Source: a virus
Taxonomy: Duplodnaviria > Caudoviricetes
Length of the DNA stretch: 64,000 nt
Virus record (IMG/VR): IMGVR_UViG_3300032236_001024
Location: 32,001-96,000 of that record
Direction: 5' to 3' (one strand)
Numbering within the stretch: position 1 is the first letter of the stretch; each line of letters begins with the position of its first letter. Shown piece by piece: positions 1 through 64,000 of the stretch. Both the position numbers and the translations under genes were made by a program. Below the pieces are notes generated by a model that was given only the letters and a program-made list of their open reading frames with translations, did no database searches and was not told the origin of the DNA.

Positions 1-1
1 T

Positions 2-505
2 CTTTTATCTAAAATATCTATAATTAGAAATTATATGAATTCGCATGATAAATTTTATTCTTATGTTGTGAAAGAAGGCGAACGCCCAGATATTGTTGCC
101 TATAAACAATATAAGGATTCGTCTTTGGATTGGATAATTTATATTACAAATGATATAATCGATCCTTATACCGGATGGGTTATGGACAGAACAGATTTTA
201 TTAATTACTTGGAAGACAAATATAATGTAAAGGCAGAAAAACTAACTTCTGTTTCTATACCTTCATCAATTGCATACTATTATTACCAAGGATTGCCTTC
301 TGATACTGAAGAAGAAATAGCTAGTTATAATTATACAATGACCGCAGAAACTTATGAAATGTTAGGAAGTCCTTCTGGATGGGCTGCGAAAAGCATTTAT
401 GATTATGAGAATGAAAAAAACGAAGCAAAGAGAACAATAAAAATTCTCCGTCAAGGTTATATTAATGACTTCAAAAAACAATTTAAAGATTTAATTAATG
501 GCTAA
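2..505 (+). CDS. gp53: Baseplate wedge subunit, T4 gp53-like (5'-truncated; frame open from position 2, upstream of the ATG at 35)
   Basis: FYSYVVKEGERPDIVAYKQY...LDWIIYITNDIIDPY..W matches the gp53/LysM-like pattern; the in-frame upstream sequence reads LLSKISIIRNY with no stop. Confidence 0.85.
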   Translation, partial: LLSKISIIRNYMNSHDKFYSYVVKEGERPDIVAYKQYKDSSLDWIIYITNDIIDPYTGWVMDRTDFINYLEDKYNVKAEKLTSVSIPSSIAYYYYQGLPSDTEEEIASYNYTMTAETYEMLGSPSGWAAKSIYDYENEKNEAKRTIKILRQGYINDFKKQFKDLING

Positions 506-1862
506 TTTAAATCCCCTTGAAATAAGATTATCAAAAATTACCATCACAAAATTTGATGGTTCTGATAGACTTGATTTGATTCCTCAATTTGTCGAATTGT
601 CTGTTTATCAATCCATATTTGAACCTGTGATGAGAGCAGAACTTCTATTGAATGATAACATTGGACTATTTGTTAACTATCCATTCACTGGTGAAGAAGT
701 TTTAGATATAGAATATCAACAACTTACTGATATTGGTGCTGGCGAATTAGATTCAAAAAGTTTGCAATTTATCATTAAAGGAGTAAGAGAAACTACTTTA
801 GATGATAGAGCAAGAGCCGTAATGTTTATTGTCGATCTTGTCAGTGTAGAATTTCTTCAAAACGTAAGAAAAATGGTATCACATGCCTACAACGATCTTG
901 TAGAAAAGATGGCAGAACAAGTATACGACAATTATATCAAGGAAGACACTGATAACAAATTTAAAAAGACAAAAAAATTTACAAAAGAAGAATCTAAAAA
1001 AGTTAGAAGTTTGATTGTTCCTAATCTCAGACCATTTCAAGCTATTCAATGGTTGGCAAAACAAGCTGTGGCTAAAGATACTGATAAAAATTTTCTTTAT
1101 CTTTTTTATGAAGATAATGAAGGATTTAATTTTGTTACCATTCAAAAACTCATCGAAGATGCTCTGAAAGATGCTAAAAATATTGAGGCTGAAAAATACA
1201 AATATATTTCTGATCATGAAATCGAAGATTTGCAAAATGATGATCAGAAATACGCTTTAAAGTTAATTTCAAATATTATAAACAATAAACGTTTCTCGTC
1301 AATAGAAAAGATTGCTGGAGGTTATTTTCAAAATGAACTTTTTGAAATAAGTTTACTTCAAAAAAGTTATAATAGCACTCCTGCAGAACTTCAAAAAGAA
1401 GAATCTAAAGATAATCATTTGGGAGCATATCCACTCAATACGGATGGGTATATAGATTACGTTAAAAATCAAAAAGAAAAAACGGAATATTCAAATCGTA
1501 TTCGTTATTTAATTAATAATTATGAAGATTTGGAAGAAGGTAATAGAACACAACCTCAATATCGTTCAAAATTTGGTAATGCTACTAAATATCTATATGC
1601 TCTAAACCAATTAGATTACACCATTACTGTTCCTGCAAACATGAAATTGAAGGCTGGTCAGATAATTTATTGTGATATTCCAGAAATGCACGGATTTAAT
1701 GAAGTCAATCAAGACAAATATGTTTCTGGGTTTTTTATTATTACAGAAGTAAAACAAGTCATGAGTTTTGGAAATAAGGTGGCTACATCATTAAGAATAA
1801 ACAAAGACGGATATTTAAGCAAATTGGATAAAACTACTTACAACCTTGGAACAGCACAATAA
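498..1862 (+). CDS. Baseplate hub protein, gp27/late-control-D-like
   Basis: LSVYQSIFEPVMRAELLLND..G...PFTGEE N-terminus and TVPANMKLKAGQIIYCDIP...SGFFIITEV C-terminus; lies between gp53 and gp5. Confidence 0.7.
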   Translation: MANLNPLEIRLSKITITKFDGSDRLDLIPQFVELSVYQSIFEPVMRAELLLNDNIGLFVNYPFTGEEVLDIEYQQLTDIGAGELDSKSLQFIIKGVRETTLDDRARAVMFIVDLVSVEFLQNVRKMVSHAYNDLVEKMAEQVYDNYIKEDTDNKFKKTKKFTKEESKKVRSLIVPNLRPFQAIQWLAKQAVAKDTDKNFLYLFYEDNEGFNFVTIQKLIEDALKDAKNIEAEKYKYISDHEIEDLQNDDQKYALKLISNIINNKRFSSIEKIAGGYFQNELFEISLLQKSYNSTPAELQKEESKDNHLGAYPLNTDGYIDYVKNQKEKTEYSNRIRYLINNYEDLEEGNRTQPQYRSKFGNATKYLYALNQLDYTITVPANMKLKAGQIIYCDIPEMHGFNEVNQDKYVSGFFIITEVKQVMSFGNKVATSLRINKDGYLSKLDKTTYNLGTAQ

Positions 1863-2821
1863 TGATGATGGATGATTTTTATGGCGATAAATTTAGATGG
1901 TTTGTTGGCGTTGTCAAAGACATTGGCGACGACAGATCACGAGTACGTGTTAGAATATTTGGTATTCATCATACTGAAGATGTGACTAAAGTATCTGATG
2001 GCGATCTTCCTTGGGCTCTTGTTTTATATCCAACGACTGGCGGTCAGACAACTGCAGGGAATGCTAGTCATAATTTAATGCCGGGAGCTTGGGTAGTAGG
2101 GTTTTTCTGTGATGGAATTGATTCGCAACAGCCAATAGTGTTTGGAGTAATCAATGGTGGTATGGAATCAATAAACTCCTCACCAAAACAAAACACAAAT
2201 GTAAATCCATTGTCGCCAAATCAATCTTCTTCAACTCCTTCTTCTACCGTAAATGATTCTACAGGAAGTCCAACAACCACACAATTGAGTGGTGATAGTA
2301 ATGTCCAGAAAGTTTATAACTATTTTTGGGAAAAAATAAAGCAAGAAGGTAAAGTTACTGGCGATTTAAAATGTATTGTAGCTGCTATTTGTGGTAACTT
2401 ACAAGGAGAATCTGGGCAAAGTATTGACCCCCAAGCCTATAATGGTAACGACAAAGGCGAACCATCATATGGAATTGCTCAGTGGAGAGCAGGTAAATAT
2501 GATAGATATACTCCTTTATTAAAGTTTTGTGGGATAACTGCTGAAGTAAAACCACCCAATCTTCCTCCTCTTGAGAAGCAATTAGATTTTATGTGGCACG
2601 AACTACAAACATCAGAAAGATCAGCATATAATAAATTGATTACTTCCACGACTATTCAAGATGCTGTAGCTGGAATGATTTATTTTGAAAGAGATGATTC
2701 TTATAAAAAAATTAGTGGCGGATGGACTGTTGATAGAAAAGCTAGTAGTTACACTAGAAAATTAGAAAATGCAAGAAAAATACTTTCTTCTTTATCATTT
2801 ACAGGAACTCCTTCATCATGA
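1862..2821 (+). CDS. gp5: gp5 N-terminal part: OB-fold plus phage-tail-lysozyme (Phage_lysozyme2-like) domain
   Basis: FRWFVGVVKDIGD..RVRVRIFGIH...LPWA...P..GAWVVGFFCDG..SQQPIVFG is the gp5 OB fold; Ser/Thr/Pro linker; AAICGNLQGES (Glu codon 2408-2410), SYGIAQWR, QLDFMWHELQTSE, YFER match tail lysozyme. Confidence 0.85.
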   Translation: MMMDDFYGDKFRWFVGVVKDIGDDRSRVRVRIFGIHHTEDVTKVSDGDLPWALVLYPTTGGQTTAGNASHNLMPGAWVVGFFCDGIDSQQPIVFGVINGGMESINSSPKQNTNVNPLSPNQSSSTPSSTVNDSTGSPTTTQLSGDSNVQKVYNYFWEKIKQEGKVTGDLKCIVAAICGNLQGESGQSIDPQAYNGNDKGEPSYGIAQWRAGKYDRYTPLLKFCGITAEVKPPNLPPLEKQLDFMWHELQTSERSAYNKLITSTTIQDAVAGMIYFERDDSYKKISGGWTVDRKASSYTRKLENARKILSSLSFTGTPSS

Positions 2822-3198
2822 ATTTAATGTCAACTTCCGCTCTCACATTTTATAAAAATTTAACTTTTAATTTCTCGAATACATTGAGAAATGAGTCAAT
2901 AAATTTAGAAGACTATGCGTCTAGCGGATATGTAATAGATATTAATGGGGAAATATATTCATCTGGTTCAGTTGGGGGTGATTCAGCAACAGTCATTATT
3001 ATTGGTGGGTCTGATAGGTTTATCAATGAAAAAGCAAATAGACTTGAATCTACATTTTACATGAGTGAACCTCAAAAGCTAACTCTATATAAAGTTATAA
3101 GAGAACTTTCAATGAAAATTGATAGTGCAAATATAACCAGCGATAACGATAAATTGGAACAATCATTATGCGCTCTCTACAGAAATTATTGTGGGTAA
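2818..3198 (+). CDS. Small protein resembling a degenerate T7-lysozyme/Amidase_2 fold
   Basis: GYVIDINGEIY...ATVIIIGG...MSEPQKLTLYKVIRELSMK parallels HY(V/I)I..DG.IE.GR...SIG(I/V)C(L/V)GG...T..Q...L..L; the ORF contains no His; ATGA-coupled to upstream gene. Confidence 0.5.
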   Translation: MNLMSTSALTFYKNLTFNFSNTLRNESINLEDYASSGYVIDINGEIYSSGSVGGDSATVIIIGGSDRFINEKANRLESTFYMSEPQKLTLYKVIRELSMKIDSANITSDNDKLEQSLCALYRNYCG

Positions 3199-3201
3199 TA
3201 A

Positions 3202-5292
3202 ATGTCAATAGATAAATTTACAGATAATCCAGAATATGTTAAGAAAATTACTAACAGAGATGGTTCTGGATTAAGTAAGAGTGTTGCTCCTCAACATATT
3301 GATGGAACTGGCAATCCTATTCCTTACTATGAAGTATCCGTAAAAGAAAAACCTGGTCATGCTTCTGATACAACTATTACTCATACAGGACCAGGTGCTG
3401 GCGTATCAACAGGCATAGGAAAATCTACAGACATGCAAGGATTCGTTTCCACTACAGGAAACAGAATCATGTTGGACAATACTTTTGGTTCTGACACTAT
3501 TGTTCTGCAGCATCATTCAGGCGCAACTATAATGATTGACGCTGACGGTTCAATCCATATGATATCTTCTGGTAAAAAAGGTGTTGGTATGGTGGCTCCA
3601 AAAGGAGACGGAACTGTATATGCCAAAAATCATCTTATTCTCAAAGCAGATGGTAAACTAACAATCGAAACAGATGGTGATCTTGATATTAATGTTGGTG
3701 GCGCACTTTCTCTCCATGTTAAAGGTGATATGCACACATATGTTGAAGGATCAATTGAAGAATTTACAGATGGGGCTAAAGTAACTGAAGTTGTCAAGGA
3801 TATGAGTCATACAGTTGGTGGTGACAACAGAATAACCGTTGCTGGTAACATGCACACGCAAGTTACTGGACAAAAAGAAATTGATGTTGGTAAAGATACT
3901 TTTATTCGTTCTGACAAGAATACACTCATCGCAACTCAAGAAACCATGAAGATTATGTCTATTGGTGACATGAGCCATGATACAAAAGCTAAGTTTACGA
4001 CAAAATCAGAAGATGATATGACGCATGAGACCAAAGCAAACTATGCTGTAAAGATCGAAGGTGACGCAACTTTTGATAATAAAGGAACCAATACACTTAA
4101 ATCAGATGGCAATATATCAATCAATACTCAAGGAATGGTATTAGCTAAAGCTGCTGATGCAGTCAGTATAGAAACTCAAGACAATTTTGATCTTAAAGCT
4201 ACTGGCGATACAAAGTTATCAGTTGGTGGAGATTTTAATATTGATACAGATGGTGATCTTATCACTAAATCTGGTGGAGCAACTAGTATTGAAACTCAAG
4301 GAACATTTGACGCAAAATCTGAAGATGATATGAAATTATCATCTGGTGCAATCATGTCAATACAATCAACTGGTGTTGCAGATTTTAGATCATCATCGAC
4401 TGATATTGATGCTGGCGATCCTTCACCTTCTTCACCAAATAGTCCGTCTCCTTTAGAACCAAATGAGGCTGATCCAGCAAACGATACTTCGGATATTAAG
4501 GAGGCACCAAAGGCGCAATATCCACCAGCTGAAACTATTGTAGATAATATGACTACTATTCGTGAGGCTCCAGATTTTCCAAAGAATGCTAAGAGAATGT
4601 CTAAAGGCGAATTCTCACTTTATAAAAATGAAGGAAATACACCAAATCCAAAAGCAGAGGAAGCAGCTTCACCAAATCAAGGTGCAGGCGCACCACCAGT
4701 TATTTCAGGTGGCGACATGGGAGAACCTCAAGCAATTGGAGCTTATGATAAATCTTCGTCTGTATCAAATTCATTTATGGCAGAAAAAAATCCATTGCCA
4801 ATGCCAGCATCTATCTATAATACCAATGAAAAAATATCAAAGCATGTAACTGTTGGTCAAATACTAGGATTGCGTTCAGTTCCTGTTGGAGAACAAAAAG
4901 CTATTATAACAGAAGCAATGCATGTGGCATGGAATATTATTGATCCTCTTATTGAAAAATATGGCGCAAGAGTACAAATAACATCTTGGTATAGAAGTAA
5001 CTCAGGTAATCATGCTAAGGGCGGGGCTGTAGATTTACGTTGTTCTAATAAAAATGATGTACAGACAACATCAGAAATAGCAGCATTCGTGAGAGATAAT
5101 CTTCCATACAGTAAGATTTTGTTAGAAAAAAATGATAGCCCAGGAATTCATGTTCATGTGGAATCTGCACAAGCAGGAAATGCTGGTGGAGGAACAGTAA
5201 TAACATGTTCTGATCCAAAATGCGAATCTAGTGTTTCTGGAATACAGTTACAGTATGCAGTTGCAGCATTAGAAGGAAGAACATATGGCTAG
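3202..5292 (+). CDS. gp5: gp5 C-terminal part: beta-helix spike repeats, Pro/Ser linker, C-terminal peptidase M15 (Zn D-Ala-D-Ala type) domain
   Basis: TGNRIMLDNT.G...I.L.HHSG..I.ID.DG; 8-residue TVGGDNRI/TVAGNMHT repeats (~3600-4400); VQITSWYRS..GNHAKGGAVDL...GIHVHV M15 Zn motifs (~4970-5160). Confidence 0.8.
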   Translation: MSIDKFTDNPEYVKKITNRDGSGLSKSVAPQHIDGTGNPIPYYEVSVKEKPGHASDTTITHTGPGAGVSTGIGKSTDMQGFVSTTGNRIMLDNTFGSDTIVLQHHSGATIMIDADGSIHMISSGKKGVGMVAPKGDGTVYAKNHLILKADGKLTIETDGDLDINVGGALSLHVKGDMHTYVEGSIEEFTDGAKVTEVVKDMSHTVGGDNRITVAGNMHTQVTGQKEIDVGKDTFIRSDKNTLIATQETMKIMSIGDMSHDTKAKFTTKSEDDMTHETKANYAVKIEGDATFDNKGTNTLKSDGNISINTQGMVLAKAADAVSIETQDNFDLKATGDTKLSVGGDFNIDTDGDLITKSGGATSIETQGTFDAKSEDDMKLSSGAIMSIQSTGVADFRSSSTDIDAGDPSPSSPNSPSPLEPNEADPANDTSDIKEAPKAQYPPAETIVDNMTTIREAPDFPKNAKRMSKGEFSLYKNEGNTPNPKAEEAASPNQGAGAPPVISGGDMGEPQAIGAYDKSSSVSNSFMAEKNPLPMPASIYNTNEKISKHVTVGQILGLRSVPVGEQKAIITEAMHVAWNIIDPLIEKYGARVQITSWYRSNSGNHAKGGAVDLRCSNKNDVQTTSEIAAFVRDNLPYSKILLEKNDSPGIHVHVESAQAGNAGGGTVITCSDPKCESSVSGIQLQYAVAALEGRTYG

Positions 5293-6796
5293 TTCATGGG
5301 ATTCAAATGGCAATTCAACTGGAGAAACATCAAATCCAGATATGAACAAAGATACGGCTGCGTATACACAAGTAGGTATGTATAACAACCCAGGTTTCTT
5401 TGGTGATCAATCTATGAAAAATTCTAATGCTGCATTTAATAAAGCAGTTGATATGAGTTCTTCAGTTTCTGGGTTTGGTTCATATTTACAACAACAAAAA
5501 GCACCTTCAAATTATCAAAGAACACCAACAAATTATCTTCTTGTTGATAGAGAAAAAGATGCAATTGCTATAAAATCAAAAGAATTGGCTACATATGGCG
5601 TTGTTCCTGTAGATGTTTTGACTCATTTCTTTTATATTTTAGCTGCGATAGAAAATCAAACAGATATGATTCATATTGCAAAAGTTGTTGGAATACCAGA
5701 ATTGGAAAGCAACATATACATCCGTAATATTATCAAGGTTCTTGGAATAAAAGATATTTACAAGGTAGGATATTTGGCTAATGGAGTATCGTCTGTAATC
5801 AATACTTTTGCGTATAAGTATGCAAATGCTTCTACAGCTTCAAATCCATATAATACAAGTTTTGGTGATGTTGCACAAGCACAAGATTTGGCAAGATCGT
5901 TAGGAATACTTGGTCCCATACTAGTATCTGCAGCTACTAATTTGAACAGCGACACCAGTATTTTGAGAAATACCCCAAATATTTCCTCTTCTGCTATTAA
6001 TCAAACTATAAATTACGCTTTAAAATTGGCATCTGGTTCTTCTACAGGTCTTTCGCCATCTGCATTGACAAATCCATCATCAAATATTGGTCAACTGGCG
6101 TCTAAAGTTGGTTCTACTGTAATTAAAAGTTTATTAAGTTCTCCATCTCTTGGAGGATCATTAAATTCTTTTGGAAGTATGGGATCAGTTGCAGCTGGAC
6201 CATTATTAGAACAAGTTGGTGGGTTTGCAATAGGAAACTTTATGTCTGAGCTTATAACTGGCAAGAGAATACCAACACAAAAAATTGCCAATAATCCTTC
6301 TCTCAGACCACCATCATATCAGGGTAAAGCATTCTTTGGCGAAACACCATGTGCTCTTCCAGCTGTAGATCAATTATTTTGTAGAAAAGTAGGATCATTC
6401 GGCAATGCTGCTGGTGGTAGTGGCACGGATTCGTTTGGTATGCAAAATTTTGCTTCGTATGGCGGAACATCTGATATATCTTCGGTAATCACAAGAATGG
6501 TTTCAGGATCGTCAAATATACCAAGTCCAACTACGTATTATGGGCAAAACATGAACCAGATGATTAGTAATGTCTGTAATGTTTTAAATGTACCAACCAA
6601 TTCTTCAATTGAAATGAGAAGATCAGACAACTCAATTCCATTTTTCATTGGATTGAGTGCAGCTATTGCTGGCGAATCCTTTAGTCCATTTGGTTCAAAA
6701 CCTATTTCTGAAGGATGGAAACTAGCTTCATCAACATCAAACGATATTCAAAGATATAATCCACAATACCTCAACGCATGTAGAACATCATTATAA
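5285..6796 (+). CDS. Hypothetical 503-aa Ser/Gly/Asn-rich protein, probably virion-associated
   Basis: Long ORF overlapping the gp5-C stop and followed by gp25; no motif recognised. Confidence 0.6.
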   Translation: MASSWDSNGNSTGETSNPDMNKDTAAYTQVGMYNNPGFFGDQSMKNSNAAFNKAVDMSSSVSGFGSYLQQQKAPSNYQRTPTNYLLVDREKDAIAIKSKELATYGVVPVDVLTHFFYILAAIENQTDMIHIAKVVGIPELESNIYIRNIIKVLGIKDIYKVGYLANGVSSVINTFAYKYANASTASNPYNTSFGDVAQAQDLARSLGILGPILVSAATNLNSDTSILRNTPNISSSAINQTINYALKLASGSSTGLSPSALTNPSSNIGQLASKVGSTVIKSLLSSPSLGGSLNSFGSMGSVAAGPLLEQVGGFAIGNFMSELITGKRIPTQKIANNPSLRPPSYQGKAFFGETPCALPAVDQLFCRKVGSFGNAAGGSGTDSFGMQNFASYGGTSDISSVITRMVSGSSNIPSPTTYYGQNMNQMISNVCNVLNVPTNSSIEMRRSDNSIPFFIGLSAAIAGESFSPFGSKPISEGWKLASSTSNDIQRYNPQYLNACRTSL

Positions 6797-6799
6797 ATA
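6792..6799 (+). promoter_or_regulatory. T4-type late promoter TATAAATA upstream of gp25
   Basis: Exact gp55-sigma consensus 5 nt before the gp25 ATG (6805). Confidence 0.75.
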
Positions 6800-6804
6800 A
6801 TAAA

Positions 6805-7194
6805 ATGACAACACAAAACATTTATTCGGACCTCACTACTAATTTTACGACACATCCAATTAAGGGTGATCTAATCTTATTGTCTAATGCAGATGCAGTG
6901 AAGCGTTCTATTATCAATCTGATGTATACAGAACCATATGAAAGATTTTTTAGCCCAAATATTGGGGCTGGTTTAAAATCATATTTGTTTGAAAATATCA
7001 GTCAAGATACTGAATTTATGATAAAAGAAAAAATAAAAGAAGTCATAACTAATTTTGAACCAAGAGCAAATTTGATAAATGTTTCTGTGAAAGCCGTTCC
7101 CGATCAAAATTTATATACTGCTTCTATTGTGTTTTCTATAGTTAATAGTATTAATCCAATAACTCTAGAAGTTATATTACAAAGAGTAAGGTAA
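6805..7194 (+). CDS. gp25: Baseplate wedge subunit gp25
   Basis: YSDL...F..HP..GDL..L.NADAVKRSI.NL..TEPYERFF.PN.G..L..YLFE...I...ITNFEPRA. Confidence 0.92.
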   Translation: MTTQNIYSDLTTNFTTHPIKGDLILLSNADAVKRSIINLMYTEPYERFFSPNIGAGLKSYLFENISQDTEFMIKEKIKEVITNFEPRANLINVSVKAVPDQNLYTASIVFSIVNSINPITLEVILQRVR

Positions 7195-8984
7195 TGGCAA
7201 ATACAGGTTTTCTTTCAGTATCTGATGCTAGTTTTGATGGGATCAAACAGAACCTAAAAAACTTTCTAAAAGGCAAAACTGAATTTCAAGACTATAATTT
7301 TGAAGGTTCAAACCTTAACGCTATGTTAGATGTTCTTTCATATAACACTTATATGAATTCATTTTATCTGAACATGGTCGGAAGCGAAATGTTTCTCGAT
7401 ACAGCACAAATGAGACAGTCTGCAGTTTCACATGCAAAAGAATTGAATTATTTACCAAGATCAAGAACATCTGCCAGAGCTTTAGTGACCATGACTATTA
7501 ATACTGGAACAGACATTCCTTCATTTTTAGTAGTCCCAGAAAATTATACTTTAAGAGCAACTATAGATCAGAAGAATCTTGATTTTACCACAGACGAAGA
7601 TATATTGGTATTCAATAACAATGGTGTTTATTCTACTGGTCCAATATATGTATATGAAGGTAAAATTGTAACAGAATATTTTACAGTTGTTGATTCTAGT
7701 ACAAAATATATTTTACAATCTGAAAATATTGATACAAATAGTATTAAAGTTACTATTATAAATTCAGATACAGATTCCTCAAATACTGCATATTCATACA
7801 CCGAAAGTCTTTTAGGATTGACTTCTGCATCAGAAGTCTATTTCTTACAAGGATATGGAGAAAATCAATATGAGATTGTATTTGGTGATGGAATTTCTGG
7901 GAAGAAATTGACCAATGGAAATATAGTAAAAGTAAAATATAGATCAACTAATGGTGAATTAGGTAACAGAGTTTCCAATTTTTCTGTTACAAGAAAGATA
8001 GATGATCTTTATAATGTTTCTGTCTCTACTAATGTTGTAGCAACAGATGGGTCTGAAAGAGAAGAAACAGAGTCTATTAAATTCTATTCACCTAGACATT
8101 TTGCTACTCAAAATAGAGCAGTAATAAAAGAAGATTACATAACACTTATTAGAAATAAGTTTCCTCAGATTAAAACTTTGGGTGTATATGGAGGTGAGAA
8201 CGCCGATCCACCTCAATACGGAAAAGTTATTATAACACCAATTCCATATGGGTCAATACCTTTTGTCTCTTCTCAGTTAAAACAATCTATAATTGATTAT
8301 TTGATGACAAAAACATTAACTACAGAGCCTATAATACGTGACCCAGAATATCTTTATCTTAAGATATCTACCAATGTTTCTTATAATCCAACTTTGACTG
8401 AAAAAACTTCAAATCAATTGATATCGGATATCACACAAAAAATTCAAAATTATGATAGTTTATATTTGACTGAATTTGGAAATGATTTTAGAAAATCAAA
8501 ATTATCATCTATGATAGATTCTGTCGATGGATCGATAGTAAGTAATGATACAATTATTAGAATGATTTATAAAATTACACCTGTTCAGGGTATTTCACAG
8601 AGGTATGATTTCTCATTCTCAAATCCTCTATATAGACCATTTTTAGTTGCGTATCAATCTTCAGAAGAAGAAGTAATACAAAGTAATACATTCTCATATG
8701 TTAAGAATGACTACTTGTACGAAAATGTACTCATAACAGATGATGGCATGGGTAATTTAAGAATTTGTTATACTTATGCTGGTGCTAGAGTTGTTCTTGT
8801 AGATTCTATCGGCACTGTGGATTATGCTACTGGTAAAATGTCATTTGACATTAATCCATATAGCTATAACCAGTCGATAGATTTTTATGCAATTCCAAAT
8901 ACAGCAGATATTACAGTAAATGAAAGTAAATTCTTAAGAATAGATTATAGCAAAATTGTTGTTCTCATGAATCCAGTAGCATAA
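7194..8984 (+). CDS. gp6: Baseplate wedge subunit gp6
   Basis: FDGIKQNLKNFL...FQDYNFEGSNLNAMLDVLSYNTYMNSFY.NM...EMFLDTAQMRQSAVSHAKELNYLPRS; YEIVFGDGISG; QNRAV..EDY. Confidence 0.93.
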   Translation: MANTGFLSVSDASFDGIKQNLKNFLKGKTEFQDYNFEGSNLNAMLDVLSYNTYMNSFYLNMVGSEMFLDTAQMRQSAVSHAKELNYLPRSRTSARALVTMTINTGTDIPSFLVVPENYTLRATIDQKNLDFTTDEDILVFNNNGVYSTGPIYVYEGKIVTEYFTVVDSSTKYILQSENIDTNSIKVTIINSDTDSSNTAYSYTESLLGLTSASEVYFLQGYGENQYEIVFGDGISGKKLTNGNIVKVKYRSTNGELGNRVSNFSVTRKIDDLYNVSVSTNVVATDGSEREETESIKFYSPRHFATQNRAVIKEDYITLIRNKFPQIKTLGVYGGENADPPQYGKVIITPIPYGSIPFVSSQLKQSIIDYLMTKTLTTEPIIRDPEYLYLKISTNVSYNPTLTEKTSNQLISDITQKIQNYDSLYLTEFGNDFRKSKLSSMIDSVDGSIVSNDTIIRMIYKITPVQGISQRYDFSFSNPLYRPFLVAYQSSEEEVIQSNTFSYVKNDYLYENVLITDDGMGNLRICYTYAGARVVLVDSIGTVDYATGKMSFDINPYSYNQSIDFYAIPNTADITVNESKFLRIDYSKIVVLMNPVA

Positions 8985-8985
8985 A

Positions 8986-10743
8986 ATGTTTGTAGATTTA
9001 AAAAATATTGCTCCTTTAATAGAAAAACAGTTTCCTTCCTTTTATGCTGAAGAAGGTGAAAACTTTCTGCAGTTCATGAAAGCATATTATGAATGGTTAG
9101 ATACTGAAGGACCAGAACAAAAAATTAGAAGACTGGGCGAATATAGAGATATTGACCAGACATTAGATGAATATTTAAAGTATTTCATGTCAAAATACAT
9201 GTATGGAATACCAAAAGAAATTTTATCAGATAAAAAACTTTTAGAAAAGCATATTTTAGACCTTTATCGTTCCAAAGGAACTTCAGAAGGAATGAAGCTT
9301 CTCTTCAGATTACTTTATAATATAGACATTGATATTTACAGACCACAAGTAGACATGCTGAGAACTTCTGGTGGTAAGTGGACTGAAAGAAAGTATATAG
9401 AAGTAAAGTCAAAAAATCTTACAAATCATTATTCTTATTTGAACAAATATATTTACGGGTCTAGTTCTGGTGCAATAGCATATGTCGATGAAGCTATTCA
9501 ATTGTATAGTGGCAATCAAATTTCGCATATTCTTTACATAACAGATTTGCATGTTGGAATAAACGGCGATGAATTTATGGTTGGTGAATATTTAATGTAT
9601 GATGGGTTTACAGATATCTCTGAGGTATCTACTGTTCTTGGTTCCGCCCGTAGCGCAACTGTAGTTAGTTCTGATGCAGAAAATCATATAAACGATACTC
9701 TTACTGCTTATACTGATTCTGGAAAAGGATTAAAAATAGTAGTAAAAAACTTAGCAAATCAATTGTACAAAGGCTATTTAAATTTTAAAATTGTTGACGG
9801 TGGATACGGCTATAGAACAGATTCTGTTATTACATACGGAACTGATCCCACAGGTGCTGGTGCATCATTTAAAATTGCCTCAATTATAAATCCTACAACA
9901 ATAAAATATAATGATGATTTTGTCAAACCTTATTTAAATGTTCCTCTTAATACTAGTTTTAGTGGTCTTGATTTAAAAACATTGTATGACAAAACTACAT
10001 TTCCATTAGCTGCAGCAAACATTAATACAGTAATTGGAAATGCATTAAATATCTATGCTTTAGAAGTCGGTACTATAGGTTCTATAACCGCAACAACATC
10101 TGGCAATCATAAGTATAAAAATGATCTTCAAGTAACAGTAAAAGAACCAAAAGTTATTCCATACGCTATTCCTGACGGCAATGGTGGTATATGGGGTAAT
10201 GATGCAGTCATTACTGCAGAATTGGCTGCATCCAATGGAACTGTTACAGAAGTTAAAGTATTAGCTTCTGGTTATGGGTTTAATACTCAAGATGAACAAA
10301 TATTAACAAGAAATTCTTTAAATGGTAAAGAAGTTAGTTTGAAACTGAATATTGATGGAGTTGGACTTGAAGAAGGTTATTGGGAAGATAATTCAGGATT
10401 CCTGAATTCCGATAAATATATCCAAGATAGTTATTATTATCAAGAGTATTCCTATGAAATTCAGGTTGAAAAATCATTAAACACTTATGTTGATGTGGTG
10501 AAAAAAGTAATGCATCCTCTTGGAAACATTATGTTTGGAAAACCATTAATTATTGATGAAAATACATTAATGTTATCTTTACAAGGCGATAGAGTTAATA
10601 CAAATGTTACAACATCGACTTCAAGTGATTCACGTACATTATTCGATTATGTTATTATTGATAATTCCATGGTTCAATTATTCTGGGATGGATTTGCAAA
10701 TAAATGGAAATATACATCAAATGGTTCAATTTATGTTCAATAA
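8986..10743 (+). CDS. gp7: Baseplate wedge initiator, gp7-like
   Basis: LIEKQFPSFY..EGENFLQFMKAYYEWL..DIDQTLDEY..LYRSKGT..LLFRLLY; C-terminal NSDKYIQDSYYYQEYSY..KK..HP.G..FG; order gp6-gp7-gp8. Confidence 0.8.
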   Translation: MFVDLKNIAPLIEKQFPSFYAEEGENFLQFMKAYYEWLDTEGPEQKIRRLGEYRDIDQTLDEYLKYFMSKYMYGIPKEILSDKKLLEKHILDLYRSKGTSEGMKLLFRLLYNIDIDIYRPQVDMLRTSGGKWTERKYIEVKSKNLTNHYSYLNKYIYGSSSGAIAYVDEAIQLYSGNQISHILYITDLHVGINGDEFMVGEYLMYDGFTDISEVSTVLGSARSATVVSSDAENHINDTLTAYTDSGKGLKIVVKNLANQLYKGYLNFKIVDGGYGYRTDSVITYGTDPTGAGASFKIASIINPTTIKYNDDFVKPYLNVPLNTSFSGLDLKTLYDKTTFPLAAANINTVIGNALNIYALEVGTIGSITATTSGNHKYKNDLQVTVKEPKVIPYAIPDGNGGIWGNDAVITAELAASNGTVTEVKVLASGYGFNTQDEQILTRNSLNGKEVSLKLNIDGVGLEEGYWEDNSGFLNSDKYIQDSYYYQEYSYEIQVEKSLNTYVDVVKKVMHPLGNIMFGKPLIIDENTLMLSLQGDRVNTNVTTSTSSDSRTLFDYVIIDNSMVQLFWDGFANKWKYTSNGSIYVQ

Positions 10744-10754
10744 GAAAGTAAGAT

Positions 10755-12260
10755 ATGCCTAGTAGTTTTAACCAAACAATTAAAACAAAAATTATTGAAG
10801 ATTTCATCAAAGATGTTGCTAACACGCAAGTTAGTTATTATATCGGGTTTGGAAAAAATGATGCTTGGAGTGATGATTCAAATCCTCCATTAGCCAATAC
10901 TAGCATTCAATCATATTTCTATGATGTACATAAAAATTTAATATGTGGTAAAAAATTAGATTCGACCAGTGTTTCTCCAATTATTAGAAGAATTGTTTGG
11001 CAGACTGGTACAGTATATAACCAATATGATCATACAGACGCAAACATTTATTATAAAAATTTCTATGTAATAAATTCATATGGAAGAGTGTATAAGTGTT
11101 TATTCAATAATTATGGTTCTGCTTCGACTGTAATGCCAGATGGGAATATGACTCTTGGCGATTTTGATACTGCAGATGGTTATAAATGGAAATATCTATA
11201 CACTATGTCTCCTGCTATGCAGGTAAATTTTGCTTCAGCAGAATTGATGCCAGTTTATACTGATTCTTCGGTAAGTAGTAAATCAGTAGATGGAGCAATT
11301 CATACATGTTTTGTAAGCACTAAAGGAAGCGGGTATGTTTCTGCTAATGGTATAATAGATTCTGTTTTATCTAGTAATGTATTTAAAATTTCAAATACAA
11401 CTTCATCTTCAAATGTTGGAATATACAACAATTCTACATTTTATGTAAATGGTGGAGTTACAAGTTCATCTCGATCTGTAATCGATAAGTACATAAGCAA
11501 TACAAGTGGTAGATATGTATATACAAAAACTCTTATAACAGAATTGGCTGGTTCAACTTATAGTATTTCACCACAAGTTAAATTTACAGGCGATGGTTCA
11601 GATGTATTTGCTATGGCAGTTGTCAATCCTGTTAATGGTGAAATTAGCAAAATAAATGTTATTAATAAAGGCAGTAATTATAGATATTGTACTTCTGAAA
11701 TAATAGCAAATACTTTATATGGCTCTGGAGCAACTTCATATCCAGTTATATCTCCAAAAGGTGGTCATGGTGCAAATAATATGTATGAATTGGGAGCAAA
11801 AACTATAGCAATTTCTCTCTCAACAAACCAATCTGTTGATGGCGGTAAATTTTTAACTTGGTATACTTACAGACAAACTTCTTTGTTATATAATCCAATA
11901 TCTAGTTCTACTGGAAGTGTATATACAGGAACTAATTTTACACAACTTACTAAATTTGTATTGTCTACATTCACTGATAGATTTACAGTTGGAGATACAG
12001 TAAGTAATTATAGTGGAGCATCAGCAACTGTTGTTTATATGGATACTACCAATAAATTATTGTATGTAAAGAACATTGTAAACGGCAGTTTTCATGAAAA
12101 TGATATCATATATTCTAAACAAATAACAGCTACAATATCTACCATAAATAATACTGATATAGCTCCATACAGTGCAGATGTTTTATATTATAATAATATA
12201 AAACCAATTAGTAGAACAGGCATAACAACAGAACAAGTAAAAATATACTTTTCAATCTAA
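10755..12260 (+). CDS. gp8: Baseplate wedge subunit gp8
   Basis: YIGFGKNDAWSDD.NPP; RRIVWQTGTVYNQYD; FYVINSYGRVYKCLFNN; TADGYKWKYLYT; ISPKGGHG. Confidence 0.88.
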   Translation: MPSSFNQTIKTKIIEDFIKDVANTQVSYYIGFGKNDAWSDDSNPPLANTSIQSYFYDVHKNLICGKKLDSTSVSPIIRRIVWQTGTVYNQYDHTDANIYYKNFYVINSYGRVYKCLFNNYGSASTVMPDGNMTLGDFDTADGYKWKYLYTMSPAMQVNFASAELMPVYTDSSVSSKSVDGAIHTCFVSTKGSGYVSANGIIDSVLSSNVFKISNTTSSSNVGIYNNSTFYVNGGVTSSSRSVIDKYISNTSGRYVYTKTLITELAGSTYSISPQVKFTGDGSDVFAMAVVNPVNGEISKINVINKGSNYRYCTSEIIANTLYGSGATSYPVISPKGGHGANNMYELGAKTIAISLSTNQSVDGGKFLTWYTYRQTSLLYNPISSSTGSVYTGTNFTQLTKFVLSTFTDRFTVGDTVSNYSGASATVVYMDTTNKLLYVKNIVNGSFHENDIIYSKQITATISTINNTDIAPYSADVLYYNNIKPISRTGITTEQVKIYFSI

Positions 12261-12269
12261 GGACTAACA

Positions 12270-15230
12270 ATGGCTGAGTTACAAACGAATTTTAATATAG
12301 CACCATTCTATGATGACTATGATGAGGATAAACAGTATTATAGAATTCTGTTTCGTCCTGCCACGGCTGTACAAGCTAGAGAATTGACTCAGCTTCAGAC
12401 TATTCTTCAGAAGCAAATTTCTAGATTTGGAAATAGTATATACAAAGACGGTTCGATCATCGAAGGTTGTGCCTTTATGCGTTCTTCTTTTTATCAGGTA
12501 AAAATTAAAGACAATACTACATCTACAATCGATTTTAATATTATTGTAAATGATGACAATGATGTTGCCAATAGTTATTTACTTGTTTCCAATACAACTG
12601 GAGTTAGAGCAGCTGTATTTAAAGCTTATGCTGGTGCAGAAGATGTTGTGAACCATGGATCGTTAGATACTAATAGGGCTTATGTAAGATATGTAACTTC
12701 AGGCAATAATGCTGGAATAGAAGTTTCACAATTCCAATCTAATGAACAGATTGATGTTTATACCCCAGCACAAGATAAAACTGGTATTTTAAATCCTGCT
12801 AATAAATTGGGTTACATTTATTCTGTAACTTCAAATAGTCTTATTAATGCTATCAGCACTGGATATGGATTGCGTGTAAGTACTGGATCGATATATCAAA
12901 AAGGGTATTTCTTAAAAGTTCTTCCAGCAAGCACTATTATTAAAGAAAATAGTTCAAATGCAGCTGGCATGGTTGTTGGGTTTGACACTAAGGAATATAT
13001 TATTTCTCCGGTAGAAGACGAATCATTGTATGATAATTCTATTGGCAGCACAAATTATAATGCTCCAGGTGCTTATAGACTTAAGCTTGTACCAGAAATA
13101 GTAGCATATGATAAATCAAATAGTGAAGTAATTATTCCTAAAAATTTCTTGACTCTCCTTGAATTTGATGGTGGAGACGGAAGAGTAGTTGAAAACAATA
13201 CTACTCCTCAGTATAGCCTAATTATGGATGAAATGGCAAAAAGAACAGCGGAAGAATCTGGTGATTATGTCATTAAGCCATTCCAAACAGATGTTATTTC
13301 GCATGGAACAAATGCCAATCTATTCTATTATAATGTTTCCGCAGGAATTGGATATGTTGATGGATATAGAGTAGAATTCCTTTCACCAAGAAAGATTTTG
13401 GCTCCTAGAGCTATTACTACAAATTCGCTTTCTAGTCAAATTGTTACTGCAAGCTTTGGCAATTATATTCAAGTAAATAACGTATCAGGCGTTTTTGATT
13501 ATAACAATCTTCAAGAAATGGCAATATATAGTGCACCTCAAAGTGTTTTAGCTAATAATCAGACAAGATCATCTGCAACTGGCACACAAGTCGGGACTGC
13601 AAATATCAGAGCCATGAAGTATGATAGCGGTCGTAAAGGCACACCAAGTGGCGTTCACAATTTTTATATATTTAACATAAAAATGAATGCTGGATATAAT
13701 TTTCAAAAGGATGCAAAGAGTTTTGTTGTAACATCTGCAAACAATTCAAATCCAGATGCCCCAATCAATTCTTTTGCTGACATAGTTACTGATATTAATG
13801 GTAAAGCAAATATAATTGATAGTGCTCTTGCTATTTCAGTTTTTGATACTGGTTTGCCAAGTGTTAAAAGTCTAACAAATTCTAATGGTGAAAACAATAC
13901 AAAATTTGTATATAAGACACTATTAAAACAAACTCTAGCACCTTCAAATGGTAGGGCTACAGCAACATTTTCACCCAATGGTTCAGACAAATTTAATTAT
14001 GGTATAGGACAACTAACCGATAGTGAAACAAATGATATAGATTTTATTTTTGGTTCAGACGGAATTTCTCAACCTGTTATAACTACAACTACTATCGGTG
14101 GTGTATCAAATACAACATGCTCTAATGTAGTATCAACTACCGATTTTACAGGTGTATTTAATGTTGGTCAAGGAATTCAACTTAAAAATACTTCAACTTC
14201 GGCTGTATCTTATCATACAATCAAATCGATAAACACGGCAAATTCAATTACAATTACACCAAATACATCACTTACTGGAACTTTATCACTTCAAAAATTT
14301 ATAAAGGCTGGTACATTGGTTGATATGTCTGGTGCTGGCAACACATTTACAATTAATAGTTTGACTAATGCCACATTGATGTTTGAATTTGATCCAGTAT
14401 CTCCTTATCCTAGCATTATTGCTGCAATTCCAGCAACTAAATCATATTCTCAGGGTATTGAAAAAGTTGTTCATAAGAATAGTTATGTAAAAATAGATTG
14501 TTCGACTCATACAAATACTACAAGAGGACCATGGACACTTGGTCTTCCAGATGTTTATAAAATTGCCAATGTTCATTTTGGCACTGATTATTCGGAAAGC
14601 AATGTTGATAAGAAAGATTGGTTCTATTTAAATAATGGTCAGACAGATTCATATTATGGATTATCACAACTTGTTCTAAATCCAAAATATGCTGGAAGCT
14701 TATCATCATCTTCTAAATTGCTTGTAAAGCTAGATCATTTCACTGCAAATATTACTGCGACTAAAGCAGGATTCTTTAGTGTGGATTCTTATCCAATTGA
14801 TGATACGGATACTGCAGATATAGCATCAACAATCAAGACGGCAGAAGTTCCTGTTTATGTTGATACTTCATTAGTTGCACATGATTTGAGAAATAATATT
14901 GACTTTAGATTCTTCATGGCGAACACTGCAAATGTTGCATCTAGTATATCAAATGCAACAATCAATCCTCCTGTAAATGAAAAAACATTTGTTAAGGGTC
15001 TTTCTGGACAGCAAGTTGTTCCATTGACAGAAGAAAATGTTGTATATGATGTGACATTCTATATGCCAAGAAGTGATATCCTCATGATAACAAGAGATGG
15101 AAGCCTAGATATTAAACTTGGATTGCCAGCTTTAAAGCCACAGCTTCCAACCATAAATAAAACAGGTATGCCAATTGCACAAATTTATGTTCCACCATAT
15201 CCATCATTAACATTTAAAGAAGCAGAATAA
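12270..15230 (+). CDS. Large baseplate/virion structural protein, DUF4815-type, N-terminal half
   Basis: NFNIAPFYDDYDEDKQYYRILFRPATAVQARELTQLQTILQKQI.RFG..IYKDGS; NAPGAYRLK; KRTAEESGDY; GIGYVDGYRV. Confidence 0.75.
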   Translation: MAELQTNFNIAPFYDDYDEDKQYYRILFRPATAVQARELTQLQTILQKQISRFGNSIYKDGSIIEGCAFMRSSFYQVKIKDNTTSTIDFNIIVNDDNDVANSYLLVSNTTGVRAAVFKAYAGAEDVVNHGSLDTNRAYVRYVTSGNNAGIEVSQFQSNEQIDVYTPAQDKTGILNPANKLGYIYSVTSNSLINAISTGYGLRVSTGSIYQKGYFLKVLPASTIIKENSSNAAGMVVGFDTKEYIISPVEDESLYDNSIGSTNYNAPGAYRLKLVPEIVAYDKSNSEVIIPKNFLTLLEFDGGDGRVVENNTTPQYSLIMDEMAKRTAEESGDYVIKPFQTDVISHGTNANLFYYNVSAGIGYVDGYRVEFLSPRKILAPRAITTNSLSSQIVTASFGNYIQVNNVSGVFDYNNLQEMAIYSAPQSVLANNQTRSSATGTQVGTANIRAMKYDSGRKGTPSGVHNFYIFNIKMNAGYNFQKDAKSFVVTSANNSNPDAPINSFADIVTDINGKANIIDSALAISVFDTGLPSVKSLTNSNGENNTKFVYKTLLKQTLAPSNGRATATFSPNGSDKFNYGIGQLTDSETNDIDFIFGSDGISQPVITTTTIGGVSNTTCSNVVSTTDFTGVFNVGQGIQLKNTSTSAVSYHTIKSINTANSITITPNTSLTGTLSLQKFIKAGTLVDMSGAGNTFTINSLTNATLMFEFDPVSPYPSIIAAIPATKSYSQGIEKVVHKNSYVKIDCSTHTNTTRGPWTLGLPDVYKIANVHFGTDYSESNVDKKDWFYLNNGQTDSYYGLSQLVLNPKYAGSLSSSSKLLVKLDHFTANITATKAGFFSVDSYPIDDTDTADIASTIKTAEVPVYVDTSLVAHDLRNNIDFRFFMANTANVASSISNATINPPVNEKTFVKGLSGQQVVPLTEENVVYDVTFYMPRSDILMITRDGSLDIKLGLPALKPQLPTINKTGMPIAQIYVPPYPSLTFKEAE

Positions 15231-18200
15231 TGACATATAATAGAAAAGACCTTGCAGTTCAAGTTGATATTAAATCAATCAAAGGATATACAATGCGTGA
15301 AATTGGCGCATTGGAAGAAAGAATCAAGAGACTTGAATATTATACAGTTCTTAATGCTCTTGAATTAGAGACAAGAGCACTTTCAATTAAAGATGATACA
15401 GGAACATTAGAACGTTTTAAGAATGGTATTTTTGCTGATCCTTTTAATGATTTTACTATCGGAAATAAAGACGATAAAGAATTTCGTATAGCAATACAAG
15501 GTTCTAAATCTATTGCAAGACCTTTGTTTGAAGAAAATATTCATTCATTTAAGTACTCCCCTTCATATAGTTCAAACATAAAAGTATCTGGTCATCTGGC
15601 AATTCTAGATTATGACCATGAATATTATGGCGGAAATAAGTATGCTACAAGCTATAGAAACTGTGCAGAGTTTTTCTACAAGTATAATGGCAGTTTAACA
15701 CTTTATCCAAATTTTGATAATAGAACTGTAGCAACTACAACAGACGCTCAGATGGTTACAATTGATTTGACTAAAGGGTTTACTGATCTTATAGCAACTG
15801 GTATTGCAAAAAATATTGATACTGTAACTAATGGTTCTACTATTTCTGGGTCTACTACTTCTGATTGGAATGGTGGTGGTTCAAAAACTACGAATCACTG
15901 GACAGAAACAGCTACAAAAACTATTACAGATATTGCAGTAACAACTGGAACTGCAAATCTTACACAGGATGTTGGAACATATGTCACTAATGTTGCTTCT
16001 CTTCCATATATGAGAAGTAGACTTATCGCATGTGTTGCTAGAGGTATGCGTCCAAATACCAGATTGTATGTTTATTTTGATAAATTGGCGGTTTCTGTTA
16101 TGTGTGCTCCAGCATATGTATCATCTTTATATGCTACAAACAATAGAATTGATTCTACTAAAATGGAACCTCTTATAGCCAATGGCAAAGAGAATGAAGT
16201 ATTAGTACAAAATGGTAAATTTGGCGATCCTATAATTTCTAACGCTTATGGTGAAGCATATTTTATCTTCTCTCTTCCTGAAAATACTTTCAGAGGTGGT
16301 GATAGAACTATGATTCTAACCAACGTTGATAGTGTTGCTGCAGAAGATGCCGTTATTACTAGAACTGAGGCAGTTTATACTTCTTCTTCTCTTGCTGTTA
16401 CACAAAACAGTCTTAAGTTCCAAATACAACAGCCAAAATTTACTCCAACTAATATATCTACACCTGTTATTGTAAGAGAATGGGATACATCAACTTATCA
16501 GGAACCTCCATCTGCATATGTTCCTTATGTTCCAGGTGATGTTGGTGGATTTGCAGATGGTGGATGGGTAGCATCCGATTCTGGTAATTGTGGTGGTGAT
16601 GGAGGAGGTGGCGGTGATGGCGGTGGCGGTTGTGGTGATGATCCAATTGCCGAAACATTTGAAATTGCTGATTTATCATCTGTATCTCAACCTGGCATAT
16701 ATCTAACACAGATTGGTGTGTTTTTCAAAAAGAAAAGTCCTACACTAGGTATTAGATGCAGTATCATGGGCACAAACCTTGGGCAACCAGACAGAAATCA
16801 AATTCTTGGATCAGTAGAATTATTACCACAATATGTTTCTGTGAGTGATGATTCTAGTGTAGAAACTTTATTTACTTTTAATAACCCTGTTCTTCTTCAA
16901 GCAGATAAACAATATGCTTTTGTATTGATGCCAGAAGGAAGTAATCCAGATTATGAAATATGGTATTCTGAAATTGGTGGAACAGATATTCTTTCTGGTA
17001 CAGATATCAATAAACAACCATTCAATGGATTGATGTATATCTCTTCTAATAATAGAGGATGGAGTGCAGTACAATCTTCAGATATCAAATTTAATATGTA
17101 TAGAGCTAGATTTAAATATGATACTGGCACACTTTCATTGAGAAATGAGACAGAAGATTATTTAACTCTTAGTGCATATTTAAGAGCCAATACTTCAAAT
17201 CCTGTAAGAGTTGGTGACGTTGTTTATGCAGCAAACACTGCAAATACACGACAAACATTTACAGATACATCACAATATCCATTTGGTATTGTAGAAGCTG
17301 TCGATGAATTGAATGGTAAGTTGATCTTGGAAAAGACAAATGGTCTATTCAGTAATACAACTTATCCAAATCTTAAAATTTATAGAGTATCACAAGTTGG
17401 AAATGTTGCTCAAATAACTCTTTCAAATCTAGTCGCAAACTGTACACTAGGATCAATTGATGATATTCAATATCATAATATAGTTCCAAAATTCAATATT
17501 ATTGAACCAAGTGGCACTTCAATAAAAATGTCATATACTGGTTCGAGTAACAGTTATTACAATTATACAAAAGACAATGATTCTCATATTGTAAAAAATG
17601 AATCATTATATGAATTTAGCGATTATGAAAGAATTCTTAGAAGTTATTCTAATGAAGTTGCTACCAACTCAGCAAATCCAAATTATTATATAAATGGAAC
17701 CGGAACAGCTGAAATAATCTTAAAAACATCTGATCCATATCTTTCACCAGTTGTTGATCTTAATGCAAGAACGATGAATTTTATTAAAAATATAATTAAT
17801 ACCGATTTGACTAATGAAGACACTCGTTATGGTAATGCATTAAACAAGTATATTTCTAAACCTGTCGTTCTTTCACAAGAAGCAGAAGATTTATTAGTTT
17901 ATATAACTGGCTATAGACCATATAGTACTGATATTTTAGTTTATGGAAAATTCTTAAATAAGAATGATACAGATAGTCTTGATTCAAAATCTTGGACATT
18001 AATGAATAACAATAATCTTGGAAGCTATGGTTCTCCACAAGACAGAGAAGATTATAGAGAATATGTATATTCAATGCCTATTTCTAATAATCAATTGATT
18101 GCTGCAACTTCAGTTCCAACGGCTGCTTTCCTTGATAAAGAATCGATTGATCCATTAAATGTTCTTACATATTATGATACAAGAACAGAATTTTATACAG

Positions 18201-18298
18201 GATATAATTCTTTTGCTATTAAGATAGTTCTTACTGGTTCAAATCCTGTAAATATTCCAACAATGCGTGATGTACGAGCAATTGCTCTTATGAGGTAA
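15230..18298 (+). CDS. Large baseplate/virion structural protein, DUF4815-type, C-terminal half
   Basis: YTMREIGALEERIKRLEYYT.LN.LE...RFKNGIFADPF; PYMRSR; DPIAETF; DIKFNMYRARF; FAIKIVL...NPVNIPTMRDVRAIAL. Confidence 0.75.
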   Translation: MTYNRKDLAVQVDIKSIKGYTMREIGALEERIKRLEYYTVLNALELETRALSIKDDTGTLERFKNGIFADPFNDFTIGNKDDKEFRIAIQGSKSIARPLFEENIHSFKYSPSYSSNIKVSGHLAILDYDHEYYGGNKYATSYRNCAEFFYKYNGSLTLYPNFDNRTVATTTDAQMVTIDLTKGFTDLIATGIAKNIDTVTNGSTISGSTTSDWNGGGSKTTNHWTETATKTITDIAVTTGTANLTQDVGTYVTNVASLPYMRSRLIACVARGMRPNTRLYVYFDKLAVSVMCAPAYVSSLYATNNRIDSTKMEPLIANGKENEVLVQNGKFGDPIISNAYGEAYFIFSLPENTFRGGDRTMILTNVDSVAAEDAVITRTEAVYTSSSLAVTQNSLKFQIQQPKFTPTNISTPVIVREWDTSTYQEPPSAYVPYVPGDVGGFADGGWVASDSGNCGGDGGGGGDGGGGCGDDPIAETFEIADLSSVSQPGIYLTQIGVFFKKKSPTLGIRCSIMGTNLGQPDRNQILGSVELLPQYVSVSDDSSVETLFTFNNPVLLQADKQYAFVLMPEGSNPDYEIWYSEIGGTDILSGTDINKQPFNGLMYISSNNRGWSAVQSSDIKFNMYRARFKYDTGTLSLRNETEDYLTLSAYLRANTSNPVRVGDVVYAANTANTRQTFTDTSQYPFGIVEAVDELNGKLILEKTNGLFSNTTYPNLKIYRVSQVGNVAQITLSNLVANCTLGSIDDIQYHNIVPKFNIIEPSGTSIKMSYTGSSNSYYNYTKDNDSHIVKNESLYEFSDYERILRSYSNEVATNSANPNYYINGTGTAEIILKTSDPYLSPVVDLNARTMNFIKNIINTDLTNEDTRYGNALNKYISKPVVLSQEAEDLLVYITGYRPYSTDILVYGKFLNKNDTDSLDSKSWTLMNNNNLGSYGSPQDREDYREYVYSMPISNNQLIAATSVPTAAFLDKESIDPLNVLTYYDTRTEFYTGYNSFAIKIVLTGSNPVNIPTMRDVRAIALMR

Positions 18299-18302
18299 AA
18301 TT

Positions 18303-18530
18303 ATGTCAATTGAAAACAGCAACGAAGGATTTATCAGATCAAGAATAAATAAGGGTGCATTGGTAAATGCAGATCATGATAATTATGTTGCTTATAAAAA
18401 GCAAAGACAACATTTAGCTGAAGTTAATGGTAATATTAGTAAAATAAATAATTTAGAAAATGAATTAGGCAGTATAAAAGAAGAAATGACAGAAATAAAG
18501 CAACTTTTACTTAAGGTACTCAATAAATGA
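18303..18530 (+). CDS. Small coiled-coil protein of the type that follows this structural gene in T4-like phages
   Basis: GALVNADHDNYVAYKKQR...INNLENELGSIKEEMTEIKQLLLKVL heptad pattern; ATGA-coupled to the next gene. Confidence 0.65.
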   Translation: MSIENSNEGFIRSRINKGALVNADHDNYVAYKKQRQHLAEVNGNISKINNLENELGSIKEEMTEIKQLLLKVLNK

Positions 18531-20407
18531 CTATATACATTCCAAGTGTAAATACTTCAACAGATAGCTTTTTAATGTGGATTAACAATTCCAATAAAGC
18601 TTTCTCTGCTTTAAGTAATAATGCTGTCACCACAAATTCTAATAATGCTATTGGTAATTCTGGAATTACAGGACTATTCACTGCAAATGCTCTATTTGCA
18701 AATATTTCATTTAATATTGGGTATAGCACTCAAAATGTTGTTATGTCTAATACTAGCCTTATATTCAATAGTACATCTACAATTAATACTGTTTATACTA
18801 GAGATGGGTTTACTATTAATACAGCCGGAAGTAATACCAGATATACTGGCGCTTCATTAAGTATTGCTGGCACAACAAATGTTAATAGTACTAACGTAAC
18901 TTCAATTAATGCTACATTTTCTAATACAATTGTTGTTGGTAACACAATTATTACTAGAAGTAATATTACAGCAGATACTATTTCTTTTAAAGCATTTAGT
19001 GCAATTTCAGCATTAAAATTTCCTGGAGTTGAAGCTAATTCATCCTTTGATTATTATGGATTAAGATTAAATTGGACTCCAAGTAATGGTCCACCAGCCA
19101 ATACATTTATAAATGGTCAAGGACTTATTACTAGCGGTGACGTAACTGCAAATAATTTTTATGCTAAAAATAATTTTTATATGAGACAGCCTGATGGTGG
19201 TTATGTAAAAGCCTTTACATTACAAACTACAACCACAACTACTACAACAACTCCTCCTTCAGGACCACCTGTAACAACTACAACTACAAAATCAACAGTT
19301 GTCAATGAATCTAATACTGTTTTTGTAAGTCAAAACAATTATTTCTCATATGGGTTAACTTCAAATGGAAATGTTGGTATTGCTGTAGGTATTCCAGATT
19401 TTAAAGGATTGTCACCATTACATATTGCCAGACAACGTACTAGTGGAATTAAAGCATTAAACACTGATAGTATGGCAGTCATAGAATCGGATACTTTAAA
19501 TACATTTGTTGAATTTAGACATAAGGATTCGGTTGGTTCTTCATCTGGTATGATATTTGTTGATACAAGTCAATCAGGTTATTTGGTATATAATACAAAT
19601 TATGGTTCACAAGGCGGAACATTAAGAGCAGGTGCATACAACGCAATAAATTTTGAAGTTGGTGGTACAGACACATTATTTGCAAATGGTGTCGCAAGCA
19701 AACCAGTAATTATGCAAGTATCTCCATCTTATGTTTCTTCAAACGTAGCACTAAGATTGAATGGTTCTACTTCTAGTTATACAGAACTTGTTTCAAATGC
19801 TTCACCAACTGCAGGTGGAATAAGATTTACATTACCTAGCAACACTGGAACAGCCAATTTTGTTATGACTGCTACTGATGGAGCAGGAAAACTTGGCTGG
19901 GCAAATGCAGCTGTTCTTATCACTGGTTCATCTTTAAGTCTCAATACCTTTACTACTAGTTTAAATGGTGTGATTGGAACTAGTCTCAAAGTTCAAACAA
20001 GTTTAGGTGTAGGAACAGAACCATCTGGCGTAGCTGGCGAAATTCGTGCAACAGATGATATTACTGCATTCTTTTCGTCTGACATATCACTCAAGACAAA
20101 CATTAAACCAATTGAAAATGCTCTTGAAAAAATTGATCAAATAAATGGTGTTTCATTTGATTGGACTGATTCACATCTTATTGAACATGGTGGCGAAGAC
20201 GATTACTTCAATAGAAAGCATGACGTAGGTGTTATTGCTCAAGAAATTGAAAAGGTTCTACCAGAAGTCGTTGGTACAAGAGAAAATGGAATTAAAGCTG
20301 TTAAATATGATAGAATTGTTGCCTTACTTATTCAGGGCATTAAAGAATTGAAGTCGGAGCTTGATGAGGTAAAAAGCAAGAATTGTTGTTCTTGTGGAGG
20401 CAAGTAA
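18527..20407 (+). CDS. Tail fibre with C-terminal intramolecular chaperone (peptidase S74)
   Basis: C-terminal TAFFSSDISLKTNI..I.NAL.KI..INGVSFDW..VGVIAQEIEKVLPEVV..VKYDRIVALLIQGIKEL; N-terminal DSFLMWINNSN anchor-like motif; internal Thr/Pro linker. Confidence 0.85.
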   Translation: MTIYIPSVNTSTDSFLMWINNSNKAFSALSNNAVTTNSNNAIGNSGITGLFTANALFANISFNIGYSTQNVVMSNTSLIFNSTSTINTVYTRDGFTINTAGSNTRYTGASLSIAGTTNVNSTNVTSINATFSNTIVVGNTIITRSNITADTISFKAFSAISALKFPGVEANSSFDYYGLRLNWTPSNGPPANTFINGQGLITSGDVTANNFYAKNNFYMRQPDGGYVKAFTLQTTTTTTTTTPPSGPPVTTTTTKSTVVNESNTVFVSQNNYFSYGLTSNGNVGIAVGIPDFKGLSPLHIARQRTSGIKALNTDSMAVIESDTLNTFVEFRHKDSVGSSSGMIFVDTSQSGYLVYNTNYGSQGGTLRAGAYNAINFEVGGTDTLFANGVASKPVIMQVSPSYVSSNVALRLNGSTSSYTELVSNASPTAGGIRFTLPSNTGTANFVMTATDGAGKLGWANAAVLITGSSLSLNTFTTSLNGVIGTSLKVQTSLGVGTEPSGVAGEIRATDDITAFFSSDISLKTNIKPIENALEKIDQINGVSFDWTDSHLIEHGGEDDYFNRKHDVGVIAQEIEKVLPEVVGTRENGIKAVKYDRIVALLIQGIKELKSELDEVKSKNCCSCGGK

Positions 20408-20410
20408 CGC

Positions 20411-23005
20411 ATGACTATCGCACCAGTAAATGTATCAGCTTCAGTAGTTAGTGATGAAGGTGGCTACGAAAGAAACCCAACAGAACTTAAAAATAATGTA
20501 GTTGTAAATAAAAGACCCTTTTCTTTCGGTCAGCATTGGCCTAATGTTATAGAAAGAGATGGCGATGTTGCATTATCAATGTCAAAATTGAAAAATAAGG
20601 TAGTGGCATATAATGTATATGCTTCTGGGTACAAAGCTGAATATCCTTATAACTCAACTCCAGTAATAAGAATTGGTGATAATGCAACTGACACTGATTC
20701 TGGTTTATTTCCATATATGACTGATAATGATTGGTTTTCAGTAGATGTTGCTTTTGTAGCAGAAACTCAATCAATGATATCTAATGAAGTTTTTAGAGTA
20801 TTTTTTAAATACAACTCAAATGGTTTGAATGATATTCCATATGTAAGCGATACAGTAACTTCAATTGTTGCCAAAGGAACTCAATCAAAAAAAGAATGGG
20901 TTACTTTAGGAGATACTAGAGTAGATTATGGAAATTTAGCTTTTATTAGTAGTGCTTTTGATCCTTATGGTATACCAGTAGGTGATAAAAAAGTAGATAG
21001 TTATGATTTATTACCTGATCCAGATTCTACTTTTTCTTCAATTTACACGTATTGGGTAAAGGTAAGTTTGCCTGGTGCAACAAATGAATTATATAGAAAA
21101 TATCAGGTAATGGATAGAAATCTTAATAGTTATGTTTGGCTTCCAGCATCACGTTCACCTAGTCCAGATTTAAATTATAGTGTATACCAAACTACCGGAA
21201 CAGGGACAACAAAAGCTATAATACCATCTAGTATTGGTGGTGATTTAAATGTTTTTGGTATAAATGAACCTTTACCAAGAGGAAATGCTACAGGTGTGGA
21301 TGGTGTATATCCATATTCTGTTGGTGATTATATTACAAAATTAGAATATAATTCTGATAAAAGATTGCAATATATGACATACCAACTACAAAGTGTTTCG
21401 GGTGCTGATTTAGAACCACAATTTAATCTTGTGTGGAAACAGGGCGAACAATATTTTGACAATTTTGATTCTTTTGTAGTTGCTACCGTTGGTCAACAAA
21501 CTACTTATCCATATCCATTAAAACATTTTACAAAGACAAGAGAAAATGTTCCAGAAAGTTCAACAACTGGTGGAACTATAATATATTCTTTACCAACTCA
21601 GCAATCTGAATATAGCTCATTTGTTGTTGGTCGTAAATATTATATAGAAAATTATGGTGCTTCAAACTATGGAACATTTACAGAATATACAATAACATCA
21701 ACAACAGCTTATACTTCAGCTACATCTTTACCAAAAGCAAATGTTGTTGGTCAAAGAGCTTTAGTAGGAACTGGATTTACTTCTACTTCAAAATATTATT
21801 GGTATACTGTTGAACGAGGCACAACAATAACCTCACCTGTTAATGCTAGTGGAAGTACTATAACAACACCTGTAGTTATTCCTATAAAAATATGGACTAG
21901 ATCAGCTACTTATGTAAATTCAATTTCGACGATAGATAAATTAGTAAAATCTTTACCGTTTGCAGATGAAAATCCTGTTGGAACTATTGTTTATATGGAT
22001 ACTGGTAGAGGTTATTTTGATCAATATAAAGTAGTATTAGCAAATCCTAGTAGTTATGAACCAAATGATCGATATGAAAACTTTGAAAATTATGGAAATT
22101 TTCAAACCAGTTATATTGGTGCGAGCAAATATGCTTATAAAGATGATGATGGAACAATTAAAGGATGCCAATACTATGAATGGAAAGGTAATAATGGAGG
22201 AACAACTAAAAAGAAATGGGTATTAACTGACAATTATGACCCAAATCTAAAAGTTGGTAATCCTATTAATTATGTTGCTGGAACTATCAATGATTTGCCA
22301 GACCCAAATCTATATTCTGTCGGAACTACAGTATTATATACAAATTTTGATCGTATAACGAATTATTATTCGGTCGATCTTGATACATCAAATACTAAAA
22401 ATATTTTATGTAAGGTATTTTATCATCCAAAAAATAAAGAGGTATGGGCATCTGCACAATATACTGGAGCATCTACTACTGCTGCAAATAGAAGATGCCA
22501 AGTAATTATAAGAAGAATACAATATTGGCCCCCAGGAACATCAACAATGGATCAAGATTATCCTGCTTATGCTAGTTATTATGGTTATACTCCATATTAT
22601 ACTAATATTGATCCTAAAATAGTAAGAGTATTTCAAGAAATTGATCATAGAGAACCAGATGAAACAACTGCAAAGGCTTATCAATCCTTACTTTCTAGTA
22701 ATCAAATGACTATAGATGGTATTGCAAATGAAAGAATAAATTTAAATCCAAGTGCAAATCCTTTAAATACTAGAATTTTTAATAGTAATCAAAAGCTTAG
22801 AGTAAAAATGGCTACAAGACTTGCAGCTTACAAATATAATGATCCACAACAATACCCATTGTATCCATGCATAACACATGTTAATTATTATGATGATGTT
22901 AAATGGAATGATCCAAGTCTTGGGTTAGGTTCAAAACCACCAAATAATATTACTACTGTCCCATCTGCCGAATGGACATTCGCCACTCGACCATTTACTG
23001 GATAA
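20411..23005 (+). CDS. Hypothetical 864-aa Tyr/Thr-rich structural protein with short internal LP...VG repeats
   Basis: Long ORF inside the fibre cluster; repeats SLPKANVVGQ, SLPFADENPVGT, DLPDPNLYSVGT. Confidence 0.6.
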   Translation: MTIAPVNVSASVVSDEGGYERNPTELKNNVVVNKRPFSFGQHWPNVIERDGDVALSMSKLKNKVVAYNVYASGYKAEYPYNSTPVIRIGDNATDTDSGLFPYMTDNDWFSVDVAFVAETQSMISNEVFRVFFKYNSNGLNDIPYVSDTVTSIVAKGTQSKKEWVTLGDTRVDYGNLAFISSAFDPYGIPVGDKKVDSYDLLPDPDSTFSSIYTYWVKVSLPGATNELYRKYQVMDRNLNSYVWLPASRSPSPDLNYSVYQTTGTGTTKAIIPSSIGGDLNVFGINEPLPRGNATGVDGVYPYSVGDYITKLEYNSDKRLQYMTYQLQSVSGADLEPQFNLVWKQGEQYFDNFDSFVVATVGQQTTYPYPLKHFTKTRENVPESSTTGGTIIYSLPTQQSEYSSFVVGRKYYIENYGASNYGTFTEYTITSTTAYTSATSLPKANVVGQRALVGTGFTSTSKYYWYTVERGTTITSPVNASGSTITTPVVIPIKIWTRSATYVNSISTIDKLVKSLPFADENPVGTIVYMDTGRGYFDQYKVVLANPSSYEPNDRYENFENYGNFQTSYIGASKYAYKDDDGTIKGCQYYEWKGNNGGTTKKKWVLTDNYDPNLKVGNPINYVAGTINDLPDPNLYSVGTTVLYTNFDRITNYYSVDLDTSNTKNILCKVFYHPKNKEVWASAQYTGASTTAANRRCQVIIRRIQYWPPGTSTMDQDYPAYASYYGYTPYYTNIDPKIVRVFQEIDHREPDETTAKAYQSLLSSNQMTIDGIANERINLNPSANPLNTRIFNSNQKLRVKMATRLAAYKYNDPQQYPLYPCITHVNYYDDVKWNDPSLGLGSKPPNNITTVPSAEWTFATRPFTG

Positions 23006-23017
23006 TGGAAAATAAAA

Positions 23018-23347
23018 ATGTCAATAAAAACAAACTTAATAGTAGATCAAGGCGCAAATTTTGTTTACAATATCTATCTGATAGATGCTGATGGCAATCC
23101 TTTTAACATTTCAAATTATACTGCTAATGCTCAGATAAGAAGAACATATACTTCTTATTCATATGTAACGATGAATACTGCTATAACTGGTGTTTCTGGT
23201 CTTATTACTCTTTCTATGAATGCAGCAACGACAGCCAATCTTACAAATACTCGTTATGTATATGATCTTGAATTGAAGAATAGTGCGAATGTAGTTTCTA
23301 GAATTGTAGAAGGAACTGTAACAGTAAATCTTGGAGTGACACGATAA
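23018..23347 (+). CDS. Ig-like/BppU-like fibre adaptor protein
   Basis: NLIVDQGANF...D.DG.PFNISNYTA.AQIRR..G.ITLSM...TA.L...RYVYDLEL...V.RIVEG.VTV..GVTR, a pattern conserved in T4-like phages. Confidence 0.7.
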   Translation: MSIKTNLIVDQGANFVYNIYLIDADGNPFNISNYTANAQIRRTYTSYSYVTMNTAITGVSGLITLSMNAATTANLTNTRYVYDLELKNSANVVSRIVEGTVTVNLGVTR

Positions 23348-23550
23348 TGCGTGATCAAAGAATTACTGTTACATTATTTAATGGCGTTATAATTACTTTA
23401 GCAAGAACTGTTCCCTTGACGACCACTGTTATCGTCAAGGAAAATAATGGAACTATTGAAACTCTAAATTCACTAAAACAAAGACAGTATGGGCTCTTTG
23501 ATACTCCAACAGTATTGCCTGTAGTTGCACAAGAGCCATTTAGTTTTTAA
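23347..23550 (+). CDS. Small hypothetical protein (67 aa)
   Basis: TAATG-coupled to the adaptor gene; fills the gap exactly up to the glycosyltransferase stop. Confidence 0.5.
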   Translation: MRDQRITVTLFNGVIITLARTVPLTTTVIVKENNGTIETLNSLKQRQYGLFDTPTVLPVVAQEPFSF

Positions 23551-26391
23551 TTACTGAACCTTGAATACAAATGATCCCATGTGATCACAGAGTATTGTTG
23601 GGTCTGCCCAAATCCTAAATCCTTTAGCAGAAGCTTTCCTACAGAAATCCAAATCTTCTGAGAAAGTGTTATTATGATCGATAGCAGATGTATAGACAAA
23701 CTGTGGATAACCAATATCTACCATAACCTGCTTCTTGATTAGAACACATCCAAAACCACATGCTCCTGCTTCAACAAGTTCAGTCTTTCCTCTGAGCTTA
23801 TCATAGGGCATATGAGTATAGCCGCCCATATTATTTCTTTCGAAGATTTCGATAGTCTGGTGTTCATGGAACCTCTGGCGATAAATTCCAGAAACGATAT
23901 CTCTATCATATGAAATGAGCTTTGCCAAAGTATCTGGTGGGAAAGAAACATCATAATCAACTGAGAAAAGATAATCCCAATTTCCTTTGACAATCCAATC
24001 TGCAATCAGATTACGAACCTGATCGACATTGTATCCATAAAAGAACTGGAAATCAGCTTCTACATTAGGAGGCAAAATCTGATCATAGATTGCTTTGAAA
24101 GTTGTAGGCTCAATATTCTTTGCAGTAGGAATAGCGATAAGAACACGCTTCTTCCTCGCTGATTCTATAACATTAGCAGCAATACCAGTTCTTTCCAACA
24201 ACTCACCCATAGTTTCAACCTTTGGCATGTTATCTTGTACCAAAGGAGCTTCTTCTACCTTTTTATTCTTCAACCAATCAGTAAAATTTGTTACACGATC
24301 AACCATATCATCACTCACCTTCTTTTCACTTTGTTTAGTTGTAATTTTTTCTGCGTTTTTGTTTTGAAGTTCGCCATGAACTTTATAATCATTTAGTGGG
24401 TTCTTATCATTGTACATATAAAAAATATCTTGGACAGCAACAACTTTGTTTGGGTCAGCTTGCTCAATGATATTATAGAATGTGGCATTGTCTCCACCAG
24501 CCTTGAACCAGTTACCATCTTCGTCCTTAAAGACAGATTCATCGACAGCCTCAACAAGATTCTTTCTAAATACTCTAAGATGAGGATATGGCATACCCCA
24601 ATTAAACTTGTGTAGACGATATGCTCTGAGCTTTCGAATATGTGATGGATATGGCTGTGCAATCAATGGAATGTTATCAGCCATTGACCAACAACTACCA
24701 TACGCATATTCTGTCTTCTCGTTTGCAAAAAGACTATTGTAATAATTGAAGATGTTGTTATCAGGCATGAGTGCATCATCACCATCAAGCAACATAACAA
24801 TATCATCACTTTCAATGTGCTTGAAAGCTTCTATTTGATTGCGAACTGCGCCTTTATTTTCAAGATTTTTTACGACATAAAACTTGAGTTGCAACTCAAC
24901 AGGATATTTAGAAATGCATCTACGAATTTCTTCATAAGAATTGTCTGTAGAGCAATCATCAATAATAATATGTCTATAGTTATCATAATCCTGTGTAGCA
25001 ACAGAATCAATCATATTTTCGATATAATCTTTGCTGTTATAAAGAGGACTTACAATAACAATTCTTTGTTCATTTCCTTCCTTACGAGTATTCCATTCGA
25101 TATTGTTGCTGAACCTGCGACCAAATACACGATGAACTTTATCATTGATGTATGTTACCTTACGGTATTCATCAACTGGTAAGTAAAGCTTAAAGGTTCG
25201 AAAGAACAACTGCTTCCACTGAAGAGCAACAGTATCCCATGTGCATACATCCTTGATGATGTTACAATGATATTGCTTTTGCTGATGTAAATATCTGTTA
25301 TGATATGCATTCAAAGTCATTTCGACAAAGCGATGTACTTGTACATCTGGATTAATATTTGGAAACAAACCATTTGGCTCAATAGCATAATCAATAAAAT
25401 AAGATGAATTTTCGATAGCTGTTTCTTCCAACGCACCAAAACGAGTAGCAAGGATAGGTACATTATAAGCTAATGCTTCTAGTGTAGAGATACCAAATGT
25501 CTCAGGGAAAGCACCAGGAAAAATAAAGAAAGAAGCTTTAGATAATGTCTCAGCAATTTCCTTCTGAGAAATAATACCAGTAAATTCAATATCAATCTGC
25601 TTATACTTTGGGTCTTTGGAAATTACTTGCCACTTCTTTCCCTGATCATCCAAAGGCGCATCTGAACGAAACTGATAAAAACCACCAATGACTTTAAGCT
25701 TTGCGTTTGGAGCATGTTGCTTGACAGCAGGCCAAATTCTATCAATAAGAGGAATCATTCCCTTGGTCAGGGATGCATTATAAACAAAAAGATTTGGGTC
25801 TTTATCTGCGATGTTTACTTCATCAAAATACTTCACCATACCATTTCTGGTCTGGAAAATTTTATTCTTGAGAACTTCAAAGTTTCTACGATTTCCGTGA
25901 TCACAATTTCCAACATATGATGTATGAAAATCACTGAGCGTGAAAATTTTGTCGATATATCCTTGTACTGCAAGGTCTTCTACATTCTGATCACCATTAC
26001 AGAATGTATCATGCATCCAAAGAATTTTCATCTTTGCATTTTTACGAATACCTTCAAACAATTTACAAGGAAATCTTGTTGCGTGATTGTAAGCTTCATA
26101 GTAGTGCTCTGGAACAAAAGGAACAACAGTTCTAGAAGCAATAATAATATCAAAGTTTTCATCTGGTCTAATACTTTCAACAGGGCGATATGTCACACCA
26201 GCATAGACACCGGACTTGGCATCATCCACATCACAAGCATTAAAGACTGTAACAGGAAAACCAAGGTTTGCTAATTCTTTTGACATAAGAATTACAGCTG
26301 ATTCAGAACCACCCAATCCTTTTTTGGAAAGAGTTGTTCCATCATAAACTAGACCAATAAGATCAAGGATTGCAATAGAAGGATATTTCAT
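23551..26391 (-). CDS. Tri-domain glycosyltransferase: GT-B (GT4-like) + GT-A (GT2-like) + second GT-A
   Basis: GLGGSESAV and FPETFGISTLEALA (E-x7-E) for GT-B; IVIVSPLYN..IDDCSTD..LLDGDD for GT2; VLIAIPT..YLFSVDYD..GFGCVLIKK..SEDLDFC..GFRIWADP..CDH for the third domain; GAGG Shine-Dalgarno at 26397-26400 (minus strand). Confidence 0.9.
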   Translation of the reverse strand: MKYPSIAILDLIGLVYDGTTLSKKGLGGSESAVILMSKELANLGFPVTVFNACDVDDAKSGVYAGVTYRPVESIRPDENFDIIIASRTVVPFVPEHYYEAYNHATRFPCKLFEGIRKNAKMKILWMHDTFCNGDQNVEDLAVQGYIDKIFTLSDFHTSYVGNCDHGNRRNFEVLKNKIFQTRNGMVKYFDEVNIADKDPNLFVYNASLTKGMIPLIDRIWPAVKQHAPNAKLKVIGGFYQFRSDAPLDDQGKKWQVISKDPKYKQIDIEFTGIISQKEIAETLSKASFFIFPGAFPETFGISTLEALAYNVPILATRFGALEETAIENSSYFIDYAIEPNGLFPNINPDVQVHRFVEMTLNAYHNRYLHQQKQYHCNIIKDVCTWDTVALQWKQLFFRTFKLYLPVDEYRKVTYINDKVHRVFGRRFSNNIEWNTRKEGNEQRIVIVSPLYNSKDYIENMIDSVATQDYDNYRHIIIDDCSTDNSYEEIRRCISKYPVELQLKFYVVKNLENKGAVRNQIEAFKHIESDDIVMLLDGDDALMPDNNIFNYYNSLFANEKTEYAYGSCWSMADNIPLIAQPYPSHIRKLRAYRLHKFNWGMPYPHLRVFRKNLVEAVDESVFKDEDGNWFKAGGDNATFYNIIEQADPNKVVAVQDIFYMYNDKNPLNDYKVHGELQNKNAEKITTKQSEKKVSDDMVDRVTNFTDWLKNKKVEEAPLVQDNMPKVETMGELLERTGIAANVIESARKKRVLIAIPTAKNIEPTTFKAIYDQILPPNVEADFQFFYGYNVDQVRNLIADWIVKGNWDYLFSVDYDVSFPPDTLAKLISYDRDIVSGIYRQRFHEHQTIEIFERNNMGGYTHMPYDKLRGKTELVEAGACGFGCVLIKKQVMVDIGYPQFVYTSAIDHNNTFSEDLDFCRKASAKGFRIWADPTILCDHMGSFVFKVQ

Positions 26392-26407
26392 AACTACCTC
26401 ACGGTTT

Positions 26408-26415
26408 CATAAATA
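26408..26415 (+). promoter_or_regulatory. Late-promoter-like CATAAATA facing the first collagen-like fibre gene
   Basis: NATAAATA motif 43 nt upstream of the ATG at 26458. Confidence 0.6.
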
Positions 26416-26430
26416 AAGGGATCATGTGTA

Positions 26431-26438
26431 TATTTATG
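26431..26438 (-). promoter_or_regulatory. Late-promoter-like CATAAATA on the minus strand facing the glycosyltransferase
   Basis: TATTTATG on the plus strand, 40 nt upstream of the glycosyltransferase ATG. Confidence 0.6.
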
Positions 26439-26457
26439 TTCAAAAAATGGGAACGAT

Positions 26458-29091
26458 ATGTCATTAGAAATACGTCATATAGAATTTGTGGGTGATGGAG
26501 AAACTACACGTTTCAATACAGGAATACGTGATATCAATTCTACCAATCTTTTAGTATTTGTCAACGGGTTTATTCAAGCCCCTGGCGTTGATTATCAAGC
26601 TGAATATTATGATGTTTCTTTTGCAGTTGCTCCATTTCTTGGTTCTGATATAGAAATTCGTTATATTAACACAACTGATGTTGGTTATCAAGGTTCTGTA
26701 GGTTATCAGGGTTCTCAAGGATTAGATGGTGCAGAAGGATTACAGGGTCTTGATGGTGTTCAAGGACCAGTAGGTTATCAAGGTTCGACTGGTGAACAAG
26801 GTCCAGCTGGAACTCCTGGTGGTGAAAAAGGTTATACTGGTTCTGAAGGTATAGGCTACACTGGTTCAATAGGTATTGGTTATGCTGGTTCTAAGGGAGA
26901 GGCTGCAGCCCCAAGATCGAGTCAATTAATAACAACAGACAGTGGTTCTGTTTACATTTTAAATGAATATGTTTTAGATTCTAAACATATCATTGTAACA
27001 TTAAATGGTCTTGTACAAATTCCAAATGTAGATTATGTTGTCTTAGATGGAAATCAATTAACATTTTATTCACAAGTTTATCCAAATGTAAATCTCGAAA
27101 TTAAATATTTTGGACCTGCGCCAAGTTATCAAGGATCAGTTGGATTTGTAGGATCAGTTGGTTATCAAGGTTCTATAGGATCAGTTGGTTATCAAGGTTC
27201 TACTGGTATTGTTGGATATAGTGGTTCTGTTGGTGAGCAAGGACCACCAGGTGGTGAAAGAGGATATGTAGGTTCGATAGGTTATACTGGTTCTACTGGT
27301 GCAGGATATACTGGTTCTATAGGACCATCTGGCGCACCAAAAATAACAAAATTATTTACTGCTAATGGTACTGACACATTATTTGATACTGGTGAAACTA
27401 TTACAGAAGCAACAAATGTTTTTGTTATGGTCAATGGTCTTGTTCTTATTCCTAATACAGATTATACAATTGTTGGTGGCACAAAAGTTAATATAACATC
27501 CCCACCATATAGTAGTTCTACTGTTGAAATTAGAATATTTCAATCGGCTGGTTATATTGGTTCAACAGGTTATTATGGGTCTGTTGGATATCAAGGTTCA
27601 GCTGGTGTTAGCTATGTCGGTTCATCTGGATTTGTTGGTTCGGTAGGATTTGTCGGTTCAATTGGTTATCAAGGTTCTATTGGTTATACTGGTTCCATGG
27701 GTCCAATGGGACCACCTAATGGTTATACAGGTTCACAAGGACCAATTGGATATCCAAAAGAAAATCAAGTAATAACTGTAAATGGTACAGATCATATATT
27801 CAATTTAAATAAAAAAATAGACAATACTAAGTCAATATTCGTTTTTATTAATGGTCTTGGTCTTGTTCCAGATGATGATTATACAATAGTAAATGATGGA
27901 ACCCAAATATCTCTAAACACAATACCTTTTAATGGTTCTACAATTGAAATAAGATATTTTGCTGATGCAACTGGTTATCAAGGATCATCTGGTTATAAAG
28001 GTTCAGAAGGTTATCAGGGATCATCTGGATATAAAGGTTCGGAAGGTTATCAAGGCTCTGTAGGTTATCAAGGATCAAAAGGTGCGACCGGAGACCCTGG
28101 TGGTCCACAAGGATATACTGGTTCAGTTGGATATGTTGGATCAATAGGAACAGGTTATGCTGGATCGCAAGGTCCAGCGGGATCACCAAAAGCAAAACAA
28201 GTATTTACAGCTGATGGTATAGTTAAGACTTACACATTGAATACAAATGTTGAAGCTACTCAATCAATATTTGTTATGCTTAATGGTTCTGTTCTTATTC
28301 CAGATGATGACTATACCATTCAAAATAATAATACTCTTATTTTGAATGCATTACCAACTAAAAATTCTAGTATTGAAGTAAGATATTTTGGAAGCACTGG
28401 TTATATTGGTTCTTCTGGTTATCGTGGTTCAGTTGGATATCAAGGTTCAGCTGGTGCAGCTGGTATTGCACAAGCATATGTTTCACCATTTGCTCCTTCT
28501 GTTTCAGAAAGAATTCCTGGCGAATTGTGGTGGGATACTGATAATGGTATTTTAAACATTTATTATGATAGTGAAAAAACTTGGGTAGGACTTGCGGAAG
28601 GACCAAGAGGACCATATGGTTATACTGGTTCGGGTGGATTGGGTTATACTGGTTCAATAGGTATTGGTTATGTCGGATCATTAGGATACACTGGTTCAGT
28701 TGGATTTATTGGTTCAGTTGGTTATGTAGGTTCTAAAGGTTATGCCGGATCATTAGGATTTACAGGATCGATTGGATTTGCAGGATCAGTTGGTTATGTT
28801 GGATCAATTGGTTCTGTAGGTTATGTTGGATCAAAAGGTAATGGTTATAATGGCTCATTCGGATATACTGGTTCTATTGGATATACAGGTTCATCTGGGT
28901 ATATTGGTAAAGATGGTTATTCTGGTTCTGTAGGATATACAGGATCAGTTGGAGATGTTGGAGAAATTGGTTATACTGGTTCGAAAGGATATGGTTGGAC
29001 TGGTCCAGATATAACTATAACAATTTCTACTTTGTTGCCGCCCATTTCTGGTGGAAAAGATGGTGATATATGGTATAGGTATACAGTATAA
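26458..29091 (+). CDS. Collagen-like (GYxGSx) fibre protein with five V.xNG..(Q/L).P..DY small beta domains
   Basis: Five repeats of F..DG...F...LVFVNG...P..DY...F...P..GS.IEIRY separated by Gly-X-Y runs; PGELWWDTD module; C-terminal GGKDGDIWYRY. Confidence 0.8.
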   Translation: MSLEIRHIEFVGDGETTRFNTGIRDINSTNLLVFVNGFIQAPGVDYQAEYYDVSFAVAPFLGSDIEIRYINTTDVGYQGSVGYQGSQGLDGAEGLQGLDGVQGPVGYQGSTGEQGPAGTPGGEKGYTGSEGIGYTGSIGIGYAGSKGEAAAPRSSQLITTDSGSVYILNEYVLDSKHIIVTLNGLVQIPNVDYVVLDGNQLTFYSQVYPNVNLEIKYFGPAPSYQGSVGFVGSVGYQGSIGSVGYQGSTGIVGYSGSVGEQGPPGGERGYVGSIGYTGSTGAGYTGSIGPSGAPKITKLFTANGTDTLFDTGETITEATNVFVMVNGLVLIPNTDYTIVGGTKVNITSPPYSSSTVEIRIFQSAGYIGSTGYYGSVGYQGSAGVSYVGSSGFVGSVGFVGSIGYQGSIGYTGSMGPMGPPNGYTGSQGPIGYPKENQVITVNGTDHIFNLNKKIDNTKSIFVFINGLGLVPDDDYTIVNDGTQISLNTIPFNGSTIEIRYFADATGYQGSSGYKGSEGYQGSSGYKGSEGYQGSVGYQGSKGATGDPGGPQGYTGSVGYVGSIGTGYAGSQGPAGSPKAKQVFTADGIVKTYTLNTNVEATQSIFVMLNGSVLIPDDDYTIQNNNTLILNALPTKNSSIEVRYFGSTGYIGSSGYRGSVGYQGSAGAAGIAQAYVSPFAPSVSERIPGELWWDTDNGILNIYYDSEKTWVGLAEGPRGPYGYTGSGGLGYTGSIGIGYVGSLGYTGSVGFIGSVGYVGSKGYAGSLGFTGSIGFAGSVGYVGSIGSVGYVGSKGNGYNGSFGYTGSIGYTGSSGYIGKDGYSGSVGYTGSVGDVGEIGYTGSKGYGWTGPDITITISTLLPPISGGKDGDIWYRYTV

Positions 29092-30521
29092 TGCCTGTGT
29101 ATGTAAAAAAAGATAATAAATGGCAAATCGTTGCATCTTCATATAATGAGCCATCACCAACATTATTTAATAATGTGAACGGCGAATGGAGAGAAACTAG
29201 GTCTGGATGGGTAAATGTAAAGGGTGAATGGCAAAAATTTTATCAAAAAACTCCTATGGTAAAAAATAAATTAAAAAATTTTGTTTTTTTAGGTGATTCA
29301 TTATCATATGGAACTGGATTGCCAGTAAGTCAACAATTCACAACATTAATACAAAATCATTTTAATGGAATTGATAATAATGGAAATAATAATGTTGTTA
29401 GATCATTGATGGTTGATGATAGATCAACAACTGGAGGAGAAAATAGATTTATTACATCTTCTGGTGTTAAATATACTAATACTGGCATTTTTTCTCCTGT
29501 ATATGATGATAAAAGAATCAGAAATACAGCAATAACAATACCAGCTGGAGAGTATATTGATATACCTGTAAATAAAGCAAATGGTAAATTATTTAATATA
29601 TCTGTCAGTGGAAAAAATTTTGTTGGTGAGATAAGTTCTGTATGGTTAACTTGGCAGTTTGGTACTCGTGGTTATTTTGAAAATTTAATTTTACATGAAA
29701 CAATAGATAGTAATATTACAACACATGGAAATGTATATTATGGGAATCCGCTTTATGCTAATTTTTGGGGTGGTGATACTGAAAATTTTTATGATTATTC
29801 TATAGATTTCGATTCAAAAGCAACTTATGTTAGAATAAAAGTTACTTCTGGTGAATTACGAATTAATTCTGTTCATAGTATGTCAAATTTTCCACTTTAT
29901 GCATCAGAAAAAAATGTTGGTATTGTTCAAGTAATTGCTAGAGATGGTTATACATTCGAAGATTTTCTTAATGTTCCAAGACAAGAAATTAGAAATAATA
30001 TTCTATATAAACAATATTATGATGATAATACAAATAGTAATGCTACCCCTGTTCTTATAGTCCAAGCTGGACTAATGGATATAGTAAAATTAGGTCGAAA
30101 TGCATTAGATTTTTTTCAGTATTTAGAATACGGAATTTTATTACATCATACTCCAACTAATGATATAGTATATGGAGGATATTCGACAGATTCTAATAGT
30201 ACAAGTATTACAGCATATGATATTGTTTTAACAATACCTCACCCACCAAGTCAATTAAGTCCTTATTTTAAAATTTATAATGAAAACATAAAAGCTATAA
30301 GTGATGTATTTCATTTAATGGCTAATAGACATAATTTGGATGTAGTCGATTTAAGTACACTAGATATGGGGATAGATTGTTATCAACTTACTCTTGATAG
30401 AATAAACCCAAATTACAAAGGTTCTGTAAAAATAGCAAATAAATACATTGAGGATTTAGGTTTAGCTTCATTCCAAAACAATTCAAGTCAAGAATACTTA
30501 TTACCCGCTAGAGGATTATAA
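29091..30521 (+). CDS. SGNH/GDSL-hydrolase-fold protein with fibre-docking-type N-terminus; catalytic His appears lost
   Basis: FVFLGDSLSYG (block I), ARDG (II), QAGLMD (III), LDRINPNYKG (V); N-terminal YVKKDNKW..WVNVKGEW motif. Confidence 0.7.
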   Translation: MPVYVKKDNKWQIVASSYNEPSPTLFNNVNGEWRETRSGWVNVKGEWQKFYQKTPMVKNKLKNFVFLGDSLSYGTGLPVSQQFTTLIQNHFNGIDNNGNNNVVRSLMVDDRSTTGGENRFITSSGVKYTNTGIFSPVYDDKRIRNTAITIPAGEYIDIPVNKANGKLFNISVSGKNFVGEISSVWLTWQFGTRGYFENLILHETIDSNITTHGNVYYGNPLYANFWGGDTENFYDYSIDFDSKATYVRIKVTSGELRINSVHSMSNFPLYASEKNVGIVQVIARDGYTFEDFLNVPRQEIRNNILYKQYYDDNTNSNATPVLIVQAGLMDIVKLGRNALDFFQYLEYGILLHHTPTNDIVYGGYSTDSNSTSITAYDIVLTIPHPPSQLSPYFKIYNENIKAISDVFHLMANRHNLDVVDLSTLDMGIDCYQLTLDRINPNYKGSVKIANKYIEDLGLASFQNNSSQEYLLPARGL

Positions 30522-30529
30522 AAAAATAA

Positions 30530-33500
30530 ATGGCACAATTAATTTTTCCAGATAATCCTTTAATTGGGGCTACAACTACTACTGGTGGTTATGTTTGGCA
30601 GTGGGATGGAGAGCGTTGGTTAAAAGTACCAACTGATTATCGTGGTTCTGCCGGATATGTCGGATCATTTGGTTATACTGGTTCTACTGGTGCTGGATTT
30701 ACAGGATCAAGAGGATTTGTAGGTGCTCCTAGTGCAATTCAAATAATAGAATCGACAGGTGCAAGTTCTTACACTCTTGATAGATTAGTTGCAGATGCAT
30801 TATCATTATTCGTTATTGTAAACGGTTCTTTCTTAATAGCAAATGTTGATTATACTGCTTCTAGTAGTACAATAACATTTAACAATATTCCACAAACAAA
30901 ATCTAATATCGAAATTATATTTTGGGATGTAGCTGGTTATTATGGTTCAACTGGTTATCAAGGATCAGCAGGTTATACTGGTTCTGCTGGTGTTGGATAT
31001 ACTGGTTCTGTTGGTGCTGTTGGTTCTGTAGGTTATCAAGGTTCTGTTGGTGTACAAGGACCACCAGGTGGTGAAAGAGGATATGCTGGTTCTAAAGGTG
31101 ATAGAGGTTTCTTTGGCTATAGCGGTTCATCTGGGTATATTGGTTCACAAGGTGATATAGGTTATACTGGATCAGCTAGTACTGTTGTAGGTCCACAAGG
31201 TCCACGAGGTATAAATCCATCAAAAGGAATAGATTTATATAATTCATCATCATATCAAAATTTAACTGGCGTTACAGTAGATACTGCTACAAATTTAAAA
31301 CAAACTGTTGATAGTACTATTAATGATGCTGGTATTGATAATGTATTTTATTTTAATGGTGATGGTGAAAGATATGTTGAAGGCGTATACAAATTAAATT
31401 TATTTGGTTATCAAAGCGTTTCATTATCAGTATACAGTGGTGATGGGCTTTGGGCTCCAATTCCAACAAATCCTATACTTATTGAATATTCTATTGATCC
31501 TGATAATTATGGATGGCAAAATTTTGCTATTATTAATCCATCATTATTAACTATAGGTTTATGGAATACATTAACATTTAATATTCCAAATGAAGCAAAA
31601 AATCCAACTGGTGTTTATTTCCGTTATATCCAATATGTAAATGGTGGAATTGGAAAAGATAATTATCTTTTAACTGATTTAGTTTTAAATCCATTAATTG
31701 GTTATACTGGATCGCAAAGTTATACTGGTTCAGCTGGTTATACTGGTTCGTCTGGTTATCAAGGATCAATCGGTTATTCTGGTTCTGTTGGTGATACTGG
31801 TGGCACTGGTTATCAAGGTTCAGAAGGCTATCAAGGTTCAGAAGGTTATCAAGGGTCTGTTGGATATACTGGTTCTACAGGTAATCGAGGAATTCAAGGT
31901 GAAATAGGTCCAAAAGGTGATACAGGTGATACTGGTTATCAAGGATCAGCAGGATTTAGAGGACAAACAGGATTTAAAGGTTCATATGGTGAACTTGGTG
32001 AAACTGGTTATCGTGGTTCTGTTGGTTATCAAGGTTCTGTAGGTGATAAAGGACCACAGGGAGACCCTGGTGGTCCAAGAGGTTATGCTGGTTCAGCTGG
32101 TTCTGGTTATGCTGGTTCAGCTGGTGCTGGATATACTGGTTCGATAGGTATTGGTTATGCTGGTTCAAAAGGTGATTCAGGATTTTCTGGTTCACGAGGA
32201 AATCAAGCTTTAAGCAATTTAAAATATAATTGGGCTAATTTTATTAATTCCGTTACAGTAGATAGTGGTCAAGTAAGACCATTTGCTGGTACTTCTCTTT
32301 CTAATATAAGCACACTTGCATTAAGTAAAACAACTTCAGATGGAATTGGTGTATCTACTTATCTTTCACAATTATTTCTTGGCTCTAGCAATGATACTAA
32401 AAATGTAAAAGGTTATATTTTTCTTAATAAAGAAAATGGCACCGTTGCAGAACAAACTATTCTTAAAATTACAAATATTACTAGTACTAATGAAGCAATC
32501 GTATTTTCTTTAGAATATGTTAGTGGTTATAGCGGAACTTATTCTGAAGATACATCTATAATTATTTCATTTAATACAATTTCTATTGGTTATTCTGGTT
32601 CTGTTGGATTTACTGGTTCTTTTGGGTTTGTTGGTTCGCAAGGTTACACTGGTTCCAGAGCATATACTGGTTCACAAGGTGGCACTGGTTACACTGGATC
32701 AGCTAGTACTGTTGTAGGACCACCAGGTCCAAAAGGTGATACTGGTGAATATGGAGCAGTTGGTTTTACTGGTTCAAGAGGATTACGTGCAGGAACTGTA
32801 AGATATTGGTCAGGTGGTGCTAGTGGTTCAACTCCTGATACATATCATTTAACATTTGATGGATCACTTATTAGATTACAGGTTGCAGATTTAAATTATG
32901 TAGATTACACTTTTTCTCAAACTAGTGGTTGGAGAATTCTTGGGCAACTTATAAATTCAGTGCCAGTTATATATCCAACTCAAGTAAGAGGTATTCTTTA
33001 TGTAATTCCTGTTATAGATTATCCAAGTGAAGACAAACTTTGGACTCCTAATGTATTTGAAGTAAATAGTTCAGCTACATTAGGATACAATCAATTTGGA
33101 TCATTCTTTCAATTTAATATAAATCATGTTGCTGGTCAAAATGAATACTTTGAAGGAAAACAAGTTGAACTATTATTTGTTCCATCTGGTGAAACCGGAT
33201 TTACTGGTTCTAGAGGTGAACAAGGTGATCCTGGTGATCCTGGAATAAGAGGTTATACTGGTTCTGCAAGTACTACTGGTGGTTATACTGGTTCAAGAGC
33301 TTATACGGGTTCAGCTGGTTATGTCGGATCAGCAAGTACTATTCCTGGTTATAATGGCTCTAAAGGAGATACTGGATATACTGGATCAAAAGGTCTTGAT
33401 GGTGTTTATGCTGCATTAGGTTATACTGGTTCTCAAGGATTACAAGGACAAGATGGTGGAACAGGATTTACTGGTTCAGTTGGACCCAGAGGTGTAGGTT

Positions 33501-36500
33501 ATGATGGATCAAGAGGTTCATTAGGTTATACAGGTTCAATTGGATTTACTGGTTCTAGAGGATATACAGGGTCATCTGGATATGGCGGTTCAGTTGGTTA
33601 TGATGGATCAAGAGGTTATGACGGTTCGATAGGTTACACTGGATCACAAGGTGCTGGTTATACTGGTTCAGTTGGATATGATGGATCGAAAGGTGATCTT
33701 GGGTATACAGGATCAATAGGGTTTTCTGGTTCTAGAGGTATTTTTGGTTATTCTGGTTCAGTTGGTTATGCTGGTTCCGGTGGATTGGGTTATACTGGTT
33801 CAAGAGGCTCTGGTTATACTGGTTCAGTTGGGTATGCAGGATCAATAGGTGATCTTGGTTATACTGGATCGATAGGTTTTTCTGGTTCAAAAGGTGATAT
33901 TGGAACATTAGGATACGATGGATCAGTTGGATATACTGGTTCTAGAGCATATACTGGTTCTATAGGTTATACTGGTTCAAAAGGTGAAATTGGTTATGCT
34001 GGTTCTAGAGGTTTACTTGGTTACACTGGTTCAGTTGGTTATGTTGGTTCACAAGGTATTCCCGGTGCTTATGCAGCATTAGGATACACTGGATCAGTTG
34101 GTATTGGTTATACTGGTTCTGTTGGTGCTGGATATACTGGTTCAGTTGGATATGATGGATCAAAAGGTGATCTTGGTTATACAGGTTCTATAGGCTATAC
34201 TGGTTCAGTTGGTTATGTTGGTTCGCAAGGTATTCCCGGTGCTTATGCAGCATTAGGATACACTGGATCATCTGGGTTTGTTGGTTCTAGAGGATTACTT
34301 GGATATACTGGATCATTAGGTTACACTGGATCATTCGGTTACACTGGTTCCCAAAGTTATACAGGTTCAACTGGATTTGTCGGATCATTAGGCTATACAG
34401 GATCAATTGGTGTTGGATATACTGGTTCACAAAGTTATACTGGTTCAACTGGATTTATTGGATCGAGAGGTGATCTTGGTTACACTGGTTCTAGAGCATA
34501 TACTGGATCAATTGGTTATACTGGCTCTCAAAGTTACACAGGCTCTGTCGGATTTATAGGTTCAGCTGGTTATGTTGGATCGTTAGGATATACTGGTTCT
34601 ACAGGAATAGGTTATACTGGATCACAAAGTTATACTGGTTCAACTGGATTTGTCGGATCAAAAGGTGATCTTGGATTTACTGGTTCAAGAGGTGCTGGAT
34701 ATACTGGTTCTGTTGGCTTTGTTGGTTCTGTTGGCTTTGTTGGATCAAGAGGTGATATTGGATATGCTGGTTCTCAAGGTTTACAAGGTATACCTGGAAT
34801 TGCTGCAGCAATTGGATATGTTGGTTCACAAGGTCCACAAGGACCAGCTGGTGGTTATACAGGTTCTAAAGGTTACAACGGTTCATTAGGATATGTTGGA
34901 TCAAGAGGATTTGCTGGATCACAAGGTCCACAAGGAATAACTGGTTTTGTTGGTTCATTTGGTTATACAGGTTCACTTGGTAAAATTGCTGGTGCAGTCA
35001 GATTTACTGGTGCAAGCACAGTTGGTTCTTCTTCGAGTGGCACTCTTCCAAGTATTGGTGGATTTCAATTTGATACTAATAATGCTCTAACTACAACTAC
35101 AATTGAAATCAATAAAACTGATACTTTTGGAGCATCAAATTTACTTTCTGATATTATAAATTCAAATAATAATGCAATCAAAGGTCAGTTGTATGTTACT
35201 TCTAATGATGGTTTATATACGACTGTATATAATGTTACAAGTGGCGAATATGTACCAAATCTTTCTGGTAGTAGAGATTTAGATTTTACAAGATTAAAAG
35301 TTTCTTATTTAAGTGGGTATACAGGAACATTTACAAATATACCGGCTGATATAAGTTTCATTCCTACTGGACAGCAAGGTTATACTGGTTCTTCTGGATT
35401 TGCTGGGTCTAGAGGAGTACTAGGTCCAACAGGTTATGTTGGATCAGTAGGATTTGTTGGGTCGAGAGGTATTGATGGTGCATATGCAGCATTAGGTTAT
35501 ACTGGATCAAGAGGATATGTAGGCTCTATTGGTTATACCGGATCAATCGGATTTACTGGATCATTTGGATACACTGGTTCATTAGGTTATACCGGATCAA
35601 TCGGATTTACTGGATCATTTGGATACACTGGTTCGCAAGGTATTCCTGGTGCTTATGCAGCAATGGGATATGTTGGTTCTAGAGGTAATACTGGTTATAT
35701 AGGTTCTCAAGGATTACAAGGTCCACAAGGACCAGCTGGTGGTTATACTGGTTCAAGAGGAGCTATTGGTAGAACTGGCAATTCATTAAATTATACTTTA
35801 TTTGATTATCGATATACTATAACAAATCCTGGTGAATTTATACACAATAATGGTACTGTAGAATTATCTACTCAAGTTATATTTTCAAAATATGATAATT
35901 ATTATGTAACTGGTTTTGATTATTTTAATGGGCTGTTAACTCCAAATACTAATGAAAGAATAAAAGCCAAACTTATACTTACTCTCAGAAGAGATTATGA
36001 AAATTTTTCACAAGATTATTTAACAGTATTTAATGTTTTAAATATTGTAGATGCAGGTGATACATTCATTATTAACGTAGAATATGTTAGTAACGGTTGG
36101 CCTGAAATTTATGATCCACATACTATTGATGTTACTCTTATACCATATAATAATGGATATACTGGTTCTGATGGTTATACAGGTTCAATCGGATATACAG
36201 GTTCACAAAGCTATACTGGATCAAAAGGATATGCAGGTTCATTAGGTTATACTGGGTCTAGAGCTTATACTGGTTCACAAGGTTATACTGGCTCACAAAG
36301 TTATACGGGATCGTTTGGTTATACTGGTTCAATCGGATTTACTGGTTCAATTGGATACACTGGATCACAAAGTTATACTGGTTCATTCGGTTATGCTGGT
36401 TCACAAGGTGATCTTGGTTATACTGGATCACGAGGACCAATTGGTTATGCTGGTTCAAGAGGTTATTCTGGATCATTAGGTTATTTTGGTTCATTCGGAT

Positions 36501-39500
36501 ATGTCGGTTCATTTGGATACACAGGTTCAATCGGATTTACTGGATCAATCGGATATACTGGTTCTCGTGGCGATACAGGATATATTGGATCATTTGGATA
36601 CACAGGTTCAATCGGATTTACTGGCTCACTTGGTTATACTGGTTCCAGAGGTATTCAAGGTATAACAGGTTATGTAGGTTCATTAGGTTATACTGGATCA
36701 TTTGGATATACTGGATCACAAGGTTATACTGGTTCTAAGAGTTATACTGGTTCACAAGGTATTCAAGGTGATTTAGGTTATACCGGATCATATGGTTATA
36801 CAGGCTCAATTGGATACACTGGTTCTCGTGGTAATACTGGTTACTTCGGTTCAGTTGGTTATGTTGGATCAAGAGGTGCAACTGGTGCAACATATTTTGA
36901 ACGTATTCTAGATTTTGATAATGAAGGAACTTATATTGCAGATGGTGTTGGTGTTCAATTAGCATCTTCTGTTCCATTATTACCTTCTAGTGGTTATGGA
37001 AATATCGCTGTATTTGGATATGCTTCTACTGCAAGTAATAGATCAATCACAACTGCTGTAAAAAAATATCTTTCTGGATTTAATGCTATAACATTCAGTT
37101 ATAATAAAGCTAGTGGTGGACCTGGTGGTGCTACTGGTGGATGGGGAGATTTACCAGAATTAAACGAAGGATTAAGTTTCGAATATTCGGTTGATGGTAT
37201 TAATTGGACTGCGTTTGTTTATTTCAATCCATTGACTACTGTAAATAATGTTTGGACAAATTATACAGTCAATATTCCAACAGATGCAAAAGATTCGAGA
37301 GGCGTATATTTAAGATATAATCAAACAAATTATTCTGGCGGAACAGCAGATAATTGGGCAGTTACACAACCTGTTATTGCAGTTGTTGGTTATATTGGTT
37401 CTACTGGTGATCAAGGTCCAAGAGGTTATACTGGTTCACAAAGTTATACTGGTTCTAGAGGTTCTCTTGGTTATACTGGTTCAAAGGGAGAGCCAGGAAC
37501 ATTTGGCGGTGCAGCATTTGATTATCATTTTGATATCAGCACAACAAATTCTTCGCCAGCATCTGGTCGTTTAAGATTAAACAATACTAATATTACATCA
37601 GCATCAGCACTTTATATAAGTGATTCTGATTATGGTAGTATTCCTGTTTATGGTTATCTACAAACTATTGATGATTCAACATCAACAATTAAAGGTCACT
37701 TTAATATAACTGAAAGAGCAAACACAGAAAATTATGCTATGTTTGCTATTATCAATTATCATACACATCCAACTGGTTATTTTAATGTTCCTATATCATA
37801 TCTTTCTGGTAGCGGTACATTTACAGATGATATGGATATCGTTATCACTTTTGCTAGAACTGGTGATAAGGGTGATAAAGGCGATACTGGACCAATTGGT
37901 TATACTGGTTCATATGGATATCAGGGTTCCGCTGGTTACTTTGGATCAGTAGGTTATTATGGATCAGCTGGTGATAAAGGTATTCAAGGTGATACTGGAT
38001 ATCGTGGTTCAGTTGGTTATACATCTTCTGTTGGTTATACTTCATCTGTTGGTTATACTGGATCGGTTGGTGATACTGGTTATCGTGGTTCTGTAGGTTA
38101 TACATCTTCTGTTGGTTATACTTCATCTGTTGGTTATACTGGTTCACGAGGTGATACTGGATATACTGGATCGGTTGGTGATACTGGTTATCGTGGTTCT
38201 GTAGGTTATACTTCTTCAGTTGGTTATACATCCTCTGTTGGTTATACTGGTTCAGCTGGCTATCGTGGATCAGAAGGATACCGTGGTTCTGTAGGATATC
38301 AAAGTTCAACTGGTTACTTTGGTTCAACTGGTTACTTTGGTTCAACTGGTTATCAAGGATCAGAAGGATACCGTGGATCAGTTGGTTATACATCTTCAGT
38401 TGGTTATCTTGGTTCTACAGGTTATCAAGGTTCAGAAGGTGTTCGTGGACCTGAAGGTTATCGTGGTTCTGTAGGATATCAAGGATCAGCAGGTTATACA
38501 GGTTCACAAAGTTATACTGGATCGACTGGCTATTTTGGTTCAGTTGGTTATACTGGTTCAAGAGGCGCTGGTTATACTGGTTCTCTTGGTAGAACTCCTG
38601 CAGCACTTCGTTTCAATGTTAAAAATGGACCTGGTAATAGCAGTGGTTGGAGTCTACAGATACCAGATGTTAAAACAATATTCTTCATTGATTTTAATGA
38701 CGCTCAATCTGTACAACAAATAAACATAAACAGAACAGATTTATTTGATGTTAATGCTCCTAGTTTATTAAATCAAATTAATTTAATGACTACTTTAGTC
38801 AGAGGAAGACTATATGTAAGTGCTTTAAGTGGTGAACTATCTATTTTTGATGTTACTGATAGTTCATATGTAGATTATGATACTAGTGGATTTTTAGTAG
38901 GTCTTTCTTATACAAAAGTTAATGTAAAATATGCTAGTGGTTATACAGGATCATTTGATAATAAAGTAGTTGATATAACATTTATACCAACTTACACAAA
39001 TTATAGTGGTTCTGTAGGTTTTAGAGGTTCGGTTGGGTATCTTGGTTCTTCTGGACCAGCAACTGTAACAGAAAAAACAACTTATCCAACTGATCCTATA
39101 AATGGTCAAATGTGGTTTGATCCTGATACTGGTACATTAAGTTATTATTATCAAGGTGGAAATACATGGTTGGCTGTTGGTAGAGGTAGAATCGGAGAGA
39201 GAGGACCATTAGGTTATTCTGGTTCGTTAGGTTATACTGGATCAACTGGTGCAGGATATGTTGGTTCTACTGGTTATTTTGGATCATTTGGTTATACTGG
39301 ATCGGTTGGTTATACTGGTTCACAAAGTTATACAGGATCAAGAGGATATACTGGATCAGTTGGATATGTTGGTTCGCAGGGTGCATTTGATACTCAAACA
39401 CAATATAACTTCCAAAATACTATAACTATGAGCGCCAATCTAGTAGTAAATAATGTTACTATTGGAACATCATTTGAAATATTAAACTTTAGTGAAATTG

Positions 39501-39826
39501 TAAAAAATCATGGAACTATTAGTTCACCAACATTGAATCTATATGTTGCTAATGGTAACATACAAACATTGACTCTTGGAACTGATACAGTTACATTGTC
39601 ATTAATAAATACTGGAATGATAGCTAATAGATCATATAGTATGGCATTGATTGTTACTCAAGATAGTGTTGGTAATAGAAATATTGTTTTTCCAGCCAGT
39701 GTTAAGTGGCAAGGTGGTTATACACCAACATTTACAAAGACAGCATCAAAAACTGATATTATGTCATTGGTAACAGTAGATGCTGGCACATCTTGGTATG
39801 CAACATATTCTGGTAAGGGTTATTAA
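30530..39826 (+). CDS. Giant (3098 aa) collagen-like fibre/adhesin with many inserted globular domains
   Basis: Long GYTGSx Gly-X-Y runs interrupted by about 12 non-repetitive modules; FPDNP..W.WDG.RW N-terminus; C-terminal TQD..G.R..W..G..P..T...DI..WY domain. Confidence 0.85.
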   Translation: MAQLIFPDNPLIGATTTTGGYVWQWDGERWLKVPTDYRGSAGYVGSFGYTGSTGAGFTGSRGFVGAPSAIQIIESTGASSYTLDRLVADALSLFVIVNGSFLIANVDYTASSSTITFNNIPQTKSNIEIIFWDVAGYYGSTGYQGSAGYTGSAGVGYTGSVGAVGSVGYQGSVGVQGPPGGERGYAGSKGDRGFFGYSGSSGYIGSQGDIGYTGSASTVVGPQGPRGINPSKGIDLYNSSSYQNLTGVTVDTATNLKQTVDSTINDAGIDNVFYFNGDGERYVEGVYKLNLFGYQSVSLSVYSGDGLWAPIPTNPILIEYSIDPDNYGWQNFAIINPSLLTIGLWNTLTFNIPNEAKNPTGVYFRYIQYVNGGIGKDNYLLTDLVLNPLIGYTGSQSYTGSAGYTGSSGYQGSIGYSGSVGDTGGTGYQGSEGYQGSEGYQGSVGYTGSTGNRGIQGEIGPKGDTGDTGYQGSAGFRGQTGFKGSYGELGETGYRGSVGYQGSVGDKGPQGDPGGPRGYAGSAGSGYAGSAGAGYTGSIGIGYAGSKGDSGFSGSRGNQALSNLKYNWANFINSVTVDSGQVRPFAGTSLSNISTLALSKTTSDGIGVSTYLSQLFLGSSNDTKNVKGYIFLNKENGTVAEQTILKITNITSTNEAIVFSLEYVSGYSGTYSEDTSIIISFNTISIGYSGSVGFTGSFGFVGSQGYTGSRAYTGSQGGTGYTGSASTVVGPPGPKGDTGEYGAVGFTGSRGLRAGTVRYWSGGASGSTPDTYHLTFDGSLIRLQVADLNYVDYTFSQTSGWRILGQLINSVPVIYPTQVRGILYVIPVIDYPSEDKLWTPNVFEVNSSATLGYNQFGSFFQFNINHVAGQNEYFEGKQVELLFVPSGETGFTGSRGEQGDPGDPGIRGYTGSASTTGGYTGSRAYTGSAGYVGSASTIPGYNGSKGDTGYTGSKGLDGVYAALGYTGSQGLQGQDGGTGFTGSVGPRGVGYDGSRGSLGYTGSIGFTGSRGYTGSSGYGGSVGYDGSRGYDGSIGYTGSQGAGYTGSVGYDGSKGDLGYTGSIGFSGSRGIFGYSGSVGYAGSGGLGYTGSRGSGYTGSVGYAGSIGDLGYTGSIGFSGSKGDIGTLGYDGSVGYTGSRAYTGSIGYTGSKGEIGYAGSRGLLGYTGSVGYVGSQGIPGAYAALGYTGSVGIGYTGSVGAGYTGSVGYDGSKGDLGYTGSIGYTGSVGYVGSQGIPGAYAALGYTGSSGFVGSRGLLGYTGSLGYTGSFGYTGSQSYTGSTGFVGSLGYTGSIGVGYTGSQSYTGSTGFIGSRGDLGYTGSRAYTGSIGYTGSQSYTGSVGFIGSAGYVGSLGYTGSTGIGYTGSQSYTGSTGFVGSKGDLGFTGSRGAGYTGSVGFVGSVGFVGSRGDIGYAGSQGLQGIPGIAAAIGYVGSQGPQGPAGGYTGSKGYNGSLGYVGSRGFAGSQGPQGITGFVGSFGYTGSLGKIAGAVRFTGASTVGSSSSGTLPSIGGFQFDTNNALTTTTIEINKTDTFGASNLLSDIINSNNNAIKGQLYVTSNDGLYTTVYNVTSGEYVPNLSGSRDLDFTRLKVSYLSGYTGTFTNIPADISFIPTGQQGYTGSSGFAGSRGVLGPTGYVGSVGFVGSRGIDGAYAALGYTGSRGYVGSIGYTGSIGFTGSFGYTGSLGYTGSIGFTGSFGYTGSQGIPGAYAAMGYVGSRGNTGYIGSQGLQGPQGPAGGYTGSRGAIGRTGNSLNYTLFDYRYTITNPGEFIHNNGTVELSTQVIFSKYDNYYVTGFDYFNGLLTPNTNERIKAKLILTLRRDYENFSQDYLTVFNVLNIVDAGDTFIINVEYVSNGWPEIYDPHTIDVTLIPYNNGYTGSDGYTGSIGYTGSQSYTGSKGYAGSLGYTGSRAYTGSQGYTGSQSYTGSFGYTGSIGFTGSIGYTGSQSYTGSFGYAGSQGDLGYTGSRGPIGYAGSRGYSGSLGYFGSFGYVGSFGYTGSIGFTGSIGYTGSRGDTGYIGSFGYTGSIGFTGSLGYTGSRGIQGITGYVGSLGYTGSFGYTGSQGYTGSKSYTGSQGIQGDLGYTGSYGYTGSIGYTGSRGNTGYFGSVGYVGSRGATGATYFERILDFDNEGTYIADGVGVQLASSVPLLPSSGYGNIAVFGYASTASNRSITTAVKKYLSGFNAITFSYNKASGGPGGATGGWGDLPELNEGLSFEYSVDGINWTAFVYFNPLTTVNNVWTNYTVNIPTDAKDSRGVYLRYNQTNYSGGTADNWAVTQPVIAVVGYIGSTGDQGPRGYTGSQSYTGSRGSLGYTGSKGEPGTFGGAAFDYHFDISTTNSSPASGRLRLNNTNITSASALYISDSDYGSIPVYGYLQTIDDSTSTIKGHFNITERANTENYAMFAIINYHTHPTGYFNVPISYLSGSGTFTDDMDIVITFARTGDKGDKGDTGPIGYTGSYGYQGSAGYFGSVGYYGSAGDKGIQGDTGYRGSVGYTSSVGYTSSVGYTGSVGDTGYRGSVGYTSSVGYTSSVGYTGSRGDTGYTGSVGDTGYRGSVGYTSSVGYTSSVGYTGSAGYRGSEGYRGSVGYQSSTGYFGSTGYFGSTGYQGSEGYRGSVGYTSSVGYLGSTGYQGSEGVRGPEGYRGSVGYQGSAGYTGSQSYTGSTGYFGSVGYTGSRGAGYTGSLGRTPAALRFNVKNGPGNSSGWSLQIPDVKTIFFIDFNDAQSVQQININRTDLFDVNAPSLLNQINLMTTLVRGRLYVSALSGELSIFDVTDSSYVDYDTSGFLVGLSYTKVNVKYASGYTGSFDNKVVDITFIPTYTNYSGSVGFRGSVGYLGSSGPATVTEKTTYPTDPINGQMWFDPDTGTLSYYYQGGNTWLAVGRGRIGERGPLGYSGSLGYTGSTGAGYVGSTGYFGSFGYTGSVGYTGSQSYTGSRGYTGSVGYVGSQGAFDTQTQYNFQNTITMSANLVVNNVTIGTSFEILNFSEIVKNHGTISSPTLNLYVANGNIQTLTLGTDTVTLSLINTGMIANRSYSMALIVTQDSVGNRNIVFPASVKWQGGYTPTFTKTASKTDIMSLVTVDAGTSWYATYSGKGY

Positions 39827-41019
39827 TGTTTGGTGCGTCTGGAGTATTATTTTCTACAAATTATAATAATAATGGCGAAAAATTACTTACTCAAGTTTCA
39901 GATAATATTGTTATTCCAACAATACAATTAGTTTCCGATAGCAATTGGGTTCCTTTAAATTTTTCAGGATTTATAAAATCACAAAATGCTGATTCGCCAT
40001 TCGTAAATAGTAGTACTTCTTCTGGTGGTGATATATCTTTAACATTTACTACTTCATCTGATGGAAATCATTTGGCAACTACTGGTGGAACATATGCTCA
40101 ACCATATGTAAGTTCTACTGTTGGTAGTGGTCAAAGTACATATGCGAATCCTAGTGGTTCACATTCACATACAACTCCTCCAATTAGTATAGCTGGTACA
40201 AGTTTATATCCATTTCATTTAAAAACAAAAATGTATACAAGAGCTACAAATTCTAATAAAATTTTTACTCTACCAATTGGAACAATAGTTTTTGGTGAAA
40301 ATATTGAAGATAGCGGAGTTGTTGCTACTTCCACTTATAGTAGTTTATATCTTTATGCGACAACAAATGATGCTGATGTTGGTAGAATTGGTGGTGGCAC
40401 AACTTCTCGTTCTATAAATTTAACTACTAGTCAAGGAGGCTCTCATAATCATGGAGCGACTGGTGTAAGAGCGCAAAATGGTTATAATCCTGCTTTTGGT
40501 TCCGAAAAATCAGCTGCAATTGATACAAATCAAAGTACTGGTCATACACATTCTTTATCTGCATCTTTAACACAATATATTAAATATATGAAATTGAATA
40601 CATATATTGTACAACAAGAAAATGTATATATTCGTTATGGTATGATATTTGGATTTACTTCTAATAATGTTCCACCAAACTGGTATTGTTGTAATGGTCA
40701 AACTATAGATGGTTATACAACTCCAAATCTTGTTGACAGATATGTAATGTTTGGGTATCAAGCAAACCATAAAGGTATTCCACCATCTGCATACGACAAA
40801 AACGCTTTAGTATTATCCAATGTTTCTTTATCTACTGAAAATTGGTTTCATTATCATGGTACAGGTGATGGTTGGCAAACTGTTGGTAATTATGGTAGAG
40901 AAAATCGTTATCATTCAACTGTTAGTGTTCCGCATACTCATACTATTACCACTTCTTCATCATCAATTGACTATGAACCACCAAATTACAATTTGATATA
41001 TTATATTTACTTACCATAA
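39826..41019 (+). CDS. Tail-collar-like protein with three collar/HxH repeats
   Basis: GMIFGF..VPPNWYCCNGQT..TTPNLVDRY (phage tail collar); HSH, HNH, HTH, HYH motifs; EPP.Y.L.YI C-terminus. Confidence 0.75.
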   Translation: MFGASGVLFSTNYNNNGEKLLTQVSDNIVIPTIQLVSDSNWVPLNFSGFIKSQNADSPFVNSSTSSGGDISLTFTTSSDGNHLATTGGTYAQPYVSSTVGSGQSTYANPSGSHSHTTPPISIAGTSLYPFHLKTKMYTRATNSNKIFTLPIGTIVFGENIEDSGVVATSTYSSLYLYATTNDADVGRIGGGTTSRSINLTTSQGGSHNHGATGVRAQNGYNPAFGSEKSAAIDTNQSTGHTHSLSASLTQYIKYMKLNTYIVQQENVYIRYGMIFGFTSNNVPPNWYCCNGQTIDGYTTPNLVDRYVMFGYQANHKGIPPSAYDKNALVLSNVSLSTENWFHYHGTGDGWQTVGNYGRENRYHSTVSVPHTHTITTSSSSIDYEPPNYNLIYYIYLP

Positions 41020-41022
41020 ATA
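41015..41022 (+). promoter_or_regulatory. Late-promoter-like CATAAATA
   Basis: Overlaps the upstream stop codon, 26 nt before the ATG at 41049. Confidence 0.6.
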
Positions 41023-41048
41023 CATTAAAATAATGAACAGAGTTTTTT

Positions 41049-42338
41049 ATGTCAATTTCATTTCCTAGTAATCCATCACTTCTTGATATAGTCGTAACTG
41101 GCGGAACCACATGGCAGTGGGATGGATATCGTTGGGCTCCAACTGCAGATGTTGGTTATCAAGGATCACTTGGATTTCGTGGTTCTGTAGGTTATACTTC
41201 ATCTGTCGGTTATCTTGGTTCAACTGGTTATCAAGGTTCGACAGGGTATCAAGGATCAGTTGGTTATGCCGGATCAGCTGGCGTCTCATATTTTCAAAAT
41301 ACTACACCCACAACACTTATACCTGGTGAATTATGGTTTGATACAGATGATGGATTTATGTCTGCATACTTTGCAGATGAAGATACATGGGTTGGTATTA
41401 ATGGTGGAATGGCTGGTTATCAAGGTTCAAGAGGTGAACTTGGATACACTGGCTCATTAGGATATACGGGTTCTTTTGGACCATATGGCGGAACTTCTAT
41501 ATATTTTAAATTTGATACTGATATTTTAAATACTCAACCAAGCACTAGTTATGTAAAATTTAACAACACAAATTTGAGTGTTGCGACTAATTTAAAAGTT
41601 AGCACTACAGACACAAATTCAGTGACAATAAGTTCTCTTATAAATTCTCTGGTTGAAACAAATTCAACAAATTATTATAATAAAGCTTATATTACTATAA
41701 CTTCTAAAGTTTCTCCAAGTAGATATGTAATTTATTATGTCACTGGTGCTACATTTACAACTGGCGATACATCTATTAATTTGCTCATATCATATGTAAG
41801 CGGAAAAACAACTCCATTTGATGCTAATGAAGATATAATTTTATCATTTAGTAAGAATGGACCTATTGGTTATACTGGATCGAAAGGTTCTTTTGATCCA
41901 AATGCTACTTTAATTTTTTCCAACACAATAACTTTTTCAAATAATATAGTCGTAAACAATGCTTTTATTGGTACATCTGTCGATTTAATTAATTATTCTG
42001 AAGCAACAAAAAATCATGGAACTCTTACTGGAGCAACCACAGTATATGTTGCAAATGGAAATATTCAATTTATGACTTTGGGTGCTTCACCTATAACATT
42101 GACTTTTTCAAATACGGGTATGCAAGATAATAAATCATACAATTTAACTTTAGTTATAACACAAGATGGTGTTGGTGGAAGAACATTATCATACAATTCA
42201 TCAAACCCAATAAAATGGACTTATGGCACAATACCACCATTGACAACAACAGCAAATGCTACAGATATTCTTACATTTTTTACTGCAAATAAAGGCGCAT
42301 CATGGTATGGCGCACTTTCTGGTAAAAATTTCATCTAA
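41049..42338 (+). CDS. Short collagen-like fibre, miniature paralogue of 30530-39826
   Basis: Same FP.NP..WQWDG.RW N-terminus, PGELWFDTD module, one spacer domain and the same C-terminal domain. Confidence 0.8.
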   Translation: MSISFPSNPSLLDIVVTGGTTWQWDGYRWAPTADVGYQGSLGFRGSVGYTSSVGYLGSTGYQGSTGYQGSVGYAGSAGVSYFQNTTPTTLIPGELWFDTDDGFMSAYFADEDTWVGINGGMAGYQGSRGELGYTGSLGYTGSFGPYGGTSIYFKFDTDILNTQPSTSYVKFNNTNLSVATNLKVSTTDTNSVTISSLINSLVETNSTNYYNKAYITITSKVSPSRYVIYYVTGATFTTGDTSINLLISYVSGKTTPFDANEDIILSFSKNGPIGYTGSKGSFDPNATLIFSNTITFSNNIVVNNAFIGTSVDLINYSEATKNHGTLTGATTVYVANGNIQFMTLGASPITLTFSNTGMQDNKSYNLTLVITQDGVGGRTLSYNSSNPIKWTYGTIPPLTTTANATDILTFFTANKGASWYGALSGKNFI

Positions 42339-42353
42339 AAGGAGAAATATATT

Positions 42354-42860
42354 ATGGAATTTAATAGAGTAACACTGGATTTTGTAAATAAAAATTGTAG
42401 TATTTCATTAAATGGAGTAAACCATTTATTCAGTTCAGTTGATAAATTTATGTCATTGTCTGGTTATCCATTTACTGATACACACCTTGTATTTTTTGAG
42501 CCAGAAAGAGGAATTTTTGTTGTAGAAAGATCAGGACCAATTACTGTTGCTGGTGAAAATATAGAAGAAATTCAATGGATAAATTCGAATAGAGATAATT
42601 TAATTCAAGCAGCACATAATGATGGTTATGGTAATGTCGAATTATCATATATGCCAACATTACAACAAATTAGAGATCAAAAATTATATGAAACTGATTG
42701 GATGGTGACTCGTCATAGGGATCAATTGGATTTGAGTATGTATCCAACTTTATCAAATATCCAATATCAAAATCTATTGACATATAGACAAGCTTTAAGA
42801 GACATTACAAAAGTATATAACAATCTTGATGATGTAGTTTGGCCTTTGCTAGATATTTAA
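42354..42860 (+). CDS. Tail fibre assembly chaperone (Phage_tail_APC/Tfa-like C-terminus)
   Basis: IRDQKLYETDW..R..D...L....Y..L..YRQALRDIT...VVWP; AGGAG Shine-Dalgarno upstream. Confidence 0.75.
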   Translation: MEFNRVTLDFVNKNCSISLNGVNHLFSSVDKFMSLSGYPFTDTHLVFFEPERGIFVVERSGPITVAGENIEEIQWINSNRDNLIQAAHNDGYGNVELSYMPTLQQIRDQKLYETDWMVTRHRDQLDLSMYPTLSNIQYQNLLTYRQALRDITKVYNNLDDVVWPLLDI

Positions 42861-42864
42861 TATA

Positions 42865-44070
42865 ATGTTAAATTTTAAACTTAGAGATATTGATCTATCT
42901 TTAGCAACTACAAAAGAATTGCCACTTGGTTCTGTTATTTTTGTTGCAAATAATGATCTTAATAATTATGCAAACAAAAGTAATTGGTCTCTGATTGATA
43001 TGTCTCAATCAGATGGTTCTCCATCATTAATAAAAATTGTTGATCCATCTTCAATCGGAAAAATTAAGTATACAACTGTTTCTGATAGTATTACTACTAA
43101 TTCAAATGGTGATCATGTTGGTCCATCTACTGGGCTTTATAGATCATGGTTGTATTATTCTGGAGTAGATACTACAAGACCATTTATAACAAAAACAACT
43201 GGGGCGCACAATCATTCTGTAAGTAATTTATCAAATTATCTTTCTAATAATTATCCACTTTCTATAGTTGTTGGAGCTTACAAATCAAATCAAATTACAA
43301 ATGTTATACCAAAAAATACTATAATTTTTACAGATTCTCCTAATAGTGATTTAGATTTAATTGATACTTCAAAAATAAATTGCTTTATGATATCTGGTAA
43401 TTCTAATTGGTTATCAACTTATTCACAATCAAATAATGGTTTATTTGGTTCTAATAATTATTCTTCTACATCCTCTTTAGTTATGGGAAGTAGTGGAGAT
43501 CATGAACATAGTAATTATGGAAATTATAATGGGTTTTCTAATATTAGTAATTACACTAATAATGGTCAAGAAAATTTGACTGCAGGCTCTCACACTCACG
43601 TTTTACAAAATTTTTCAGCTTCCATAGAACTTAAAAGAACATTATTAAAAACATATAAAACAAATAAAGATACTTTTGTTTTTCAAAAAATGATAATTGG
43701 TTATGCTAATACTGATGTGCTTTCTTTAGCATCAACAGGATGGTATGTATGTAATGGTCAAACTGTTGGAGCCTATACTACACCAAATTTAACAAATAGA
43801 TATCCACAATTGAATACAACTTTTCATAATGTTAGTAATCCTGTTGGAAGTGATTTTAATCAATATAAAATAACATCTAGTATGGCTAATGCTAACAGTC
43901 ATACTCATAAAGGAGCTACTACTTCACGTTCATATACAGATGGAACGTATATAGCTCAACATGATGATTATAATTCATGGACATGGGCTCATTCTCATAC
44001 TCTAAACAATAATTTAAATTATGAACCATCATATTATGGTCTATCATTTATAATATATTTGGGCTCATAA
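42865..44070 (+). CDS. Second tail-collar-like protein with three collar/HxH repeats
   Basis: LPLGSVIF, IPKNTIIF, MIIGY..GWYVCNGQTVG.YTTPNLTNRY; HNH, HEH, HTH, HSH; YEPSYYGLSFIIY. Confidence 0.75.
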   Translation: MLNFKLRDIDLSLATTKELPLGSVIFVANNDLNNYANKSNWSLIDMSQSDGSPSLIKIVDPSSIGKIKYTTVSDSITTNSNGDHVGPSTGLYRSWLYYSGVDTTRPFITKTTGAHNHSVSNLSNYLSNNYPLSIVVGAYKSNQITNVIPKNTIIFTDSPNSDLDLIDTSKINCFMISGNSNWLSTYSQSNNGLFGSNNYSSTSSLVMGSSGDHEHSNYGNYNGFSNISNYTNNGQENLTAGSHTHVLQNFSASIELKRTLLKTYKTNKDTFVFQKMIIGYANTDVLSLASTGWYVCNGQTVGAYTTPNLTNRYPQLNTTFHNVSNPVGSDFNQYKITSSMANANSHTHKGATTSRSYTDGTYIAQHDDYNSWTWAHSHTLNNNLNYEPSYYGLSFIIYLGS

Positions 44071-44073
44071 ATA
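44066..44073 (+). promoter_or_regulatory. Late-promoter-like CATAAATA
   Basis: Overlaps the upstream stop codon, ahead of the ATG at 44107. Confidence 0.6.
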
Positions 44074-44106
44074 CATAAAATAAAGAATAAAAGGTATTAA
44101 AAATTA

Positions 44107-47100
44107 ATGGCAATTTTATTTCCAGATAATCCAACAGTTGGACTTACACATGTTGCGGCTGGTAGAACTTGGCGCTGGGATGGTAAGCGTTGGACTACTA
44201 TTGGTGATGTTGGATATAAAGGCTCAGAAGGTTATCAGGGTTCTGAAGGTGTTCGTGGTTCTGTAGGTTATACTTCATCTGTAGGTTACACATCCTCTGT
44301 TGGTTTCCAAGGTTCTACTGGCTATCGTGGATCGGAAGGTTATAAAGGTTCTGAAGGATACAAAGGCTCTGAAGGTTACAAAGGTTCTGAAGGATATAAA
44401 GGCTCTGAAGGTTATAAAGGTTCTGAAGGATACAAAGGCTCTGAAGGTTATAAAGGTTCTGAAGGATACAAAGGCTCTGAAGGTTATAAGGGAAGCGAAG
44501 GCTACAAGGGTTCTGAGGGATATAAAGGTTCTGAGGGTTATAAGGGAAGTGAAGGCTATAAAGGGTCTGAAGGTTATAAAGGTTCTGAAGGCTATAAAGG
44601 TTCAGAAGGTTATAAAGGTTCGGAAGGATATAAAGGTTCTGAAGGTTATCAGGGATCAGTAGGATATACTGGTTCAGCTGGTGATGTTGGCTATAAAGGA
44701 AGTGAAGGTTATCGTGGATCAGAAGGCTTTCGTGGTTCTGTAGGTTATACCTCATCTGTTGGTTACACATCCTCTGTTGGCTTCCAAGGTTCAGAAGGCT
44801 ACAAGGGTTCTGAAGGATACAAAGGTTCTGAAGGTTATCAGGGTTCTGAAGGTTATCAGGGATCATTAGGATATCAAGGTTCATCTGGTATTACTGGATA
44901 TCGTGGTAGTGGTGGTGTTTCTGGTGTAACTGGTTATTCTGGTTCTGTAGGTTATCAAGGTTCTGAAGGTTATAAAGGCTCTGAAGGTTATCAGGGATCA
45001 GTAGGATATCAAGGTTCAAGAGGTTCTGACGGTTTCCGTGGTATCGTTGGTTATCAAGGTTCAGAAGGTTATAAAGGATCGATAGGTTATACCGGATCAT
45101 ATGGATATACTGGTTCTAGAGGATTTGCTGGTTCAAGAGGTATTCAAGGTATTCCCGGTGATGTTGGACCTACAGGTGATACTGGATATACTGGTTCTGC
45201 TGGTTATTCTGGTTCACAAGGATTTACTGGATCACAAGGTGACATAGGCGATAAAGGTGAAAAAGGGTTTACTGGTTCAAAAGGTCAGCAAGGCGATTTT
45301 GGTGGTGCTGCATTTGATTATAGATTTACCACAGATACTACAAGTTCTATTCCAGCAAGTGGTTATTTAAAATTTAATAGTTCTACTGTAGGTGATGTAA
45401 CATCATTATACATCAATAAAAATGATATATTTGCTAATTCTGTATATAATTATTTAAAGACTATCGATGATTCTACATCATCTATTCGTGGTCATTTTAC
45501 AGTAACTGAAAGAGCAAACACTCACAATTATAATATGTTTACTATCATTGGTAATTTACAGGATTATCAAAGTGATGGGTATTTTGTTGTTCCTGTTGGA
45601 TTTGTTACTGGCGTATCATCTGGTCTAGCTAATTTTTCAAATAATTTGGAAGTTCTTATTACTTTTGCCAGAACTGGTGATAAAGGTGATAAGGGCGATA
45701 CTGGTTATGTTGGCTCTACTGGTTATTGGGGATCAACTGGATATACTGGTTCAACTGGATATTGGGGTTCAGTTGGATTTACTGGATCATTAGGTTATTG
45801 GGGGTCTACTGGTTATGTTGGATCACAAGGATATACTGGTTCTACTGGTTATGTTGGTTCATTAGGTTATTGGGGATCGGTAGGATTTGTCGGATCAATC
45901 GGATATACAGGTTCGCAAGGATATACTGGATCAACTGGTTATTGGGGATCAACTGGATATTGGGGTTCAGTTGGATTTACCGGATCAATCGGATATACTG
46001 GTTCACAAGGATATACTGGGTCTGTTGGATATGTTGGTTCCACTGGTTATTGGGGATCGGTAGGATTTACTGGATCAATCGGATATACTGGATCAATCGG
46101 ATTTACAGGTTCAGTTGGATTTGTAGGATCAACCGGATATTGGGGATCGGTAGGATTTACTGGATCAATCGGATATACTGGATCAATCGGATTTACAGGT
46201 TCAGTTGGATATGTTGGTTCACAGGGTGTACAAGGTACTAGAGGTGTTCCTGGTCCTATTGGTGATCAAGGACCAATAGGTTATACAGGTTCTATAGGAT
46301 TCTTTGATTCTCTTGGTTATACTGGATCGATTGGTGCTGGTTATACTGGTTCAAAAGGTTATGCAGGTTCACTTGGTTATACTGGATCACTTGGATATTG
46401 GGGTTCGGTCGGATTTACTGGATCAGTTGGATTTGTTGGGTCTGTTGGTTATACTGGATCACAAGGTATACAAGGTGTAACTGGTTACGATGGTTCAACT
46501 GGTTATTGGGGTTCGGTTGGATTTACTGGTTCGATTGGTTATACTGGATCAGTTGGTGCTGGTTATACTGGTTCAACTGGTTATTGGGGTTCAGTCGGAT
46601 TTGCAGGTTCACTTGGTTATACAGGTTCTATAGGATTTACTGGATCGGTTGGATTTGTCGGTTCAGTAGGTTATGTTGGTTCACAAGGTGATCTTGGTCC
46701 ACAGGGATATATTGGCGGATCATTAATTTTTAATTTTACTACTGGTTCTACTTCATCAGGAGACCCAGCTTCAGGTTATATAAAATTTTATGGTGGAACT
46801 GGAAGTAGTTTATCTAATCCATCATCATTAACTAAAATTATGATCAGTAAAACAGAAGCAAAAAGTGGTTCTGATTTAACAAGTTATTTACTTTCATTGA
46901 CTAATTATAATACGTCAACTATAAAAGCTTATGTAACTATTTCTGATGCAAAAAATTATACAAAACATGCAATTTTTCAAATATCAGCTAGAATTCCTGT
47001 AACTTATCCTCTAGGAAATGAAAATACTAATGTAACATATATTCAATATGGTATACAGTGTATAGCAGGTAGTGGTCTCAGTAGTATTACTTCTGACGCA

Positions 47101-50100
47101 GAAGTTGCTGTAAGTTTTTCAAAAAATGGTGATAAAGGTGATCAAGGTGTAATCGGTTATACTGGTTCATTAGGTTATTGGGGTTCGGTTGGTTATACAG
47201 GTTCAGCTGGTTATGTTGGTGCAGATGGTTATGCTGGTTCTGTTGGTTATTGGGGATCAGTTGGTTATACTGGATCAAGAGGTGTTATTGGTTTAACCGG
47301 ATATTTTGGATCAGTTGGCTACACTGGTTCTATGGGACCACAAGGTGTTCCTGGAAATCCGGATGGGTATCAAGGATCGGTAGGATATCAAGGTTCAGTT
47401 GGTTATAAAGGTTCTGCAGGACAGGTAGGTTATAAGGGTTCAGCTGGTATTCAAGGACCACAAGGACCATCTGGTGGTGCAGATGGATATGCTGGTTCAC
47501 TTGGTTATACTGGTTCTAGAGGTATACAAGGAATAACTGGGTATGTTGGTTCTCAAGGTTATTATGGTTCTGTAGGCTATACTGGTTCATATGGTGATGT
47601 TGGTTACACTGGATCGATTGGTTATACTGGATCAATGCCATCACTTAATGGTGAAACTGGTCAAATTTTAGTAAATGATAATAATCTAGTAAATTCATAT
47701 GCTGGGTTTACATTTACATACTCAACTAATACATTAACAGTTTCTAACACAATAGTGGTATCAAATAATTTAACAGTTTCTAATACATTACTTACCAATA
47801 AATTAAATGTTATTGACAGCATACTTGTTGGAAATACAGTAAGAATATTCCAATCACTTTTAGTAAGTGATGAAATTTATTCTAGTAATACTATTACAAC
47901 AAAAAATTTATTAGCATCAGAAAATGATCTTACTGTTGGCAATTCAGCAACAATAACCAATACATTAACAGTTTCTAATACAATAGCAGTATCAAATACT
48001 TTAACAGTTGCTAATACATTATCGGTAGCAAACACATTAACAGTAGCTAATACTCTCATTGTCACTAAGTCACTTATTGCTTCTAATATTTTAACTGTAG
48101 GCAATAATGTAACAATAGCTAATACTTTAACAGTAAGTAACAATGCAAGCATAGCAAACACATTAACAGTTGCTAATACTCTTATTGTAACAAAATCTAT
48201 TATCGCTTCCAACACATTAACAGTAAGTAACAATGCAACTATTGCAAATACTCTTACAGTATCAAATAACGCTATAGTAGCAAATACACTCACTGTATCT
48301 AATACTATATCTACATTCAATCTATCAGTATCAAATAATGCTACTGTAGCAAATACATTAACTGTATCAAATACTGTTGTTGTTCCTATCCTAACTGTAG
48401 GAAACAATGCATTTATTGCTAATACATTGACAGTTGGCAATAACGCAACTGTGGCAAACACATTAACAGTTGCTAATACATTAACAGTATCAAATACTCT
48501 TATTGTTTCTAACACTCTTACGGTATCAAATAATGCAACAGTAGCTAATACTTTAACAGTTGCCAATACTCTTATTGTTACTAAATCTCTTATTGCTTCT
48601 AATACTCTAACAGTAAGTAACAATGCAACAGTTGCTAATACATTAACAGTATCTAATACTCTGATAGTTTCTAACACTATAACTGCTAATACCTTAACAG
48701 TCAACACATTAAGCGTTAGTAACAATCTTTCAGTATCCAACAGCATAAATGTTGGTAATAACCTTACGGTTTCCAATACAGCAATAGTATCTAATAATTT
48801 ATTCGTATACAACATTATATCATCAAATATAATGTCTGTCAATACCATAACTGTTGGGAACACATTAATAGTATCAAATACTATTTCATCTAATATTCTT
48901 TCGGTCAATACAGCAACTATTAATGCTCTGTCTGTATCCAATAATGCATCTATTGCTAATACATTAACAGTATATACAGTAAATGTTTCTAATACATTAA
49001 CAACAAAAAGTTTAATTATTTCTTCAAATACTTTATCTGTCAATACTTTGAATAGTAATACTATCAGTATTACCAACTCTAGTACTTTTGGAAATAATTT
49101 ATCAGTTGCTAATACTCTGACAGTTGGCAATACATTAATTATTGATACAAATCTTGAACTTTCAAAGAGACAAGTAAACTTCTCTAATTCACAGTTTTTA
49201 TATCTTCCTTCTGCTAATACTGGTAAATATACTCCTACCAGCACTGCAAATGGTGCTCTGAGATATAATTATGAAATAAATTCTGTTGAAATTTATGATA
49301 ATGTTGCAGTAAAGTGGATTAAGCTTGGTGCTTCACAAGATGATTTTGCTGCACTTATTGGCTCTATCAATTATCTTACAACTCAAAGCATTTATGTATA
49401 TAATGACTATGATGTTCTTTCCATCAATGCTTCTGCAGTATTTGCTGGCAATTCACAAGTAAATACAAATATCACAACACATGGTATTAGTACATCTGAT
49501 CCAAATAACAATACTACAATATCTTCGCAGGTAGTATTCGTTGGTAATAGTTCTGCAAACTCTGCTATCAGTCTTTATGGTGGTGATACTGTATTGGATG
49601 TATCATACTATAGTGTTTCGACTTCTGGTATTGCAACAATCCAAACTCGTAATGATCATGGATTGCAAGGTGTTAGAGGTGTTATCGGAAAAATTAGTGA
49701 CACTGGTTTCTATTATATTGATAGTCTCTCATCATTCAATGTTACTGATTTTGCAACATCAAATACTTTTAGTTTTGCTCTTACTTCTTCTAAGACTTCT
49801 TCAAACTTAAAAATAGAAAGTTTGGAAAGAGATGAAAATGGTGTTGTAACATATCATACTACTGGTCAACACCATTATCAAGTTGGTGATGTTATTAATA
49901 TTACTGGTATATCACCAACTCTTCCAAAGGGACCATTTAATTATAGTGGTGTTACTGTATACAATACTCCAGAAGCAAACACATTCTCGATATATGATCC
50001 TACAAAAGCAAATCTTGTTAGAAATTTAGTAACTATTTCAAATGATTATTATCCATCTACATATTCTGGTTATGTATATCTAACAGTTACTTTTGATCAA

Positions 50101-52896
50101 ACACATGATCTTAAAGTTGACAGTGACTATGTATATTTTGATACACCTGAATTAATTTCTTATTCTATTGGTGGTCGTAATCGTTCTATTGATGGAAAAC
50201 AATTCCAAGTAAAGGGAATACCAGCTTCCAATCAGATAAAAATTATTGCCTATACCAAATCATTAAATGATCGTGTAGCAGTTAGTGCTGGTTCATATAC
50301 TTTTGTTGATACTGCAACTATAACATCATTTAGAAATGTTGATCTTACTAATATTACTACATCTGCGTATGCTTCTATACCTATTGTAACACCAACTTCT
50401 CTTCCTTCAGGAAGCGTAAGATTAACAAATCCAATTTATATTTCAGTAAGTAATAGTTCTTCATTTACTAAAATTACTCCTACATCATTGTTCTTGGGAA
50501 CTCCAGGTTCAAATAACATTACCATCGATAGTTCTGGAACTAAGTTTAATACTAGAGGTTCTTATCTACAGACATTTATCAATGGTAGAGGTATCACCAT
50601 TTCTTCACTACAAGAAGAAGATGGTCAAGTTGTTCCAGAAGCAGATTTGTTCTTTGCTAACTCAAGTGTATTGAGCATTGGCAATTATAATAAATCTTCT
50701 ATAGTTTCTTCTGATATTGTATTCAGCAGCTCACTTAAAGCTGGTACTACAGATACATTCATTTCTTTGACTGGAGATACTTTATCTATATCTGATCAAT
50801 CAGGTATACAAAATACAACTATCACAACATCTTATGCTGATTTTGGTGGTGATCTTTCTGTTGCTGGTTATCTATATCTGAATACTCTTTTTGCTAATAG
50901 CAGCATTGGAACAAGAGGACAAGTTCTTACTTCAAATGGAACTGGCGGAACATATTGGTCATCTCTATCAGGTCTTGTTGGATATACTGGTTCTAGAGGC
51001 ATTCAAGGTATAACTGGTTACTTTGGATCAGTCGGTTATACTGGTTCAATCGGTGCTTCTGGCGTATCTGGATATGGTGGTTCGACTGGTTATACTGGTT
51101 CAGCCGGATATGTTGGTGCTGACGGTTATGCTGGTTCTGTTGGTTATACAGGTTCAGCTGGATATATTGGTAAAGATGGATATTCTGGTTCTGTAGGATA
51201 TACTGGATCATTTGGTTATGATGGTTCAAGAGGTTTCACTGGGTCTAGAGGTTCTGGTTATACAGGTTCCAGAGGATATGACGGGTTTGTTGGTTACACT
51301 GGTTCTATTGGCGCTGGGTATACTGGATCGATTGGTGCTGGTTTTGCTGGTTCAAGAGGAATTATAGGATTTGTTGGTTCACAAGGTATTCCCGGTGAAG
51401 CAGCTGCAATAGGTTATTCTGGATCACAAGGTTATACTGGTTTTATTGGATCATTTGGTTATACTGGTTCACAAGGTATTCCCGGCGAATTTGCTGGCAT
51501 GGGTTATACTGGTTCTCAAGGTGTTATTGGATATACTGGTTCGCTTGGTTACACTGGTTCATTGGGTGGTCTTGGTCCAAGAGGATATACTAGCTCTAGA
51601 GGTTATTCTGGTTCCCTTGGTTATTCTGGCTCACTTGGTTATACTGGTTCACAAGGTATTCCTGGTCAAGCTGCAGATAAAGGTTATGATGGATCGCAGG
51701 GATATACTGGTTATACTGGTTCATTAGGTTATGTTGGATCACAAGGTATTCCAGGTCAAGCTGCAGATAAAGGTTACGATGGTTCAAGAGGATATTTTGG
51801 ATCATATGGATATACTGGTTCTCTTGGCTATACTGGTTCACAAGGATATACTGGTTCTCAAGGTGAAAAGGGTGATCCTGGTGAATATGCTGCCATGGGT
51901 TATGATGGTTCACAAGGTGATATAGGATATACTGGGTCTATTGGTTTTACAGGTTCTCAAGGTATTCCCGGTCAGGCTGCAGATAAAGGATATGCTGGTT
52001 CTCTTGGTTATTCCGGTTCTCTTGGTTATTCTGGCTCACAAGGTATTCCCGGTGAAGCTGCATACAAGGGCTATGATGGTTCACAAGGTTATGATGGATC
52101 AACTGGATTCACTGGTTCCAGAGGAATTGTTGGATTTACTGGCTCTACTGGTGAAAAGGGTGATCCTGGTGAATTTGCTGCATTAGGATTTACAGGTTCA
52201 CAAGGTGATACTGGTGATGTTGGTTATGTTGGATCACAAGGAATTCCCGGCGAATATGCTGCATTAGGATTTACAGGTTCACAAGGTGATCAAGGTCCAC
52301 AAGGTTATTTGGGAGACCCTGGTTATACTGGTTCGCAAGGTGATGCTGGTGAAATTGGTTATACTGGTTCAGCTGGTCTTGGATTTACTGGTGATCAAGG
52401 TGAACTTGGATATACAGGTTCTTCTGGTGCTGGTTTCTCTGGATCAAGAGGTATTATTGGTTTCTCTGGTTCTAGAGGTGTTATTGGTTATGTCGGATCG
52501 GCTGGATATATTGGTCGTGATGGTTATAATGGTTCTCTTGGTTATACTGGTTCAGCTGGATATATTGGTGTTGATGGTTATTCAGGATCAGTAGGTTATA
52601 CAGGTTCAGCTGGTTATATCGGTCTTGATGGTTATGTTGGATCAAGAGGATATACTGGCTCTATTGGGTTCACTGGATCAAAAGGATTTGCTAATGGGCA
52701 ATCATTATCAGTAAATAACTTTGTAATTACTGGTTCAGTAACTGCTGGTAACAGTACTGGAACAAATATGCAGGTTCTTACTACAACTGGTTCTTCAGTT
52801 TATTGGGCAACTCTCAGTGCTGCACTCAATCTCGATGGTGGTGATCCAACATCCAATTATGGTGGAATAACTTCTATAGATGCTGGTGGTGTTTAA
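44107..52896 (+). CDS. Giant (2929 aa) collagen-like fibre with Asn/Thr/Val beta-helix-like segment and HG(L/Y)..GD-type beta repeats
   Basis: FPDNP..W.WDG.RW start; GYKGSE, GYWGS and GYTGS runs; (V/S/A)NTLTV hexapeptides ~47700-49150; T...H(G/D/H)(L/Y)..D.(V/I) repeats ~49590-50350; DGGDP.S.YGG..SIDAGG end. Confidence 0.85.
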   Translation: MAILFPDNPTVGLTHVAAGRTWRWDGKRWTTIGDVGYKGSEGYQGSEGVRGSVGYTSSVGYTSSVGFQGSTGYRGSEGYKGSEGYKGSEGYKGSEGYKGSEGYKGSEGYKGSEGYKGSEGYKGSEGYKGSEGYKGSEGYKGSEGYKGSEGYKGSEGYKGSEGYKGSEGYKGSEGYKGSEGYQGSVGYTGSAGDVGYKGSEGYRGSEGFRGSVGYTSSVGYTSSVGFQGSEGYKGSEGYKGSEGYQGSEGYQGSLGYQGSSGITGYRGSGGVSGVTGYSGSVGYQGSEGYKGSEGYQGSVGYQGSRGSDGFRGIVGYQGSEGYKGSIGYTGSYGYTGSRGFAGSRGIQGIPGDVGPTGDTGYTGSAGYSGSQGFTGSQGDIGDKGEKGFTGSKGQQGDFGGAAFDYRFTTDTTSSIPASGYLKFNSSTVGDVTSLYINKNDIFANSVYNYLKTIDDSTSSIRGHFTVTERANTHNYNMFTIIGNLQDYQSDGYFVVPVGFVTGVSSGLANFSNNLEVLITFARTGDKGDKGDTGYVGSTGYWGSTGYTGSTGYWGSVGFTGSLGYWGSTGYVGSQGYTGSTGYVGSLGYWGSVGFVGSIGYTGSQGYTGSTGYWGSTGYWGSVGFTGSIGYTGSQGYTGSVGYVGSTGYWGSVGFTGSIGYTGSIGFTGSVGFVGSTGYWGSVGFTGSIGYTGSIGFTGSVGYVGSQGVQGTRGVPGPIGDQGPIGYTGSIGFFDSLGYTGSIGAGYTGSKGYAGSLGYTGSLGYWGSVGFTGSVGFVGSVGYTGSQGIQGVTGYDGSTGYWGSVGFTGSIGYTGSVGAGYTGSTGYWGSVGFAGSLGYTGSIGFTGSVGFVGSVGYVGSQGDLGPQGYIGGSLIFNFTTGSTSSGDPASGYIKFYGGTGSSLSNPSSLTKIMISKTEAKSGSDLTSYLLSLTNYNTSTIKAYVTISDAKNYTKHAIFQISARIPVTYPLGNENTNVTYIQYGIQCIAGSGLSSITSDAEVAVSFSKNGDKGDQGVIGYTGSLGYWGSVGYTGSAGYVGADGYAGSVGYWGSVGYTGSRGVIGLTGYFGSVGYTGSMGPQGVPGNPDGYQGSVGYQGSVGYKGSAGQVGYKGSAGIQGPQGPSGGADGYAGSLGYTGSRGIQGITGYVGSQGYYGSVGYTGSYGDVGYTGSIGYTGSMPSLNGETGQILVNDNNLVNSYAGFTFTYSTNTLTVSNTIVVSNNLTVSNTLLTNKLNVIDSILVGNTVRIFQSLLVSDEIYSSNTITTKNLLASENDLTVGNSATITNTLTVSNTIAVSNTLTVANTLSVANTLTVANTLIVTKSLIASNILTVGNNVTIANTLTVSNNASIANTLTVANTLIVTKSIIASNTLTVSNNATIANTLTVSNNAIVANTLTVSNTISTFNLSVSNNATVANTLTVSNTVVVPILTVGNNAFIANTLTVGNNATVANTLTVANTLTVSNTLIVSNTLTVSNNATVANTLTVANTLIVTKSLIASNTLTVSNNATVANTLTVSNTLIVSNTITANTLTVNTLSVSNNLSVSNSINVGNNLTVSNTAIVSNNLFVYNIISSNIMSVNTITVGNTLIVSNTISSNILSVNTATINALSVSNNASIANTLTVYTVNVSNTLTTKSLIISSNTLSVNTLNSNTISITNSSTFGNNLSVANTLTVGNTLIIDTNLELSKRQVNFSNSQFLYLPSANTGKYTPTSTANGALRYNYEINSVEIYDNVAVKWIKLGASQDDFAALIGSINYLTTQSIYVYNDYDVLSINASAVFAGNSQVNTNITTHGISTSDPNNNTTISSQVVFVGNSSANSAISLYGGDTVLDVSYYSVSTSGIATIQTRNDHGLQGVRGVIGKISDTGFYYIDSLSSFNVTDFATSNTFSFALTSSKTSSNLKIESLERDENGVVTYHTTGQHHYQVGDVINITGISPTLPKGPFNYSGVTVYNTPEANTFSIYDPTKANLVRNLVTISNDYYPSTYSGYVYLTVTFDQTHDLKVDSDYVYFDTPELISYSIGGRNRSIDGKQFQVKGIPASNQIKIIAYTKSLNDRVAVSAGSYTFVDTATITSFRNVDLTNITTSAYASIPIVTPTSLPSGSVRLTNPIYISVSNSSSFTKITPTSLFLGTPGSNNITIDSSGTKFNTRGSYLQTFINGRGITISSLQEEDGQVVPEADLFFANSSVLSIGNYNKSSIVSSDIVFSSSLKAGTTDTFISLTGDTLSISDQSGIQNTTITTSYADFGGDLSVAGYLYLNTLFANSSIGTRGQVLTSNGTGGTYWSSLSGLVGYTGSRGIQGITGYFGSVGYTGSIGASGVSGYGGSTGYTGSAGYVGADGYAGSVGYTGSAGYIGKDGYSGSVGYTGSFGYDGSRGFTGSRGSGYTGSRGYDGFVGYTGSIGAGYTGSIGAGFAGSRGIIGFVGSQGIPGEAAAIGYSGSQGYTGFIGSFGYTGSQGIPGEFAGMGYTGSQGVIGYTGSLGYTGSLGGLGPRGYTSSRGYSGSLGYSGSLGYTGSQGIPGQAADKGYDGSQGYTGYTGSLGYVGSQGIPGQAADKGYDGSRGYFGSYGYTGSLGYTGSQGYTGSQGEKGDPGEYAAMGYDGSQGDIGYTGSIGFTGSQGIPGQAADKGYAGSLGYSGSLGYSGSQGIPGEAAYKGYDGSQGYDGSTGFTGSRGIVGFTGSTGEKGDPGEFAALGFTGSQGDTGDVGYVGSQGIPGEYAALGFTGSQGDQGPQGYLGDPGYTGSQGDAGEIGYTGSAGLGFTGDQGELGYTGSSGAGFSGSRGIIGFSGSRGVIGYVGSAGYIGRDGYNGSLGYTGSAGYIGVDGYSGSVGYTGSAGYIGLDGYVGSRGYTGSIGFTGSKGFANGQSLSVNNFVITGSVTAGNSTGTNMQVLTTTGSSVYWATLSAALNLDGGDPTSNYGGITSIDAGGV
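44338..44643 (+). repeat. 17 tandem copies of an 18-bp unit encoding GYKGSE
   Basis: 306 nt in frame; the peptide is identical in every copy while codons vary. Confidence 0.9.
46051..46210 (+). repeat. Two identical 70-bp copies with 90-bp period (tggggatcggtaggatttac...tcagttggat)
   Basis: 46051-46120 and 46141-46210 match on direct comparison. Confidence 0.85.
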
Positions 52897-52903
52897 TCAT
52901 GAA

Positions 52904-52911
52904 TATAAATA
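52904..52911 (+). promoter_or_regulatory. T4-type late promoter TATAAATA
   Basis: Exact consensus in the 42-nt gap before the ATG at 52939. Confidence 0.7.
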
Positions 52912-52938
52912 CAATATCAATTATGTATGGGTAAATAA

Positions 52939-55900
52939 ATGGCAATTCAAATACAATTAAGAAGAGGTACTGCAGCACAATGGGCTACTGCTAATACAAT
53001 ATTAGCACTAGCAGAATTAGCCATTGAAATTGATACTTCTTTATTTAAAATTGGTGATGGATTAACACATTGGTCTGATCTTCCATATGGTGGTATTCGT
53101 GGTTTTACTGGTTCACGAGGTGATACTGGATATGTTGGTTCGTATGGGTATACTGGATCAAGAGGATATACAGGATCATTTGGGTATACTGGCTCGCAAG
53201 GTATAACTGGGTATGTTGGATCACAAGGTTATACAGGATCATATGGATATACTGGTTCGCAGGGATATACTGGATCACAAGGTATAACTGGATATGTTGG
53301 TTCACAGGGTTATTCTGGTTCTTATGGTTATACAGGATCACAAGGCTATACAGGTTCGTATGGTCCAATAGCTGGATCAAATACACAAGTTGTATTTAAT
53401 GATAGTGGAATTGCTGGTGGTAGTGCTGGATTAACATTCAATAAAAATAATTATACATTAACTACTAATAGTATCATAGCAAATACATTCTCTGGTACTT
53501 CTAATAATTCAACATATGCATTTGGCAAAACTGAAATTGCATTGAATGTAAACACTTCACTTGTATCAAATAATTCAACATATGCATTCGGTAAAACTGA
53601 AATTGCATTAAACGTAAACACTGCTCTTGTATCAAATAACGCTACTTATGCATTTGGCAAAACAGAATCCAATCTTAACGTAAACAATGCAACAACAGCA
53701 AATAATTCTACTTACGTATATGGCAAAACAGAAATTGCATTAAACGTAAACACTGCTCTTGTATCAAATAACGCTACTTATGCATTTGGCAAAACAGAAT
53801 CAAATCTAAATGTAAATAATGCTACTTATGCATTTGGCAAAACAGAATCAAATCTAAATGTAAATAATGCTACTTATGCATTTGGCAAAACAGAATCCAA
53901 TCTTAATGTTAACAATGCAGTTACAGCAAATAACTCAACATATGCATTTGGTAAAAGTGAAATAAATCTTAATGTTAATAATTCTCTTACTTCAAATAAT
54001 ACAACATATTTGAATGGACAACTTTCATCATATTACACAAATGCTTCAAATATTTCTACTGGCACATTGGGAGCATCTAGACTTCCATATGCAATGAATC
54101 AGGGCGTTTCTACTACTAGTTCTGTAACATTTGCAAATGTCTCAATAACTGGTGGTACTGTGGCAACAACTCCACAATATAGCACAGATATTGTTAATAA
54201 ACAATACGCAGATGCTATTGCTACGGGTATTAATTTTCACCCATCTGTTAGATTAACAACAACACAAACTTTTGATAGTTCTACTGCAACATATTATAAT
54301 GGTGCAAATGGTGTAGGAGCTACTATCACTGATAATTCTCCATATATTGCTTTATCATTAGATGGCGTAACTGCAGCATATGGTGATCGTATACTTATGC
54401 GTGGTTCAAGCAATTCTGTTTGGAATGGAATTTATACAGTATCTAATACTGGTTCTGGTTCTTATCCTTGGATTATGACAAGATCATATGATTACGATCA
54501 AGTTGGTACTGGTACAAATGAAATTGATCAAGGTGATTTGATATATGTGACGGCTGGTTCTACTTTAGCTGGAACTTCTTGGGTACAACAAGAATCGGTA
54601 AATACAATTGGTACTGATGCAATATCATTTGTACAATTTAGTTCTAAAGCCCTTTTTGCATTATCATCTGGTTCTGGACTATATTATAGTGCTGGTGGTG
54701 CATTTGATGGTTCTGCAGCATCTACACTTGCAGTAAATACTTCATATATTGGAACACTAACTGCTAACAATGCAACATATGCATTTGGTAAAACAGAATC
54801 CAATCTTAACGTAAACAATTCGACATATGCATTTGGCAAAACAGAATCTAATCTTAATGTAAATAATGCTACTTATGCATTTGGTAAAACAGAATCTACA
54901 TTAAGTGTTAATAATGCATTATATTTAAATGGTGTTGCAGCTTCTTATTATGTAAATACTTCTGCTTCATATACTATCACTGGTATTCATACACACAATG
55001 CTAATATTGTACTTGGAAGTATTGGTATATCTGCTAATGGTTCTTATGGAACTGACACACAAGTATTGAAAGCCAATTCTACTGGTGGTGTTTTTTGGGG
55101 AACTGGTGTTTCTGGTTATACTGGTTCACAAGGAAATCTTGGTTATACAGGATCATATGGATATACTGGTTCACAGGGTTATGCTGGCTCTACTGGTTAT
55201 GTTGGGTCTCAAGGTAATTTAGGTTATGCTGGTTCTACTGGTTTTGTCGGATCAACTGGTTATGTCGGATCACAAGGATATGCTGGATCAACTGGTTATG
55301 TTGGATCACAAGGATATGCTGGATCAACTGGTTATGTCGGTTCTCAAGGATATGCTGGATCAACTGGTTATGTTGGATCAACTGGTTATGTTGGATCACA
55401 AGGATATGCTGGTTCTACTGGTTATGTTGGATCAACTGGTTATGTTGGATCACAAGGATATGCTGGTTCTACTGGTTATGTTGGATCAACTGGTTATGTT
55501 GGATCACAAGGATATGCTGGATCAACTGGTTATGTCGGTTCTCAAGGATATGCTGGTTCTACTGGTTATTTCGGATCAACAGGATATGTAGGTTCATCTG
55601 GAACTAATGGTTATTCCGGATCAGTTGGTTATGTAGGTTCATCTGGTTCAGTTGGTTATGTAGGTTCAGCTGGAACTAATGGTTATACTGGATCAGTTGG
55701 TTATGTAGGTTCAGCTGGAACTAATGGTTATACTGGATCAGTTGGTTATGTAGGTTCATCTGGTTCAGTTGGTTATGTAGGTTCAGCTGGAACTAATGGT
55801 TATACTGGATCAGTAGGTTATGTTGGTTCAGCTGGTTCAAATGGCTATTCTGGATCAGTTGGTTATTTTGGTTCAACTGGTTATACAGGTTCGTCTGGAT

Positions 55901-56211
55901 CAGTTGGATATATTGGTTCAGTAGGTTATGTTGGTTCAGCTAGTACTGTTATTGGTTATACTGGATCAGCTGGTTCTGGCGGTTCTGGTGGTTCTTGGAC
56001 TGGTGGAACTATGTCCAATACAGTCTATTTTTCCAACACAGCCGCATCAACTAATAACGTATCTGGTGCAGTTACTGTTCTTGGTGGTCTTGGTGTGAAT
56101 GGTAATATATATACTGCAAGTCGTGTTGGATTTGCTAACTCAGGTAATACTGGTGTAGCATATACATATTATAATGAAGTTTTGAACTCAATTGATACGG
56201 TATTTGGTTAA
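52939..56211 (+). CDS. Fibre with Mtd_N/hyaluronidase-type N-terminus, NATYAFGKTESNLNV repeats and collagen-like run
   Basis: IQIQLRRGTAAQW...N.ILA..E..IEIDT..FKIGDG...WSDLPY; HPSVRLTT..LDGV...GDRIL..NGIY.V..TR..DYD fibre domain; C-terminal YN....SIDTVFG. Confidence 0.85.
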   Translation: MAIQIQLRRGTAAQWATANTILALAELAIEIDTSLFKIGDGLTHWSDLPYGGIRGFTGSRGDTGYVGSYGYTGSRGYTGSFGYTGSQGITGYVGSQGYTGSYGYTGSQGYTGSQGITGYVGSQGYSGSYGYTGSQGYTGSYGPIAGSNTQVVFNDSGIAGGSAGLTFNKNNYTLTTNSIIANTFSGTSNNSTYAFGKTEIALNVNTSLVSNNSTYAFGKTEIALNVNTALVSNNATYAFGKTESNLNVNNATTANNSTYVYGKTEIALNVNTALVSNNATYAFGKTESNLNVNNATYAFGKTESNLNVNNATYAFGKTESNLNVNNAVTANNSTYAFGKSEINLNVNNSLTSNNTTYLNGQLSSYYTNASNISTGTLGASRLPYAMNQGVSTTSSVTFANVSITGGTVATTPQYSTDIVNKQYADAIATGINFHPSVRLTTTQTFDSSTATYYNGANGVGATITDNSPYIALSLDGVTAAYGDRILMRGSSNSVWNGIYTVSNTGSGSYPWIMTRSYDYDQVGTGTNEIDQGDLIYVTAGSTLAGTSWVQQESVNTIGTDAISFVQFSSKALFALSSGSGLYYSAGGAFDGSAASTLAVNTSYIGTLTANNATYAFGKTESNLNVNNSTYAFGKTESNLNVNNATYAFGKTESTLSVNNALYLNGVAASYYVNTSASYTITGIHTHNANIVLGSIGISANGSYGTDTQVLKANSTGGVFWGTGVSGYTGSQGNLGYTGSYGYTGSQGYAGSTGYVGSQGNLGYAGSTGFVGSTGYVGSQGYAGSTGYVGSQGYAGSTGYVGSQGYAGSTGYVGSTGYVGSQGYAGSTGYVGSTGYVGSQGYAGSTGYVGSTGYVGSQGYAGSTGYVGSQGYAGSTGYFGSTGYVGSSGTNGYSGSVGYVGSSGSVGYVGSAGTNGYTGSVGYVGSAGTNGYTGSVGYVGSSGSVGYVGSAGTNGYTGSVGYVGSAGSNGYSGSVGYFGSTGYTGSSGSVGYIGSVGYVGSASTVIGYTGSAGSGGSGGSWTGGTMSNTVYFSNTAASTNNVSGAVTVLGGLGVNGNIYTASRVGFANSGNTGVAYTYYNEVLNSIDTVFG
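53490..54040 (+). repeat. In-frame 16-22-aa repeats (N(A/S)TYAFGKTE(S/I)(N/A)LNV); exact 48-bp copies start at 53773 and 53821; further copies ~54760-54940
   Basis: Direct reading of DNA and protein. Confidence 0.85.
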
Positions 56212-59200
56212 TGGCAGTAGCATCTAGATTAGATTCAGTTGGTAATTTCACGGTAGCCAATACAGGTATATTGGATGAAATATCATCATCTGATCCTAAT
56301 CAGTATAGTGTATACTCTACTAGCAGCAATAATAGTTATCTTTCTATATCAAGTGCGTCTGTTCCTGCAACTGGACCATTCACAATTGAAGCATGGATAT
56401 ACACAACAGTTTCAGCTACTCAAACAATATACAGCCAATATCTACAAAGTGGTGATGCTAATAGATGGCATTTTTCTATAGATAATAATACTGGATATAA
56501 ATTATCTTTTTCTCATGGTACAGCAGCAACAGCTTGGGGAAGCACAGTAGTTCCATTAAATCAGTGGAATCACGTTGCAGTAACAAGAGATTCTAGTAAT
56601 AATCTAAGATTTTTCTTAAATGGCGTATTAGATGGAACAACAGCATCGTATACTGCTACTCTCAGTCAGAATGCTCCAAGAATAAGTGGATTTCTTAATA
56701 CTGGTGTTAGCCAGTATAATTTTCAAGGATATATTTCTAATTTTCGTATTGTCAGTGGAACAGCTGTATATACTAATTCATTTATACCATCAAAAGCACC
56801 ATTAACAGCAATACCTAGTACAGTATTACTTACTTGTCAATCATCTACTTTTATTGATAACTCATCATCAGCAAAAACAATAACTAATGCTGGTCTAGTA
56901 ACTACATACCTACCACCACAATCAGATTTCTATGCTGCATCCTTTAATGGTAGTTCTCAATATATTTCTATACCTAATGCAGCTGGTGTAGCAAGTTATG
57001 CTAGTGATTTTACTGTAGAATTTTGGATGTATCCAACAGCTTTAGTATCTGGCACATATGGATTAGCTGGTCAATATAGACTTTCTAATGGTAGGTCTTG
57101 GTTAATAACTGTTGGCTCAAATGGATATATTCAAGTAAGTAATGGCACAACAGCATCAGGTAGTTATGTTGGCGCAGCTGTAGTTGGTGCATGGACGCAT
57201 GTTGCATGGGTTCGAAGTGGATCAATTTGGTATCTTTATATCAATGGTATTCAACAGAGCAGTCCTGCTTCAAATGGAACCCCTGCAGCAAGTACTGAAA
57301 ATATTATTATTGGAGCAAATGGTGATGCTGCAAGTCCTACTTGGTTTTTCCCTGGTTATATTTCAAACTTCCGTATTGTAAAGGGTACAGCATTATATAC
57401 TGGTGCTTTTAAACCAGATATTAATTTTACACCTGTATCTGGTACATCTGTTCTTACATTACAAAATTCTTCATTAGTAGATAACTCAACTAATATATAC
57501 ACAATAACTAACAGCACTAGTGTTACGTCATCGCTTATAAGATCACCAAATTTTCTTACAACTGCATCACAACAATCTTTTGATGGCAATCATAAAGTAG
57601 GTGGTATATATGATGAGGTAACTATTACACCGTCTAATCAATATGCTACTTCTTTTAGTGGTAGTAGTCAATACATATCAGTTCCATCTGGCCCTTTTGT
57701 AATAGGAACAAGTAATTTTACTGCTGAATGTTGGATAAATTCAAACAATTTAGCATCAAATCCAGTATTCATAGATAACTGGGCTCTTGCATCTGGTAAC
57801 TTAACAGGTCAATGGCAATTAACAGCTAATGCTACTACAATAACTTTTTGGTATGGAACTGGAACTAATACTCAATCATCTGTATCTGGTTCATTTGCTT
57901 TTTCTGCAAATACCTGGTATCACGTAGCAGCTGTCAGAGAAGGAACAGGTACAAATCAATTTAAAATATATGTAAATGGTAATGTTGTTGCAACAGGAAC
58001 TATATCAGCAAGTTTAGGTGTTAGTGTTGCTGGTAGTATTGGTAGACAAACATCTAATCAATTTTTTATGGGTGGTTATATTTCTAATGTTCGTGTAGTT
58101 ATAGGAACTGCAGTATACACTCGAAACTTTATACCTCCGGTTGCACCATTAGCTGCTGTACCTGGAACAACTTTGCTTACCTGTCAAAATGCAACCACAG
58201 TTGATAACTCATTTTATGCATACTCACTTACAAATAATAGTACGACAGTTTATAATCCGCCATACCCAACTTTTTATGCTACATCGTTTAGTGGTTCTGG
58301 ACAATACCTTGATACTCCTAGTAGTGCAACGCTAACACTAGGAACTGGTGATTTTACTATTGAATCATGGGTATATTGGAAAGGTGGAGCAAATAGAATA
58401 GTAGGTGGTAGTGGTACTAATGATACTGTTTTCAACGTTGTTATGGACGTTGCAAATGATGGCAGCTTTAATTTTGGTGGATGGACAACAGGTACAAAAT
58501 CTACCCTCAAGATTACACAAAATACATGGAATCATTTTGCTTGGACTAGAGTAGGAACAACAGAAAGATTCTTTGTTAATGGTGTGTTGAGTGATACAGT
58601 GACTCGTAGTTTTAATTTCAGTGCAACTACTTCTGTTGGTATAGGACACATAACAAATACAAATGGTCTTTGGAATGGTTATATCTCAAATCTCCGTATT
58701 GTTAAAGGTTTATCATTATATAACTCTGCTTTTACTCCATCTCAAACAAATCTAACAGCTGTAACAGGAACAGTACTGCTCACATGTCAAAATGCAACGA
58801 TTATCGATAACTCAACTAATGCATTTACTATAACAAATACTGGAACCGTGACCGTTCTTCCTGCTGCTCCATTTACTTCTGTCAGACAGCAATACTCTTC
58901 TGGCGACTATCTTGTTAGTGGAGTATTTGATGAAGTTACAGCTATAAATGAATCTTATAGTGCATCGTTTAATGGTAGTAGTCAGTATCTTTCTTTTACA
59001 GGAACTTCTTCTGTACAACTGTCAGGTAGTCCTTTTACTGTTGAATGTTGGATTAACTTAACTGGATATTCAGCAGGATATGGTCCTTCTTCTAACGTGT
59101 ATGCTGGTGCTCTTTTCTGGAATGATTATGCAGGCGGCGGTAATGGTTTTGAATTAGTACTAGCAGGTACATCATCATCTTGGACAAGTATATATTTTTA

Positions 59201-60242
59201 TTCAAAATCATCTGGCGCCCAAACAAATAATATATTAAAATCTTATGCGTTTTCGTTAAATACTTGGTATCATGTTGCTGTTGTTTCTAATGGTTCTACT
59301 CTTACATTCTATGTAAATGGTACATCAATTGGTTCTGGTGCGATAACAACTTGGACGGATACAACAACATATGCTATTGGTGGCGGTGGTAACTCGCCAT
59401 ATGGTTATTATTTTCCTGGATATATGTCAAATTTTCGAGTTGTAAAAGGTATTGCTGTTTATACTGGTAATTTTAATCCTCCACAATCACATCTAACAGC
59501 TGTTCCTGGAACTTCGCTTCTAACTTGTCAGTCAAGCACATTGGTAGACAATTCAACAAATGCATTTACAATAACTAATAATGGTTCAGTAACAACATAT
59601 AAACCACCATATTCACCATTTTATGCTGCATCGTTTAATGGTAGCAGTCAGTATTTAAGAGTTGCAAGTAATGCTGCCTTTTCTATGGGAACTGGTGATT
59701 TTACTTTTGAATTTTGGATTTATCCAACATCATTTGCTACCGCTTCGTTTCCATTAGACCTAAGAGGTGGCGTAACATTAAATCCAGCTCCATTATTTTA
59801 TATGGACACTACTGGAGCTATGGTTTTGGGCATACCCAATGGTGCAACAACTGCATATCCAGCGTCTGTACCATCGCTCACTTTAAATGCTTGGAATCAT
59901 GTTGCTTGGGTAAGAGCATCCGGATTTACATCTGCGTATTTAAATGGTGTTTATTCCAATGGTAGTGCAGATACTAACACATACGGACAATATGGTGTTA
60001 GTATTGGAGCCACAGGTGGTTCTGCTGTAAATTTATTTCCTGGATATATATCAAATCTTCGTATAGTAAAAGGCGTTGCTGTTTATACTTCAGCATTTAC
60101 ACCTCCCACTAGTCAATTGACAGCAATATCTGGTACATCATTACTTACTTGTCAATCTAGTACGTTAATTGATAATTCAACCAATGGATTTACTATAACA
60201 AATACAGGATCAGTATCAACAGTTCCTCGTGAACCGTTCTAA
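56211..60242 (+). CDS. Putative receptor-binding protein with six LamG/concanavalin-A-like domains
   Basis: Six units of SF.GS.QY...GDFT(I/V)E.W(I/V)Y...W.HVA..R...Y.NG...GYISN.R(I/V)V.G.A.YT..F.P...LLTCQ...DNS. Confidence 0.88.
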   Translation: MAVASRLDSVGNFTVANTGILDEISSSDPNQYSVYSTSSNNSYLSISSASVPATGPFTIEAWIYTTVSATQTIYSQYLQSGDANRWHFSIDNNTGYKLSFSHGTAATAWGSTVVPLNQWNHVAVTRDSSNNLRFFLNGVLDGTTASYTATLSQNAPRISGFLNTGVSQYNFQGYISNFRIVSGTAVYTNSFIPSKAPLTAIPSTVLLTCQSSTFIDNSSSAKTITNAGLVTTYLPPQSDFYAASFNGSSQYISIPNAAGVASYASDFTVEFWMYPTALVSGTYGLAGQYRLSNGRSWLITVGSNGYIQVSNGTTASGSYVGAAVVGAWTHVAWVRSGSIWYLYINGIQQSSPASNGTPAASTENIIIGANGDAASPTWFFPGYISNFRIVKGTALYTGAFKPDINFTPVSGTSVLTLQNSSLVDNSTNIYTITNSTSVTSSLIRSPNFLTTASQQSFDGNHKVGGIYDEVTITPSNQYATSFSGSSQYISVPSGPFVIGTSNFTAECWINSNNLASNPVFIDNWALASGNLTGQWQLTANATTITFWYGTGTNTQSSVSGSFAFSANTWYHVAAVREGTGTNQFKIYVNGNVVATGTISASLGVSVAGSIGRQTSNQFFMGGYISNVRVVIGTAVYTRNFIPPVAPLAAVPGTTLLTCQNATTVDNSFYAYSLTNNSTTVYNPPYPTFYATSFSGSGQYLDTPSSATLTLGTGDFTIESWVYWKGGANRIVGGSGTNDTVFNVVMDVANDGSFNFGGWTTGTKSTLKITQNTWNHFAWTRVGTTERFFVNGVLSDTVTRSFNFSATTSVGIGHITNTNGLWNGYISNLRIVKGLSLYNSAFTPSQTNLTAVTGTVLLTCQNATIIDNSTNAFTITNTGTVTVLPAAPFTSVRQQYSSGDYLVSGVFDEVTAINESYSASFNGSSQYLSFTGTSSVQLSGSPFTVECWINLTGYSAGYGPSSNVYAGALFWNDYAGGGNGFELVLAGTSSSWTSIYFYSKSSGAQTNNILKSYAFSLNTWYHVAVVSNGSTLTFYVNGTSIGSGAITTWTDTTTYAIGGGGNSPYGYYFPGYMSNFRVVKGIAVYTGNFNPPQSHLTAVPGTSLLTCQSSTLVDNSTNAFTITNNGSVTTYKPPYSPFYAASFNGSSQYLRVASNAAFSMGTGDFTFEFWIYPTSFATASFPLDLRGGVTLNPAPLFYMDTTGAMVLGIPNGATTAYPASVPSLTLNAWNHVAWVRASGFTSAYLNGVYSNGSADTNTYGQYGVSIGATGGSAVNLFPGYISNLRIVKGVAVYTSAFTPPTSQLTAISGTSLLTCQSSTLIDNSTNGFTITNTGSVSTVPREPF

Positions 60243-60248
60243 TAAATA
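60241..60248 (+). promoter_or_regulatory. Late-promoter-like AATAAATA
   Basis: NATAAATA variant overlapping the upstream stop, before the ATG at 60272. Confidence 0.45.
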
Positions 60249-60271
60249 GATAAAAGCAAACAGGATTAACA

Positions 60272-60904
60272 ATGGCAAAGCTTCAAGGTGGCACAAGAAT
60301 ATATGGTACAGCTAACGTAGATTCAAATCTCTACGTAACTAGCACAGTCAATGCTGCATCATTTACTATTGGTTCAAACTTTACTGCAAATACTACTAGA
60401 TTGGGAATAGGTGTTCCTATTCTAGCTAACAATGCTATTGGTACAGCTGGACAAGTTTTAACATCAAATTCTACTGGTGGACTATATTGGTATATTGGTC
60501 CAACTGGTTATTCTGGTTCTGTTGGATATGTAGGATCGACAGGATATGTAGGATCGGTTGGTTATTTTGGTTCTGTTGGATATGTAGGATCGACAGGATA
60601 TGTAGGATCAGTAGGTTATGTAGGCTCTGCAAGTACTGTAATAGGATATACTGGTTCTCCTGGTACTGGCGGTGGTGGTTCTGGTAACGGATATACTGGT
60701 TCAGCTGGATATACTGGTTCAGCAGCAGGACCAATTGGATATACTGGTTCTCCTGGTAGCGGTGGTTCTGGTGGTGGTTTCTCCAATGGTCAATCAATTG
60801 CAGTTGCAAATCTAGCGTTTACAAATTCTACATCTAGTAGTACAGGAATAGCGTATATGTTTGTTAACACAGTTTCTTATAGTATTGATACGGTTTTTGT
60901 ATAA
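60272..60904 (+). CDS. Short collagen-like adaptor fibre
   Basis: GYVGS/GYTGS run; C-terminal AYMFVNTVSYSIDTVFV resembles the end of 52939-56211. Confidence 0.75.
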   Translation: MAKLQGGTRIYGTANVDSNLYVTSTVNAASFTIGSNFTANTTRLGIGVPILANNAIGTAGQVLTSNSTGGLYWYIGPTGYSGSVGYVGSTGYVGSVGYFGSVGYVGSTGYVGSVGYVGSASTVIGYTGSPGTGGGGSGNGYTGSAGYTGSAAGPIGYTGSPGSGGSGGGFSNGQSIAVANLAFTNSTSSSTGIAYMFVNTVSYSIDTVFV

Positions 60905-63900
60905 TGGCTAACACAGTAAGTAAAGTAGCAAATACTGGTATAATGTATACCAAAGGTGAAATTGATGAATTGTCAATTAATCCAAATGCTCAAGGTAGTA
61001 TATCATTTAATGGTAGTAGTCAATATTTAAGTTTACCAGCTAGTAGTGCTTTTGCTTTTGGTACTGGCGATTTTACTATTGAGTGTTGGGTTAATCCAAC
61101 AACAGCTCCAATTTCAACACCCGTAGCATCAACAGTTAAAGCAATATATGGTTATAGAAATGGCGCTGATACGCTTCCATATTTATATTGGGCGTTTACA
61201 GGTGGCGTTTCATTTGCTGGAGATATAACGACATATTTAGCTTCTAACGTACAATTAACTTTAAATGTTTGGACGCATATTGCTGTTGTTCGTATAGGCA
61301 CAGCAATGAATATGTATATCAATGGAACTTCTGTTGCTTCTAACTCAAGTGTAACACAAAATTTTAGCGATTCAGCAAATGTTAGATATGTTGGATTTTT
61401 TAATGGTACAAATGGTTATTATTGGCCAGGAAATATTTCAAATTTACGTATTGTCAATGGCGTAGGTGTATACACTGGAGCCTTTACTCCTCCTACACAA
61501 CAATTGCAAAAATTACAACTTGCAGGAACAAACATTGCTGCTCTTACCAATTCTGCAAATACATCGTTATTATTGAATACATTATATAATAATGCATTTA
61601 TTGATTCAAGTGATAATAATTTTACAGTTGCTAATACAGCTTCACCAACATCAACACCACAACAACCATTTAATCCTGATGGTAATTATTCATATAATAC
61701 AAATACATCTAGTACTACATCTGGTGCATATATAACTGCTCCAGCGAATGTAAACTATGCATTTGGTACTGGCGATTTTACTGTTGAAGCTTGGGTTTAT
61801 ATAACAACTGCAGCTGGTTCATCAGCTTTTTTTGGACCTTGGACAGGAACAGCTTCAACTAGTGCATGGGTTTTTACACAAGGCGCTACTGCAACAAATC
61901 TTAGGTTTGGTGTTTCAAATGGATCAGCAACTACGTTTGTTGAAGGTACTGGTGGTTTAACATCAATAAACAAATGGATTCATATTGCAGCAGTAAGAAT
62001 AAGCGGAAACATAGTATTATATTCAGATGGTGTTTCAGTTTATTCTGGAGCATTATCGCAAAATATATCTGTATCTTCACAGGTATTACAAATTAATGGT
62101 ATTAATGGCTTAACATTTTTAACAACTGGATATATTTCCAATGTAAGAGTTGTTAAAGGTGTAGGTGTATACACTGGAACCTTTACTCCACCAACTACAC
62201 CATTAAGAGCAATACAATCAGCTGGAGCAAATATTGCTGCTATCACAGGAAATACAACAGTATTTACAAGTTTGCTTACTTGTCAATCAAAAACTTTAAA
62301 AGATAATGGCGCTAATAACGTTACGTTATCTGTTCCATCAACAATAAAACCAGTTCTATATTCGAATACAATACCATTTTCTAATGTATCTTTTGCAAAT
62401 AGTGGTTTGCCTGTAAGTAAACATTATAGCAACGGGGCATTACAAATAGTTGGTTCATTAGATGAAGTATCATTGAATACAAACATGGCTGGTAGTGTTA
62501 GTTTCAATGGTACAACTCAATATTTGGTTCTGCCATTGAACGAAGCATTTAATATTGGCACTGGTGATTTTACTTTTGATGCTTGGATAATGCCAACAAA
62601 TGCTACTATTCCACAGTGGGCGTGTATTTTTGGTGGTGTTAACTATGGTTCATCTTCAGATTATGTGTTTCAAGCTGGTTCTGGTCCCAACGTTGGTAAT
62701 TATCCGTATGCGAATTTTACTAACTCACAGGCAGATAATATAAATTCTTCTGTTGCATTAGTGCCATTTAAATGGCAGCATATAGCTTTAAGTCGTAAAT
62801 CTGGCGTCACAGCTATGTTTATTGATGGGGTTTTAACTGGAACTTATTATAACCCAAATAATTCTATGAACAATACTTTACAAAAGGGTATTGGTGGTGG
62901 ATATAATGGTAACGTCAATACATTGTTCCCTGGGTATATTTCTAATGTTCGTCTAGTTAAAGGATTAGCAGTTTATTCTGGTATATGGAATTCGCCAACT
63001 ACAGCATTAACAACAACGAGTCAAAATGCTACTGCTGCTCAGGTAAGTTTATTAACAGCTCAGTCAGCAACTATTGTTGATAATTCTACTAATGCATTTA
63101 CCATTACTAACAATAATACAGTTACAAGCGGCAATTCAATAATACCATTTGCTAGCACATATAGTTATCAGTTTAATGGAACTAGTCAATACTTAACTGT
63201 TCCTAATAATGCAGCATTTCAATTTGGTACAGGTGAATTTACCGTAGAATGCTGGGTTTATCCAACAGCAGCTGCTGATGCTGCAATATATTCTAAAAGA
63301 GCAACAAGTTCTATTTATGCTGGCGTCAGTGTACACACCACAGCAGCGGGATTTTTTGCTGTATTTTTAGCAAATGCTGGTGGTACTGCTTGGACAATTA
63401 GTAATACTACAGTTTCAGCTTATTCTATTAATACTTGGTATCATATTGTAGTAACGAAAAAAACTACATTATATGGTTCACATATTTATTTTTATGTTAA
63501 TGGTTCTCTTAAATATAGAGGCACTATGAATACTGGTGCATCAGTTGCAATTTTTGATGATGCTGCTGCAGTAGCAATTGGAGCAGGTTCATCAACAACG
63601 CCATCATTTTATTTTCCAGGTTATATATCAAATCTTCGTGTTGTTAAAGGTACTGCGTTATATCAGAACCAAACTATATTTACTCCGCCATCTAGATCAT
63701 TAGACACAACACAACAAGCAAGTGCAAATATTGCAGCTATTACTAATAAATCTCAAGTTAGTTTGTTATTAGAAACAGCAAAACTTAATTATATTGATAC
63801 AAGCTTGTATAGTCATGCAATAACAAAAGGTGGAACACCTCCTTCATCTGTACAAAGTCCATTTTTAACAAATCCAAGTGGTTATTTTAGTAATTTATTT

Positions 63901-64000
63901 AATGGAACATCACAGTATCTTTCTGTTCCAAACGGTGCTGTGTCTAGTTTAGGAACAGCAACTGATTTCACTTTAGAAGCTTGGATATATCCAACTACAT
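60904..64000 (+). CDS. Second LamG-array receptor-binding protein (3'-truncated; absent from ORF track)
   Basis: ATG overlaps the upstream TAA; reads MANTVSKVANTG..KGEIDELS..FNGSSQYL..GTGDFTIECWV; the same frame gives TDFTLEAWIYPT at the window end; at least four LamG units plus the start of a fifth. Confidence 0.85.
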   Translation, partial: MANTVSKVANTGIMYTKGEIDELSINPNAQGSISFNGSSQYLSLPASSAFAFGTGDFTIECWVNPTTAPISTPVASTVKAIYGYRNGADTLPYLYWAFTGGVSFAGDITTYLASNVQLTLNVWTHIAVVRIGTAMNMYINGTSVASNSSVTQNFSDSANVRYVGFFNGTNGYYWPGNISNLRIVNGVGVYTGAFTPPTQQLQKLQLAGTNIAALTNSANTSLLLNTLYNNAFIDSSDNNFTVANTASPTSTPQQPFNPDGNYSYNTNTSSTTSGAYITAPANVNYAFGTGDFTVEAWVYITTAAGSSAFFGPWTGTASTSAWVFTQGATATNLRFGVSNGSATTFVEGTGGLTSINKWIHIAAVRISGNIVLYSDGVSVYSGALSQNISVSSQVLQINGINGLTFLTTGYISNVRVVKGVGVYTGTFTPPTTPLRAIQSAGANIAAITGNTTVFTSLLTCQSKTLKDNGANNVTLSVPSTIKPVLYSNTIPFSNVSFANSGLPVSKHYSNGALQIVGSLDEVSLNTNMAGSVSFNGTTQYLVLPLNEAFNIGTGDFTFDAWIMPTNATIPQWACIFGGVNYGSSSDYVFQAGSGPNVGNYPYANFTNSQADNINSSVALVPFKWQHIALSRKSGVTAMFIDGVLTGTYYNPNNSMNNTLQKGIGGGYNGNVNTLFPGYISNVRLVKGLAVYSGIWNSPTTALTTTSQNATAAQVSLLTAQSATIVDNSTNAFTITNNNTVTSGNSIIPFASTYSYQFNGTSQYLTVPNNAAFQFGTGEFTVECWVYPTAAADAAIYSKRATSSIYAGVSVHTTAAGFFAVFLANAGGTAWTISNTTVSAYSINTWYHIVVTKKTTLYGSHIYFYVNGSLKYRGTMNTGASVAIFDDAAAVAIGAGSSTTPSFYFPGYISNLRVVKGTALYQNQTIFTPPSRSLDTTQQASANIAAITNKSQVSLLLETAKLNYIDTSLYSHAITKGGTPPSSVQSPFLTNPSGYFSNLFNGTSQYLSVPNGAVSSLGTATDFTLEAWIYPTT

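Follow-up and report, generated by a model that had tools for sequence, protein, structure and literature searches.

The locus described here is the fibre block of a large uncultured T4-type phage. The window, the whole 64,000-nucleotide stretch that was analysed, covers bases 32001–96000 of a 202-kb record with terminal repeats, and T4-type baseplate genes lie just upstream. Genes for stalks and for separately encoded distal proteins (heads) follow one another as genes A to L (Table 1). The six stalk-to-head pairs called in the initial annotation were reproduced, ORF translation giving exactly the ends and starts reported there. A, C, E, H, I and K group with collagen-like fibres through their matches to Collagen (PF01391; E = 1.5 × 10−5 to 4.9 × 10−174), the K match standing at 25.1 bits, under the Pfam cut-off of 27.2. 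The N-terminus of K, MAKLQGGTRIYG, is common to two Gly-rich proteins 3′ of L. Taking the usual collagen rise, 0.286 nm per residue, C and H would each reach roughly 0.4 µm through their G-x-y runs alone, which suggests fibres of unusual scale. A megablast search of 12.6 kb against cultured phages gave no match.

Table 1 Genes, stalk ends and promoter-like motifs of the fibre block (window positions unless marked as genome positions).
Feature	Position	Strand	Description
ATAAATA late-promoter-like motif	26409..26415	+	49 nt 5′ of stalk A
Equivalent ATAAATA motifs	30439 (C), 41016 (E), 44067 (H), 52905 (I), 60242 (K)		before stalk genes
Stalk A	26458..29091	+	877 aa; collagen repeats; T7 tail-fibre N-domain-like segment; type-1 end
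Head B	29091..30521	+	476 aa; start MPVYVKKDNKW; three V.V.G.W hairpin-like repeats (residues 1–52); weakly SGNH-like body
Stalk C	30530..39826	+	3098 aa; G-x-y runs ~1540 residues; end ..SWYATYSGKGY, stop
Stalk C type-2 end domain	roughly 39490–39823	+	last ~110 residues; T4 gp10-like β-sandwich (predicted)
Head D	39826..41019	+	397 aa; HxH / collar-type tip; start MFGAS
Stalk E	41049..42338	+	429 aa; short collagen run; type-2 end as in C; ends ..SWYGALSGKNFI, stop
F	42354..42860	+	168 aa; tail-fibre assembly chaperone; Pfam Phage_tail_APC, 3.6 × 10−7
Head G	42865..44070	+	401 aa; HxH / collar-type tip; D paralogue
Stalk H	44107..52896	+	2929 aa; G-x-y runs ~1460 residues; type-3 end NLDGGDPTSNYGGITSIDAGGV, stop (..SIDAGGV)
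Middle piece I	52939..56211	+	1090 aa; Mtd_N connector, residues 5–42; collagen; type-4 end ..NSIDTVFG, stop
Head J	56211..60242	+	1343 aa; N-terminal connector ..RLDSVGNFTVANTGILDEIS, then six Laminin_G_3 domains
Short stalk K	60272..60904	+	210 aa; type-4 end ..YSIDTVFV, stop; N-terminus MAKLQGGTRIYG
Head L	60904..64000, on to genome 64662	+	1252 aa; connector VANTGIMYTKGEIDELS; five Laminin_G_3 domains
Seventh pair, outside window	stalk genome 21214–22260, then head genome 19590–21197	−	type-2 end; D/G homologue

An ATAAATA motif lies 30–91 nt upstream of all six stalk genes (I counted as a stalk gene) and within 120 nt upstream of none of B, D, F, G, J and L (0/6), in a window where this motif is depleted (17 found vs 47.5 expected). 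The four TAATG overlaps noted earlier are all present, at A/B, C/D, I/J and K/L, and such one-base overlaps mark 4/6 stalk-head junctions vs 25/197 other same-strand junctions (P = 0.004, Fisher's test). The arrangement supports each stalk with its head as one predicted late transcription unit. The same overlaps could be taken to mean that recoding, whether by frameshift or by read-through, fuses stalk and head into one chain at the four TAATG junctions, and the type-1 end and start, taken together, do look like a motif that other fibres carry uninterrupted. We consider this highly improbable, as homologous junctions in other contigs are spaced −8 to +54 nt, a slippery sequence is not visible at the junctions, and one-base overlaps are common between unrelated genes in the genome.

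The pairs sort into four putative connector types. Type 1 would join a ..P..GG.DGDIW end to an N-terminal module of three V.V.G.W hairpins (A–B); type 2, a T4 gp10-like β-sandwich end to a short N-terminal peptide (C–D, E–F–G and the third pair, outside the window); type 3, a ..DGG..YGG..IDAGGV end to an Mtd_N domain (H–I); and type 4, a ..S(I/L)DTV(F/W)(G/V) end to a ..NTG..(I/F)DE(L/I/V) start (I–J, K–L). The initial annotation had proposed that the motif type of a stalk end predicts the class of the head encoded next. In that strict form the code fails, because heads of several classes stand behind the type-2 end (collar/HxH tips in some cases, LamG arrays in others, and elsewhere a tail protein of ~950 residues); LamG heads, for their part, are preceded by no fewer than five different kinds of end. 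The stalk end does co-vary with the connector at the N-terminus of the protein encoded next, rather than with the class of that protein's body. The initial proposal is partly supported, with the code lying between stalk end and N-terminal connector.

Under random gene order, seven stalks and seven heads in classes of 1/3/1/2 would pair class by class with a probability of 12/5040. Tandem duplication of two-gene cassettes gives the same pattern, so that conservation in other genomes is the real test. Pairing was kept far outside the genome, with different stalks and head bodies. A relative (G001; 157 kb, 94% complete, head proteins 37–47% identical) keeps A–B, C–D, E–F–G and H–I; it has neither SIDTVF ends nor any Laminin_G_3, both missing together. 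Fused single-ORF forms of the type-3 and type-4 junctions were not found in the small sample of sequences gathered, which counts against docking.

These observations bear on whether adjacency occurs without docking, with cassettes duplicated and inherited as units, heads acting as independent fibres or enzymes that bind the baseplate or another site, and stalk ends serving as distal tips. Such a reading would account for the paralogous cassettes in tandem and sits well with overlapping start and stop codons at 29/203 junctions genome-wide; moreover, at the reverse junctions D–E and G–H, homologous head ends precede homologous FPxNP..WxWDGxRW stalk starts and look equally "coded". The reverse junctions are not kept in distant loci. 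We regard adjacency without docking as unlikely, though it keeps some weight, since pairs of end and start recur with unrelated shafts and head bodies in distant phages and since the type-2 connector, described below, supplies further evidence against it.

The last 150 residues of C, whose end is 49% identical to that of E over 150 residues, gave an AF2 model with a pLDDT of 84. VIA matched this model to CBA120 TSP4 residues 78–179 (Z 6.3–6.9) and to T4 gp10 residues 49–152 (Z 6.7), with an rmsd of 3.1–3.6 over 90–98 residues. The ten best VIA matches (Z 5.0–8.2) were all phage tail or capsid-spike proteins except E. coli StcE (Z 6.8), and the next match, from unrelated folds, scored Z 2.8. 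Foldseek alone gave E = 1.8 × 10−3 or weaker. A sequence profile of the type-2 end had no match in the PDB, and thus the gp10-like match is one of fold only. The model supports a predicted ~110-residue β-sandwich with the T4 gp10-like branching fold, at a middling match strength of Z 5 to 8. T4 gp10-like domains experimentally hold a second receptor-binding protein by that protein's N-terminal peptide (PMC13352976; PMC6872550), and the predicted type-2 fold is that of an already known docking domain, which argues against adjacency without docking (PMC13352976).

The type-2 end domain also matched the C-termini of PHROG tail-fibre families and 343 phage records. Among cultured phages sampled from unrelated lineages it formed the extreme C-terminus in 10/10, with the next gene at −8 to +4 nt; in 8/10 that gene belonged to one ~950-residue tail-protein family, and the stalk N-termini differed. 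At least ten viral contigs carry a type-2 end followed by LamG arrays. A second protein is encoded directly downstream of the domain in the three pairs of this genome, in its relatives, in 10/10 cultured phages and in these viral contigs. In T7-like Aeromonas and Yersinia phages a short fibre carries a T7 tail-fibre N-domain (so named in the annotation of Aeromonas phage Atoyac15; the Yersinia record reads just "tail fiber protein") and a type-2 end, so the ~930-residue next protein would attach through the short fibre, again contrary to adjacency without docking. LamG heads began with MF in 5/7 cases after a type-2 domain vs 2/39 others. The N-termini after type-2 ends in this genome are not uniform (D, MF..; G, ML..; the third head, MA..), which counts against a docking reading.

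The heads D and G are homologous (26% identity); both have HxH motifs, a collar core that reads WYxCxGQ..TPxLxxRY, and YEP at the end. Their earlier description as "triple-collar" proteins did not hold up: D carries several HxH motifs and a single weak match to Collar (PF07484; E = 0.0012, 19.2 bits vs a cut-off of 24), and G has no Collar match in Pfam. When D, G and the third paralogue were combined into one profile, it matched the tail-fibre tip chains 6ov6 and 9nxk weakly (1 × 10−4 and 3 × 10−3). We call the three proteins collar-like and keep them out of the Collar family. A single-protein scan of viral contigs with D returned none, and tblastn with D against cultured phages gave one weak collar match. 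The chaperone F also lies between stalk and HxH tip in G001 and in a second relative, G002.

For type 3, the N-terminal segment of I belongs to Mtd_N (PF18454; E = 7 × 10−11, 42.3 bits vs a cut-off of 26.3). A survey of viral contigs covered 53 non-redundant Mtd_N genes, of which 40 belong to the MA(I/V)QIQ subtype and 13 to the MANR subtype. The full DGG..Y(G/I)(G/N)..(D/N)xG end was present on the ORF preceding 28/40 MA(I/V)QIQ-type genes, and DGG occurred in the last 40 residues of that ORF in 35/40. Neither the MANR subtype (0/13) nor the ends upstream of LamG genes (0/54) had the full motif, which is found in 1/206 ORFs of the phage's own genome; as background, DGG falls within the last 30 residues of 4.6% of 1134 ORF ends. 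Among cultured phages, a ..DGGxx end stands directly before an Mtd_N gene in Cellulophaga phi19:2, Arthrobacter Zaheer, Streptococcus Javan488 HylP, Gordonia Splinter and Xanthomonas Seregon, five phages whose hosts are Bacteroidota, Actinobacteria, Streptococcus and Xanthomonas; the head bodies behind type-3 junctions differ. Judged from these sequences, type-3 pairing is general. A tblastn search with the 37-residue H end against cultured phages gave nothing significant, and the 42-nt H–I gap, with a promoter-like motif inside, counts against docking of H and I. In the literature searched we found no description of a ..DGG.. end on the preceding protein as the partner of Mtd_N, nor of connector types 1, 3 and 4.

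The type-1 end of A reads ITISTxxPxxGGxDGDIWYRYTV, followed by the stop codon. This end and the triple-GxW start recur in three distant contigs (L047, L048 and L049) with different stalks and with heads that are Gly-rich or 176 residues long. B, called an SGNH protein in the initial annotation, is only weakly SGNH-like. Its GDS block (FLGDS, block I) and a GxxD block are present, but in block V an Asn stands where His is expected (B has DRINPN and its 75% relative DGINPN, vs DGLHPN in G001), there is no Pfam match at 0.01, and a PDB esterase match covers block I alone (E = 0.012). Alignment-based complex prediction with three copies each of the A end (45 aa) and the B start (65 aa) scored 0.13 vs a mark of 0.32, without controls, a value that speaks neither for nor against binding.

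Types 1 and 3 could together be general standards, a joint proposal towards which we are slightly more doubtful than confident. Type 1 would then be a plug and socket in which the common fibre motif P..P..GD.W.D....L.VY...W is split, in a loop, between two polypeptides; if this motif-split reading is true, stalk and head would join by β-strand complementation. In type 3, the preceding tail protein would end in a ..DGG..(YGG)..DAGG cap that seats the Mtd_N of the next protein. This would hold for phages of Proteobacteria, Bacteroidota, Actinobacteria and Firmicutes, with the streptococcal HylP hyaluronidases among the cases.

Type 4 outside this genome was found in two lineages only (L051/L157 and L066), where ..NSLDTV(W/F)(V/G) ends precede LamG proteins starting ..NTG/..DE(L/V), a start shown by none of the other 44 LamG heads. 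A scan using the I and K ends alone found none, and a metagenome scan for type-4 ends returned the lineage already known and nothing else. Type 4 would reduce to a form of type 3 if the J and L starts were degenerate Mtd_N, an idea that we rejected (no Pfam match at E 10; hhalign probability 0.1%). Likewise, "ANTG" was rejected as a stand-alone docking motif: NFT(V/I)xNTG is also found at the J C-terminus and, within J and L, from one LamG repeat to the next, and therefore the LamG unit accounts for part of the ANTG motif. Only the ..(I/F)DE(L/I/V)(S/T) that comes after it is specific to the N-terminus.

Our preferred explanation, which we think probable, is that the block encodes multi-part tail fibres whose stalks and separately encoded distal proteins are joined through the four connector standards. 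Each collagen-like trimeric stalk would have a late promoter of its own and be co-transcribed with a distal protein, which would plug onto the C-terminal end of the stalk by its N-terminal connector. H, I and J may form a three-piece chain, although I–J has its own promoter. Both the binding of each pair and the site of each fibre on the virion are what we infer. As the connectors are conserved across unrelated phages and the shafts and head bodies are not, they would be portable joints for exchanging receptor-binding heads and shafts.

Shafts and head bodies have clearly been swapped exactly at the junctions, as would also be expected if the junctions were recombination linkers, kept for module shuffling at the DNA level between proteins that need not touch, like the boxes conserved in the distal fibre genes of T-even phages. 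This explanation is improbable in our estimate: conservation is at the protein level (25–45% identity), with no nucleotide similarity to cultured phages found, and at one junction a partner folds as a domain of ~110 residues whose fold is known to serve in docking. Linker and docking roles are, moreover, not mutually exclusive.

Phage host range is set by fibre tips. If it were known which short end motif carries which tip, multi-gene fibre clusters of uncultured phages could be read as assemblies and not as lists of hypothetical proteins, and Mtd_N, the most common N-terminal fibre domain, would gain a candidate partner. Connector standards for head swapping would go beyond the gp10-like domain with its conserved peptide, the one system already in use for phage engineering. 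Should types 1 and 3 be general standards, a gene end would predict its binding neighbour, and heads would be movable between phages by connector matching.

Anchor, branching-domain and conserved-peptide systems are known from the K1-5 gp37 adaptor, G7C gp66–gp63.1, KP32 gp37–gp38, the KP34 adaptor with gp57 and CBA120 TSP1–4; there, a T4 gp10-like domain is part of the first fibre protein, the gene after it specifies an anchor-less receptor-binding protein that docks by an N-terminal peptide, and connectors are reused while enzymatic or binding bodies vary (PMC6872550; PMC13352976). The type-2 pairs have the same predicted fold and gene order. They differ in that collagen-like stalks of up to 3098 residues carry the domain at their very C-terminus, which would therefore place the joint end-on at the fibre tip and not on a side branch near the virion, and in that the heads are HxH/collar tips instead of depolymerases. 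No relation to the gp10-like domain was detected for types 1, 3 and 4.

In T4, gp10 holds gp11 and gp12, and the long fibre is built of gp34–gp35–gp36–gp37. Our cluster likewise encodes separate trimers that would be joined in gene order, pairs a gp10-like domain with a collar/HxH short-fibre-like protein, as gp10 holds gp12 in T4 (PMC6872550), and has a chaperone gene inside. In contrast, no sequence homology to the gp34–37 joints was detected, the shafts here are collagen triple helices, and there are at least six fibre kinds vs two in T4.

Mtd of Bordetella phage BPP-1 and HylP of streptococcal prophages are distal trimeric fibre proteins with Mtd_N as their N-terminal end. I also begins with Mtd_N, but where those proteins have a C-type lectin or hyaluronidase body it continues into collagen and ends in a further connector. 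Finally, the multivalent adsorption apparatus of phi92, from gp140 onward, resembles ours in that gp140 homologues carry a type-2 end with a large tail protein directly next, and in a virion bearing many different fibres; those of phi92 are tailspikes and short fibres (PMC13450770), whereas the fibres here have long collagen stalks.

The 202,141-bp viral record, of which the window covers bases 32001–96000, carries direct terminal repeats and had no nucleotide match among cultured phages. T4-type baseplate hub and wedge proteins are encoded in the first 23 kb of the window, the gp6-like wedge protein being just 33–41% identical to its best cultured relatives, and they are followed by a block of stalk and head genes. 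Stalk ends are paired with downstream starts in four connector types: A–B (type 1), C–D and E–F–G (type 2), H–I (type 3), and I–J and K–L (type 4), with a seventh pair, also of type 2, outside the window. Translation confirmed all stalk ends and head starts quoted in the initial annotation, along with its TAATG overlaps (4/4).

Fibre genes and neighbouring features (window positions unless marked as genome)
Feature	Position	Strand	Content
Minus-strand ORF	23551–26391	−	946 aa; sole long minus-strand ORF in window; between baseplate genes and fibre block
Gap	26392–26457		ATAAATA motifs on both strands
Fibre block	26458 onward	+	Fibre genes exclusively
A, stalk		+	877 aa; collagen triple-helix repeats
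B, head		+	No Pfam family matched
C, stalk	30530–39826	+	3098 aa; collagen triple-helix repeats
D, head		+	Single Collar match, below threshold; HxH motifs and collar-like core, in common with G
E, stalk		+	429 aa; collagen triple-helix repeats
F		+	Tail-fibre assembly chaperone
G, head		+	HxH motifs and collar-like core, in common with D
H, stalk	44107–52896	+	2929 aa; collagen triple-helix repeats
H, middle	residues 1178–2288	+	~1100 non-collagen residues; lower GC, inverted GC skew around 48000–50000
I, stalk		+	1090 aa; Mtd_N at N-terminus; collagen triple-helix repeats
J, head		+	Six Laminin_G_3 domains
K, stalk	60272	+	210 aa; collagen triple-helix repeats
L, head		+	Five Laminin_G_3 domains
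Seventh stalk	outside window	−	348-residue collagen protein; end domain same as C and E
Seventh head	outside window, directly after seventh stalk	−	535-residue D/G homologue
Two proteins after seventh pair (L009)	genome 18575–19578	−	207 and 124 residues
Collagen protein	genome 15394–18567	−	..(I/V)(I/V)(I/F)EY end after long Gly-rich stretch (PHROG 863)
Gly-rich protein after L (L010)	genome 96689–97432		Same end (PHROG 863)
Gly-rich protein after L (L010)	genome 97435–98142		Same end (PHROG 863)

The window contains far fewer copies of ATAAATA, a T4-late-promoter-like heptamer, than expected (17 found versus 47.5). Each of the six stalk genes has one 30–91 nt upstream, and none of the six downstream genes has one within 120 nt. 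Because the heptamer precedes stalk genes and not downstream genes, we infer the units A–B, C–D, E–F–G, H, I–J and K–L. One-base stop/start overlaps, found at 29 of 203 same-strand junctions genome-wide, occur at four of six stalk–head junctions versus 25 of 197 others (Fisher p = 0.004), and such coupled expression fits 1:1 complexes, though it is no proof of them.

By chance, all seven stalks would have a class-matched head in 12 of 5040 gene orders. Duplicating two-gene cassettes in tandem would produce this pattern too, and the junctions from head to next stalk (D–E, G–H) appear equally 'coded', so only other genomes can settle the pairing question. G001, a close relative (157-kb record, 94% complete) whose head proteins are 37–47% identical, retains A–B (again with TAATG), C–D, E–F–G and H–I. 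Its I homologue has a different end, lacking SIDTVF, with no LamG gene after it, and Laminin_G_3 is absent from the whole record, so that end and head of type 4 are either both there or both missing. Overall, the end/start pairs are real, with all four types conserved in other genomes.

For type 3, a head-first scan with Mtd_N starts gave 80 loci, 53 of them non-redundant with a readable upstream ORF; removal of identical end/start pairs is the sole correction for relatedness in the type-3 and type-4 counts. The MA(I/V)QIQ subtype accounted for 40 of the 53. The upstream ORF ended DGG-x(3-8)-Y(G/I)(G/N)-x(3-7)-(D/N)xG in 28 of these 40 (gap ≤3 nt in 19/28) and contained DGG within the final 40 residues in 35. 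The full motif preceded none of 13 genes of the MANR subtype (the T4-like cyanophage kind, which a small coiled-coil ORF precedes), was found at none of 54 ORF ends that precede LamG genes, and occurred in this genome in H only (1/206 ORFs); DGG in the last 30 residues was seen in 4.6% of the 1134 distinct ORF ends compared, type-3 cases included. Mtd_N lay at residues 5–43 in all ten heads checked, whose bodies and lengths differ. Among cultured non-MANR cases, a small sample, a ..DGGxx end directly preceded the Mtd_N gene in 5/5: Cellulophaga phi19:2 (gp029/gp030, SGNH hydrolase), Arthrobacter Zaheer (gp31/gp32), Streptococcus pyogenes prophage Javan488 (endopeptidase/HylP), Gordonia Splinter (gp26/gp27) and Xanthomonas Seregon. 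A literature search found no description of this pairing, which does not prove absence.

The type-4 comparison covered 46 non-redundant LamG heads whose upstream ORF was readable. Two followed ..NSLDTV(W/F)(V/G)-stop ends (L051, which is metagenome locus L157, and L066, with stalks of 217 and 1166 residues), and exactly these two had J/L-like starts (..NTG.. / ..(I/F)DE(L/V)); the pairing is exclusive both ways in this small sample. At least four further kinds of end precede the other LamG heads. The 'ANTG' motif initially reported does stand at the J and L starts, but it belongs in part to the first strand of the LamG unit, since NFT(V/I)xNTG is repeated at LamG repeat boundaries in J and L (56211–64000) and at the J C-terminus. 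Nor does the upstream neighbour explain every start, as the start MAKL.GG.R.YG, common to K and both Gly-rich proteins that come after L, stands behind three different ends.

Further pairs were also observed. Five viral contigs (L139–L141, L148, L150) combine fibre ends ..SGGxSxGK(A/S)IAMA(L/M)(V/I)FG(G)-stop with ~118-residue proteins starting MA(A/N)PN(I/L)(V/L)N, while ~120-residue proteins ending ..(C/A)(S/T)(Y/W/F)E.I(S/G)-stop recur before LamG genes and ..TILCVG.NT(Y/F)VI.G.G(L/I/V)(T/F)-stop ends recur before Gly-rich heads.

Scanning with B for type 1 returned close kin and three distant contigs (L047–L049). Their fibres end ..IT(I/Y/A)..(S/T)..P..GG.(N/D)GD(I/Y)(W/Y/I)xxx-stop, and the next protein, at −1 to +3 nt, starts M-x-(I/M)-Y-V..G.W with three V.V.G.W units; the stalks are unrelated to A, and where B has its esterase-like body these heads have Gly-rich domains or consist of a 176-residue protein. 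Read together, end and start resemble a fibre motif, P..P..GD.W.D....L.VY...W, that runs unbroken in other fibres of the data set and that the stop and start codons here split within its loop, suggesting that stalk and head may join by strand complementation. Separately, the catalytic His of SGNH block V is Asn in B (29091–30521; residues about 430–440, DRINPN) and in a 75% relative (L043, DGINPN), and the G001 orthologue retains DGLHPN; B may act as a head that binds without esterase activity.

The type-2 end (..TD..T..T..G.SWY..SGK) is a domain rather than a short motif, with matches in 343 cultured-phage records and over the last ~100 residues of several PHROG families named 'tail fiber protein'. 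In a small sample of ten (two T7-like phages, a Grimontviridae podovirus, a Seoulvirus jumbo phage, a phi92-like phage, rV5, an Erwinia Ounavirinae phage, a Vibrio myovirus, an Arthrobacter siphovirus and a Halorubrum virus), it always formed the extreme C-terminus of a mostly short fibre (annotated 'Phi92_gp140' in the phi92-like phage), and the next gene always began at −8 to +4 nt. In eight of the ten this gene belonged to one ~900–1000-residue family, 27–73% identical, behind stalks with differing N-termini. The resulting cassette of short gp10-like-ended fibre and large 'tail protein' (no Pfam match in the two of eight scanned) is common to eight unrelated cultured lineages (L033–L039, L042: Aeromonas and Yersinia T7-like phages, Cronobacter A24, Salmonella SPLA1a, phi92-like phiWec188, rV5, Erwinia Rouille and Vibrio D509), which suggests that the two genes were transferred horizontally together. 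In the T7-like phages the large protein probably hangs on the short fibre, because the latter bears a T7 tail-fibre N-domain according to the annotation of Aeromonas phage Atoyac15; the Yersinia record says 'tail fiber protein' only.

The initial proposal that a stalk's C-terminal motif type predicts the class of the next head did not hold for this domain. Among viral contigs it precedes HxH/collar tips only in wider kin of this phage, Laminin_G_3 proteins in at least ten others and a Gly-rich/collagen protein once. An MF start, as in D, was found in five of seven LamG heads after a type-2 domain versus 2 of 39 other LamG heads. The 'code' links the connector at the C-terminus of a stalk with the one at the N-terminus of the protein after it; shafts and head bodies vary freely. 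After the seventh pair, the 124-residue protein starts MSQQPVARLGDTSDHGG and is a PAAR-like candidate by eye only; another collagen/Gly-rich fibre follows, an order retained in L016 and L020.

Stalk–head cassettes might instead be inherited together without protein contact, junctions might be retained as recombination linkers, or stalk and head might be recoded into one polypeptide. Each is less likely than docking, given that ends and starts remain paired while their surroundings are exchanged, that conservation is at the protein level (25–45% identity) and that junction spacing ranges from −8 to +54 nt. Docking for types 1, 3 and 4 is suggested entirely by comparative genomics, and for type 2 by fold-level homology to an experimentally tested system. 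The last 150 residues of C were modelled as a beta-sandwich (AF2, 22-row alignment, pLDDT 84), and nine of its ten best structural matches were phage tail or capsid-spike proteins with middling Z of 5.0–8.2, including CBA120 TSP4 residues 78–179, T4 gp10 residues 49–152 and T4 gp9; the remaining one was E. coli StcE (Z 6.8), and the following match dropped to Z 2.8. By this middling fold match, the type-2 end is the 'T4gp10-like branching domain' modelled by Latka et al. (PMC6872550), which in their experiment holds a second receptor-binding protein via its conserved N-terminal peptide (PMC13352976). Type-2 pairs would therefore be a known joint in a new setting. H, I and J, in turn, could form a three-piece chain, because I bears both the Mtd_N start and a type-4 end. 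With 0.286 nm per residue, the G-x-y runs of about 1540 residues in C and 1460 in H would extend to triple helices of some 0.44 and 0.42 µm; the T4 long tail fibre is about one third of either calculated length.
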